From assembly GCA_963514005.1 (NCBI GenBank), contig OY740783.1, positions 120,280,001 through 120,344,000 on the forward strand: a DNA stretch of 64,000 bases. The letters run 5' to 3'. Position 1 is the stretch's first letter. Every line of letters starts with the position of its first letter. Of the stretch, positions 1 to 64,000 are shown in pieces. A program made the translations under genes and the position numbers. A model generated the notes under the pieces. It searched no databases, had not been told where the DNA came from, and was given only the letters and a program-made list of their open reading frames with translations. This DNA is from Raja brachyura. Lineage: Eukaryota.

Positions 1-1384
1 TGCCTGTCCCACTGAGTTACTTCAGCATTTTGTGTCCACTCGGGTTCGATCCTGTCCTTGGGTGCTGTCTGTGTGGTGTTTGCATGTTCTCCTTGTAACC
101 GTGTGGGTTCCTAAGATTTATCTCGCCTGCACAAAGTCATGCTGACTAGAGTTAATAACTCCATGCTTTTAAATGCATTAAATCCAATCCCTAAGAATTG
201 TCTCTGCTAGGTTCCCTACCATCAATGTAAGGCTCATCACTCTGTAATTTCCTGGTTTATCCGTTTTGTCCTTGAACAAAAGGAGCAACATTAGCTATTT
301 GCCCATCCTCTGGGATCTCGGCACTGGCTAAAGAGGATATGAAGATATCAGTTGCCCAATAATCTTTCCTCTTTCCTTTCTCAACATCGGTGTAAATCCC
401 ATCAGACCCTGAGAACATATCCATCCTTAATATTCTAAAAGAGACCCAACAAGTTCCCTGAAGTTGTAGAATTCAATATTAAGTCCAGACAGCTGCAACG
501 TGTCCAGATGAAAGAAGAGGTGCATCAGTCTGAAGAGGGGTCCCAACTGTTGCCGTCTCTTCATTTCCCCTCAGTGATGCTGCTTGACCAGCTGAGTTCT
601 TACAGCACTTTTGTTTTTCTGTTCCTCTAGCTTACACTGGGCCTCACTGGCACAATACAAGAGGCAAAAGAATGTAAGTTGGATGGGGAATTACAGTGGC
701 AGATGATAGAAAGCTTAGGGACATCCTTGCAGACTTAACACAGGTGATATGCAAAGCAATCACCCAGTCAGTGTTTTGTTTCTCCAATGTAGAAGAGAGC
801 TGCGAACGTTGAATGTTGGAATTGGAAGTTCTGCTTCACCTGGACTGTTGGGGTCCCAGGATGGTGTGAAGAGAAGAGGTGAACGGACATGTGTGGCATC
901 ACCTGCTGTTGCAAGGTAAAGCACCATAAGATGGGGTTGGTTGGCAGGAATAGAAGAGTGAACAAGGGAGATACAAAGCGAACGGTCCCTGCAAAATGCT
1001 GAATAGCGGAGAAGGGAAGATGTGTCGTGTGGCGGAGTCTCTTTGAAAATGGCAGAAATCACAGAGAATGAATGTAGAGGCTGGTAGGGTTGAAGCTGAG
1101 GATCAGGGGGGGAATCTTTCTTTGTTCTGTCTAAGTTAAAAATGTTAATGCCTTGGAAGTAGTTCAGAGAAGGCTTACGAAACTTGTCCTCATCAGATTT
1201 CAGAGAAGTTTGCCATATGACAAATGATTGGGCAGGCTGGGCTAGTATCTCTCAGAGTTTAGAAAAATGATAGGCAAGCTTGTTAATGCTGAAGGGCCTC
1301 ATTAGAGTGGATGTGGAGGTTGCTTCCCCTCATCGGAGAGTCTAGAACTAACTTTCATTTTGCCTGAGGTTGAGAGCACTAATT

Positions 1385-2231
1385 GTTGTGGACACATCAT
1401 GCTGGAGTAACGCAGCGGGTGAGGCAGCATCTATGGAGAGAAGGAATTGCCAATGTTTTGGGTCGAGACCCTTCTTCAGACTGATGTCAGGGAAGGGGGC
1501 AGGACACAGAAAGAATGTAGGTGGAGACAGTAAGACTAGTGGGAGAACTGGGAAGGGGGAGGGGATGGAGTGAGAAAGCAAGGGCTACCTGAAGTTAGAG
1601 AAGTCAATGTTCATACCGCTGGAGTGTAAATTACCCAAGCGAAATATGAAGTGCCGTTCCTCCAATTTGCACTAGGCCTCAATCTGACAATGCAGGAGGC
1701 CCAGGACAGAAAGGTCAGATTGGGAATGAGAGGGGAAGTTGAAATGCTGGGCCACCGGGAGATCAGCTTGGTTAATGTGGACTGTGGTTAATGTGGACTG
1801 AACGGAAGTGTTCAGTGAAACGATCGCCGAGCCTGCGCTTTGCCGCGCCGATGTGGACAAGTTGACACCTGGAACAGCGGATGCAGTAGATGAGGTTGGA
1901 GGAGGTGCAAGTGAACCTCTGCCTCACTTGGAAGGACTGTTTGGGTCCTTGAATGGAGCTGAGGGAGGAGGTAAAGGGACAGGTGTTGCATCTCCTGCGG
2001 TTGCAGGGGAAGGTACCCGAGGAGGGGGTGGTTTGTGTGGGAAGTGACGAGTTGACCAGGGAGTTACGGAGGGAACGGTCTCGGCGGAAAGCAGAAAGGG
2101 GTGGAGATGGGTGGATGTGGCCAGATCTTCCCATCTTCACACTACTGGCCTCATCGCCCCATCTCCACACCTTTCCGCTTTCCGCAGAGACCGTTCCCTC
2201 CGTAACTCCCTGGTCACCTCGTCCCTTCCCT
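1385..2231 (-). mobile_element. Penelope-like element 3' fragment (GIY-YIG endonuclease) with inverted 5' segment
   Basis: ORF 1772-2170: CNRRRCNTCP..FTCTSSNLIYCIRCSRC..HIG..KRRLGDRFTEH. 2159-2231 is the reverse complement of 2039-2111. Related decayed copies at about 460-1130, 29290-29560 and 46280-46530. Confidence 0.85.
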
Positions 2232-5200
2232 GTGACCTATTCACCCCACATTCCCATCAAATTCTCCCTGTTTCAATCACTCACAGAGAGTGGGTATAAT
2301 TTGCATCAACCAATTGACACCAACGACACGCATTGGAATGTAGGAGGAAGCTATGGGGACACCTATATGGTCACAGGGCGAATGTGCAAACTCCATACTG
2401 ACAGCACCCAAGATCAGGCAAGATCAGGATTGAACCCAGGTCTCTGTAGCTGTGAGGTAACGGCTCTACTCATTGTGCCTTTGAGTTACCTGCTTGATAA
2501 ACAAGAGGGTAAAAGATGAGTAGGGAGGACAGAAATATTGGGTTGAAGTTACAATCAAATTAACAATGATCTTATCAAATGACAGAACAGGGTTTGAGAG
2601 GCCAAACGGCTTCCTCCTACTAGTTCATATATTAACCAGGAGCATAGGAGGGTGGTCGTGTAATCTCTCTTTTGGGAGGATGATGGGACATTTAACCATG
2701 GCAAATAAAATGAAGTGTGGACTGGACAAGAACGTGGATCTAATAAACAGATCTACTGAAAGCAGGTTTCCATGGAAATGTGATTGTCCCGGGGTGACCA
2801 ATGATACTTGTGCCCGTGGCAACATGGGCTGACTTAACCCCAAAACTAACTCCAATACCAAATGACACACTAATGTTGAGAGTAGCAAGCCCAAATCTAA
2901 CCTATGGATTGGCTGCATGGAATGGTATAGGCTTTGGTTTAGTATTGTCATGTTTAGCGAGGTACAGCGAAAAGTTTTGTTTTGCAGGCTTTCCAAGTAG
3001 ATCAGATATACTATGCTAAATACATTCAAGCCAAACTCAAATACAATAGGTACTTGAGAGAAGGAGTAGAATATAGTTCTCAGCATTGTACGGCATCAAC
3101 ATGCACTTTAATGTTGACCACAATTCTGGGTATCTGCTTTTGAAACTTCCAAGGATGTGGCACCCCATTAATCTAAGCCTATCAAGTGATAACAAGAAGC
3201 TGGTTCTTCTTGTCATTTAAGTTGTTTTCTTTCAATGTTGAGATCTTACTGCGGATACTACTTCACATAGCGAGTGACTTTGCTGAAATGATAAAGGAAC
3301 TAAAGCCATTTGACTTCCACCTTCTCTTACTTCTGCTTTATTGGGATGGACCCTGACCGTTGTATGATGCAAGCCCGTCAGGGCTTCCACACACACACTG
3401 GCCAACTAACTTTGGGAAGCACTGGGTGAAGGAAGAGATGTGCTTGTCAAACATTGGTGGGACAATGGATTTGATGCCTCCAGATCTGCCTATTCCGATA
3501 AACTTTAGGCTAGCCTCCCTCATTGAACTCTCAGTGCCCTGTTCCTACTTACATCAATCCCTGTGTACGCTTCACCCTTGTCTTTGCTAAACAGCGTCCG
3601 TTCTTTAAAATTCCCTACCTGTGCTTTGAAATATCCTCCTATAACAGTCAGATGACTGTGTTCTTCCAAAAATTGGCTTCCTCATAACCTTTATTCCAGC
3701 TTCGGTGGTCCCATCTTCAGTTGCTTGGGGCCCCAGTTCTTCAATTCCCTGCCTGCTTCACTCACTCTCTTCCATTGAGATAGAATACAGCAAAGAAGCA
3801 AACCCTTCAGCCCAACTCATCCAAGCTGTCCAAGATTCCCAAATACACTCCTCCAATTTGCCTGCATTTGACATATTCCTTTAAACCTTTCCATGCACCC
3901 GTCCAAGTGTCTTTCAAATGCAGTTACTGCACCTGCCTCAACCACTTCCGCTGGCAGGTTGTTCTATATAATCATCACTCACTGTGTGAAAACGTTGTCC
4001 TTCAGGTGTATATTAATTTTTCCCCTCTCATGTTAGACCCTTGCCCACTAAGTTCTTGATTTTGTACAGTCTCCTGTACTTTAAGGAAAAAAGTCTCAAC
4101 CTGCCCAACCTCTTCCAATAACTCAAGTCCCAAATTGCAAAACCTCACACTGATTTTAATCAAACTCCATTTGCCATTTTTTGGCCAACTTATCCTGCTG
4201 ATCTGATCCTGCTATAATTCTTCATCAATTCTTCAATGTCTACGATACCAATTATTTTTGTGTCATTTGCACAATTACCTTATGTATTCTCAGCCAACAC
4301 CCATATCTGACCAAATGGTTCCTAAAGTGGGTCCTTCTGATGTCTGATGTGTGAACATTAGTAAAGCCTTATAAATCAGCCACATTAGTAGAGTCTTATA
4401 AATGCAAGCGATCTTTGTCATTTGAATACTTCTTGCTATGAGCAGAACTGAGGTTAGGAGCTAAGATGCAAAAGGTTAGTTTTTAAATTAATCACCTTAT
4501 ATGTGAAGGAAAAGGAGGAAATGCAAACAAGATGAACAATTCAATTGGTAGAATAGTAGATATTGAAAAAACGGATAATCCCACAAGCATTCACAGTAAA
4601 GAGGGGTTATCACCAAGATAGCTTTAATTATAAGAACTTTATTCACTGGTGGGTCCATAAATTAAATGATAAATCAACAGAACTGAAATGCGGTTAATAT
4701 CAGAGAGCAGAATAAGGATTGAAGGGGAATCATTCTCAGAAGGTAGACACTAGGAATTGCAGATGCTGGAATCTTGTGTACAACACAAAGTGGTGGAGTA
4801 ACTTAGCATATCAGGCAGTATCCGAGGAGAACATAGATTGGTGACATTTCAGGTCAGGACCCTTCTTCAGACTGATTGTGGTAGTGGAGAGAAAACTGCA
4901 AAACTTTGGGGGGGGGGGGGAGGTGTTAAAGCTTTGCAAGTGATGGTGGATAAGAGCAAGAGAGCAGCTGGAATCACAGAGGGGGAACAGTAAGAGGGTG
5001 TCACAGAACTCGATACAGAGAGAGGAGGAGATTTTCTTCAAAGTAGACATACCTTGTGGAGATATCGCAGTGGAGCATGAAATGTAAATACATGGAACTG
5101 CAAATGTTGAAATCTTGCGTAGATATTGTGTAGAATCATGTCTTCTCCTCCAAGAATAATCCATGAAAGACCAGATAGGCTGATACAGGTGACACCAGAA

Positions 5201-6675
5201 CTTGAAGTATGCGTAATTTATTCAAAGCCTCTTTACATCATTTAATTATGTTTTATCTCTGGATTTTTCAATAAAAGATGGCTACAATCCAGAGATAAAA
5301 CATCTCTTGAGATGCACCTTAAAAGGGTGACAGCTTTAATGTAAAATTATTATGCAAAACCAATATTATATACATTTAATACAATTCCGGCAGCAACATC
5401 CAATCAATAGATTGGCTTTCAGGTAGCAGAAAGACTTACATTTTGGCAGTCTTTTAATCTTCCCTCTGGAATAGGAGCTAGCAGAGTATTGTGAACAAAG
5501 AATGACGTCTATGATTTAATAATTTCTATATCATTCCTTAAGTTCACTGTGTGCAAAACACAGGGTAACTCCCTGATCTAATCTTGGTAAACTTGTACTG
5601 AGGTAGCACTGCACCATTACAAGGTGCATGCATTGAGAATAAGAGTCAATTAGTCATGTGCAACTTTATAGGACTTTGGTTTGGCTCCATTTGGAGTAGG
5701 GGTGCAGTTCTGGATGCCCCAATATAGGGAGCATGTGGATGCTTAGGAAAAGGTGCAAAGGAGGTTTACCGGAATGATGCTTGGATTACAGGGTATTAGC
5801 TATAAGGAGAGGTTTGTCAGACTTCTCTCTGGAATGTGGGTGGCTGAAGGGAGGCCTGATATTACTATATAGATTTATGCGAGGTGCAGATAGGATAGAC
5901 ATTCAGAACCTTTTCCCAGGGTGGGAAAATCAAAGACTACAGCGCATAGGTTTAAGGTGAAAGGAACAATGTTTAGAGGAGATGTGCGGAGGGTGGTGTT
6001 GGTTGGAATGTGCTGCCAGGGGTGGTGGTGAAGGCAAATATAATAGTGGCATTGAAGAGGCTTTTAGTTAGGCACGTCAATAGGCACATTGATATGCAGG
6101 GAATAGACAGATATGGACCATGTACAGAGAGATGAGATTAGTCTGAAGTAGGGTCCTGACCCGAAACGTCACCCATTCCTTCTCTCTAGAGATGCATTTT
6201 GTGTCTATGTTCGATTTAAAACAGCATCTGCAGTTCCTTCCCACATGAGATGAGATTAGTTTAGCTGGACATCATGTTTAGCACAGCCTTTTCCTGTGGT
6301 GCACCGCTGCATGTACCATATGTAATCACTGGGAAATCTGTAATCAAACAGCACAGAAACAGCCTCTTGGGCCCACTGAGCTGTGCCAATTGTCAAACAT
6401 GAATTTAGACCAATCCTATGTGATTCTTCCCATTGACCTCTGTCTCCCTGCCCTATAATTCTATCCCTGACCTACACACCAGGGAGAATTTATAGCAGCC
6501 AATACACCCACCAACCCAGACATCAGTGGGACGTGGGAAGAAATTGGAGCACCAAGAGGAAACCAACATGGTCACAGGGAAAACGTCCAAATGGCCCATT
6601 CTGTGCTGTGCATTCTCAATTTCAAAGCTGGAATATATTTGGTGATGTAGAAAAATTGGAAATTTATAGGTGATT

Positions 6676-7857
6676 AATAGACAATAGACAATAGGTGCAG
6701 GAGTAGGCCATTTGGCCCTTTGAGCCAGCACCGCCATTCAATGTGATCATGGCTGATCATCCCCAATCAGTACCCCGTTCCTGCTTTCTCCCCATATCCC
6801 CTGACTCCGCTATTTTTAAGAGCCCTATCTAGCTCTCTCTTGAAAGCATCCTGAGAATCCGCCTCCACTGCCCTCTGAGGCAGAGAATTCCATAGACACC
6901 ACTCTCTGTGAGAAAAAGTGTTTCCTCATCTCCGTTCTAAATGGCTTAATCCTTATTCTTAAACTGTGGCCCCTGGTTCTCGACTCCCCCAACATCAGAA
7001 ACATGTTTGCTGCCTCTAGTGTGTCCAAACCCTTAACAATCTTATATGTTTCCATGAGATTCCCTCTCATCCTTCTAAACCCCAGAGTGTACAAGCCCAG
7101 CTGCTCCATTCTCTCAGCATATGACAGTCCCACCATCCTGGGAATTAACTTTGTAAACCTATGCTGCACTCCCTCAATAGCAAGAATGTCCTTCCTCAAA
7201 TTAGGGGACCAAAACTGCACACGATACTCCAGGTGTGGTCTCACTAGGGCTCTGTACAACTGCAAAGGACCTCTTTGCTCTTATATTTGATTCTTCTTGT
7301 TATAAAGGACAACATGCCATTCGCTTTCTGCACTGCCTGCTGTACCTGTATGCTTACTTTCATAGACTGATGTACCCCAATCCCGTTGTACTTCCCCTTT
7401 TCCCAACTTGACACCATTTAGATAGTAATTTGCCTTCCTGTTTTTGCTACCGAAGTGAATAACTTCACATTTATCCGCATTAAACTTCATCTGCCATGCA
7501 TCTGCCCACTCCCCCAACCTGTCCAAGTCACCCTGCATTCTCATAGCATCCTCCTCACAGTTCACACTGCCACCCAGCTTTGTGTCATCTGCAAATTTGC
7601 TAATGTTACTTTGAATCCCTTCATCCAAATCATTGATGTATATTGTAAATAGATGCGGTCCCAGCATCGAGCCTTGCGGTACCCCACTAGTCACTGCCTG
7701 CCATTCTGAAAGGGACCCGTTAATCCCTACTCTTTGCTTCCTGTCTGCCAACCACTTCTCTATCCATGTCAGCACTCTACCCCCAATACCATGTACCCTA
7801 ATTCTGCCCACTAATCTCCTATGTGGGACCTTATTAAATGCTTACTGAAAGTCCAGG
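6676..7857 (-). mobile_element. CR1 LINE, 5'-truncated
   Basis: RT motifs SGVPQGSMLGP, KFADDTKL, LVRPHLEY; short tandem-repeat tail (aatagac)n. Confidence 0.95.
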
Positions 7858-9215
7858 CTATTAAGGAAATCAATAGATAATGAATTAGTGCAGGAACATG
7901 ATGCAGGGAAGGGATCATTATTACATTGAATAGTTCAGCAGCCACTAGAGGCTGAATGGCCTACTCATCCTAATTAAGACCTATCTTTCTTTTATCATCC
8001 CAGACATCCATGAAAAGCTGGAAAGACTGATGAGAAACTTTACAAGGCTATTGCCAGAACTCAAGGGCCTGAGCTATCAGGAAAAGTTGGGCTGCATAGG
8101 ACTTTATTCCTTGGAACACAGGAGGATGAGGGGAGATCTTATGAGGTGTATAAGATCATGACGGAGTAAACAGGTAAATGCACAGAGTCTTTTATCCTAT
8201 AGGAGTATAGGAGAATCATGAACCAGGATAACTTTGACTTTGGGAATATGTTTAAGGTGAGAGGAGAAATATTTAATGGGAATCTGAGGGACAACATTTC
8301 ACACAGAGGGTGGTAGGTATGTGGAACGAGCTGCCTGCGGTGGTGATTGATGCAGGAATGATCACAACCTTTAAAGGGCATTTGACAGGTACGTGGATGG
8401 GGAAAGTTGGGAGCAACATGGGCTAAACGCAGGCAGATGGGACTAGCATCAATGGGGCATGTAGTTGGACTGAAGAGTCTGTTTCCGTGCTGTATGAACT
8501 AATTTTAAGTTGCCAGGATCAGTAGAAAGACTGAAGAGAGGTTAAAAAGCCTGTAAAAAGAATGACTAATTGAAGTACAATGTAGAGTCAATCTGTGAGC
8601 CAGTAGTTATTTCACATCCCTATTTGCCCTTGAATTGAGGGGCTTGCTGAAGCATTTTCCCCAAGTACACATAGGAGTCACCCTTCCTTTCACAATTCCT
8701 CCAACCTACGCCCCCACCCAGACCTGCTGAGTCCCTGCAACAGATTGTTTGTTGTTCTGCGATCCACCCTTGCAGTGGGCCTCAACAGACGGAAGAACAG
8801 CTGATTTCCTTCTCCAAAAAGCAAACGTGTGCATTCTCACGACAAGATGATAGTTTCATGTTCTGAAGATGAGTAGGGGAAAGGTTTCCCCAAATACCCG
8901 GGCTCCAACATTCACTTTTCAATTATCCATTCATTACTATGTTTCAGAAGACTTTTGCTGTGCTTTGACTCCCTGTCTTACGATAGTGACTGCACTTCAG
9001 ATGCAGTTCGCTGGCAATGAATTGCTCTGGTTCGTCCTGGCACTGCAGACGATTTTTTGCCGAGGAACTCAAATGCACAGAAGCCTCCGAAGTGACACAG
9101 ACGTCCTACAGTGGGGCTCCCCCAGTTTGGGTCTCAAGCGTTCCAATTCAACTCATGATCTGTACCTTCAACGTTATCCGAAAATACCAGGGAGGTTTGT
9201 CATGCGCAGGAGGTT

Positions 9216-9277
9216 TTATTCTCCACTTGCATCCTCGGCCTGTTCTTTTGTATATACAACCGTTGCATAAATGCAGC
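9216..9277 (-). CDS. Siglec-15-like receptor, terminal coding exon (GCIYATVVYTKEQAEDASGE*) with ITIM-like motif
   Basis: Acceptor ttgtttatctttcag|; phase-1 entry in frame with exon B or repaired exon C; IYATV motif; TAA stop overlaps AATAAA; lies in non-repetitive sequence. Confidence 0.65.
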
Positions 9278-9428
9278 CTGAAAGATAAACAATTTCCATT
9301 TTAAGATTTTATGCTGTTATTGTAAGATTCTGCTACCTTGATTCAAAACATTGAGAACCATAGTTATACAACACGAAACCAGGCCCTTCGGCCCAACTTT
9401 CCAATGCCGATCAAGATGCTCCATATAC

Positions 9429-10461
9429 TAGGATGTTACAAAACTTACCTTGAGCAGCGCTGCAGTTCTGCCGCTCCCCGTGTGCGCCACTTTGGCGCCT
9501 TTCAGAGGGGGTTGGGCTTAAAGGTCCGTATTTCCACAGGCAGGAAAAATCAATGAATGTCGGGCGATTTCGTTGCGGAAGAAAAATCGCTCCGACATTT
9601 CATGAATGAAGGAATTTTTAAATTACTCTAAATTATTTGTTAACTAGAGTAATTTAAAAATCACCTTCAAAAGCCGTGAGAACTGACAACCGGAAGGATT
9701 TTGCGTAGGGGAGAAAAAAAGGTAAAGAGTTTATTTTTATATTAAAAGTTGTTTTTTCGGGAGGCTTTAATAATATTTTCATGTTGCGAAATGGGGTCCA
9801 AAAAAATGTATGAACAAACAGTATTTTTCCTCCCGACTTCACCGCTAACCGCAATGTTCCAATCCACCGCATTCCACTAAAACCCACTCGCTAGTTCATT
9901 TAAATGGCCATTAATTTACAGGAATCAACCACTAAATTCCTTCTATTTGGCCCAGAAATTCATGAAAATGAGATTTAATAATTATGTTATATTGTGGATT
10001 ATTGTGTGAATGTTATTTGGACACTTAGGCAATTAAAAAAAAGTTTATCTTTTCTTAAGAAATGGATAGATGTTTAGATCTACTCATTGAATTTTGTAAT
10101 TAGCTACACTTAGATAACTAACTAATTATATGCTTTAATTTCAGGTCATTCAAGTAAGATTGTTTCATATTTATTTCAGAATGCTTCAATCTATAATAAG
10201 TGAAAATTTCATTGAGTTCTATTAATTTTTAAGAAAGTTATGGGCTTTTAACTGATCCAGATCACAGCTTTTGAGTTAAGTCAATTGAAAGGCAATGGGG
10301 AACAAGATGCTAATTTCCGAGTATGAAAATGGCCATAACTTTCTTAATACTGAAGATATGAAAGTGAATTAGGTGTCAAATTAAACTTATTTTTATGCTT
10401 TATCTGATGGGATAAATTGCAGACTTGATTTTTAAAATCTCAAAATTTTGTAACATTGCTA
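9429..10461 (+). mobile_element. Non-autonomous hAT-like DNA transposon (copy 1)
   Basis: TIRs tagg-atgttacaaaa / ttttgtaacattgcta; catatac(t) target duplication; no coding capacity. Confidence 0.75.
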
Positions 10462-11639
10462 CATATACTCTAATCCTACATGCTTGTGTTTGGCCTATAT
10501 GCCCTCTTAACCTTTCCAATCCATGCACCTGTCCAAATATCTTTTAAATGTTGTCAGAGTGTCTGCCTCAACTACCTCCTGTGGAAGCTATTATACCATT
10601 CCATATACCATCACCCTCTGTGTGGAAAAGTTTCCTCTCAGGTTCCTAGTAAATCTTTCCCTTCGCATCTTAAACTTGTCCTCTCGCATTTGATTGCCCT
10701 ACTCTTGAAATAGATAGGTATGCAATCAACCTATCTATTCTCTTCATGAGAGGAAAACTTCTATTCTCTCAGACTCAGAGCCTATCCAGAACTGGAATCC
10801 TCTCTGCAAATTCAGTCAGCTTTCCACCCCAGACACAACATCCCCTCTCCACTATCATCTGATGGCCACTCTCTACAGTCTTTCACTCAAATGTTGGTTA
10901 CACAGGTATGATAAACCGATGACATGGTCATCCTGGTAGATTAGGGCTCCTTCTATTCTTCAATTGTGCCTGGCTTTCCCTGGACCTGCCGTCTCAATAT
11001 TAGATAATTGCTTGAATTCAACCCAGCTTGAGCAAGGCCAGGCTCTCTCACCCATCAGAGAACCAGCTTGTCAGAGACTCTCTCCTCTTTATTGTGGGTA
11101 CTCTTGGTCTTCTCATTGCCGGAGGGAACTTGCCCCATTCTGAAGCTCTTTGCTCCCACATTGACCCCTTCCCCCCATCATCCATCCAACCCCATGAGAC
11201 TGGGATCATCAGGTGTTTATAGAGTCAGAGTCATACAGTATGGAAACAGGCCCTTCGGCCCAACTTGCCCATACCTTCCAAGATGCCCATCTACACTAAC
11301 CCCACTTGCAGACATTTGGCCCATATGTCTCTAAACCAATCCATGTACCTGACCAATGTCTTTTAAATGTTGTCATAGTACCTTCCTTAACTACCCTCCT
11401 CTAGTAGCCCTGTCCACCACCCTCAGTGTGAAAAAGTTGGTCCTCTTTTTCCTATTATATCTTTTAGCTCTCATGTTAAACCCAAGTCATCTGGTTCTTG
11501 AGTTAAACCTATGTCCTCTGGTTGACAGCCGACTACACAGAGCCAAGCTACTGTCTGAGGAATCTTGTCGGCAGAATGTATGGAATAGGGAGGGAAGTTG
11601 GCCATTCAGCCACTCAAGACTGTTCTGCTATTCAACATG

Positions 11640-13380
11640 ATTGATGAAGAATATTGAGGCATTAGTCAAGCAAAAGGGGCATATGTCAGATATAGGCAGC
11701 TGGTAATCAAGCAAACTTCTCAAGTTTAAAGGGTGTAGGCTTACAATTTAGAGCAAAATCAGGAAGACAAAAAAGGGAAATGAGATAGCTATGGCAGATA
11801 ACATAACGGAGAATGCAGAGAAATTCTCAAAGTATATTAAGAGCAAAAGGCTAACTAAAGAGAATAGAATCAACATGGTCATCCATGGGAGATGGGCGAG
11901 GCTTTAAATTAACTTTTCCCATCTGTATTTATCCTGGAGTAGGTAATGGAAGTTAAGGAATTAAGAGTATTGAATTGTAATACATTGGAACATATCTACA
12001 TTACAAAAGAGGTGCTGGCAATTTATATTAAGGTAAATAAATGTCCAAGGTCTGATCAGGTGTATCCTAGAATATTGTGTTAAACTAGGGAAGAAATTTT
12101 CAAGTGCTCTGGCAGAGGCATTTGCATCATCTTTAACACAAGTGTGGTACTGGAAGATTGGAGGGTGGTTAATGTTGTGCCCCTATTTAAGAAGGTTCTG
12201 CAAGTACAAGACAGGGAACTACAGTGGTGAGGGAATTACTGGAGGGGATTTTGAGGGTCAGGATGTTAATTCTGGCCAAATTGGAGATGCCAGGACACTC
12301 AGATTGTGTAAAGGCTTCTGGCCATTAACCAAAAGGCTATAGGCCATTTGGTTAATTTAAATGTGCCTTCTGCAGAAATGGGCCAGATTGTCTAGAGCCT
12401 AGATAAGAGTTGCAGGGGACGAATGGGACTTCTGCGGATTCTTACAACTAGGTGTAAATTGCATGGAACGGTTTGGGTGAATGCAAACCAGACATACACA
12501 TTGTTAATATTGTTACAAAGCTTTACTTTGATAGATGTTGATTGGATTAAGTGTTGAGCCTTGTCTGGGTTTCTTGAATATCTGGACAAATGTTGCTATG
12601 TTAGCTTCCTTCCAGAAGCTCTGTTTGAATACAATGTATTGGTTAATGTATTATTGGGTTAGGGAAATGTCTATCATGTACTGTGTTAATCGATATCCGT
12701 TATTGGACTGTAAAGAGACCACCCCCATATGGTCCAGCCCCTCAAGGTTCAGGGAACAATAAAATGTAGCTCCCACGAGGTCCTGTGTCCCTTCTGGGAG
12801 AACGGTTAGGGCTGCGTGACCGTTTGGAGTGTCTCTGCTTGCACGAGGCTAGGAGGGCTTGGCCCAGCAGATACAAGGATCGAACCTACGGTGGTTAGGT
12901 ATTATAGTGGGGAACTGTTATTGTGTTTTTCCAAAATAAAATTTAGATGCACAAGTGCTTGACTCAGTATCTTATTGACTGAAACTAGACTGGGGGGAAG
13001 CTTAGTACGAGCTTTACAAGGATGTACAAGGTTGTACACGGATTTGCAAAGGTAACGACTGATGAGGGATAGTTAGCATGGCTTAGTGTGTGGAATTTGT
13101 GTGTGACTCATGAATTTGACTGAGCTTTTGACGAGGCGATGCGTCTATTGATGAGGGCAGAGCTGGTACACATGGCCTGCATGGACGTTAACAAGGCCTT
13201 TGCCAAGTTCTCACATGGCTTACTAGTCTGGAAGATTAAATCACATGAGGTCTAGGGTGAATGAGCCAATTGGATATGAATTTGGCTTGGTGGAAGGTGG
13301 TGGTGATGGGTTGTTATTCAGACCGGAGGCCTGTGACTAGTGGTGTAACACAGGGTTTGGTGCTGGGCCCACTCAGTATG
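11640..13380 (+). mobile_element. Old CR1 LINE remnant hosting the LTR insertion
   Basis: Decayed CR1 ORF2 (cctagaatattg, tggaagattggagggtggttaatgttgtgcccctattt, gtgactagtggtgta..gtgctgggccc) continuing across the LTR. Confidence 0.7.
12264..13018 (+). mobile_element. Solo LTR of an ERV-like LTR retroelement
   Basis: TG...CA termini; 4-bp TSD AGGA on both sides; AATAAA near the 3' end; homologous to 26537-27295. Confidence 0.85.
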
Positions 13381-13777
13381 AAATGGGTTTAATGTGTTCC
13401 CAAGGGGTGTCCTCACAGATGTGCGTATTTTGCCGCTTACGGTGTGATTGGTGGTCCTTACCAGTCTCCTCCTCTTTGCAGCGAGGTCTTTGAAAGTGCA
13501 CGTTGCTGTAGAGAGTGTTATTCTGAGACTCCTGGGGATCTGAAATGAACACAGATTGTTAGTGCACTCCAACATCTCTCCCCCACTGTATTCTATCAGT
13601 CAAACCGCCCACTCCCATTTCAACGACATTGGGACATGGACATGGATTGGAATGGTGTAAAAGGACATGGGCCAAATGCAGGCAGTTTGAACTAGTGTAG
13701 ATGGGGCATTTTGGTCGGCTTGAGCAAGTTGGACCAAAGAGCCTGTCTCTGTGCTCTATGACCCTATGAGTCCCCAC

Positions 13778-13862
13778 CATTGATTATCACTGCCTCTTGC
13801 CTGTTCCGATTGCCGCTCCTATAGTGGTCCATCTTTTGCCAAGACTATTCTTCACCCTCATT
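13778..13862 (-). pseudogene. Truncated duplicate of cytoplasmic exon C
   Basis: High identity to 28043-28128; acceptor and 5' part missing (abuts ERV internal sequence); CAG changed to TAG stop. Confidence 0.7.
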
Positions 13863-16110
13863 CTTCATTGCTGGGAGCGCTAATTCGAAAGGTGCGTTCC
13901 GAAAATTGGCATCGACTGCCAGCGCGAAGAGGCTAGTCACTGACACCCGGTGCCAAGCAGATGTAAGGGATATCTTTGTGTAGAGGTAAAACCTAGGTCG
14001 TTTAGAGGCCACACCTGTGTGACGATATCTGAATCCCTCCTTGAAGTGACGGATGAGGAATTTCGTAAAGGCACTGTGCTCGGTGGCTAGAGTATAGATT
14101 GGCTGGGAATACTGTAGTCCATACGAGATTTCATTGGGCAATTTAATTTGAATTTGAGAGCCCGCATATGTGGAGGGATATACACCAAAACTATTTGTTC
14201 CGAGAACGAGTTTAGATTTGCAGAATCAAATTTCCAAATACAGGATTTCACATTGAAGTTTTGCCCGTACGGTAGAATTCGAATTCTGTGTAAATAGAAC
14301 TTTGGAGTTTGTGCATGTTTGAGATTGATTTCGAATAGTGAATAGTAACCCTCAACAGTGAATAGCAACCCTCTGATCGATTGTTGATTAGTACCTGATA
14401 GCGAAGAGTAACTGAGAGATGGGAACCTGGTTTACTTGGTGAAAAGTACCCGGATGCGAGAGGTGCCCCTAATTTTGTAGAACAGAGAGGAGGGATAGAG
14501 GTCCCCCTATAAAAGTCCAGTCTTAGTAGGGGAAAGTAACATTTAGGAGGAAAGGTAGTCCATTTATGAAGTAGTACCCCTCAGCAAAGTGTACCCTAGG
14601 AAGGGGAAAATCTTTGGTATCAGAGGGAGAGGTTCACTGATTGATAACAGCGCGACGCGGCATTGAGATCGAGTGTTGGGAAACACTTTTAAATTATTAT
14701 TGCAAATTGTAAAAATCCAGCATCTTCTTTTTTAGCATCTTTATTGGATCCAAATTGTAAAAATAATTTGTGTATGTAAAAAGATTTAGAGTGTGTTAAG
14801 ATTTAGAGTGTGTTAAGATCGTGGACCGCTACTTGTATTGTCTGTGTGAGTGCTTAAGGATTTTTGGGAGTTAGATCATTGGAGTAAAAGTGTGTTTGAA
14901 TTGAATATTTGCATTTGTTTAAATCGGGATTGTAGTATGGTTACAATCCGATTCGTGGTGGTTTAATCAGTCTTCGTATTCTTTCGATCGCTGTGTCGGG
15001 GAGGAGTCATTCCATTGACCGAGTACGCCACGAGGAGGATTTATTAGTGTGATTTATCGTCATAATAAGTGGATGCTTGTATTTTATATTGCGGTGTGTC
15101 TCCGCATGAAGCAGAGAGATTAAGAAAATTATCATGAAAATTAAATAGTTTTTTGAGGAACAAACTTTGGTCGATAAGTGGGCTAAAATCTATATTAGGA
15201 ATAACCTACATGGAGATCATAGTTAGACAATATGGATATAGTGAAGAAGGGAACGAGCTTATTGAAATATGGAGAATGTTGTTCATTGAAAGGAAAGGAA
15301 ATAAAGAAATCCTTCTGCTTTCTACTTTAAGAATGGTAGCATTCAAATTTGGGATTAGAATGAAAAAAGAGAAAACTGGTCGTTCTCTAGACATTCCGGA
15401 ACAGGGAAAGGAAGATAGTGGAAGCCAGCAGCAGGTTCAGGAGCAGGAGAGAACATCAGCTTTTAAAAGAGAAATTACTGAAATGGCTCCTGAAAAGGGG
15501 AGGTGCTGACTAAAATCAAACTTATTAAATTTAGAGAGAGAAGCCCATTATATGCAAGGGTGGGCAGACTTTTTCGGAATAGAGTCACAGCATTCCTCTC
15601 AGCACTCTCATGTTCTTAGTTCGGAGACACCATGCACAGCTTGTGGACAAGGCGCTAGGGAAGCGTTAGTGGTATATTTGACTCCACCCACTAAATTCAA
15701 ATGCAAAGTAGGAAAATCGGGAAAGGACTCTCTAGCTCTGATGATTGCTTCACCAGCAGAGAATAGTATGGAGGATCAAGGAGCTAGAAGGAAAGTTCTG
15801 CAGAAGTGGGTGCCAAAATTAATTGGGAAATCAAGTGGGAAAGTGAAAGAATTCTTCCTAAAGTATAGAGATTCCGGTAGCAGAACGAGCAGCTTTTCTG
15901 AGGGTGAGACAGCAGGAGGCTATGAAGTGGCTGATCCTGACATCGATAACATTATAAGATCAGAACAAATTCCCGACGATATGGGTACAGAGCGGATTCC
16001 CCGTAGGCAATTCCCTAGTAGGAATCTGTCTACTCCGCCTTTAGAATTAGATCCCGCAGTAGGTGTAAATGATCCCCGGGCCACAGATGTCTACATTTCA
16101 ATCCCCCAAG

Positions 16111-16404
16111 CAGGGTGCAATGCCACCGAATTCAAGTGCAGTTTCATACCACTTCAAACAGGGTGCAAGGCCACCAAATGCAAATGCGGTTTCATGCCAT
16201 TTCATGCAGGGTGCAAGGCCACCAAATTCAAGTGCAGTTTCATGCCATTTCAAGCAGGGTGCAAGGCCACCAAATTCAAGTGCAGTTTCATACCATTTCA
16301 AGCAGGGTGCAAGGACACCAAATTCAAATGCAGTTTCCGACCACTTCAAGCAGGTTGCAAGGCCACCACATTCAATTGCAGTTTCATACATTTTCAAGCA
16401 GGGT
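16111..16404 (+). repeat. 48-bp minisatellite, about 6 units
   Basis: Unit cagggtgcaaggccaccaaattcaagtgcagtttcat(a/g)ccatttcaag starting at 16111, 16159, 16207, 16255, 16303 and 16351. Confidence 0.95.
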
Positions 16405-16614
16405 GAAACCACCATAAACCCACCATAAAACCACACAAAACACCACATAAACACCACACTCACAGTTAAGTATACATTCAGTGTGGTCAGTTGATTCACA
16501 GCTCAGACAGATTTGTGACCTCTCCCTCCCCCATCTTGCAGAGAATGAGCCACACCCACACTTCCGGGTTTTATAATCCCTCCCCCTCCTACCGGAGGGG
16601 GCATGGACTTCATG

Positions 16615-19560
16615 CCCGGTCTGCACCTGGGCTGGAATGGAACCAATGTCCTTGGGGGAGTGTTTGCTAGTGCTGTCGGGGAGGATTTAAACTAATGTGG
16701 CAGGGGGATGGGTACATTAAATACTATTAATGAGTATGATATAGTTGCGATCATGGAGACATGGCTCCAGGGTGACCAAGGCTGGGAGCTGAACATCCAG
16801 GGATATTCAATATTCAGGAGGGATAGAGAGAAAGGAAAAAGAGGTGGGGTAGCGTTGCTGGTTAGAGAGGATATTAACGCAATGGAAAGGAAAGACATTA
16901 GCTTGGAGCATGTGGAATCGGTATGGGTAGAGCTGCGAAACACTAAGGGACAGAAAACGCTGGTGGGCGTTGTCTACTGGCCACCTAACAGTAGTAGTGA
17001 AGTTGGGGATGGTATCAAACAGGAAATTAGAAATGCGTGCAACAAAGGCAAAACAGTTATAATGGGTGACTTCAATCTACATATAGATTGGGTGAATCAA
17101 ATTGGCAGGGGCGCTGAGGAAGAGGATTTTTTGGAAAGTATGCGGGATAGTTATCTAAATCAACATGTAGAGGAACCAACGAGAGAGCAGGCTATTTTAG
17201 ACTGGGTATTGAGTAATGAGGAAGGGTTAGTTAGCAGTCTTATTGTGCGTGCCACCTTGGGCAAGAGTGACCATAATATGGTCCAGTTCTTCATTAGGAT
17301 AGAGAGTGACATTGTTAATTCAGAAACAATGGTTCTGAACTTAAGGAAAGGTAACTTTGAGGGTATGAAACGTGAATTGGCCAAGATTGACTGGCAATCA
17401 ATTCTAAAAGGGTTGACGGTGGATACGCAATGGAAGACATTTAAAGATTGCATGAATTAACTACAAAAATTGTTCATCCCAGTTTGGCAAAAGAATAGAT
17501 CAGGGAAGGTAGTGCATCCGTGGATAACAAGGGAAATCAGGGATAGTATCAAAGCAAAGGATGATGCGTACAAAGTAGCCAGAAAAAGCAGCATACCAGA
17601 GGACTTGGAGAAAATCAGAGACCAGCAGAGGAGGACAAAGGGCTTGATTAGGAAAGGAAAAATAGATTATGAAAGAAAACTGGCAGGGAACATAAAAACT
17701 GACTGCAAAAGTTTTTATAGATATGTGAGGAGAAAGAGATTAGTTAAAACAAATGTAGGTCCCTTGCAGTCAGAAACAGGTGAGTTGATCATGGGGGACA
17801 AGGATATGGCGGACCAATTGAATAACTACTTTGGTTCCGTCTTCACTAAGGAAGACATAAATAATCTGCTGGAAATAGCAGGGGACCGCGGGTCAAAGGA
17901 GGAGTGAACCTTGAGTGAAATCCAGGTTAGTCGGGAAGTGGTGTTGGGTAAATTGAACAGATTAAAGGCCGATAAATCCCCAGGGCCAGATAGGCTGCAT
18001 CCCAGAGTACTTAAGGAAGTAGCTCTGGAAATATAGTGGATGCATTAGTGATAATCTTTCGAAACTCTTTAGATTCTGGAGTAGTTCCTGAGGATTGGCG
18101 GGTAGCAAACGTAACCCCTCTTTTTAAGAAGTGGGGGAGAGAGAAAACGGGGAATTACAGACCAGTTAGTCTAACATCGGTAGTGGGGAAACTGCTAGAG
18201 TCAGTTATTAAAGATGGGATAGCAGCACATTTGGAAAGTGGTGAAATCATTGGGCAAAGTCAGCATGGATTTACGAAAGGTAAATCATGTCTGACGAATC
18301 TTGTGGAATTTTTCGAGGATGTAACTAGTAGCGTGGATAGGGGAGAACCAGTGGATGTGGTGTATCTGGACTTCCAGAAGGCTTTCGACAAGGTCCCACA
18401 TAAGAGATTAGTATATAAACTTAAAGCATATGGCATTGGGGGTTCAGTATTGATGTGGATAGAGAACTGGCTGGCAAACAGGAAGCAAAGAGTAGGAGTA
18501 AACGGGTCGTTTTCACAATGGCAGGCAGTGACTAGTGGGGTACCGCAAGGCTCAGTGCTGGGACCCCAGCTATTTACAATATACATTAATGATCTGGATG
18601 AGGGAATTGAAGGCAATATCTCCAAGTTTGCGGATGCAACTAAGCTGGGGGGCAGTGTTAGCTGTGAGGAGGATGCTAGGAGACTGCAAGGTGACTTGGA
18701 TAGGCTGGGTGAGTGGGCAAATGTTTGGCAGATGCAGTATAATGTGGATAAATGTGAGGTTATCCACTTTGTTGGCAAAAATAGGAAAACAGACTATTAT
18801 CTAAATGGAGGCCGATTAGGAAAAGGGGAGATGCAGCGCGACCTGGGTGTCATGGTACACCAGTCATTGAAAGTAGGCATGCAGGTGCAGCAGGCAGTGA
18901 AGAAAGCGAATGGTATGTTACCTTTCACAGCAAAAGGATTTGAGTATAGGAGCAGGGAGGTTCTACTTCAGTTGTATAGGGTCTTGGTGAGACCACACCT
19001 GGAGTATTGCGTACAGTTCTGGTCTCCAAATCTGAGGAAGGACATTATTGCCATAGAGGGAGTGCAGAGAAGGTTCACCAGACTGATTCCTGGGATGTCA
19101 GGACTGTCTTATGAACAAAGACTGCATAGACTCGGTTTATACTCTCTAGAATTTAGGAGATTGAGAGGCGATCTTATAGAAACTTACAAAATTCTTAAGG
19201 GGTTGGACAGGCTAGATGCAGGAAGATTGTTCCCGATGTTGGGGAGGTCCAGGACAAGGGATCACAGCTTAAGGATAAGGGGGAAATCCTTTAGGAGCGA
19301 GATGAGAAGGACTTTTTTCACACAGAGAGTGGTGGGTCTCTGGAACTCTCTGCCACAGAGGGTAGTTGAGGCCAGTTCATTGGCTATATTTAAGAGGGTT
19401 AGATGTGGCCCTTGTGGCTAAGGGGATCAGAGGGTATGGAGAGAAGGCAGGTATGGGATACTGAGTTGGATGATCAGCCATGATCATATTGAATGGCGGT
19501 GCAGGCTCGAAGGGCCGAATGGCCTACTCCTGCACCTAATTTCTATGTTTCTATGTTTCA
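16615..19560 (+). mobile_element. CR1 LINE: ORF1 C-terminus plus near-complete ORF2 (APE endonuclease, RT), broken by a few stops and a frameshift
   Basis: ETWL, MGDFN, SDHN (APE); NYRPVSLTS, YLDFQKAFDKV, GVPQGSVLGP, FADA (for FADD); tail (ttctatgt)2; ttcatg at both junctions. Confidence 0.95.
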
Positions 19561-20307
19561 TGGTGTGATTGACAGGAGAGAGATTCTCAACATTTTTAAA
19601 ATACTAATAACACTTCTATTTTTTATTGATGGGAAGAATCCTCTGCACCTAATGAGCGGAGGGGAACTGAGTAAGATGGCCAAAAATCACAGCCGTAAGT
19701 GGTAGCGTTTTATCTAAAATCAATATACAGTGCAAACAGGAACTTGTCAATTTTAGACTTTTAATCATTTGCCCTTTCAAACCAACCACCACCAACCATT
19801 TGCTGTGCTTTTATTTCACACCAACCACCACCAACCATTTCCTGTGCTTTTATTTCAAATTACCCACCACCAACCATTTGCTGTGCTTTTATTTCAAACC
19901 AACCACATTTTCATTTTCAAACCACATTAAGGGCACTCAAGGTCAGTAAATCACACTCATAGTTTAGTTGACATGTGTTCAGTATTATTCACAGCTCAGA
20001 CTGAGAGACGTGACACTCTTGCTCCCCCATCTTGTAGAGACTGACTGAGGCACTCAATACTTCCGGGTTTTATACTCCCTCCCGAAGGGGCGTGGCCTTC
20101 AGGAGAGAGAATCTCAACATTTTTTAAACACTAATAACTCTTTTATTTTTCATTGATGGGAAAAATGCTCTTGTCCTGCGCAGAGGAGAGGGACTCTGAG
20201 TAAGATGGCCAAAAATCGCAGCCATAAGTGACAACGTTTAAAAAAAATCAATCTACAGAACAACAGAAAGTGGTCAAGATCAGACTTTTAGTAATATACA
20301 TTATAAG

Positions 20308-23300
20308 AATAGTAAGATTAAACGAGAACTTACCAGTTTGAAATTTGATCTTTATTTTATGAGGAGTTACGATGAGCGATTCCGTGAAGAACCCCACCAG
20401 TCCACATGCGCGTCAATCTTCAAAGCAGCGGTGTGAAATCACAGAATTACAGTAATTGAAATAACATAGTAAGATTATAAACCTAGAACTACCAGATGAC
20501 CTTTCCGATATGAGGCTTGGGAACGGTGGGTACGTAATCGCTCATCGTAAATCCTCATAAAATAAAGATCAAACTTCAAACTGGTAAGTTCTCGTTCAAT
20601 CTTACAATTTTACTTCGGAGTCACGTGAGTGATTCCGTGAAGATTTCAAAGCTCTGTGATTTCATGCCGTAGATACGAATCCAGGCGTCTCACTGCAGCA
20701 ATTGACTCAGGATGAGTGAATAGAACAATGCATTGAATCATGACATTGATTTGAAACGTTAACGGTTTATTTAACAAAGAAACAATATCAACCCCTATCT
20801 CCCAGGGGGGCTATGAAACAGAACTTAAAATGGATTGGGCGAATACCCCTGGTTCGGTAAGCAGCTTCTTATAGAACCTTTGAAAAGTCAGTTCATTTGA
20901 CCATTCTGCGGTCGCGAGGATATGGTCTAGAAGGACGTCCATTGCCCTCGCTGCTGACGTTGATGCCGCCCTGGTGGAGTGAGATTTTAAATGGTCAGTG
21001 TCCAGTCCTGCATTCACGAGAACCTGTTTCAGCCACCTTGAGATGGTCTGAACCGACACCATCACATGCGTTTTTTTGTGGTTAATAAGTAATGCTGATT
21101 CAAAACCTCTGAGGCTCTTGGTGACCTTAATATAATATAGCAAGTGTGACACTATGCACAGTCTTAAATCCGTGGGATATGCCGAAAATATAACCTTGAA
21201 CCCAGATACCCCTGGTCTGCTATGTTTAATTAAATCATAAATGTAAAACGTAATTTATTACCAGATGATACCATCCTGTCTAGTCGCAGCTTCTGCAATG
21301 TCTGGACCCATTGTGCTGAAACCAGCGCCATAAGCATGACCACCTCAAGGGTGATTTTGGGCAAAGACAGGGATGTGGCTAAGCAGCGGGAACACCATGC
21401 TCACATCCCAGATTTCTGAGTAACTGGGTCTGGGGGTTTGGAATTAAAAATACCCCTCATAAACTGAGATATTAAAGGGTGAGATCCAACTGAATGTTGA
21501 TCCGACCCCAGCCATAAGTATGATGACAGGGCACTCCTGGCACTATTGATGGCACTATAGCTCAACCCTTCATCAAAATATAACATTGACAGAGATTCTA
21601 GCACATCTGCGATGCATGCCGTATGATATGCAATGTTCCCCTGTGAACAGAACATCTCCCATTTCCTGATATGAGAGGTATACTATTTTTTGGTACTATC
21701 CCTTCAGGCCGCAGCTATCACATCCACGGTACGGTCAGATAGTCCAAGCCCCAGGTATGGCCTCCTCAGAATCTGCAAATTAACAGATCAATACGATCAT
21801 GTAATGGATGTAAATTCCCATTTACAGGGTGCACCAGTAGGTCACTGCGTTTTGGAACACCCATAATTGGCTGTGTTGTTATCTCCAAAATGAGAGGGAA
21901 CCATGCCTGAGTAGGCCAGTCGGGTACCACCAATATTTCTGAAGCGGAGTCCTGCTTGATCTTGAACAAGCACCAACTGATGATGCAAAATGGAGGAATT
22001 GCATATAAAAACATTCCACCCCAATGTAGTGAGAATGCATCTACCGCTAATGCCCCAGGGTCTGGTTCCCATGAAACATATTTGGGTAACTGGTGATTGA
22101 GTCTGGATGTAAACAAATTGATATCTGGCATCCCATATTGAACAACAATATCATTAAATATTTCAAGATTCAACATCCATTCTGTGTTGTCATTGAATTT
22201 GCGTGGCGTGGTGTCTGCCACCATGTTGAGTCTACCTGGTAGGTAGATAGCTGAAACCCAAATATTTCTTGTAATGCACCAATGCCAAATAAGATTAGCC
22301 AATCTATCACAAGATTCTGACTTGATTCCACCCATGTGATTAACATATGCTACTGCCGTAGTGTTGTCACTCTGAAGTTGAACATGTAAGTGACTCATGG
22401 TTGTACAATAAGCTTTAAGTCCATGAAACACTCCCAATAGCTCTAAATAATTAATTCCATGTGATTGGAGAATAAATGCCTCGTGCATATTCCATCTGCC
22501 CCCACAGCTAGAGATGGTATCCGTAGCACCCCAACTTAAGGCACTAACATCAGTCTGTAAAACAACTGAAGGTTCCTCAACCAGAATTTTGCTGGAGCAA
22601 TTTGAGATGTTCATTATCCACCAGTGCAATTCAGCAATGGCTTCAGCTGGTAATTGCATGAGCCTGTCGAAATGACCTGCATGTATTCTGAGTGCCTGTT
22701 CTTTTGCACGTTGTAAATTTTGGTAATGCAAAGGTCCATACTGTGCAGCTGGAAAAGCAGCCACTAATTTGCCAACCAGGCTGGCCACCTGCCAAATTGA
22801 AGGTTGTTGCTCCTTCATGAGCTTGTTACAGCCTTCAATTACATTTAATCTCTTGTCCCTGGGCAAGGTCACTAGCATGTGAGTTGAGTTAATAGTGAAT
22901 ACCGAATAATCAATAATTTTAACTCATATCAATTTGGATTTAAGTGGATGAATGAGGAACCCCAATCTCTCAAACAAGAGTTTAACAACTGAGACTGATA
23001 ATTCAGCTGTTTCCCGGGTCTTTCCTATTTTCAAGATATTATCCAAATAAGCTATTACAATATGGCCCTGAGCCCGGAGTAGCCCCAATACTGGTTTTAA
23101 CAGTTTTGTAAATAATCTGAGTGCCGAGGTTAACCCATTAGGCAGTGCTTTAAATTGCCATAATTGTCTCATCCACCTAAATTTCAGATATCTCTGATGA
23201 TCCCTATGAACCGCAGCCCTCTGGCACTCAACGGTCCTTTAATAAGTCTTTGCCTCATTGTCCAGTTCTTTGACTCTTTTTGCGAGGTCTTCACCAAACA

Positions 23301-24480
23301 GCAGATTTGGTGGCTGAATATTACTCGGTTTGCACAGAGTGGCGAACTTCGGGTTGATGGTGGGGCGGATGGCAGTTTTCTTCAGACAGTTTATTTCGAA
23401 GTGCATATTACACATGAAAGCCAGGGCACCCTGCTACACTTCCACCGGTACAGACAGACAGGTGCCCTCCATCCACCGACCTGGCGAATGCTATAATGCT
23501 CGAGGCGAGGAGCTTTAGCACCCTCAGAAGCCTAATTTCCTGAGTTCTTATGGCTACGCTCATATGACCCCATATGGCGTGGTTCACAGCCGGCACTTTG
23601 AGTCAGACACAATTCGATGGTGTCTCATACTTTCTGGCTGTTTCATCAATAATGAGCTCTTGAAGCTGGTGTGAAGCCAAGTAGTTAATACCTGCAGCCA
23701 ACTCTTCGCCCAGCGGCTCTCCTGTGTCTGTTGGGATAGCATATCTTGCTGCCAGGGATGGTACCTCTGACTCGTGCCCTTCATCCCTTGGGTTATGCTC
23801 CATGGCTATACCCTCAGACTCGGTGTCAGAATATAACTGACACACGCTCTCCTCCTCCAAGAGGGAGACATTAAGCAGCCCTGTTTCAGGCACTGCTGGC
23901 ACAGGCTCTCCCATAGGCCGGCACTGACACAACTCCTCCTGTTGCAGTATGTCTAGATGGAGCATCCTCTCCATAAGGATCTCCATTCTGGATAACTGTC
24001 CCAAGACGTTATCCCTTTCCGGAGGGGAACCCTCCCGACCCGACTCGTCTCATCAGAGTCCACGGGCCGTGCAGACTTTTTGGTGACTTTGCGCCCCAAT
24101 GGAGCAGCCACGGTGCTTTCAGGCACCAAGTCTGCAGTCGCTGGTCGTACCGCTAGCGACTCTGTAGGTGAGCTAGGCGGCCGCCCGCTACCCGCATCAA
24201 GACTTTCCATCAAGACTTCCCGCTACTTTCCCGGCGGCTCGCCTCAACTTCACCCGTGACGTTTTTTTCCATACTTGGACTTGCTCCTGAAACAAGAAAT
24301 TATCAAGCGCAGAAAACGACCTCTGACTAAGTTTTACACTTTCCTGAGGCTTTTAAAAACTTACCGCTGGAGGAGCGATGATCCTCCCAACCGGTCGCTG
24401 TGCTATGCGTCAGACTTAATGACGCGCATGCGGACTGGCGGGGTTCTTCACGGAATCACTCACGTGACTCCGAAGTAAAA
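20308..24480 (-). mobile_element. DIRS1-type tyrosine-recombinase retrotransposon with both termini, decayed ORFs
   Basis: RT (FKALPNGLTS, AYLDN), RNaseH/MT (LQTDVS, INYLEL, SDNTTAVAY, VVPDWPTQAW), YR (HSTRAASTS, TFQRFY). Inverted terminal repeats 20378-20415 versus 24420-24457; internal complementary region 20536-20645. Confidence 0.92.
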
Positions 24481-26536
24481 CAAGAAATAACACCAACCCT
24501 TCCGAATCCCAGGAAGAGAGTTACAAAGAATCTAATAGGGATGAGAAACCTCACCAAAAGGAAGGACTACGAAAAGGGAAACATAGTAACTGATGGCAAC
24601 GAGAATAAGAACTAAAGAGAACTAAACTAGCTCTAGGGAGAGAAGAAACAAACTTATTGTGCAGGAGGTACGGGAGTAGGGAAAGGAGCTATTGTACTAA
24701 CTTGTTGCTAAGTTGTTGTGCCTGCAGGACAGTATAATTGACAGCATACTACTATCTGGGGAGTGAGGTAAAGAGTATGTGGACCCTTGAGAATGGACAG
24801 AAGACACAACTCAGGTAAGGTAGCTCCCCAGAAACAGAGACAAGGAGGAAATGTCCCTTTAAGACATCTGGGAAGGCTAACAAATAGAGAAGCCTGCTCC
24901 TCAGTATCCCTGCTCCTTTGAAACTAACATCAAGGAAGAAGAGGAAGATACCTACCCTAGTGCCCAACTTAAAAATCATCTAGCTTTTGACACCATTGAA
25001 GGAAAAATAAAATAACCCCATCCAACCTTTTCTAAAAGATGCAGACAACCTATGACGACTATTGGGGCAAGTTCTAATTTGAAGAATTGAATTTGAATTT
25101 GAAAATAGACACTCCTCTGTGGTTTGGGGCAGAATACCTACATTGCGCCTAAAGTATAGTTTTTAGAAATAAATTGATAACATTTTGTATTTGGTCTCTA
25201 AATTCTATGGTGATGAATTGGAGGGAGTTTAAAGTTTGAGATTAGGAACTGACTGGTGAGATTTGGCTTAGGAGTACTTAAACTGTTAATATTAATTGGG
25301 TATTTTATTGTCTCATCCCCAGACAGGCAGCCAAAGATGGGAAGGATTATTCAGAGAACATCAGGAAAGGATGGAACTTTGGAAAATCTGGTAACATGGA
25401 AGAATTATTCAGCGAACATAAGAGTTGGAATTGGAACTAGTAAAAAAGAGGAACTGTGAACATCAAGACTTCCCTTTAAGAGACCAAATTTAGCATACTA
25501 AAAAGTTACTCAGTGTTAAAAGGAAATTAGTTATGAGAAAGAACCCCTATGGACTGAGAGCCGAGCCAACTTACTAAGGAAGAAGTACTGGAGGAGGAAT
25601 CTATTGAATTAGAGGGAGGAATAAAGAAATGGGTGTTGAGATATCAGAGGCGATGTATTTGATCGGTGGATCTAAATTGTTTGACCCTTGATAGTAAAGT
25701 GGCTTCTATTATCAAGGTGGAAAGAAATTGTTCCTAGATTTGGCATTCTTAATTGGCTTTAGGATAAAACTGACAACATATGGAACTTGATTTGATTAAA
25801 TTTGAACAGCTGGGAATTCCACAGGAATTGGAATGTAATTGTGTTATCGACCACAAAGCTGTGGAATGAGAAGGGGGAGATGGACCCTGAAAAGTAAAAT
25901 ATTAAATTGAAGGCCGAGACTGAAGTTGGTTAAATTGGAACCTTCTTCATGGTTTGCTTTAAATAAGAGGCACTCTGGAGTGAATTCTGGACTGAACCCA
26001 GCTGAAATTATAAAAATAAACTATCATCAGATATACATATTATAACATCATCGTGTGAATACGGAGAGAGCTGTTTAGTGTTGATGCTAGGATAGTAAAG
26101 AATATATTATAGAACAGAATAGTAATAGAAATACAGTGATAGAGATAGTATTGACAGAATAGGAATACAGTGGAATGTATGGGAAAGCATTAGTGCATGA
26201 ATGGTAACTTGCTTTCTCCCAAGTTTTTCATGAATTATAGGTTATTGGTTCGACTATGGAAAGGGATGGAAGAATGGCAACAACACAGATGGAGGGAATT
26301 TGCACCCATGAAAACTCGGGAGGTGAAGACTCATCAGACGGAAATTATGAAGCTACACCCACGAAAACTCAGGAAGCTTGATCAGATTCTGGGAAGAAAC
26401 ATCATCGTCTTGTCATTGTTAATAGATGGAGTATGTAATGGTCACACACACACACACATATATAGATAGTTATTTGATTATCTGATTATTTGGCTATCAT
26501 AAATGATGGTTTATCATATATGATAAAAGGAAGGAA

Positions 26537-27295
26537 TGATAATTCTGGCCAAATTGGAAATGCCAGGGCACTAAAATTGAGTAAAGGCTTCTGAGCTGTT
26601 AGGGCATTTGGTCAATTTAAATGTGCCTTCTGCAGAAATGGGACATGCTGCAAAATGGTGCCAGCTTGTCTAGAGCCTAGATAAGAGTTGCAGGGAAAGA
26701 ATGGGACATCTGCGAAATTTACAATTAGGCGTAAATTGCATGAAATGGATTCGGTGAATGCAAACCAGAAATACACATTGTAAATATTTTTGCAAAGCTT
26801 TACTTTGCTAGATGTTGATTGGATTAAGTGTTCAGCCTTGTCTGGGTTTCTTGAATATCTGGGCAAATTTGCAATGTTTGCTTCCTTCCAGAAGCTCAGT
26901 TTAAATACAATGTATTGGTTACTGTATTATTGGGTTAAAGAAATGTCTATCATGTATTGTGTTAATCAATATCTATTATTGGACTATAAAGACACCACCC
27001 CCATATGGTTCGGCTCCTCAAGGTTCGGGGACCTATAAAAGGTAGCCCCCATTGTGTCGATCTTCTGGGAGAATGCTTAGGACTGCCTGACCTTTTGGAG
27101 TGTCTCTGCTTGCACAAGGCTAGGAGGGCTTGGCCAAGCAGATACAAGGATCAAACGTGCCATGGCAGGGTATAGTAGTGTGGAACTGTTACTGTGTTTT
27201 TCCAAAATAAAGTTTAGATGCACAAGTGCTTGACTCAGAATCTTATTGACTGTAACTAGACTGGGGGGGGGGATGCTCAGAAAGAGCTATTTACA
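26537..27295 (+). mobile_element. 3' LTR of the same ERV-like element
   Basis: Preceded by polypurine tract aaaaggaaggaa; TG...CA termini; TATAAAA at about 27035; AATAAA at about 27207; followed by aaga (about equal to TSD AGGA) and the same CR1 flank as the solo LTR. Confidence 0.85.
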
Positions 27296-28042
27296 AAGAT
27301 GTACCTGGATTTGGAAAAAATAACGACTGATGAGTTATAGTTAGCATGGCTTTGTGTGTGGAATTTGTGTGTGACTCATGAATTTGACTGAGCTTTTGAC
27401 GAGGCGATGAGTCTTTTGACGAGGGCAGAGCTGGTACACATTTCCTGCTTGGACGTTAAGAAGGCCTTTGCCAGGCTCTCACATGGCTTACTAGTCTGGA
27501 AGATTAAATCACATGAGGTCTGGGGTGAATGATCCAATTGGATATAAATGTGGCTTGGTGGAAGGTGGTGGTGATGGGTTGTTATTCAGACCGGAGGCCT
27601 GTGACTAGTGGTGTAACACAGGGATCGGTGCTGGGCCCACTCAGTACGAAATGGGTTTGATGTGTTCCCAAGGGGTGTCCTCACAGATGTGTGTATTTTG
27701 CCGCTCACGGTGTGTTCGGTGGTCCTTACCATTCTCCTCCTTTTTGCAGGGAGGTCTTTGAATGTGCACATTGCCATAGAGAGCGTTATTCTGAGACTCC
27801 TGGGGGTCTGAAAAGAACACAGATTGTATTGCATTCCAGCATCTCTCGCCCACTGTATTCTATCACTCAAACCACCCACTCCCATTTAAAATACATTGGG
27901 ACAGGTACATGGATTGGAAAGGTGTATAGGGATATGGGCCAAATGCAGGCAATTGGGACTAGTGTGAATGTGGCATTTTGGTTGACTTGAGCAAGTTGGA
28001 CCAAAGAGCCTTTCTCTGTGCTGTATGACTATGAGTCCCCAC

Positions 28043-28166
28043 CTTTGATAATCACTGTCTCTTGCCCGTTCCGATTGCCCCTCCTATAGTGGTCCATCTT
28101 TTGCCAAGACTGTTCTTCACCCCTCATTGTGATACGTGGCATGCCCCGTGAGAACCCTCGCTCTTT
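28043..28166 (-). CDS. Siglec-15-like receptor, cytoplasmic exon C; +1 frameshift gives ERARVLTGHATYHNEG* (stop 28117-28119)
   Basis: Acceptor ttctatatctacag|, donor AAAG|GTGGGG, 124 nt. The duplicate at 13778-13862 has GGG where this copy has GGGG; removing one G gives an open 123-nt phase 1-1 exon. Confidence 0.55.
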
Positions 28167-29799
28167 CTGTAGATATAGAACTGTACTGCAGAATAGACAG
28201 CATTGTACTTCCAGGTCTGATGCTTGGCTGACCGATGGTGGGGAGTGGAAAATAAACAACACCAGGATCTCTAGTAACTCTATGTCCTGGGTCTTTGTTA
28301 CTGCTTACACCATGTCTGGCCTTTGCTGCATCTTCCCTGAATGTTGGATATGGAGAGCTCTGGATCACAGGCTCGACGGGAAGCCCAGTGTGTGTTGTCA
28401 ATGCCAGTGGATGTTTCTAGTCAGTACATCAAGGGTTTGCCTCCCAGCCCATTGGGGACACTATTTTGCTTGGCGCGTCCACACCGCTACTGTTGTTTCA
28501 CAGCTCACCGTGTGCTTACTGTTCCTTACCCATCTCCACTCCTACTCGGGAAAGGCTTTGAATGTGAACAATGCTGTAAATGAGGGCATCTGGAGAGTCA
28601 CATGGATCTGGAAAGGACACAAATTTATTGCACAACTTCATCGCCTTGCTATCTTAACCTCACAATCCCAGAACCTGAACTACTATCTCCCTCTTTGGTG
28701 ACCCTCGGACTGTCCTTGATCGGACTTTGTTGGCCTTACTTTCACTAAATGTTATTCCCTTATCATGCATCGATACACTGTAAATGGCTCGATTGTAATC
28801 ATGTATCGTCTTTCTGCTGACTGGATGGCACTTAACACAAACTTTTCACTGTACCTCGTTACATGTGACACTAAACTGTAACTGTCCAACAGTCTCTCTC
28901 CCCCCATTTCTAGCCCTGACAGCCCAATCTCTCCCCTCTCCTGTCACCCTACTCCCTTTTCTGCAGTTTTACTTCCCTGCAGGTGGAAAATAGAATATTG
29001 ACAAGACCCTGGAGGTACGAATCTTGGGACTGGCAGTGTTTTGCTGCTCACTGTGTTCACTGTTCCCCACACATGAGGGGGTTAATTGATTAGCAGGTGG
29101 GTTGAACAGCGGCCAGAGGTGAAAGACTGGAAGTGTGAGATAAGGATACGTGTGAATTGTGAAGCCAGAGGAATGAATGTGGGTGGAAGGGGAGGGGAAG
29201 TATTAAAATGGGTGCTCGTCCTGATGGGGCACAAAGAGAGAGGTGGGGTGGGAAAGGGGTGGGGAGGTGGAGATGGGTTTTGCTGGTTAGTTACCTAAAA
29301 TTGTTTGTGTATGGTATCACTCTGACAATGGAGGAGGTCCAGGACAGTGAGGTTAGGATGGGAATGGGAAGGGGAGTTAAAATGTATAGCAACAGAGAGA
29401 TCCAGCAGGTCCTGTTGCACAGAGTTAGTGTTCAGTAGAACGGTCGCCGAAGCTATATTTGGTCTCGCCAATGTAAAGGAGGCCACATCAGGTGCAGTAG
29501 ATGAGGTTGGAGGAGGTGCAGGTGAACCTCTGTCTCACCTGGAAGGGCTGCTGGGTATTCCTGGTTGCATGAGTTTTAATCTGTACACAACGCTCCATTG
29601 TCCTCCGCTGGATCCAGCTCGGGGCCATCTCAGTGTAAAGGTTCTCTTTTCCCATTGTCTGTAAGCTGGTCCACTTTGCTAATCTTGGGATCTCTACCTT
29701 CTCCAGCTTGCCTCAGAAACATCCCCTCTTTGTTTCTCAGATCAATAGTAGCTCCCTCCTCAACGGCAATGGCGGCACAGTGGCGCAGCTGGTAAAAAG

Positions 29800-30548
29800 T
29801 GCAAACTCCACACTGATATCACCCAAGGTTGGGATCGAACACTGGTCTCAAGCGCTGTCAAGCACAGTCCCACACCACTTCACATCAATGACAGCGATGT
29901 GGAGGTGGTCAGTAGCACAAAGTTCCTGGGGGTGCAGATCACTAACAGTCTGACCTGGTCGAATAACATCTCATCAACAGTTAAGAGAGCGCAGCAGCGG
30001 TTGCACTTTCTGCGCCGGATGAGAAGAGCTCACCTCCCCCATCCCATCCTCACTACTTTCTACAGGGGCACCATGGAGAGTATTCTGACCAGCTGTATCT
30101 CTGTCTGGTTTGGGGACTGTAGAGCCTCCGACTGGAAGTCTGTGCAGAGAGTGGTGAGGACAGCGGAAAAAATCATCGGGACCTATCTCCCCTCAATCGG
30201 GGATATTGCGACCAAACGCTGTGTGTCTAAGGCCAGCAGTATCATAAAGGACCCCACACATCTCCATCACGGACTGTTCACTCTGCTGCCCTCGGGAAAA
30301 AGATACCGCAGCATAAGGAGCAGAACATCAAGGTTCCGCAACAGCTTCTTCCCACGAGCCATCAGACTCCTGAATGCCATGTAAATGGGCTGCCACTATT
30401 GTCTATTTATCCTTTTCATACATACCTATCCTTCGGTTAATTTATTGTGTTGCACAGGGAGCCAAACGCAACGTAATTTCGTTTGGAACTGCATATATCA
30501 ATGTATTTCTAAATGACAATAAAGTTTGTTTGACTTTCGACTTGACTT
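29800..30548 (+). mobile_element. Rex1/Babar-type LINE 3' fragment inserted in an HE1-like SINE head
   Basis: KFLGVQI..LTWS..KRAQQRLHFLRR..FYRGTMESILT..LLPSGKRYRSI..FRNSFFP; (ttgact)n tail. Confidence 0.85.
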
Positions 30549-30848
30549 TGGTGAGGCAGCAGCTCTGCCAGCTGTGCCACGACACAGCACCAGAGATCTG
30601 GGTTTAATCCTGAGCTTGGGTGCTCTTGGTATAGAGTCTGTGCTTGTCCCGATGAATGCTTGGGTTAACTCCGGCTGTTCCAGTTTCCTCCACCACCTCA
30701 TAGATATGTGGGTTAATTGGACTCTTTTAACCACTTTTAACCACTCTGCCTCAGGAGCTGGGTCGTGAAAGCTGGCATTTACTTCCTGCATCTCTTCTTC
30801 CTGGTTACCTCTGTGCAAATTACAAATGATAACCATCAGTGCACTCAC

Positions 30849-30965
30849 CAACATTCCTGTCCAATTCTCCTGGTGTTGGAACTGCCTGGGTGGCTGCCCT
30901 GTTTCTTGTCTCCGTGTTTAAATCAACAACACTGTATATAGGGTCCCCTTCAGGCTCCTGTGAAC
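30849..30965 (-). CDS. Siglec-15-like receptor, cytoplasmic exon B (GSQEPEGDPIYSVVDLNTETRNRAATQAVPTPGELDRNV)
   Basis: Acceptor ttttttgtgtctttgacag|, donor TTG|GTGAGT, 117 nt, phase 1-1, open; contains a YxxV tyrosine motif. Confidence 0.75.
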
Positions 30966-31629
30966 CTGTCAAAGACACAAAAAAGCAATGGATATTTTAA
31001 TGGAGAAATTAGAGCTCCCAAACTGTCCACCCCATCCCTTCCCACAGGGTCAAAACTGTAGATAAAACGGAAGGGAATCCTGGAGTAATCGCAAAATGCA
31101 GAACTTTCCAACCCTATCCTCAGGGGTGGTGGAGGGTTACATAGATGAGGTTCTTTGTGCAAACCTATGAAATACATTGATTAGGTATTGTTACTTTGGG
31201 ATTAATAGGATCAATTCCAAATTACATTGGCCTTTCAAGACCAAAGCTGGTATACTAGGTATAGTATTGGTCTCCTTACCCCAAAAAGCAATGGACAGAC
31301 AGTTCCGCTATACTACGAATGCTGCATTCTTAAGGAACACCTCATTGTAGAAAATTACATTCTGAAAACAATTGTGCCAATGAGAAAAAGGAGGTAAGGG
31401 GCAAGTGATTATGAGACTTGCAATAACAATGTTATTTCTTCCACTGCTTTTTTAAAAACAAAGATATTTTCTATAGGTCCAAGTTTATTTTTGTAGCTGC
31501 AATCTACAAATACTCATGGCTCAATGTTACATTGTTTAACAGAGTAGCACTGCACAAGCGTCAATTGAAATGATTGCTTGGCCACCCATGATGATCTGTA
31601 TTCATAAGAGACAGTGGTAATTGATTACT

Positions 31630-31890
31630 GCAGGGAGGTTACGGGCGCAGGAGGAGCCCGGCCGGGAGTCACCCCACAGAGCCCAGTCCCTCCATGCACT
31701 AGAGTCTCCCAACCCCTGCAGAGTAGTTAAGATGGCTGATCCGTGGGTGGTTGCTGCTGGGACGCAAGTCGGGGCCTGATCAACCCCAGCTGGGTCGCCT
31801 GGGTGAGGGTGTCTGATGTTGTGAGACCCGAAACACCCGATGACCCCAGGTCACATCACTGAGGATGCGTCCCAGCTCATCTAGAAGATG
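31630..31890 (+). mobile_element. Internally deleted Hero/R2-like non-LTR remnant
   Basis: ..DPWVVAAGTQVGA* followed by gggtcgcctgggtgagggtgtctgatg..gacccgaaacacccgatga, which resembles the recalled 3' ends of fish Hero elements. Confidence 0.4.
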
Positions 31891-32513
31891 TATATTTTTC
31901 ACATGATCGTGTTTTTTTCCCCCAGGTTGTTTTTTCCAAGATAGCTTTTTTTCTGCTTTCCAAAGTAACTTTTAACTGGATCTCTACTTCCTGATAGAGA
32001 TTACTTTATAACCTTATAATAATAGCATTACCTAATTCAGCAATCGTGTTGTAGCCAATTTGCGATTTCAAAACCTATGTTGAGCAGAACTACCTATACT
32101 TACTTTGCAGGTTATGCAGCAAAGGTTCATAAGGCTGGTTTCTGGGATGACAAAGAGATTAAATAGGTTGGACCTTCAATCTTTAGAGTTAAGGACAGAT
32201 GTCCAATGCAAAGTACTTCCAGTAGGTTCGACAGAGTAGATTAATTCCCATGACTGAGGAAACTGGAATTTTAGTGCAAGCCCTGGGCCTTGAGGCGAGT
32301 CTTTTAAGTAATAATATTCCACTTGAACACACAACCCGATCTGCTCTGAGAGGGATTGTCTTTGCTGATCTAATTAGGAGGATATGGGAGGTAGGGAAGG
32401 AGGGTAAGTGGTAGCGACAATTGAAAGGCCAGTTATTAAATGCAGGTTTGAGCTCTGCTTTTCCAAAGAATGTCCTCAATGTGAAAGGAAGCTTTGGCAG
32501 ATTCCCCTATTAC

Positions 32514-32585
32514 CTGGCTCTGGTCCTTGTGGTTTCCGACCATTGGCCACGCTGGCATTAACACAACACACACGCTGCTGTGAAC
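32514..32585 (-). CDS. Siglec-15-like receptor, cytoplasmic exon A (GSQQRVCCVNASVANGRKPQGPEP)
   Basis: Acceptor ttcctgtgtctttgacag|, donor CCAG|GTAATA, 72 nt, phase 1-1, open. Confidence 0.7.
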
Positions 32586-33879
32586 CTGTCAAAGACACAG
32601 GAAAGTATTCTGTGAGAATTCCCACGTTACCTCTCCCACTCTCCTCCTTTAACTCTACTCTCAGCTCTAACCCATCTGGGCCTCCTAATTCCCTGCTCGA
32701 ATTATTTCCTTTCATAATCTTACTTAAAGGCCCAGTCCAATTTTAGTTCCTTAAACTTTGCATGTGCATCCTTTTCTTTAAAGACTAAATTTACAACCTC
32801 TCATAATTAAATCACTCTCACTTCCTGATGCAAAGTTGGCCAATAGCAGCTGCTCCCTAACTACTTTCCCCAGTAAAAAACAAAGTGCTGGAGAAATTCA
32901 GAGGGCCACGCAGGCTCTGTGGAGATAAATGGATAGATAATGATTTGGGTCAGGATCCTTCATTAGATTGATGGAGTAGAGGGGAGAAAGCTAGCAAGGA
33001 GAGTTGAAGGGGAACTGGTGTGGCAAAAACTGACACATGTTGGTAGATTCGGAAGAGGGTTGAGTGGCAGATGGCTGGAGTTTGTAACAAAGGATTGAGG
33101 TAAAATGAAGACAAAGCTGTGCAGATGTGGAATCAAATGAGGAAGGAAGAAGACTGTGCAATATGAAACCAAAGGGCAGGATGTGTGTCTCAGTGGGCCT
33201 CCTTGTGTCCCAGTGTTGTACACTATTCAGTACCAATCCTACCCTACCCCAGGATGTTCTGGTATTAATCATGCTACATGCTTGCTCAGTAGACTAACAA
33301 CAAATTTGGCATTTCTCCAACAACACGAGGCAATTTCTACAAATGCACCATTGAAAGCAAGACAAAGTGCTGGAGTAATTCAGCAAGTCAGGCAGCATCC
33401 CTGGAGAACGTGGATAGGTGACGTTAGGGTCGGGACCCTTCTTCACACTGATCGGGATACTGTCAGGATGCTTCACATCTTGGGAACAGCTCCCCATGGC
33501 TGTAGGAAATTTCAGAGAGTTGTGGATGTAGTTGAGTCCATCACACAGACCACACTTCCCACTATTGACTCCATCTGCACTTCACGCTGCCTTAGGAAAG
33601 CAGGCAACATAATCAAGGATCTTCTTCACCTCGGTCACCTGCTCTTCTCCCCTCTCCCTTTCGGCAGAAGATACATAAGGTTAAAGACACAATCCACCAG
33701 ATTCAGGAACAGCTTATTTCCCCACTTTTGTCAGACTACTGAATGGCCCTCCCACAAACTAAGTTGCAGTCCTGATCTTCCAACTTGGAACCTGATCTTC
33801 CAACTGTGACCCATGCATTTTTTATCATTTTACCTGAACTTTTTCTGGAGCTGTAACACTGTAATGAAGTAACTACGGA

Positions 33880-34125
33880 TGGTTCAGTGGAACAGCAGTA
33901 GAGTTGCTGCCTTACTGCGCCAGAGACCCAGGTTTGATCGTGACTATGGGTGCTGTCTGTGTGGAGTTTGTACGTTCTCCCTGTAACTACTTATGTTTTC
34001 TCTGAGTGCTCTGGTTTCCTCTCACACACGATAGACATAAGTGTTAATGATACAGGGTGCTCGCTGGTCGGCGCAGACATGGTGGACCAAAGGACATGTT
34101 TCCACGCTGTATCTCTACTAAGGTC
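33880..34125 (+). mobile_element. HE1-like tRNA-derived V-SINE (other copies at about 40-110, 2300-2480, 30585-30720, 48270-48470, 54410-54605)
   Basis: tRNA-like head followed by V-domain ggtgctgtctgtgtggagtttgtacgttctcc..ggtttcctc. Confidence 0.75.
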
Positions 34126-35750
34126 TAAAACACAATATTATGTACTCTGCTATTTTTCTCTTTACACTACCTGTTGTACTTGTATATGGATTGATTGTAC
34201 TCAAGTGTAGTATGAGTCGATACGACCAAATTACATGCAAACAAAGATTTTCACTGTGTCACAGTAGAAGTGACTATAATAATAAATTAATACATGAATG
34301 CAAGAATTTGTTGCTGTTGTACAAATCTAAGGACCTAATCAAGAACGTATCAATCTCCACTTTAAATTGTCCACTGACTAGACCCCCACTGTTGCCTGTG
34401 GCATTGAATTCCACTGATTCATCAGTCTCTGGCAAAAAAATAATCTTCCCAATCTCCATTCCAAAGGGTCATCCTTTTATTCTGAGTCTGTGCCCTCTGG
34501 TCCTGGATTCTCTCACTGCTTGTAACATCCTCTCCACGTCCACATGTCCTTTTGATAGCATAGAGACCAAGGACCTATACATTTATACCTGAGTTCGTAT
34601 CTTCTTGCATTAAATGCCAACATTACATTTGTTTTCCAAAATCCACACGTTTAATACATAAAGTGAGTTATCTGTGAACTTTGGTTTTCCACAATCCGTC
34701 ACCGCTGTAACAGCATTGACGTTTTCAGCTTTTTTTACTGAAGTGGATTATCTCACATTTTCTCACATTCCCATGTTGTTTCCCAATGCACTTGGCTTGT
34801 TGATATATTCTCTTCAAACCTTGAGCCATCACATTCCCACTCAATTTCACATAATCTGCAAACTGGTCCACGATTGAATCGGAAAGCTCAGAACCTTTTT
34901 CAAATGATACCCAAGCATTTGAAGAACAGTGAGGATCTAAGGACAGAATCACAGCCGGACCTTCCCATAAATTCATCGGAGGGCAAGGGCAATGAATACC
35001 TTATCTCAGGACTGTATTATTAAGAACAGGAAATCCTGACCCTGTTATACCCAAGTCACCATGGACAAGGACTGTCAGGCTAACAATGATGAGGGCAGAC
35101 TTGACCCTTCAAGGGGTACAGGCCCAGTCCACCAGAACTGAAGATTTAACGTTGGCACACGATGTCTGTGCCGACCACAATGCCAAATTAAACTAATTGC
35201 ATCTCTCTGCACATGGTTGATCTCTTTCCATTCCATGCATATTTATGTGTATAAATGCTCTTTAAACATTGCTATCATGTCAGCTTCCACATCTCCCCTG
35301 GTTGCACATTCCAGGCACCTACCATACTGAACAAATGGCACTTCTTAAATCTCCTTTAAAAACTTTCCTACTCTCACCTTAACTCATGCTCTCCAGTTTT
35401 TGACCAACTCTGGGGAAAAAGACTAACTACTCTTTCTATGTGTCTCAGAATTTGACATTCTTTGATCAGTTCGCCCCTCAGCATCAGATGTTCCAGAGAA
35501 AAACAATCCAACCTCTCCTTATAGCTAAAATCTTCTGATCCAGGCAGTATTCTGTAACCCTCTGCACCCTCTCCAAAGTGTCCAAATCCTTCCTGAAATG
35601 AGGTGACCAGAACTGGACAAAATACTCCAAATGTGACCTAACCAGGGATGACTGGCCTCCTGTTCGCTTTTCCGGCCTATAATATTTGATGAAGCCACCA
35701 GTCCCAAGAACACCCACAACAGGCCACAATGTAGTTGTTGGCAAACTTAC

Positions 35751-36125
35751 CTTTTTTCAAAGACACGAGAGCAAATACCATCACAAGGAGGACAATAGCC
35801 AATATGGGTAATCCAAAGTAGAGGCCTGGTTTCCACCATCTCCCATCATTGGCTCGGTGGATCTCACACGTGTCTCTCTGGTGTTCATTCACAGCCACAC
35901 ACGTGTATTTCCCTGGCAGCCTGGGGTGAAGCAGCTCTCCCACAGTCAGTAGTTTCTCTGGATCATGCGTGACTGTCATCTCACTACTGTTCCCGAGCAG
36001 TGCGCTGTTCCCTGGGCCGATCCACGTGATGTTTGCAAGGGGCTTCCCTTCAGCCTTGCACACGAGGGTGTATTCTCCAGTTACATTGTCGCTCACAACG
36101 AACAGCTCCAGGATGGTGGCTGGGA
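35751..36125 (-). CDS. Siglec-15-like receptor, exon 6: C2-set Ig domain plus transmembrane helix
   Basis: 375 nt, phase 1-1. [33 protein letters not shown] resembles Siglec-15 C2 (LCTAEGEP..WSGP..LVTAEL..GRYTCTAAN). [24 protein letters not shown] then KK; donor AAAG|GTAAGT. An in-frame alternative CAG acceptor lies 6 nt downstream. Confidence 0.9.
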
Positions 36126-36776
36126 CTTGGAGAAGGAAAAAAATCATTAAATTCATTGAATTAATCTCTGTTGGTGTGTGCGGATAAAGTCCATCTGAAT
36201 GGGGATTGGAAGAACACGCCTATGAAACTACAGTGAAATATTTGCAGATATGATAGTGTTTTTGAGAAGCACATGGATGTACAGGGAATGGAGTGATATG
36301 GATCATGTGTCGGCAGATGATATTAGTTTAACTTACGGTACCATTATGTCCTGCACAGAAATTGTGGGACAAAGAGCCTGTTCCTGTGGTGTACTGTTCT
36401 ATGTAATATTCAGTGAGAGAACATACAGGTTCCCGGAGTCAATGTGAATGAAAGAGACGGATGCAAATCCCCCAGGGGGGTCTGTGGATCTTTGCAACAC
36501 AGACCATGTCACAGACACAGGGACTGGACGTTCAGCAGGTGAATGTGGGTCTGAATCTCTGATCCTGCTGCAGGGAGCTCCGTGCATCCTGGCTGGAATC
36601 AGACTGTTTTCCAACCACTGGGGGCAATGCTGAGCAAGGGAAGCCCAGGGCAAAGAATGGAACCTACAGTGGATTGGGCCGATCTCGGCTCCAGCTGTCA
36701 GTGGATCTCATGTCCTCTTACATTTGTTAATGTGATTTTATGGTTCACAGCACAACACAGACAGATCTTTCCTTAC

Positions 36777-37139
36777 CCACAACCTCAAGTTTCATCTCAT
36801 CCTGAGTTACCGTCTCCTGTGTGGAATTCCTGACCCATACGTAACAGAAATAGTCACTGCTGTCGTCCAGTCTGAGCTCCTTCACTCTGATAGAGGCTTC
36901 TCCCTGGTCTAATTTTCCCACCAGCTCATATCGACCTCCTCCCTTTACAGTGACAGTGTAGGGAGGGTTCACAGAGTGGGGGTGGGTGTGATTAAAGACT
37001 GTGGACTGTTCCCGTGGATTCCCCTTCATCCAGCGGACAGTGATGGGGCTGGGATTCTTGCTCAAGGGGCTGAAGGAGCATGGCAGTGTGGCTGAATCTC
37101 TTCTCTTCCCAATCACCATGGATGTATTCTTCTTTCCAT
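36777..37139 (-). CDS. Siglec-15-like receptor, exon 5: V-set domain V4
   Basis: 363 nt, phase 1-1, open. ATLPCSF..W..RYELVGKLDQGEASIRV..DSSDYFCYV. Acceptor ttctctttacaag|, donor G|GTAAGG. Confidence 0.85.
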
Positions 37140-37372
37140 CTTGTAAAGAGAAAAGTTGTATTTAACAATCTATTCCACATCGTTTATAAAAATACATCAT
37201 CTATGCCTGTGACTTTGATTCTCCATCCCACTCCTGCTCTGATCTGTCTGTCTCAGACCTCCTGCACTGTTCTAATGAGGTCCAATCTCAAGCAACAGCA
37301 CCTCATCTTCTGTCTGGGCAGCATGAAGCCTTTGTGCTAACATTTAATGCAACAATTTCAATAACTTACTTA

Positions 37373-37654
37373 AGGGCCTGTCCAACCTACGCAATTTCTT
37401 AGGCCACTACAGGCGACTGGGCAGTCGCCACACGGTCGCCGGGTGTCACCTCTATGGTTGTGAGTCATCTCCTCAAGTCGCCCAAAGAGTTGTAGTGTTT
37501 TTCTGTTCGCCACTGGATTTTGAAATGGTCAAAAGGTGCCGATGCTGACTTCGGTGAATTCAATTGGCGACTACCTACGTCAACCAGAAACAGGTACCGG
37601 CATCAAGAGAAGTCTTCAGTTGTCTTCAGTTGTCACCGAAGAGGGATAGGCCCT
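37373..37654. mobile_element. PIF/Harbinger-like MITE
   Basis: TIRs agggcctgtcc / ggataggccct flanked by TAA/TTA; about 280 bp, non-coding. Confidence 0.6.
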
Positions 37655-39054
37655 TTACTGTTTGTATAAGAACTGGTCAGAACTGCCTCTGAAGTCAATA
37701 TTACCTGACCCATACCACCATAACCATAGGCTGATGACAATATCACTGGAGAAGCCACAAGACCCGTCAACACCAACATTGGAGATGAGACAGTGGCGTT
37801 CGCCTCTGTTCAAACATGAGAAAGTGAAGCCAATTGCAAGAGTACAGTCCACATGAGTGGCAGCACAAATATCAAACCCACACATGGGCTGTAGTGTGCT
37901 TATTGAAAATGCAAGATATCATGAGGAAGGCAGATAAACGTAGAACTGTAGAAAGATACTGCAATTTTTAATCTAAATGCAGGTATAGGCAGAGAAATGG
38001 CAGATGGAGTTTGATCTGAACATGTGTGAAGTGTTGAGTTTGGGAGGTTGAATGCAAGTGGAAAGTATACAAGGCCAAGACCCTTAAAACTACTGATGTA
38101 CAGAAAAATATTGGGATCCAATTCCATAACTCCCTGAAAATGGCAACACGTTAAAAATGTGTACAGTATGCTTGCTTTCATTGGTCAAGGTACTGAATAC
38201 AAGATGTGTAGGAAGGAACTGCAGATGCTGGTTAAAACCGAAGATGGACACAAAAAGCTGAAGTAACTCAACGGGACAGGCAGCATCTCTGGAGAGAAAG
38301 AATGGGTCACGTTTCAGATCGAGAAGAAGATACTCGACCTGAAACGTCATCCATTCCTTCTCTCCAGAGATGCTACCTGTCCCAGTGAGTTACTCCAGCT
38401 TTTAGTGTCTATCTGCTGAATACAAGAGTCAGGAAGTCATGTTGTAGCTCTATACAACTTTAGTTACGACACTGGGATTATTGCATTCAGTTTTATGTGC
38501 AGTTCTCACCCATTACAGGAAGGATGTGGAGACTTTGGAACGGGTTCAGAAGAGGTTTACCAGAATGCGGCCTGGATTAGAGGGTATTAGTTATAAGAAA
38601 AGGTCGGACATACTTGAACTGCTTTCTCTGGACTGTTGAAAGTTTATAAAAATATGAAAGACATGGATAGGAGAGAGAGTCAGAACCTTTTGCCTATGGC
38701 GGAAATGTCAACGAATAGATGAGATTGTGATAAGGACAGAGGGGAAAGGTGAAAGGAGATATATGGGAAAAGTTAATGTTTACACCGAGGGTGGTGGGTG
38801 CCAGGAAAATACTGCTATGGGTGGAGGTGGAGGCAGCTACGATAGTGGAGTTTTAGAGGCTTTTTGAAATGCAGGTAATGGAAGAAATGTATCACCTGCA
38901 GGTAGACGAGATTAACATAGCATCATGTTTGGTACAGACATTGCGGGCCTAATGGCCTGTTCCTGTGCTGGTCTACGCTGTCAGTGGGAGCTCATTCCTC
39001 TTAAGGTTGTTCAATATGATATTATCATTTACAGCATAAAATACGTTTCCTTAC

Positions 39055-39417
39055 CCATAACCTGCAGTTTCACCTCATCCTGATTCACAGTCGTCAACTT
39101 TGAATTCCTGATAGAAACGTGACAGGAGTAATCACTGGCGTCACCCACTTTGAGTCCCTTCACTCTGATGGAGGCGTCTCCCTGCGCAAGGTTTCCCACC
39201 AGCTCATATCGATCTTCTTCATTTACATTTTCAGGAATGCGATGTGCTGCTGGGCGGGGAGAAGTGTGACGAAAGACAACAGACCATTGTGGTGGATTCC
39301 CCTTCATCCAGCTGATGGTGATGGAGCTGGGATTCCCGTTCGACGGACTGAAGGAGCAGGGCAGTGTGGCAGTCGCACCCTTCCTCCCAATCACCATGGA
39401 TGCTCTGTCATTATCAC
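39055..39417 (-). CDS. Siglec-15-like receptor, exon 4: V-set domain V3
   Basis: 363 nt, phase 1-1, open. ATLPCSF..W..RYELVGNLAQGDASIRV..DASDYSCHV. Acceptor tgcaag|, donor G|GTAAGG. Confidence 0.85.
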
Positions 39418-39779
39418 CTTGCATAGAGAAGAGTTTTAAAGTGTGAATACAATTTAGTAATTGACCACAAAAACCACACGGTCTTTGTCAATAGTTCATC
39501 CACACTTGTGTCTTGCATACTCCATCCCATTCCCACTCTGATCCATCTGTTCCTGACCTTCTGCAGTATTCTATTAAGGGCCAATCTGAACTAAAGACAT
39601 ATCAGCTTTAGTCTGGACAAGATGGAGCCTTCATGGCTCCAATTGAGTTTTGACCTTGAAGACGAGGAACTGGAGAGGAGGATGACTAAAGGCGTGGTTA
39701 GCTGAATCAGATGGGGTGGGGGGGGGGGGGGTCTTAGGGTCTGCACCATAAGCTCATCTGCGAGAGGCGCGGTTCATAG

Positions 39780-40800
39780 GATTATACGTGATTCTACTCC
39801 TGAATTAGACCATTCGGCCCATCAAGTCTACTCCGCCATTCAATCGTGGCTGATCTATCTCTCCTAACTCAATTCTCCAGCCTTCTCATAACCTCTGACA
39901 CCTGCACTAATCAGGAATCGATTAATCTCTGCCTTAAATATATCCACTGACCTTGCCTCCACAGCCTTCTGTGGCAAAGAATTCCAAAGATTCACCACAC
40001 TCCGACCAAAGAAATTCCTCCTCATTTCCTTCCTAAAAGAACGTCCTTTAATCCTGAGGCTAAAACCTCTTGTCTTAGACTCTCCTACTAGTGGAAACAT
40101 CCTCTCCACATCCAGGTCTTTCACTATTCTGTCTGTTTCAATGAGGTCCCCCCCTCATTCTTCTTAACTCGAGCGAACATAGGCTGTCAAATATTAATCT
40201 GATGTTATCCTACTGATTCCTGGGATCATTCCTGTGAACTTCCTCTGGACCCTCTCCAGAGCCAGCACATCCTTCCTCAGATATGGTGTCCAAAATTGCT
40301 CACAATATTCCAAATGTGGCCTGACCAGCGCCTGAAAGAGTCTCAGCATTACATCCGTACTTTTGTATATAAACCCTCTCGAAATAAATGCTAGCATTGC
40401 GTTTGCCTTCTTTACAACCGATGCGAATTGAAGATTAACTTTTTGGGAATCCTGCACCAGCATTCCCAAGTCGCCTTGCACCTCCGATTTGTGGATTCTC
40501 TCCCCAATTAAAAAATAATCAACGCCTTTAATCCTATTACCAAAATACATGAATCCGCACTTTTCCATCTGCCACTTCTCTGCCTACTCTCCCAACCTAT
40601 CCAAGTTCTTCTGCAGAGTCCCTGCTTTCTCTGCACTACCTGCCCCTCCACCTATTTTCGTATTAACCGCAAACTTGGCCACAAAGCCTTCAATCCCCTC
40701 ATCCAAATCATTAAAATACAATGTGAAGAGCAGCGGCCCCAGCACCGAGCCTTGCGGAACTCTGCTAGTAATTCGCAGCCAACCAGAAAAAGCCTGGTTA
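39780..40800 (-). mobile_element. CR1 LINE 3' fragment
   Basis: VPQGSVLGPLLF, KKANAMLAFI, LVRPHLEYC, FRKEMRRNFF. Confidence 0.9.
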
Positions 40801-42451
40801 ACCGAATCAGGAGGGGTGGGGGTTTTTAACTTCCGTGCCCTAATCCCCCCCACCGCACACCACCCCTGGGGAAGAAGGGCTGAAGAGGGCTGTGCAAGGT
40901 AAGAGTCAACATTCCAGGCAACATTCCAGGGCCTCTGTGGCCACTGCAACGAGGACTGAAAATGGTGCAAAATGGTTGCCCAGACTTAGTGGGTTCTTCT
41001 GTACATTATGTACTAACCGGGGGGATTGTGCTTATTTATGTAAGGTGATATTGTTACTGATCTGTATGAAAAAAGTATTTCATTGTACTTGGTACATGTG
41101 ATAATAAAGAAACCATTGAACCGAATATAGACACAAAATGTGGAGTAATTCAGCGGGCAGGCAGCATCTCTGGGTAGAATGAATGGGTGAAGTTTTGGGC
41201 CGTGACTCTTCTTCAGGAGAACTGAATCAGCATCGCAGATGCTGTAAAACTCACCAGTTCTGATACAATCAGCGAGCAAGTCACCAGAAATTGTTCTATT
41301 CAAGGTTGACCCATTGAACCATCGAGTCAACATTGAATACAACAATTTCTGGTAACTTTCTCGCTGTTTGTATCAGAAGTTCTGCAGCAGGTTATCCATC
41401 TGCGATACTGACTCAGTTCTCCTCTCTCCACTGACACTGCCTGATCTGCAGGGCGTTTCTTGCAGCTCTGACGTGTATTTTGCAGCTCTGGTTTATATCT
41501 TTGTTTGTGTTCTCTGTCTCCAGTTTCCTTCCTTAATTTATCGACCAGATAGTTTCATCAACTGCAAACCTAGACTCACCCTTTCAGAGATATTTCCTAT
41601 TTCCAATCCACCCCTCTATGCAGCCTCTGCAACTTCAGCTAACTTATTTTAAGTTGCAATAATCATTAAGAGAATAACTGATTAACATTCCATTTTGCTT
41701 ATCTTCAGTAGAACTGGTTAGTTCTGAGAAAAGAGAGAAAAAGTAACATCCAAAATTCTTGAATTCAATGCAATCTGGAATGATGCAAATTGCATTAGAC
41801 TGGTTATAAGAAATTCACAAAAATTAGTCAGAGGCGGAATTGCATGGATGATTAAAATTCCAAGCAACAGAAAGCTCAGGATTAACCATGTAGATTGAAT
41901 AAAAAGTTTTCCCTCGTTTCCCCGCCCATCATCTGCATTTATTCCTTAGGAAAGCAGCCAACATAATCAAGGATCACTCACACCCGAGCTACTCTCTCTT
42001 CTCCCCTCCGCGTTACCAGAACCAGAGGACGACAACAATGTCACTGGAGGTCCCATGACTATCCCATGAACACCAGCAATGGAGATTAGACATGATGTTC
42101 ACCTATGTTTAACCACTAGAAAGTGAAGCCAATCACAAGAAAGTAGACTCAAAACATGGCAGCTGAAATGATCAACCTGTCCATTCCCTCCCGCACACAC
42201 AGGTATCTCCAGATACATGATCACCATCGCTCCAAGATGGTGGCTGAAGCCTAGAGAGGGATAAAAGTCAATTACATTCACTGTTATTCATTGGTGCAGG
42301 GGGAGAACCAGGAAGGGGTGAAGATTTGAAAGAGACGCAGCAGGAGAATGGAGTGAAAATATTCTGAGAGGAAACAGAACAAAGCTCATTCTTCTCACCG
42401 GTGTTCAATGTGATTTTATCATTTACTCCTCAACACTGACTGTTTCCTTAC

Positions 42452-42820
42452 CCAAAACCTGTAGTCCCGTCTCATCCTGAGTCACCTGAATATCTTTCTT
42501 CAGAGGGGATTTCCAGATCCAAACATGACAGAAATAGTCGTTGGTGTCATTCAACGTGAGTCCCCTCACTCTGATGGAGGCGTCTCCCTTGTCTACGTTT
42601 CCCACCAGCTCATATCGACCTCCTCTATTTACATTGTCAGTGCCATGACCGCTTGTGAGGTAGGAGCGGGTATGATTAAAGACAACGGACTCGGCCCATG
42701 GAGTCCCCTTCATCCAGAGGATAGTGATCACCCTGCGATACGCGCTCGAAGGGGTGAATGTGCAGCTCAGTGTGGCACCACCTCCTCGCTTCCCGATCAC
42801 CATGGATGAGCTGACATCAC
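42452..42820 (-). CDS. Siglec-15-like receptor, exon 3: V-set domain V2
   Basis: 369 nt, phase 1-1, open. ATLSCTF..W..RYELVGNVDKGDASIRV..DTNDYFCHV. Donor G|GTAAGG; rare GAG acceptor (ttcgag|). Confidence 0.8.
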
Positions 42821-42920
42821 CTCGAAGAGAGAAAGATTTAAAATATGGACATTATACATTGGTCGGATGCATTAAGCACATTTACTTTATCAATACTTCA
42901 CCTGTGTCTGTGACCATGTT

Positions 42921-43128
42921 GATGGACACAAAATGCTGGAGTAACTCAGTGGATCAGGCAGCATCTCTGGAGAAAAGGAGTAGGTGATATTTCAGAATGG
43001 AACCCTTCTTCAGACCTGAATAAGAATCTATTCCATTTCTCCATAGATGTTGCCTGGCACGTTGTGCTACTCCAGCATTTTGTGTCTATCTTCAGTATAA
43101 ATCAGCATCTGCAGTTCCTTCCCACACA
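42921..43128. mobile_element. Penelope-derived short fold-back repeat with 14-bp TSD (family has 12 or more copies in the window)
   Basis: TSD tctgtgaccatgtt at 42907-42920 and 43129-43142; arms gacacaaaatgctggagta / tactccagcattttgtgtc; shares sequence with the terminal repeat of the Penelope at 1385-1490. Confidence 0.75.
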
Positions 43129-45237
43129 TCTGTGACCATGTTTCTCCATCCCACTCCCGCTCTGACCCATCTGTCCCTGACCCTCCTGCGCTGCTCTAGA
43201 GCGGTGAAATGTAACTGTAAATGTAATTTCATCTTCTTTATAAATAATATGCAGAATTCTCAAATCAACTTGAATCGAGTTATTGCAGGTGACCTGCTTG
43301 TATTTGTAAATGACCTACAATGCTGCTAAATCACGCCTAAAACCCTGGAACATTGTGCTGTCAGTCCTGCCCCTCGCTCACCAAAACTCTAATGGCCACA
43401 GCATCATAGTTCCATGCATTAATCCAAACTCTGCATTCATCTGCCTTGCACATAATATGCATAGCATTGAAATAAACACACTTCAGCCCATCAGTTGCAC
43501 TGCATTCATTAACCTGGCCCTGCCAGCCCTTCTGATCAGTCTTCAACCCCTGTCTCACGGTGAGAGTCCACCCACGAGTGATCCCGAGTTTAAAACAAAT
43601 CAAACTCGTGGTAATCACATAGAATTAACGTAGCGGGAACGTCGGAACACGGGGACGTAACTTAGTGACTCGTAACGCTAATGGCAGGTACTCGTGAAAG
43701 CTGTTAACTCGTGAAAATCTAACATGATGAAAGCAATCTTCCGCCTAGATTCCATCAACCTGTTATCCTCGGGGGCACGACAGTGGTGAGTGAACATCTT
43801 CATGTTCCTGGACATGCACTTCACTGAGTTTTCCAGGGCCCAGTACATTGATGCAATCACAAAGAAAGGTCATCATCTCTTCGAATTTCTCAGATGTTTA
43901 AGGTACATCGCCAAATGCGCTATAACCTCTACAGGTGTACCGTGGACCATACTGACTGGTTACTTCACAGCCTCCTTTGGTAACCAGAATGCCCCAAAAA
44001 CCAAGGAGGCTGCAGAATGACATTGCCCAGTGCATCATGGATTTCAACCTCCACAACATTGAGACGACTTACAGGTGCTGCCTCAAGAGGTCAGCCAACA
44101 TCACAGTTGCACAGAACACGGCTTGATCACCTCTTGTTGCTATCGCCAGATAGAAGGTACAGGAAATGTGAACCATTACCTCTAGGTTCAAGAGGACAAA
44201 CTTGCTATTAAACAGGTTGTTGTGATATTACTGTAGATCTCCCTCCTGAACTGTGATTAGCAATCCCGTTATTCGTCCATAACAGATCAGTGCTGAAGTT
44301 TGGTTGTGTTTAGGTTCATTGTGGCATCATCAGGCTCTTGAACCAAGACTCAGCACCAAACTATTATGTACTTTGTATAAGGTTGCACTAAGTGCTTCAA
44401 ATGTTATTCAAATGCTTTTACCATGTATAACTGTTATTGTATTATTGTTTGATGTAAAGTTATTATTATGTTGCGTCAATGTGCCTTCAACGTTGCAGCA
44501 ATGAATAATTGTATTGTTCTAATCCCAGTGCATATGACTATTAAACACGCCTGATGGAGTAATTTGGGGGATTGTGTGGAAAGAATGAGGGACTAGGACT
44601 GATGGTTGTCAATGGACAGAGGGGTCTGGGGAATAGATGGATTTCACAAGTACTTGTGGAAAGTTTCTCTCCTCCTGCCTATGATTCAAAATCCACAGGT
44701 CAGGGACTCGAAAAAGCAGTCAGACATTCAGGACTGAGGTCAAGAAATTCCCTACAAGAATGTTTGTGAATGTACTGAATTTTCCATCTCAGAGTTTAGT
44801 TTAATGTCACCTGTACCTAGGTACAGCGAAAGGCTTTTATTACATGCTAACCAGTCAATGAAAAGACTATACATGATTACAATCAAGCAATCCACATTGT
44901 GCAGAAGCTGTGGATAAAAAGTGGTTGAGTAAGTTCAAACCAGAGGTTTTTCTGCATCTCATGGAGATCACTGTCTGGAGGATCTCTCAATGAATGAATA
45001 AGGTCCAGAATTGGCCATGATTTAACGGATGAGAGTTGGTTCGAGCATCTGTGTTCCTGACTCCTTCTCCTATTTCACGTAATAGTCAAAGCATTGTTTT
45101 TAAAACCCGAGACTAACCCTACCTGTTCACTAACACTGCCTGAACAAATGCTGTCTCTCCAATCTTCCAGGGTAAATTTTGATTCTCTGTTTTACCATTC
45201 TACACTTAATGCTGCCTCGAGAAAGTAACCACATTAT

Positions 45238-46020
45238 CAAGGACAAAGGACAAGGACAAAGGACATTTATTGTCACGTACACCAATTGGTGTAGTGAAAT
45301 TTGACTTGCCATGAAGCACACAAATAAAGATAAGACACAACATCATAGAATTAACAGTAGACATAAAAACATCCCCCCACAATGGTTCCCACTGTGGGGG
45401 AAGGCAGCAACGTCCAGTCCCATCCCCAGTTCATCCATAGTCGGGCCTATTGAGGCCTCCACAGTCTCTGCTACGGGGCCCGATGTTCCAGGCCGTTCTC
45501 GCCGGGTGATGGTGCTCCGGCGTCGGGAGCACCCTCTCAGTGGCTTGGGACACCTGGAGCGGCCACCTCTTACTGGAGTTCGCGGCTTCCGAAGCCAACA
45601 AGGCCGCACCGGATGGAGCTCCACCACTGGGATGGAAGTTCCCGATGGAAAGTTCAGTGCCGCCGCACTCAGCTGGCCCCTCCACAGACCCGCGGCTCCG
45701 CGATGTTTTTGTCGGCGGTCTTTAGCTCACCGGAGCTCCAGCCGGGCGACCCAGGCAAGGCATCGCCCTCTCCTCTCCGCGATAGTGCTGCGCCGCCACC
45801 GAAGCCGAGGTTCAGGGTGATTCCTTCGGGAAACTCCGCGCCAGCCCCGCTGGAAGGCCGCGAGTTGCAGCCCGGAGAAAAGCTGCCTCTCTAACCAGGT
45901 TGGGACCCTGAAGAGTCGTTTCCCCCTCCCCCCCTCCACCCCCCACATAAAAAAGACTAGAGATCCGAAAAACAAAAACTCAACTAACTAAATATAAAGA
46001 AAAGTGAAAAACGGACAACT
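45238..46020 (-). mobile_element. GC-rich non-autonomous retroelement (related copies 57865-58766 + and 63655-64000 +)
   Basis: Shared head (tgtccgtttt..T-rich..G-rich..ggaaac) and LINE-type tail (cactgta..gtgacaataaa plus short tandem repeat). Confidence 0.6.
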
Positions 46021-47456
46021 AATATCCTGACATTCTCGCACCCATAGATACAAAAACTTGAAATTAGTGCCACAGATGGAAGAACAACTTGTTACCTACT
46101 GTTAGAATCTTGAATGGACCTCACAAATGCGAGGGTTGAATTACCCGATCTTCCAATCTACCGCGTTAAACGCTTGCACTACTCTTTAGTAGTGCTCTCA
46201 CTGTAGCTGTCATACTACATTCTCCACTTTGTTTATTTTCTCTTTTACAGTGCCTGATGCACACATCTAAGGTCTGATTCTTCCAACCTCATCTATTGCA
46301 TTCTGTGTCCCCAATGTGATAAATACTTGTGTTCATTCTGCCAAGGCCTGCTGGAGCTCCTGGTTACCAAGCTTTTTAACTCCTCTTTCTGTTCCCACAC
46401 CGACCTGACTGTCGCTGGCCTTGTGTATTATCAGTGTGAGAGCACACGCAAACTGGAAGAACAGCACCTCATGGTCAGCTTGAGTAGCTTATAACCCAAC
46501 CGTATGAGCACTGAACTCTCAAAGTTCAAATAATACCTCCCCCCCCACCCACCACCAGCCCACTGTGTACACATTGCTCCCATTACCCCTGTCATACTGC
46601 TCCTGTTTTCTCCCGTATTCATCTCCCATCCTCGAATCCCATAGTTCCTTTTATCACAAGTGTTTCCCCTGCCCATCTCCCCTGGCCCATTCCACCCATT
46701 TGCCTCCGCCTTTACATTTTGTTTCCTTGTCTGACACCTTTTATATCTCCTTTTCACCACTAGCCATTATCACTGTCTCCACACATCTGATAAGCACCTC
46801 CCCCGTCCCCCCCCCCCCCCCCCCCCACCTCCATCCATTGGGCAAACTTTGCCCCATTCCCATCTTCCTCCCTACTACTCCATCAGTTTGAAGGGAACTG
46901 ACCCGGATAATTGCCTGTCCATTTCCTCCACTGATGCTGCTTGACCCACTGCGTCTTCAGCACTTTGTGTTTTACTCATGGTTCCAGCATCTGCAGTTTC
47001 TAGTGCCTCAATGGTATGATTTGTCTGGATAGCACTCGGAAAAATGTCACTGTATCTCAGTGCACTAGACAATAATAAACCAATATCTGAAACTTAACTG
47101 GAGGAGACATAATATGTGACTATAACAGCAGGCCAGATGTGGCAATGACATCACCCCATTCCACAGTGACTGTACATTATGGTCAAGGCAGAAATGAGGA
47201 GTATGAGTGAACATGGTTATCAAAAACGACAGCAGGATCTTGATCAGCGGGGCAAGTGGGTTGAGGGATGGTTAATAGAGTTAAATTCCGTTTAGTGCAA
47301 GGTGTTGTATTTTAGGCATCAAACCAGGGCATGATCTCCCAGTGATGTACCCAACAAGTCAGCAGCTTGAACAATTGCCAGCCATGCCAGTAACATCGGA
47401 ATCACAGGAAGCAGCGAGGAAGACAAATTGTTTGTTGCAGCACAATAATTCCTCAC

Positions 47457-47840
47457 CTGATACTGTGATTGGCCCATGTGGGCATCCAAACTTTGCTCCT
47501 GCTTGCTCTGTGAGCTCAACACGACAGTTGAGGATCTTGTTTGTAACCGTTGTTCTCAGCTGATTAATGATTATGGAAGCATCGTTCTTCCGAGGGTCCC
47601 CCATTGGTTTGTAGCGAGTTCCTACATTTTTCGGGATGTTATTGATATACTTGCCGCTTAATAGATGATATGTGTATTTGAAAAAGGTCTTCTTGGTCTC
47701 CTTCACACTCCAGATGATGTTGATGTTGCCGTTGTATTCATGGTGAGGGTGAGTGAACTTGCAGTACAGAACCACGAGCTTCCCCTTCCTCCCCATCACC
47801 TTGTCCGGTGTCTCCATGGTCCAACCACTGCCACTGCAGC
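47457..47840 (-). CDS. Siglec-15-like receptor, exon 2: N-terminal V-set Ig domain V1 (keeps the sialic-acid-binding Arg)
   Basis: Acceptor tctctgtgtcttcacag|, donor TCAG|GTGAGG, 384 nt. WTMETP..VVLYCKFTHPHHEYNG..IW..RYKPMGDPRKNDASI..CRVE parallels the recalled Siglec-15 V-set (WSMQVP..VLPCTFTHPHRHYDG..GNPRRNDLSL..CRVE). Confidence 0.9.
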
Positions 47841-49239
47841 CTGTGAAGACACAGAGATGTAAGGTTAAGACTGAACTGAGGGCCACAGTCACTGTAGGAG
47901 GCTGCACCCACCCTGGGTCCCTGCCCTAGTGGAAGGCGGTTGAACTGCGATGCTGCTGTGCTGTTTGTCACCCTCACCACGTGGTGAGCTGTGAGAAATG
48001 GGAGAGGTGGGACTGTGAAACTATCAGTGGTTCCCCTTCTCCGGGCTGTGCTGGCTCTTCACTGGAGCCACATCTCTCACAGCTTTAAGCTGCTGTCCTG
48101 GAGGGACCTTGCATTTACATCAATTCCCTCACAGTCAGGGGATGGTCCATAGAGCTTCACAGGTTTGAAATGTCGGTGGTGAAGTAGCGATGGAAATGCA
48201 ACAGGCAAGTAGTGCACAGAAAGATCCCACTAAGGATGTACCTGAGTACAAGTCATTGGTTTCCACAGCTGGCACAGTGGAGTAGCTAGTGGAGCTGCTA
48301 ACGCACAACTCTAGGGATTCGGAGTTTAATCCTGACCTCGGATGCTGTGCGTAGTTTGCACTTTCCACCTATAACTGCATGGGTTTCTCTTTCTTAGGTT
48401 GTTACCCAAGTCCCAAAGATGCGCATCGTTAATTAACAGACTATAAGTTGCCCTCAGTGTTTTGGTGAGTGGTCGAATCTGGGGCTGGGGAGCCATGGAT
48501 TGATTTTTGAGCTGAATTACTGCTCAATTCTTGTGATATTTGCTGTGCTAATCCACAAGAATTCTGGTTACTGCTCCAATGCTCGGGACATTTTAATTAC
48601 TGCACTAATTTTTGTGACTTTCTCGTTTCTGCTCTACATTCTAGGGGCATTGGACCAGTTCTGCAGCAGGAAAGACCTCTCCAAGATCAATGGGTTGCAC
48701 CTCAGCCACACTGGGACAATGTCGTAGTAGGGAGATTTATTGGTGCACGAGGAAGAGTTTGAACAGGCAAAGTAATGGATCAGTATCTATTACTAGTGTG
48801 TGGCAACAGAAAAGAGAAATAAGGTGCACCAAGATTGCGAGTGGCAGATAGCACAAAAGTAGTAAATATGTGAGTGAGCCTGGTTATTCATAATTAGAAA
48901 TATCTATGTGGGAAAATGATGCAGAGTCGGGGCAGGACCAGATATTTAATGAAGACAAGAGGTGTTGATAATGGAGAGGGAAGGGACATTTTAGATGGGG
49001 CGGTAATACTGATTGAGGAAAATTAAGTTTAGTTTATTATTTTCATGTATGCTGAGATAAGCGAAAAATTATTTTTTGTGCTACCCGGCTAAATTGTACC
49101 ATTCATGATTACATCAAGTAGTATATTAGAGAAAACAGAGTAAAGAAAAAAGCATTACATCTACAGAGGAAGAGTCGTTTAAAACAAATGTTTGTGGCCA
49201 CAACAAGGTATATTGGAAAATTGGGAATTCATTCTTAGC

Positions 49240-49778
49240 ATAAAATCATAGAATCATAGAAAATAGGTGCAGGAGTAGGCCATTCGGCCCTTCGAGCCTG
49301 CACCGCCATTCAATATGATCATGGCTGATCATCCAATTCAGTATCCTGTACCTGCCCTCTCTCCATACCCCCTGATCCCTTTAGTCACAAGGGCCACATC
49401 TAGCTCCCTCTTAAATATAGCCAATGAACTGGCCTCAACTACCTTCTGTAGCAGAGAATTCCACATACTCATCACTCTCTGTGTGAAAAATATCTTCTCA
49501 TCTCGGTCCTAAAAGACTTCCCCCTTATCCTTAAACTGTGACCCCTTGTTCTGGAGTTCCCCAACATCGGGAACAATCTTCCTGCATCTAGCCTGTCCAA
49601 CCCCTTAAGAATTTTGTATGCCTCTATAAGACTCCAATCTCCTAAATTCCAGCGAGTACAAGCCGAGTCTATCCAATCTTTCTTCATGTGGAAGTCCTGC
49701 CATCCCAGGCATCAGTCTGGTGAACCTTCTCTGTACTCCCTCTATGGCAAGAATGTCTTTCCTCAGATTAGGGGACCA
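49240..49778 (-). mobile_element. CR1 LINE 3' fragment
   Basis: YKILKGLDRLDAGRLFPMLG..RTRGHSLRIRG; (ttctatga)n tail. Confidence 0.9.
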
Positions 49779-50491
49779 TCATATGAGATGTTATTTTGAG
49801 AAAGGTATTATCCCTGGTGCAGGTGTTCACTGTGCCTCAGTACATGTGACAGTAATAAACCAAAACCATTTTGATTCGGATCAGAATCAACAATGAGAGC
49901 AAACACATTCTGAGCAACACAGGAAGCCATTCGGCTGTTCAAGCCTGGTCAACAGTCAATATGATTATGGCTCTTAATCCCTAATCAATACAGACTTGAA
50001 CTTTGTCCCCATTCCCCTTGATTTCTGTAGCCTGGAGTAATATTCAGCTCCTTGCTGAAGACAAGGTGGCTTGGCTTAAACTACTTTTAATTCGATAAAT
50101 CTATAGGTGCATTACTCCCAGAGAAGATATTTCTCATCATCTTCATCTTTAAACTATGCCAAGGACACAATGCCCTTCACCCCCTCTCAAGGACTAATAT
50201 CTTCATCCAGAAGTGTGGGTTCGACAACTAAATACAACCTCCCTAGCTGCCCTGACCAGCATTATAATCTCAAACCGATCCTTTACTGTATTGTAAAATG
50301 TTTGTATTAAAGGTCTTCACACATACACATATTCCCTTTCTGGAAGACTGCCTGTCACCTTAAGTACAGCATCAAAAGACCAATCCTGCTCTGTTTCCAC
50401 GACACACAACTCTATCTCATACAGTTAATCATTTCACTCACATTGAAACAGCCTGAAAACCAAAAGCTGCTCCTTATTAAAGGATACTTAC

Positions 50492-50540
50492 GATCAGCGG
50501 TGACAGGCAGTGCAAAGGCACAAAGCAAAATGAACAGCAT
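50492..50540 (-). CDS. Siglec-15-like receptor, exon 1 (signal peptide MLFILLCAFALPVTAD)
   Basis: ATG at 50540 with A at -3; hydrophobic 16-codon leader; ends GATC|GTAAGT (phase 1), matching the phase-1 acceptor of the V-set exon at 47840. Confidence 0.8.
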
Positions 50541-50920
50541 TCTCTTCTCTCATTGAGCTTTCAAATGCCGTAAGTCTTTTCACTGGATGAGTAGAACCGA
50601 GACTCCTTGCTGTTTCCTGTAGTTTTCTGAATTTTACAGTTAACATAGAGTGTAAAAGGGCTCAAGAGACTTTGCAAGAATTGTCAGACAGCTTCAAATG
50701 GAGAAGTCAATTTGGACACTTTGCATTTCAATCACTCAGCCCTTGTCTTTGCAGAATCTGAGTGGAACTGACAGCAGCAACAAGGGCTTCACCCTCTGGC
50801 TGCCGTCTGTGGTGCATTGCAAAGTACACCAGCAACATTTCAAGTCAACTTTCTGAGAATTCTGCAAACTCTTGATTAGAAAGAGTTTGCAGAATTCTCA
50901 GAAAGTTGACCAGGAAGGAA
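50541..50920 (-). promoter_or_regulatory. Putative proximal promoter/5'UTR of the receptor
   Basis: Conserved with the paralogous copy at 59163-59450; ETS-type AGGAA core kept in both copies (about 50615 and 59225); GAS-type TTCN3GAA motifs at 50851-50859 and 50895-50903. Confidence 0.5.
50844..50910. repeat. Perfect inverted repeat, 30-bp arms with 7-nt loop
   Basis: gtcaactttctgagaattctgcaaactctt-gattaga-aagagtttgcagaattctcagaaagttgac. Confidence 0.95.
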
Positions 50921-51292
50921 GAAGCAAGATTGTTCCTTGTTTATAACCTGAAGCAAAATATGAAAAGGATTGCAAAGTGCATTTGTGCTGGGTGATGATG
51001 AAATTATATGTTATCAAGTTTTTTAAATTATATAACTTCGATTACGCCATGGATAAATGTGTCACAAATGTAAGAAACCATACCTGATAGTAATCAGGTT
51101 CTTGTTAAATACAGTTGTACCTCATTTAAACAAACATTTGACGTGCAGAAAAACAAATTGCAGGAGGTCCTCAACGCGTTAAGTTGCATCTGTGGAGGCA
51201 GTGGGATGGTTGACGTTTCAGGTCAAGACCGTGCATCATCTCTCAATGCATCACCAAATATTTGATATGTGATACCGTGCATAGTTCTTAAG

Positions 51293-53770
51293 GAATGAAT
51301 GAATAGGTTTATTGGCCAAGTATTCACATACAAGGAATTTGCTTGGTGTTCTGCCCACGTGACAACGTGACATACAGTGACAGTTACGAATGACACATAA
51401 AACACTAAACATTGATAATAAAACACCATTGATCAAACATGTGAACCAAACAAAATACCAGAGCAAAAGGAGCCTACAGATTGTTGGATATTGAGTAGAG
51501 CTTCTACTCATGGAAAAAAAGCTGTTTTTATATCTGGCTGTGGCAGCTTTGACAGTTCGGAGTCGCCTTCCAGAGGGAAGTGATGATCTTACCCGCTCGC
51601 TTCCTGGCCCTTGCAGTGTACATTTTGTCAATGGAGGGAAGGTTGCAGCCAATAAATTTCTCAGCTGATCGGCCGATTCGCTGCAGCCTCTGGGTGTCGT
51701 GCTTGGTGGCTGAGCCAAACCAGACCATGATGGTGAAGGTGAGGACAGACTCTACGATGGCCGTATAGAATAGGACCATCATTGCCTGTGGAAGATTGTG
51801 CTTCCTCAGCTGCCGAAGGAAGTACATCCTCTGTTGTGCCTTTTTTGACTGTGGAGTCGATGGTAGCTCCCCACTTAAGGTCCTTTGAGATGATGGTAGC
51901 AATGTTACAAAATTTTGAGATTTTAAAAATCAAGTCTGCAATTTATCCCATCAGATAAAGCATAAAAAGAAGTTTAATTTGACACCTAATTCACTTTCAT
52001 ATCTTCAGTATTAAGAAAGTTATGACCATTTCCATGCTCGGAAATTAGCATCTTGTTCCCCATTGCCTTTCAATTGACTTAACTCAAAAGCTGTGATCTA
52101 GAACCGTTAAAAGCCCATAACTTTCTTAAAGATTAAGAGAACTCAATGAAATTTTCAGTTATTATAGATTGAAGCATTCTGAAACAAATATGAAACAATC
52201 TTACTTGGATGACCTGAAATTAAAGCATATAATTAGTTAGTTATCTAATTGTAGCTAATTACAAAATTCAATGAGTAGATCTAAACATCTATCCATTTCT
52301 TAAGAAAAGATAAACTTTTTTTTTAATTGCCCAAGTGTCCAAATAACATTCACACAATAATCCACAATATAACATAATTTATTTATCTCATTTTCATGAA
52401 TTTCTGGGCCAAATGGAAGGAATTTAGTGTTTAATGCCTGTAAATTAATGGCCATTTAAATCAACTAGCGAGTGGGTTTTTAGTGGAATGCGGTGGATTG
52501 GAACGTTGTGGTTTACGGTGAAGTCGGGAGGAAAAATACTGTTGGTTCATACATTTTTTTTGGACCTCATTTCGCAACATGAAAATATTATTAAAGCCTC
52601 CATAAAAACCAACTTTTAATATAAAAATAAACTGTGTACCTTTTTTTCTCCCCTATGCAAAATCCTTCCCGTTGTCGGCGCTCACGGCTTTTGAAGGTGA
52701 TTTTTAAATTACTCTAGATAATAAATAATCTAGCGTAATTTAAAAATACCTTCATTAATGAAATGTCGGGGGGATTTTTCTTCCGCAACGAAATCGCCTG
52801 ACATGGATCGATTTGCCCAGTCTGTAGCAAAACGGCACTTTAAGCCCGCCCCCTCTGAAAGGCGCCAAAGTCACGCACACGGGGAGCGGCAGAACTGCAG
52901 CGCTGCTCAAGGTAAGTTTTGTAAATACCGAATGATGGTTCCCAGGAACTTAAAAGACTCCACAAATATGACTGTGGTGTTGTTGATGGTGAGTGGGGTG
53001 AGGGGAGGGGGTGCTCTCCTAAAGTCTGAAATCAATTCCACTGTCTTAAGAGCATTGAGCTCTAGGTTGTTGCGTTGGAACCAGGACGCCAGCCGTGACA
53101 CTTCCTGTCTGTAGGCAGATTCCTCCCCATCCTGGATCAGGGTTGTGTCATCCACAAACTTAAGAAGCTTGACAGAGGAGTCTGTGGAAGTGCAGTCATT
53201 TGTGTAGAGAGAGTAGATGAGAGGGGAGAGTGCGCAGCCTTGCGCTGCTCCTATGCTGAGGGTTTGCGTGTCCGAGATGTGCTTTCCCAGCCTCACATGC
53301 TGCTTCCTGTCTGTCAGGAAGCTGGTGATCCACCGACAGAGGGGTTCAGGCACAGACAACTTGGAAAGTTTGGAGTGTAGTAGCTCTGGCACAATGTTGT
53401 TGAATGCAGAGCTAAAATCAACAAACAAAATCCTCGCATAGGTCCGCTGGTGGTCTAGGTGCTGGAGGATGAAGTGCAGGCCCAGGTTGACTGCGTTATC
53501 CACAGATCTATTGGCCTGATATGCAAACTGCAGAGGGTCCCTTTTGGGTACAGGGACAATAGTGAAGACTTTGAAGCAGGCAGGGACAGTACAGGTTTGC
53601 ATGTTTTAATCTACACAGGTTAAAAATATCTGTGTAGATCGGTGCCAGTTGTTCGGCACAAAGCTTGAGAATAGAGGGGGAAACATTGTCCAGTCGTGGA
53701 GACACATCCGGTCTGGTCCTAAAGGACACATTCACATCAGATCAAAAATATTTCCTTTGCTGGGATTTTC
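51293..53770 (-). mobile_element. Rex1/Babar-type LINE, interrupted by the hAT-like element
   Basis: DPLQFAY, LFVDFSSAFN, QGCALSP, KFVDDTT, KKAQQRMYFLRQL; (ttca)n tail. Confidence 0.9.
51897..52931 (-). mobile_element. Non-autonomous hAT-like DNA transposon (copy 2), inserted in a Rex1/Babar RT
   Basis: Reverse complement of 9429-10461; TSD (g/a)atgatgg; splits the Rex ORF at FKFLGTII|SKDLKWG. Confidence 0.8.
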
Positions 53771-53912
53771 ACAGTCACCCCACCACTAGAAATGTCTAAA
53801 TTTCACATTTTACTGTCATGGTTTATTGTCACATACGTGCATGTATAGTGAGGTACGGGTACAATGAAAATCTTGCTTGCAGCAGCATCAGAGGTACATA
53901 GACTGATACATA

Positions 53913-54319
53913 GAGGAAAAATACTGTTTGTTCATAGATTTTTTGGGACCCCATTTCGCAACATGAAAATATTATTAAAGCCTCCCGAAAAAACAACTTT
54001 TAATAAAAAAATTAACTATTTACCTTTTCTTCTCCCCTACGCAAACCCATTCAGGTTGTCGGCGCTCACGGCTTTTGAAGGTGATTTTTAAATAACTCTA
54101 GTTAATAAATAATTTAGAGTAATTTAAAAATGCCTTCATTCATCAAATGTCGAAGCGATTATTCTTCCGCAACCAAATCGCCCAACATTCATCGATTTGT
54201 CCTGCCTGTTGAAAAACGGCACTTTAAGCCCCCCCCCCCTCTGAAAGGCGCCAAAGTCGCGCACACGGGGAGCGGCAGAACTGCAGCGCTGCTCAAGGTA
54301 AGTTTTGCAACATACCTAT
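53913..54319 (-). mobile_element. Partial third copy of the same hAT-like element
   Basis: Matches parts of 52530-52930 and ends in TIR ttttgcaacataccta. Confidence 0.8.
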
Positions 54320-57300
54320 ATTACATGTAAACAGACCCTTCAGCTCAAAGAGTTCATGCTATCCATCTAATATCCATTCACACAAGTTTTATGATAACCT
54401 GCTTTTGCATCCACTCCCCCACACACTTGGGGCAATTTACAGAAGACAATTTGACCTACAAACCCGTTTGTCTTTGGGATGTGGGAGAAAATTCCCATGT
54501 TCATAGGGAGAGCATGCAAACTCTACACAGACAGAATGCGATTTCAGGATTGAACCAGGTTCTCATGCGCTGTGAAGCAGTAGCTCCACCAGATGAACCA
54601 CTGTGCTGTCTTTCAAGAAGATATTTCTCATCCCTTTCCCCTGTTGGGAATAGAAGGAAAGAGAACAGCTCCAGATGTGGATTTGAGAATAGTGCAGGAC
54701 AATGGAATATCAGCTATATTTTCATCAAATCGTGAAGCAGGTTTGAGTTGTCTGGTTGTTAGTTTGACTCATGACTATTTTCTGATGTTTGTAAAAGGAA
54801 AATCAGTCTGCAATTATTAAAACCAGTAACCTGAAGAATTGTTCCATTTTGAGTAGTGATGACTGACTGTGGTCCCAGCCTGACTTCAAGTGGATATTTT
54901 TTAACAGAACAGTGAACTACAAGTGACAAATCATGCAGGAACAAAATGCTACATTCTGGAGATCCTTGTTAATAGATATAGAAACCACTCACTGTATTGA
55001 TGATTGTTTTTGTTTTATTTTTCCGTATTATGGAGGAATGTTACACCATTAATTGCATCACAGCTTGGTTTGGGTACCACTCTACCCAAGACTTCAAGAA
55101 ATTCCAGTTGTGGATGTAGCCTTGTCCATCGCACAGACTACCTTCCCCACCATCGATTTCATCTGCACTTCACACTGCTTTACTGGGGTGTGCGTTGGGT
55201 GAAAGATTAGTCAATACTTGGAGGTTGGAATGCGAGTTGAACGTGAGTGAGAGTGGGATCAGCTCATTCTGACATATCTTGAACGACTTTTCTGAATTAT
55301 TTCAATTTCCCTTTTGAAATTTGTTTTCAGAATGTTTGCCCACAAGGAGGTGATGGTGAGAACCTTCTTAAACCACTGCAGTGAAGTTGCACCCACTAGG
55401 CTGTTGGGAAGTGAGTTGCAGGATACAGACCCAGTGAAGATGAAAGAAGACATAATAAATCGGAGAATGCACTCAGAATCCCTTTCACTTTGATCATAAT
55501 CCTTCAAAGATTCATCAATCTTCTCATTAAATATCTCTTATGATCCATCCTCTGCAATAGAGGATTTCAGAGACCTGAAGATATTTTCAGATCAGGGTGG
55601 TGTGCGAATGGTAAAATCTGCAGGTGATGTTACCATGCATCTGCTGCAATTGTCCTTCATGATGGAGGTCACGGGTATTGATGGAGCAGGGTGCATGAGT
55701 AACTGCACTATACTTTGGAGATGGGTACACACTGCAGCCAAGGCCCAACACTGGAGGAAATGGGTATTATTGTTGACTGGTTGGCTGTTGAGGTCCCAAT
55801 CAAAGCAGCTGCTTTCTTCTTCTTAGTGTTGAGTTGTTGAACGCTGTTCTCATCCAAGTAAATGAAAGTTCTTCATCACGTTCCTGACTTGTGCTGTGTA
55901 GATGGCGAGTGTCGGCAGGAGGTAAATTGCCTCAGACTGACCTGCTCTAATAGAAGCAGTATATGCATGGTAGTCTAATGACTACGTCATTTTGCTCTGT
56001 GCAAGCCTGGGCTGCATTATTTGCTGAGGAATGACACTTTGTGAAATCAATGATTATTTCCATTTCGTGACCTGATGATGGAAAGAGGTTTATTGATAAA
56101 GCAACTTAAAGTGATTGAGCCGAAGATATGGCAATACTTCAAGAATTACCACACCCTGGTTGGACATGCGAAGGAGAGTCCACTGCAATATGTAATCCTT
56201 TGCATGATATTTCCACGCCATTAATATGCCACACCATGACGATTATTCCGACATTCCCACATTCCATGAACTCCAGGCACACACAGACACACCTCTGCCC
56301 CCTTCTCTCACAAAAGTAATGACTTTCCCTCATTCCACCACGAACTCATTTAGCTGCTGTCTCAGAGAATCACTTAACAGAACTCAGTTCAGATGGAGCA
56401 GCCTCAGTTTCTCTCGTCAATCCACATAACTGAACCTTCTCATCTCTGAGGCATTTTAGATAAATCACTTTGCTATACTCCCTATCTTTCCTAAAATATT
56501 GGTGGGCAGACATTTATGGAAGGTTCATCAAGACTCCCTTATTCAAGGAACAATGTACAAGACTATCAAACCTAATTTCCTTTCTACTGCTAGAGAATGG
56601 TGTCCTCTCGTTCAAATTTCTGACTTCAAAGATATAATTGTTCAATATTAAATTCCACCTGGTGCCTGTTCATCCATTCTAACCCTGCATTTATCAGTTT
56701 GTATAAAATTATTATTATCCTCACTCTTTGTGGTACTTTATTTGTCACGTACCGAGGTACAGTGAAATTCATTTTTGTATACAGTTCAATACAAGCATCA
56801 CTATACTTACATACATATTAGACAAGCATCTCAGATACAGCTCAAATGTATAGCAGTAGCACATCAATACAGTGTACAGAGTCGCCAGTTTGGCACCATT
56901 TTCATGTTGTCCTAGTGTCCTGGCGGCGTTGCAGGGTCGGCCCGGCCAAGCATTGCCATGGTGTCTTCCGCTGCTGCTCCACCACTGTAGGCCGCGTCCA
57001 GTCCATGTGCTCGGCATCTTGGAGCGGCGCCCGGACCAGCCAAGCTCCAGGCAGTTGCAGAACCTCCAACGGCCCACACCCCCATCAAGTCCGTGTGCTC
57101 CCTCCCACAGCTGGTCTGCTTACCAGCTTCCAGGTGGGGTCCCGTGGGTCCTCGATCCGATGCCGTTGAGCCGGGCCTTCCGGACGGGTTCCAGTCTGCA
57201 GGTCCACCGTCGGTAGTGGGCAAGCCTGGCCTTCTGGGGGGGGGGGGGGGGGGGGGGTTCCTTTCTACGACGCAGGTCATGGTTCCACCATCTGCGGCAG

Positions 57301-59059
57301 GCGAGTTCACGGACCCCGGGGGGCGAGTTGGACTAACCGAGCGGATTCCGTCCTTCAGCGGATGAGTCAAGCCCACTGGGCAGGCTAGTCCTCAGGCTAC
57401 GGGCCGCGGCTTCCCGGGATATTCCCCCCGCCGCATGGCTTCCTCTTTCCTACAACTTCAAGTTTGGTTCATCAGCAAGTTATTATTATATTTCAAGAAT
57501 TTCAAATGTGTTGTCCTTTTCGAAGATGCTTCTTTGGTAAAGATACTTTGAGAAAATTCTTATTTTATAACACAGCCACACTCTATGCTTGTACTTGGTC
57601 TCCAATGAGCTCCACTTTTCCTGTCTACCGCTCTCAGTCACATTTTTGTGGAATATTTTGTGATTTCTTTTCTTTGGTTTTGGTGTTCCGGACGGCATTT
57701 AATTTTTGGTTCACTTTCCCTCTGAATGTTCTGCAATGAGCCCAGTTGTTTCAATTGCGTCCGACACCTAACATTGTCTGATGGGTCGCAACCTGAAATA
57801 TCATCTATCCACGTCTGCCAGAGATACTGACTGACTCGCTGAGTTACTCCAGCTGTGAGTCGGCTGCCCTGCCAGCAGCATGTTCGTTATTTTGACATTT
57901 TTTGTTTTTTTTAATATGTCTAAGTGTTTGTTTGGGGTGTTTCTTGGTGTGTCTCGTGTGGGGGGTAGTGGGGAGAAAAGGGGGAAACTGTTTTTCAGTC
58001 GCTTCCTCGACGGAGAGGTGACTTTTTCCATGTCACTTCCCTGCCTTCTCTCCGGCACACTAACAACTTGGATTGGAGCGCCCTTTCCCGGAGTCGGGCC
58101 CAAAGCTTCAGCAGCGGGCGCAGCGTGGACTTTTCCATCGCGGAGCGGGGCAAACCCTTGCTGGAGATTCCCAGTAACGAGTGCTCAGATCGGTGGCCTG
58201 GTGACTTTGACATTGTGGGGGCTGTGGTCTCCGGAGCTTCTAGCCGCGGGCGTGGCGTGGACTTATCATCCGGAGTCTGGGATCCCTTGCCAGGGATCGC
58301 TGGAGAAGAGCTCCGACCGCCGGCCTGCGGACTATAACATCTTGAGGTTGCGGTCTCCGGTGGGAAAACGGCCGATTCAGGCACTCCAAGCCACAGAGTG
58401 TATTTGAACATCCCGACGTTGGACTTTTGATCATCCCGACGAGAGGGCCTGTACATCCGGCCGTCCGTAGCGGCGACTACGGAGGGTTTCAAGAGTCAAG
58501 CATGTAAAGAGAATTTATTGTCATGTGTCCCAGTTCGGACAATTAAATTCTTGCTTGATTTATGGCCCCGACCACGGATGAACAAAGGGAGGAGGACTAG
58601 CTGAACTTTGTGGCCTTCCACCACAGTGAAGAATGCTGCTGTGGATATTTATGTTAAATTCTATTGTGTATTGTGTGTTCTTTTTTTCAACTGTATCGCT
58701 GCTGGCAAATTCATTTCACTGTACCTTGGTTGGTGCATGTGACAAATAAATTTGACTTTGACTTTGAATTTACCAAGTCCACATTACAAAACAAGAGGCA
58801 TGTTGGAGATTCAAATGAGGACCATCGAGCACACATACACACATCATTAATTTTAGTATCAAACAAAATACAAGTGCTGGAGAACTCAGCAGGTCAGGCA
58901 TCAACTGTGGAGGGAATAAACAGACAATGTTTCAGGTCGGGATTCACATATTCGCACACATATTCCCTTTTTGAACGTCTGCCTCTCACTTTAAGTAAAA
59001 CATCAAAAGACTGATTGTGCTCCATTGCCATGGACAGCCCAGTCCATCTCATAGTTATT

Positions 59060-59450
59060 TGTTTCATTCACAGTGAAGCAGCCAGAAAACCAACTGCTGC
59101 TCTGTATTAAAATATACGTATGATCTGTGGAGACAGGCAATGCAAAGCCAAATCAAAAACATTCTCTTCTCTTATTGAACGTTCAAGTCCCTCAGGCTCG
59201 CTGGGACCAAGACTCCTTGCTGCTTCCTGCAGTTTTCTGAGTTGTGCGGTAAACACAGAGTGTAAAAGGGCTCCAGAGACTTTGCAAGAATTGTCAGCCG
59301 GCATCAAATGGCAAAGTCCATTTTGAAACACTGCATTTCAGTCACCCAGTCCCCGTCCTTGCTGAATCTGAGTGGAACTGGCAGATGCAATGATGGTGTC
59401 ACTCTCTGGCTCAGATCTCCACCCTATGCTGCAAAGTGTACACCCAACAA
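59060..59450 (-). pseudogene. Decayed duplicate of the receptor promoter/5'UTR/leader exon (leader 59122-59162)
   Basis: Colinear with 50430-50835 (e.g. gagtgtaaaagggctc.agagactttgcaagaattgtcag; gaatctgagtggaactg). Leader is 8 nt shorter (frameshift) and donor GTAAGT has become ATACGT. Confidence 0.8.
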
Positions 59451-59944
59451 TCAAACTGTAGATTGGAACAAGGTCCCAGACGTCCCATAGAAGGTGTAGC
59501 TGCTCACATAACAGCATCAAGGTCCAGTCAACTGTCTTCCAGTTGTCTCCTCTCTGTGGGTGACTGGAGTCCCTGAGCTAAAATGTGCAATAATTCACAA
59601 AACTCCCTGAGGGATATTTTGAATAGATTTCACAGTAGAGCAATAAAATGGAGACAAAAAACTGTAGGACTCATTTTAATCTGCCCACATCCGCATCAAC
59701 TCCAACACTTCTCCTCCACACCCAAGTTTTTACCACTCACCTATTTGAGGGACAAATTAATGTTGCATGAGTACAAAAACTTCTGAACAGCTCCAGAGAC
59801 GAGAGTTCAATCCTAATCTGTGATACCCTGGGATGTGGGAAGAAACCAGGGCAAACTGCACCCAAAGATACACAGGTTGTTGGGTGAGTTTGTGTGTGGG
59901 CCCTGGGAAATCCAAGGATCCATAAACCCATCTTCATCAAAAAA

Positions 59945-60605
59945 TCCCACAAATTTCCTGCGTTCCTGGGTGTGCAGATCTCTGTCCTTGACCCAGCAAA
60001 TTAATGCAATCAGAAAGAATGCCCATCAACACCTCTACGTCCTTAGAAGATTGAGGAGATTTGGTATGTCGACGAATGCAGCTGTATGGTAGAGAGCACA
60101 TTGATTGGTTGCATCCCGGCCTGGTTCAGCAACTCGCACATCCGTAAACAAAGAACATTACATAAAGTGGTGAACACTGCCCGGTCCATCACAGGTACTG
60201 ACCTCCCCACCTTCGAAGGGATCTATAAGAAGCGCTGTTTCAAAACGGCAACGAGCAACGTCAAGGACCCACACCAGCCTGGCCATGCTCTCCTTTCACT
60301 CCTGCCATCAGGACCATGGTACAGGAACCTGAAAACTAATGTCCAGGTTCAGGAACAGCTTCTCCCCAACAACCATTAGGCTATTAAATACTAGGAATGC
60401 CGACTAAACTCCAAACTCTGCGTAGCTCCAGAGCCTTTGAGTTTTGATTTGACCTTGCTAATCTATTTTGTCTATTTTTTTAATTGAATATGTTTTGGTC
60501 GTTATGTTTTCTGTTGAGAACAATGTTTACAAACCTGTTATGCTACAAGTAAGAATTTAGTTGTTCCTTTTCGATTCGTATGACAATAAAACATTCTTAA
60601 TTATC
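59945..60605 (+). mobile_element. Rex1/Babar-type LINE 3' fragment (similar fragments at 33480-33770 and 43770-44220)
   Basis: KNAHQHLYVLRRLRRF, ESTLIGCIPAWF, KDPHQPGHALLSLLPSG. Confidence 0.75.
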
Positions 60606-61419
60606 TTGAATTCTCCATGAGGCGATGAATCGGGGGAAGAGTTGAATGGAATGCGCATGGAACGGCATCAGTCAACATGGGTCACAAAATGCTGGAGTAA
60701 CTCAACGGGTCAGGCAGCATCGCTGGAGAACATGGGTAGCTGTTGTTTCGGGTCAAATCCGGTCTTCTGAAGACACTTCTTTGCAAATCAAGGCTGGGAC
60801 TCTCAGAAAGTAACTCGCTTGACTGCCCACCCCACACAAAGAGTTGCTACTTTTTATGGCATGTTTAACTCTGTATGTCCTACCCCCGGTACATTTCCAT
60901 ACCCAATCACTTGCAGACATTCCCTTATCAATAACCTATCACTAGCAAACATTCCCTTAGCAATAACCAATCACTCGCATTCACTTTTCCCCTCCTACCC
61001 CAGTTATTTTCCATCCCTTAATCCATTCTTTTTTGAACACATGACTTCTCCTATTTGGTCCCCCTTACATCCGCTCATCCAGCTAGGGTTTGTTATAGAG
61101 TTACAAACCACATGACCTCTCCTATCTTGCCTCCCCCTTTTCTCTTCCTCATCCAGCTCGGGGTTTGTTACTGAGTTACAAAGGTCATATACCTGTCATA
61201 ATAGATTTACACTAATTGCTGTGAGAGAAGAACCCAAAGCTTACAAAAACGAACAAAAATGAACACAGAGCACACAAGGTATATATAAACATGCAGAATT
61301 TCCAAAGTTGAAATACAAAGGATAAAAGTTAAATATGTCAAGTATTACAAACACTAAGGATATAAAAAATATAAAGGTACAATGACTGATTTCTATACTC
61401 CCATAAGGTCCCAACCCAA

Positions 61420-63360
61420 AATTGGTCTGGAATTTCGATTCTGCCATTTGAAGAAATTAATTAAGTCCTTTACTGTCAATAATATCAAAGGAAGATTTAG
61501 CAATAAAAATTGGTATCGTCTGAAATAAATACAAAAAGTTAGGTAAGATAACCATTTTAATAGCATTGATTCGGCCTATTAAAGATAAGGGCATTGGTGA
61601 TCATTTAGTGAACTGTTGTTTAATATGGTCAATTAAAGGCGTAAAATTGGCTTTAAATAAATCCTTATGTTTCTTGGTAATAATAATGCCTAAATAAGTA
61701 AAATATTTGGTGGTCAATCTAAATGGAAACTGTCCATAATTCGAAACTAGATTGTTTAATGGAAAAAGCTCACTCTTATTAAGATTTAGTTTATAACCAG
61801 AAAAAACTACAAAATTGATTAAATAATGCTACTATAGCCGAAATAGATTTCACAGGGTTAGAGATGAATAATAACAGATCATCTGCATAAAGAGATAGCT
61901 TATGTGTCTTATTCCCACGGACTATACCAAAAATATTAGGGGATTCCCTAATAGTGGTGGGAAAGGTTCCAAAGCGATATCAAACAGTAAAGGACTTAAA
62001 GGACAGCACTGTCTAGTACCTCAAAAGAGCCTGAAAAAGGGGGATCTCTGATTATTGGTAAGTACAGAAGCCTGAGGTATATGATATATCAGCTTGATCC
62101 AATAAATACATTTTCGACCAATCTTAATTTTTTCAAGTGTATTGAATAAGTATTCCCATTCTACTCTATCAAAAGCCTTCTCAGCATCATGAAATTACAC
62201 ATTCTGACGTTTTATTTGACACTGTATATACAATATTCATTAATCTCCTAACGTTAAAGTATGAGTAACGATTTTTAATAAAACCTGTCTGATCTTCAGA
62301 AATAATTTGCGGTAAAATATTTTCCAATCTCATAGCTAATATTTTGGAAAGACTTTTGGAATCTACGTTTAACAGTGATATAGGTCTAAATGACCTCACT
62401 TCAGTAGGTTCGTTATCTTTTTTAAGAATTAAAGAAATAGATGCTTCATAAAAGGATTGTGGCAATCTATTCACTAAAAAGGCTTCTTTAAAATCTTGCA
62501 TAACCAGGGAGACAGTAAACTTGAGAAATACTTTAAAAATTCCACTGTAAACCCATCTAAACCAGGAGCTTTACCAGGATTCATCGAAACGATTGCTTTC
62601 TGTATTTCTTCCTCCGTGAAGATATCATCTAACAACAGAGACTCATTATGTGGTAAATTTGGCAAGTTCAGTTTCTTTAAAAACTCATGCATTATATTGG
62701 AATCAGTAGGAAATTCTGATTGATATAGGGAGGTATAAAATTCCTGAAAGGATTTCTTAATTTCATCATGGTCTACGGTCAATGTACCATCCCGTTTACT
62801 CACTTTAGTAATCTGACGTTTGGCTAACACAGCTTTCAACTGATTGGCGAGTAATTTACCAGATTTATCGGCATGTATATAAAATTGACTTTTGGTATTA
62901 GGTAACTGATTCTCAATCGGTGATAGTAATACCAAATCATGTCTAGATTCTTATAGAGCTCCAGACTAGGAGCTATTGAATATTTTTTACCAATTTCTTT
63001 AATCTCGTCAGCCAATATACGTATTTCATTTTGAGTTTGTTTTTTTAATCCTGCGTAGTATGAAATAACTTGTCCACGAATATATGCCTTAAAAGCATCC
63101 CATACTACACCATTGGATATTTCTTCAGTAGAATTTGTTAAGAAGTATCAACTATATTTGGAAAAAAATGCTATATTATTTGTTATATATATGGCCTCTA
63201 ATAAAAATATATTCAAAAAAAAAAAAAGAATTTGTTAAGAAGAAAAAAGCAATCTGATCTTTAATAAAATTAACAACATTTAGATCTTGAAGCAAAGTAG
63301 TATTAAATCGCCATTGCTTAGCACTAAACTTGGAATCAGGTAGTTTAATTTGAGGAATCA
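61420..63360 (-). mobile_element. L1-clade LINE ORF2 remnant
   Basis: WRFNTTLL, DKSGKLLANQL, GKAPGLDGF, FRPISLLNVDSK, DQTGFI, DAEKAFDRVEW, YADD. Confidence 0.9.
63146..63226 (+). mobile_element. 81-bp polyadenylated retroinsertion with 16-bp TSD inside the L1
   Basis: TSD agaatttgttaagaag (63130-63145 and 63227-63242); AATAAA followed by an A tail. Confidence 0.85.
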
Positions 63361-63630
63361 GGTAGTCCCCTAATTTGAGGAAGGACATTCGTGCTATTGA
63401 GGGAGTACAGCGTAGGTTTACAAGGTTAATTCCCGGGATGGCGGGACTGTCATATGCTGAGAGAATGGAGCAGCTGGGCTTGTACACTCTGGAGTTTAGA
63501 AGGATAAGAGGGAATCTTATTGAAACATATAAGATTGTTAAGGGCTTGGACACACTAGAGGCAGGAAACGTGTTCCCGATGTTGGGGGAGTCCAGAGCCA
63601 GGGGCCATAGTTGGAGAATAAGGAGTAGGA
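63361..63630 (+). mobile_element. CR1 LINE fragment
   Basis: RKDIRAIEGVQRRFTRLIPGMAGLSY; near-identical to the subfamily at 6676-7857. Confidence 0.9.
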
Positions 63631-64000
63631 CATTTCAGTGGGGAAGGTGCAAGTCGGCCCCCTGGCAGCAGCGTGTCCGTTTTTTTCTACTTTTTTCATT
63701 TTTTTAGTATGTTTTTAATGTTTCTTTGTGTGTTTTGTGTGGGGGGTGGTGTGGGGGGGTGAGGGGGAAACTGTTTTGGTCGCCTCCTCCATGGCCTAAT
63801 AGCGAGTATTGGGTGGCCTTTCCCGGAGATGCGCCCGGGGCTTCAGCAGCGGGCGCAGTGCGAACTATCGGCGTGGAGCGGGTGCAGCGGGACTCTTGCC
63901 GTGGAGCGGGCGAGCTCTTGCTGGGGCTCGCCGGAGGGGAGTGCTCCGTTTCGCTGGCCCGCGGCAGCCTGCAGCCTGAAGTCGCGGTATGCAGAGCTCC

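Follow-up and report, generated by a model that had tools for sequence, protein, structure and literature searches.

Siglec-15 has been treated as a conserved, purely activating receptor composed of one V-set and one C2 domain, and CD33-related inhibitory Siglecs are reported to be absent from fish (PMC7226832). The residues of human Siglec-15 that contact sialic acid include W44, R143 and Y154 (PMC10264397), and zebrafish Siglec-15 is described in the account of PMC7226832 as a poor binder of glycans. An earlier note on the DNA analysed here had stated that Siglecs normally carry a single V-set domain, a generalization to which Siglec-12, with two, is a known exception (PMC6288428). The locus described here is a single intact gene of ~41 kb on the minus strand of a 64-kb stretch of skate DNA (the window). 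The product is predicted to be a type I membrane receptor in the order signal peptide-V1-V2-V3-V4-C2-neutral transmembrane (TM) helix-tyrosine-rich tail. It is probably a Siglec-15-family gene with four V domains, a neutral TM helix and an ITIM-type tail that serves as the inhibitory arm within a paired receptor system.

Gene structure

In each of the twelve exons of the gene the reading frame is open and in phase and the flanks are AG and GT; no frameshifts or stops occur, and the Cys, Trp and Arg positions are conserved. The exons listed previously lie on the minus strand, as do all coordinates given below, and each shows phase 1 and canonical splice sites (AG acceptor, GT donor). Exon 1 (50540-50492, 49 nt, phase 1 at its end) encodes the start codon and signal peptide, MLFILLCAFALPVTAD, identical or nearly identical to the signal peptides within Amblyraja P0002 and Rhinoraja P0154. 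Poly(A) signals were located at 8277 and 8108. All exons of the signal peptide-V1-V2-V3-V4-C2-TM-tail model of 717 aa proposed in the earlier note are present, and their lengths total 2154 nt, equal to 717 codons plus stop; this figure is arithmetic on exon lengths, and domain searches and folding were run per exon or domain. The model enlarged by the three tail exons described below encodes 795 aa. The same note had mentioned a frameshifted exon C, to which no exon could be assigned, as no fifth V-like exon was found within the 64-kb window.

The V1 domain

The V1 exon (47840-47457, 384 nt) encodes a V-set domain of the Siglec-15 type containing CKFTHPHHEYNG and LNCRVEL. The Pfam V-set match had an E-value of 3.6e-5 and a score of 24.4 bits, narrowly missing the 26-bit cut-off. 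The best sequence match among solved structures was human Siglec-15 (7ZOZ) with an E-value of 2.6e-12 against 4e-3 for the runner-up. The AF2 model of the domain (pLDDT 95) identified the same structure as the best fold match, at Foldseek rank 1 with TM scores of 0.85/0.87 and an rmsd of 2.0 A, the runner-up scoring 0.65. The Siglec-15 signature claimed for V1 is therefore upheld by 7ZOZ ranking first in both sequence and fold, and V1 is clearly Siglec-15-like as judged by alignment and predicted structure.

The Arg of LNCRVEL is the counterpart of human R143 and occupies an invariant column of alignment A1; the Trp of GWTM corresponds to W44, and Phe stands at the position of Y154. V1 is thus an N-terminal V-set domain that has the essential F-strand Arg and, on strands A and G, the aromatic residues against which sialic acid packs in Siglecs. 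Human Y87 corresponds to a Lys in V1, which also lacks the C95-C104 disulfide. By this alignment three sialic-acid contacts (the Arg, the Trp and an aromatic residue) are retained in V1, binding itself being predicted.

The V2-V4 domains

The exons encoding V2 (42820-42452, 369 nt, with YFCHVWI), V3 (39417-39055, 363 nt, with YSCHVSI) and V4 (37139-36777, 363 nt, with YFCYVWV) each specify a V-set domain of the V2 type with Pfam E-values of 3.7e-14, 1.1e-13 and 2e-13 respectively. The position of the F-strand Arg is occupied by His in V2 and V3 and by Tyr in V4, and all three domains are without the A-strand Trp. Instead of the one V and one C2 of canonical Siglec-15, the gene thus has four V exons and one C2.

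Trees of the V domains separated a V1-type clade (support 99/96) from a V2-type clade (99/95). The V2, V3 and V4 domains of the window each paired 1:1 with domains of Amblyraja and Leucoraja with support of 100/100 or 100/99, the partners of V2 being domain 2 of P0003 (Amblyraja) and of P0149 (Leucoraja). In addition, V4 grouped with domain 2, the single proximal V domain, of skate Lys-type Siglec-15 (99/90). By the trees, V4 is the original membrane-proximal V domain, and V2 and V3 are extra copies specific to skates, derived from exon duplication in that lineage. The proposal that the receptor was lengthened by V-exon multiplication is in agreement with these groupings and with the 52-57% mutual identity of V2, V3 and V4. 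The V2-type domain is likely of Siglec-15 origin.

The C2 domain and transmembrane helix

The C2/I-set domain and the TM helix are encoded by a single exon (36125-35751, 375 nt), as had been noted. The C2 domain matched I-set, Ig_3 and Ig_2 of Pfam. Against solved structures, human Siglec-15 was found with an E-value of only 0.0095, below titin, contactin and MuSK, and scores of 28-35 bits were obtained for C2 plus TM against Siglec-15 of bird, lungfish and coelacanth in a small local set. Of the Siglec-15 signatures previously assigned to both V1 and C2, that of V1 stands and that of C2 is only weakly Siglec-15-specific. No charged residue was found in the translated TM segment, which confirms that the activating Lys is missing. 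The TM Lys of canonical Siglec-15, required for pairing with DAP12/DAP10, is present in other genes of the relatives.

Related gene models and splicing

The window and isoform X3 of Leucoraja erinacea LOC129695366 (P0149, 694 aa) are collinear, with identities of 70-95%, and share the R/H/H/Y pattern over V1-V4, the C2 domain, the neutral TM helix and the t1-t2-t3 tail. Amblyraja radiata LOC116971578 (P0003) is likewise collinear exon by exon (70-95%) in the order V1(R)-V2(H)-V3(H)-V4(Y)-C2 but, unlike the window gene, is without a TM helix, its terminus being an alternative one of 24 aa. Both models, labelled 'uncharacterized protein', represent other species or paralogues and neither is identical to the window; several paralogues each are present in Amblyraja and Rhinoraja. 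The architecture is already in RefSeq gene models, and no paper naming or describing the four-V skate models or the paired family was found, so that both are known as database predictions.

Contigs from run X1, which is only guessed to be RNA, were aligned with the exons. Record 1 joins V4 (ending at 36777) to C2+TM (36123/5) at precisely the predicted borders, aligning with 36123-35749 straight after V4 and then extending 1577 nt more. Record 6 covers exactly 39055-39418 (V3) and then runs on into another V3-like exon; a further 416 nt lies upstream. Divergence between the contigs and the window is 2% in V4 and ~8% in C2+TM (5% substitutions and a 12-nt deletion), and the contigs therefore derive from a paralogue or close relative and not from the window locus. 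No contig among those of X1 bridges V3-V4 or V1-V2; for the predicted junctions, support from these RNA-like contigs extends to V4-C2+TM. The DNA runs X2 and X3 are collinear with the introns.

It is conceivable, although unlikely, that V2, V3 and V4 are cassette exons such that most mature receptors contain fewer V domains (as in V1-V4-C2), with the four-V form a minor isoform or computed only. All V exons are symmetric (phase 1-1) and any skip would keep the frame, Rhinoraja models contain either V1 and one V2-type domain or two V2-type domains, and at least three isoforms are predicted for Leucoraja. The X1 contigs also stop exactly at the 3' border of V3 and the 5' border of V4, breaks that are, however, equally explained by words repeated between paralogous exons. 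Against the cassette reading, the Gnomon models of two genera include all four V domains in order, record 6 has two or more V exons joined in a row by splicing, and the counterparts of V2, V3 and V4, with frames and splice sites intact, are conserved in three skates. These results favor the four-V receptor as the product of the gene.

The cytoplasmic tail

The tail begins with exon t1 (32585-32514, 72 nt), encoding SQQRVCCVNASVANGRKPQGPEP, which matches Leucoraja P0149 (85%), Rhinoraja P0154 and, weakly, Mobula P0004 (E 0.046). Exon t2 (30965-30849, 117 nt) contains DPIYSVV and is 95% identical to residues 632-670 of Leucoraja P0149. The last coding exon (9277-9216), read from the sequence, encodes (G)CIYATVVYTKEQAEDASGE followed by the stop and contains GCIYATV; identity with residues 773-792 of Rhinoraja P0154 is 80%. 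The tail exons named previously are therefore present, although that tail was incomplete, having omitted three in-frame exons of 78 nt in phase 1. These are t3 (28607-28530), encoding DPCDSPDALIYSIVHIQ with LIYSIV; t4 (27807-27730), encoding DPQESQNNALYGNV; and t5 (13539-13462), encoding DPQESQNNTLYSNV with TLYSNV. The 26-kb tail region is rich in retroelements.

Both tyrosine motifs reported as ITIM-like in the earlier note were found, and neither is a consensus ITIM: DPIYSVV is YxxV with Pro at -2 and ITIM-like only, and GCIYATV has Cys at -2, outside the consensus. A canonical ITIM fitting the consensus [SIVL]xYxx[ILV] is instead provided by LIYSIV of the overlooked exon t3, and TLYSNV of t5 is ITSM-like (TxYxxV). 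The presence of t3 in mRNA is indicated by gene models of Leucoraja and Rhinoraja only, in which the exon is found in the P0149 (92%) and P0154 tails. The use of t4 and t5 is likewise read from gene models of other species and is uncertain; the two are duplicates conserved no better (88%) than their flanks (87%), and t5 is 73% identical to residues 741-772 of Rhinoraja P0154. The tail of Rhinoraja P0154 contains matches to t1, t2, t3, t4/t5 and then the last exon, in that sequence, an exon order common to the models from Rhinoraja, Leucoraja and Mobula. The terminal IYAxV is conserved across cartilaginous fishes, occurring also in tails of Mobula, Heptranchias, Narcine and Callorhinchus. The neutral TM helix, the LIYSIV and TLYSNV motifs in candidate tail exons and the tail order shared with relatives are consistent with the predicted inhibitory type of the receptor.

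A paired family in cartilaginous fishes

Partners with a Lys-containing TM helix, a short tail and a V1-V2-C2 ectodomain were found in Leucoraja (P0156), Rhinoraja (P0155), Pristis (P0157), Hypanus (P0160), Mobula (P0012), five sharks and Callorhinchus (P0009). In ten elasmobranch species these proteins have the TM sequence ...CLIPLIKFLLLLITG... and tails of 4-18 aa; the forms with a TM Lys and short tail are named Siglec-15 by NCBI. The combination expected of paired receptors, a homologous ectodomain with a charged TM helix and short tail, is thus found in related species, and the suggestion that the gene belongs to a paired activating/inhibitory family is substantiated by gene models from skates, rays, sharks and a chimaera. 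From sequence, the window gene seems to represent the inhibitory side of a paired family that spans the cartilaginous fishes.

The F-strand Arg of the activating arm is lost, replaced by Leu, in sharks and rays with a readable motif, and most inhibitory arms keep it. The Lys form of Callorhinchus (P0009) retains the Arg, and the V domains of the Lys and ITIM forms of this species are almost identical, as gene conversion would predict. Consensus ITIMs in relatives include VIYSVV, VIYAVV, ILYSSV, IIYSTI and VIYSTV, with SLYSNV counted likewise.

Proposed function

The membrane-distal V1 domain is proposed to bind sialylated glycans via the F-strand Arg. The Arg and the Trp are both missing from V2-V4, which would serve mainly as a stalk holding V1 some three Ig domains farther from the membrane, or would bind something else. 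Pairing with DAP12 is predicted to be impossible because the TM Lys is missing. The phosphorylated tail, through LIYSIV, TLYSNV and the conserved terminal IYATV, would recruit SHP-type phosphatases and damp activation of the cell. The Lys-TM, short-tail form named Siglec-15 would constitute the activating arm and the window gene the inhibitory arm.

Less likely still than exon skipping is that the tyrosines of the tail act chiefly as YxxPhi sorting signals, in a receptor that takes up or clears sialylated cargo rather than signalling inhibition. Several Siglecs are endocytic, and DPIYSVV, ALYGNV and CIYATV fit YxxPhi and not the ITIM consensus. However, LIYSIV is a consensus ITIM, TLYSNV is ITSM-like, several consensus ITIMs occur in relatives, and the family has Lys-TM partners, the usual setting of true inhibitory receptors (PMC6288428). 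It is very improbable that the window gene is a silent or decaying member of a tandem family and its paralogues are the expressed genes, a reading compatible with RNA-like contigs not identical to the window, several paralogues in Amblyraja and Rhinoraja and a tail region full of retroelements, but opposed by the twelve open, in-phase exons with AG/GT flanks, no frameshift or stop and conserved Cys, Trp and Arg.

A broader and tentative proposal is that cartilaginous fishes possess an old paired Siglec-15 system in which the DAP12-type arm of sharks and rays has lost the Arg, and the ITIM arm usually keeps the Arg and multiplies V domains. The number of V-set domains in the cartilaginous-fish family ranges from two to four, with four in skates and V1 triplicated in the chimaera; independently, a lungfish relative has seven. 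If true, inhibitory sensing of sialic acid by Siglec-15 kin would have been established in early jawed vertebrates long before CD33-related Siglecs arose, and the V-domain count may represent a tunable stalk that sets access to ligands in cis versus trans. A Siglec-15 lineage that forms a paired activating/inhibitory family in cartilaginous fishes would alter the picture of early sialic-acid 'self' sensing, within the limits that the gene models are already in RefSeq and that all function is predicted from sequence.

Comparison with known Siglecs

The closest relative of V1 in sequence and fold is the DAP12-coupled Siglec-15 of bony vertebrates (human 7ZOZ), with which it shares the F-strand Arg, the A-strand Trp, the G-strand aromatic residue and a CxFTHPH motif. 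In both receptors a C2/I-set domain lies before the TM helix. The window gene differs from Siglec-15 in having four V domains in place of one, no TM Lys and no C95-C104 disulfide, and in a long tail with ITIM/ITSM-type motifs where that of Siglec-15 is short and ITIM-free. In cartilaginous fishes the canonical TM sequence ...PL(G)IK.L.LL... belongs to the Lys-type paralogues and not to the window gene.

Siglec-12 of primates, which is of the inhibitory type, resembles the window gene in having multiple V-set domains. It is a CD33-related Siglec with two V domains rather than four, followed by several C2 domains; the group to which it belongs indicates that its multiple V domains arose independently of those described here. 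The teleost 'siglec15-like' proteins (siglec15l), for example the Conger model P0039, are similar to the window gene in the Siglec-15-type V domain, neutral TM helix and ITIMs, but have a single V domain and are placed by the tree of V domains in a bony-fish clade of their own. The paired Siglecs 5/14 and 11/16, in which an ITIM partner and a DAP12-type partner have near-identical ectodomains, are the systems that the cartilaginous-fish family resembles in its pairing. The latter is distinguished from these pairs by its kinship with Siglec-15 and by the occurrence of Lys and ITIM forms in chimaera, sharks and rays.

Exon structure of the gene

Reading of the DNA together with a script checking borders and phase revealed twelve exons on the minus strand with AG acceptors, GT donors and phase 1 throughout. 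The signal peptide exon (SP, 50540-50492, 49 nt) is followed by four exons encoding V-set domains, V1 (47840-47457, 384 nt), V2 (42820-42452, 369 nt), V3 (39417-39055, 363 nt) and V4 (37139-36777, 363 nt), and by a single exon (C2+TM, 36125-35751, 375 nt) encoding both the C2 domain and the transmembrane (TM) helix. The tail is encoded by t1 (32585-32514, 72 nt), t2 (30965-30849, 117 nt, with DPIYSVV), t3 (28607-28530, 78 nt, with LIYSIV), t4 (27807-27730, 78 nt), t5 (13539-13462, 78 nt, with TLYSNV) and the last exon (9277-9216, 62 nt), which contains GCIYATV and the stop codon. Pfam assigned V-set to all four V exons and I-set/Ig to the fifth (C2+TM) exon. The TM segment contains no charged residues. 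The summed lengths of SP, V1-V4, C2+TM, t1, t2 and the last exon are 2154 nt or 717 aa, which reproduces exactly the model of the earlier note, and addition of t3-t5 raises the total to 2388 nt or 795 aa; both protein lengths are arithmetic from exon lengths, the exons having been analysed one by one. The twelve-exon check confirms the observation of a real and intact gene.

The 'frameshifted exon C' excluded from the 717-aa model had no counterpart: an HMM of the four V exons scanned against all six frames of the window recovered those four only, with no fifth or decayed V exon, and the next-best match (E 0.03) was on the opposite strand. A division into two genes, with V1 apart from V2-C2, was also rejected, since V2-V4 begin in phase 1, a second signal-peptide exon is absent and V1 immediately precedes a V2-type domain (the class to which V2-V4 all belong) in all relatives.

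No other cellular genes were seen in the window. The large tail intron and both flanks are filled by retroelement ORFs, endonuclease and reverse-transcriptase-like, at 16708-19421 (plus strand) and at 21401-24213, 6825-7811, 52907-53602 and 62474-62935 (minus strand). A tandem array at 15950-16500, adjoining a LINE insertion, consists of units of about 16 aa (FKCSFMPFQAGCKATK...) readable in several frames.

Cytoplasmic tail

The ITIM-like tyrosines reported in the earlier note, DPIYSVV and GCIYATV, are present, yet neither is a consensus ITIM, the -2 position being Pro in PIYSVV of t2 and Cys in CIYATV of the last exon. A consensus ITIM, LIYSIV, is encoded by t3. The ALYGNV of t4 is not a consensus ITIM and the TLYSNV of t5 matches the ITSM pattern. 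The terminal IYAxV motif is kept from chimaera to skates. The tail region contains an intragenic direct duplication of 1.6 kb (12263-13862 versus 26536-28128, 87% identical), the two copies holding t5 and t4 respectively. Since t4 and t5 are 88% identical and conserved no better than their flanks, one of them may be unused.

Transcript evidence

Contigs from three sequencing runs, X1 (guessed to be RNA) and the DNA runs X2 and X3, were compared with 6000 bases of the window (34850-40849). X2 and X3 were collinear with the introns, X2 being identical to the window, whereas the X1 contigs skipped introns. Record 1 of X1 (2306 nt) joined V4 (36777-37140) directly to C2+TM (36123-35749) and continued for 1577 nt past the C2+TM donor, a length loosely compatible with a multi-exon tail plus about 1.1 kb of 3' UTR given the poly(A) signals at 8277 and 8108. 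In record 6 (1145 nt), V3 (39055-39418) was joined to another V3-like exon, with a further 416 nt. No X1 contig bridged V3 and V4 within 34850-40849.

Divergence between the X1 contigs and the window was 2% in V3 and V4 and about 8% in C2+TM (19 substitutions and a 12-nt in-frame deletion), which points to a paralogue or close relative as the source of the contigs. The contigs prove the splice borders and tandem V-exon splicing in the gene family, and not transcription of the window locus. Two V3-like exons in tandem are common to record 6 and Amblyraja P0002, whereas in the window V3 is preceded by V2; with X1 taken as RNA, as guessed, this indicates expression of paralogues that differ in their V-exon sets.

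Repeats of very high copy number occupy 38050-38450, between V4 and V3, and 39650-40450, upstream of V3; at both sites the summed contig depth in the DNA runs was 1e5-3e6 versus 10-40 over exons.

Relationship of V1 to Siglec-15

The kinship of V1 with Siglec-15 was evident by both sequence and fold. Among solved structures the best sequence match was human Siglec-15 (7ZOZ, E 2.6e-12), with P0, CD33 and CAR as runners-up (E 0.004-0.03). The AlphaFold2 model of V1, obtained from a 34-sequence alignment with a pLDDT of 95, also matched 7ZOZ best (TM 0.85/0.87, rmsd 2.0 A, E 3e-11), with CAR D1, Nav beta2, P0 and sialoadhesin far behind (TM about 0.65-0.72). Side-chain contacts to sialic acid in the Siglec-15 structure are made by R143, W44, Y154 and Y87 (PMC10264397). 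Alignment of V1 with 7ZOZ revealed that the Arg (LNCRVEL) and Trp (GWTM) are kept, Y154 is replaced by Phe and the Y87 position is Lys; unlike Siglec-15, V1 lacks the C95-C104 disulfide.

The Siglec-15 signature that the earlier note had also ascribed to C2 is just weakly specific, the C2 exon matching human Siglec-15 with E 0.0095, ranked under titin and contactin, and bird, lungfish and coelacanth Siglec-15 with 28-35 bits in a small local set.

Origin of V2-V4

V2-V4 are 52-57% identical to one another versus 26-34% to V1. The V1 Arg position is occupied by His, His and Tyr in V2, V3 and V4, and the A-strand Trp is missing from all three. The best single-domain PDB sequence match of V2-V4 was Siglec-15 (E 3e-9) with TIM-3 and others close behind, and the lower-confidence V4 model (pLDDT 75) matched nothing beyond generic V-set folds (NKp44, TCR V, Nav beta4) and gave no Siglec-15 signal; derivation of V2-V4 from the Siglec-15 V domain is therefore plausible.

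In trees of V domains from V1-retrieved proteins, V1-type domains formed one clade (99/96) and V2-type domains another (99/95). These trees, built on a set free of CD33, MAG, other Siglec, PILR and CD300 outgroups, left the V1-type and V2-type domains and the Siglec-15 V domains of bony vertebrates in a fork with no supported branching order. Window V2, V3 and V4 each paired with the matching Amblyraja and Leucoraja domain (100/100, 100/100 and 100/99). V4 clustered with the single proximal V of skate Lys-type proteins (those with a TM Lys) and Rhinoraja P0154 (99/90), and V2 and V3 branched within a skate-only group (88/70), a topology that identifies V4 as the original proximal V and V2 and V3 as skate-lineage additions. 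The mutual identity of V2-V4 and the skate-only group bear out the proposed lengthening by V-exon multiplication.

The number of V domains also varies elsewhere, with three V1-type copies in Callorhinchus P0096 and two V2-type copies in Heptranchias P0158. In the lungfish Protopterus annectens, one protein (P0001) carries seven Arg-bearing V domains of Siglec-15 type in tandem, together with C2 and a neutral TM, and the Lys-bearing Siglec-15 (P0007) has two V domains, indicating that V-domain multiplication in the Siglec-15 lineage is not limited to cartilaginous fishes. Among known Siglecs, Siglec-12 has two V-set domains (PMC6288428).

Relatives and the four-V architecture

When V1 was run with HMMER against 1.84 billion proteins and the Amblyraja protein was used to query a word index, the family proved to extend through cartilaginous fishes; no protein identical to the window was found in the databases searched. 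V1 is 70-76% and V4 91-96% identical to other skate proteins. Isoform X3 of Leucoraja erinacea LOC129695366 (P0149, 694 aa) is collinear with the window as V1(R)-V2(H)-V3(H)-V4(Y)-C2, neutral TM and t1-t2-t3, with identities of 70% (V1), 81% (V2), 78% (V3), 93% (V4), 78% (C2+TM), 85% (t1), 95% (t2) and 92% (t3). Amblyraja radiata LOC116971578 (P0003) also reads V1-V2-V3-V4-C2. Thus, the four-V architecture is already predicted in RefSeq, solely as 'uncharacterized protein'. The tail of Rhinoraja longicauda P0154 matched, in this order, t1, t2, t3, t4/t5 and the last exon, and the exon series of the Mobula tail is the same.

The P0003 model exits the C2 exon near 35863, ahead of the TM, and its last 24 aa (EFVGRSGCDSVLRSSLFFKCLGII) map to 34903-34974 (minus strand) with 96% identity. 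This segment may be an alternative 3' exon yielding a secreted form; a clean acceptor for it was not found in the window. A segment at 54515-54658 (minus strand), 75% identical to residues 184-231 of the N-terminally over-extended P0154 model, could be an upstream non-coding exon or a shared repeat.

Proposed pairing of activating and inhibitory forms

Proteins named 'Siglec-15' at NCBI share a build of V1-type, one V2-type, C2, a strongly conserved TM (...GMLCLIPLIKFLLLLITGIILF...) with Lys and a tail of 4-18 aa. Such Lys-TM proteins, the putative DAP12-type partners, occur in Leucoraja, Rhinoraja, Pristis, Hypanus, Mobula hypostoma, Heterodontus, Chiloscyllium, Rhincodon, Cetorhinus and Mustelus. 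Their TM is similar to that of Siglec-15 in birds and mammals, which also bears a Lys (...PLGIKVLILLVILG...), a likeness by which they look like true Siglec-15 orthologues. Among shark and ray Lys-TM proteins, all eight with a readable motif (P0155-P0157, P0160, P0164, P0168, P0170 and P0012, two of which bear other NCBI names) carry Leu (Y.CLV.) at the V1 Arg position. In the neutral-TM forms the Arg is mostly kept, and consensus ITIMs include LIYSIV, SLYSNV, ILYSSV, VIYSTV, VIYSVV and VIYAVV. The Mobula birostris ITIM form has Gln at the Arg position. The Rhinoraja longicauda paralogues P0152, P0161 and P0162 have a different TM (…LRALAIRAAIYAVYFLMIGF…) with an internal Arg, a hint that the family includes a third signalling type.

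The paired family envisaged in the earlier note was recovered, with short-tailed Lys-TM partners in sharks, rays and chimaera and neutral-TM ITIM forms alongside. Overall, its interpretation is largely supported, and extended, by the V1 kinship, the V multiplication, the ITIM exon t3 and the Lys-TM partners. Judged from sequence, the window gene would encode a four-V inhibitory receptor of the Siglec-15 family, one arm of a paired family.

Siglec-15 has been described as an activating receptor of conserved V+C2 build whose TM contains a Lys, and fish as without CD33-related inhibitory Siglecs (PMC7226832). In the literature on Siglecs or Siglec-15 in sharks, cartilaginous fishes and elasmobranchs, or on siglec15l, no description of a cartilaginous-fish Siglec-15-like family was found. 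The four-V receptor is predicted by existing gene models, yet without description in the literature searched. In Callorhinchus the V domains of the Lys form P0009 and of the ITIM forms P0096 and P0169 are nearly identical, the same near-identical-ectodomain pattern as described for the paired Siglecs 5/14 and 11/16 (PMC6288428).
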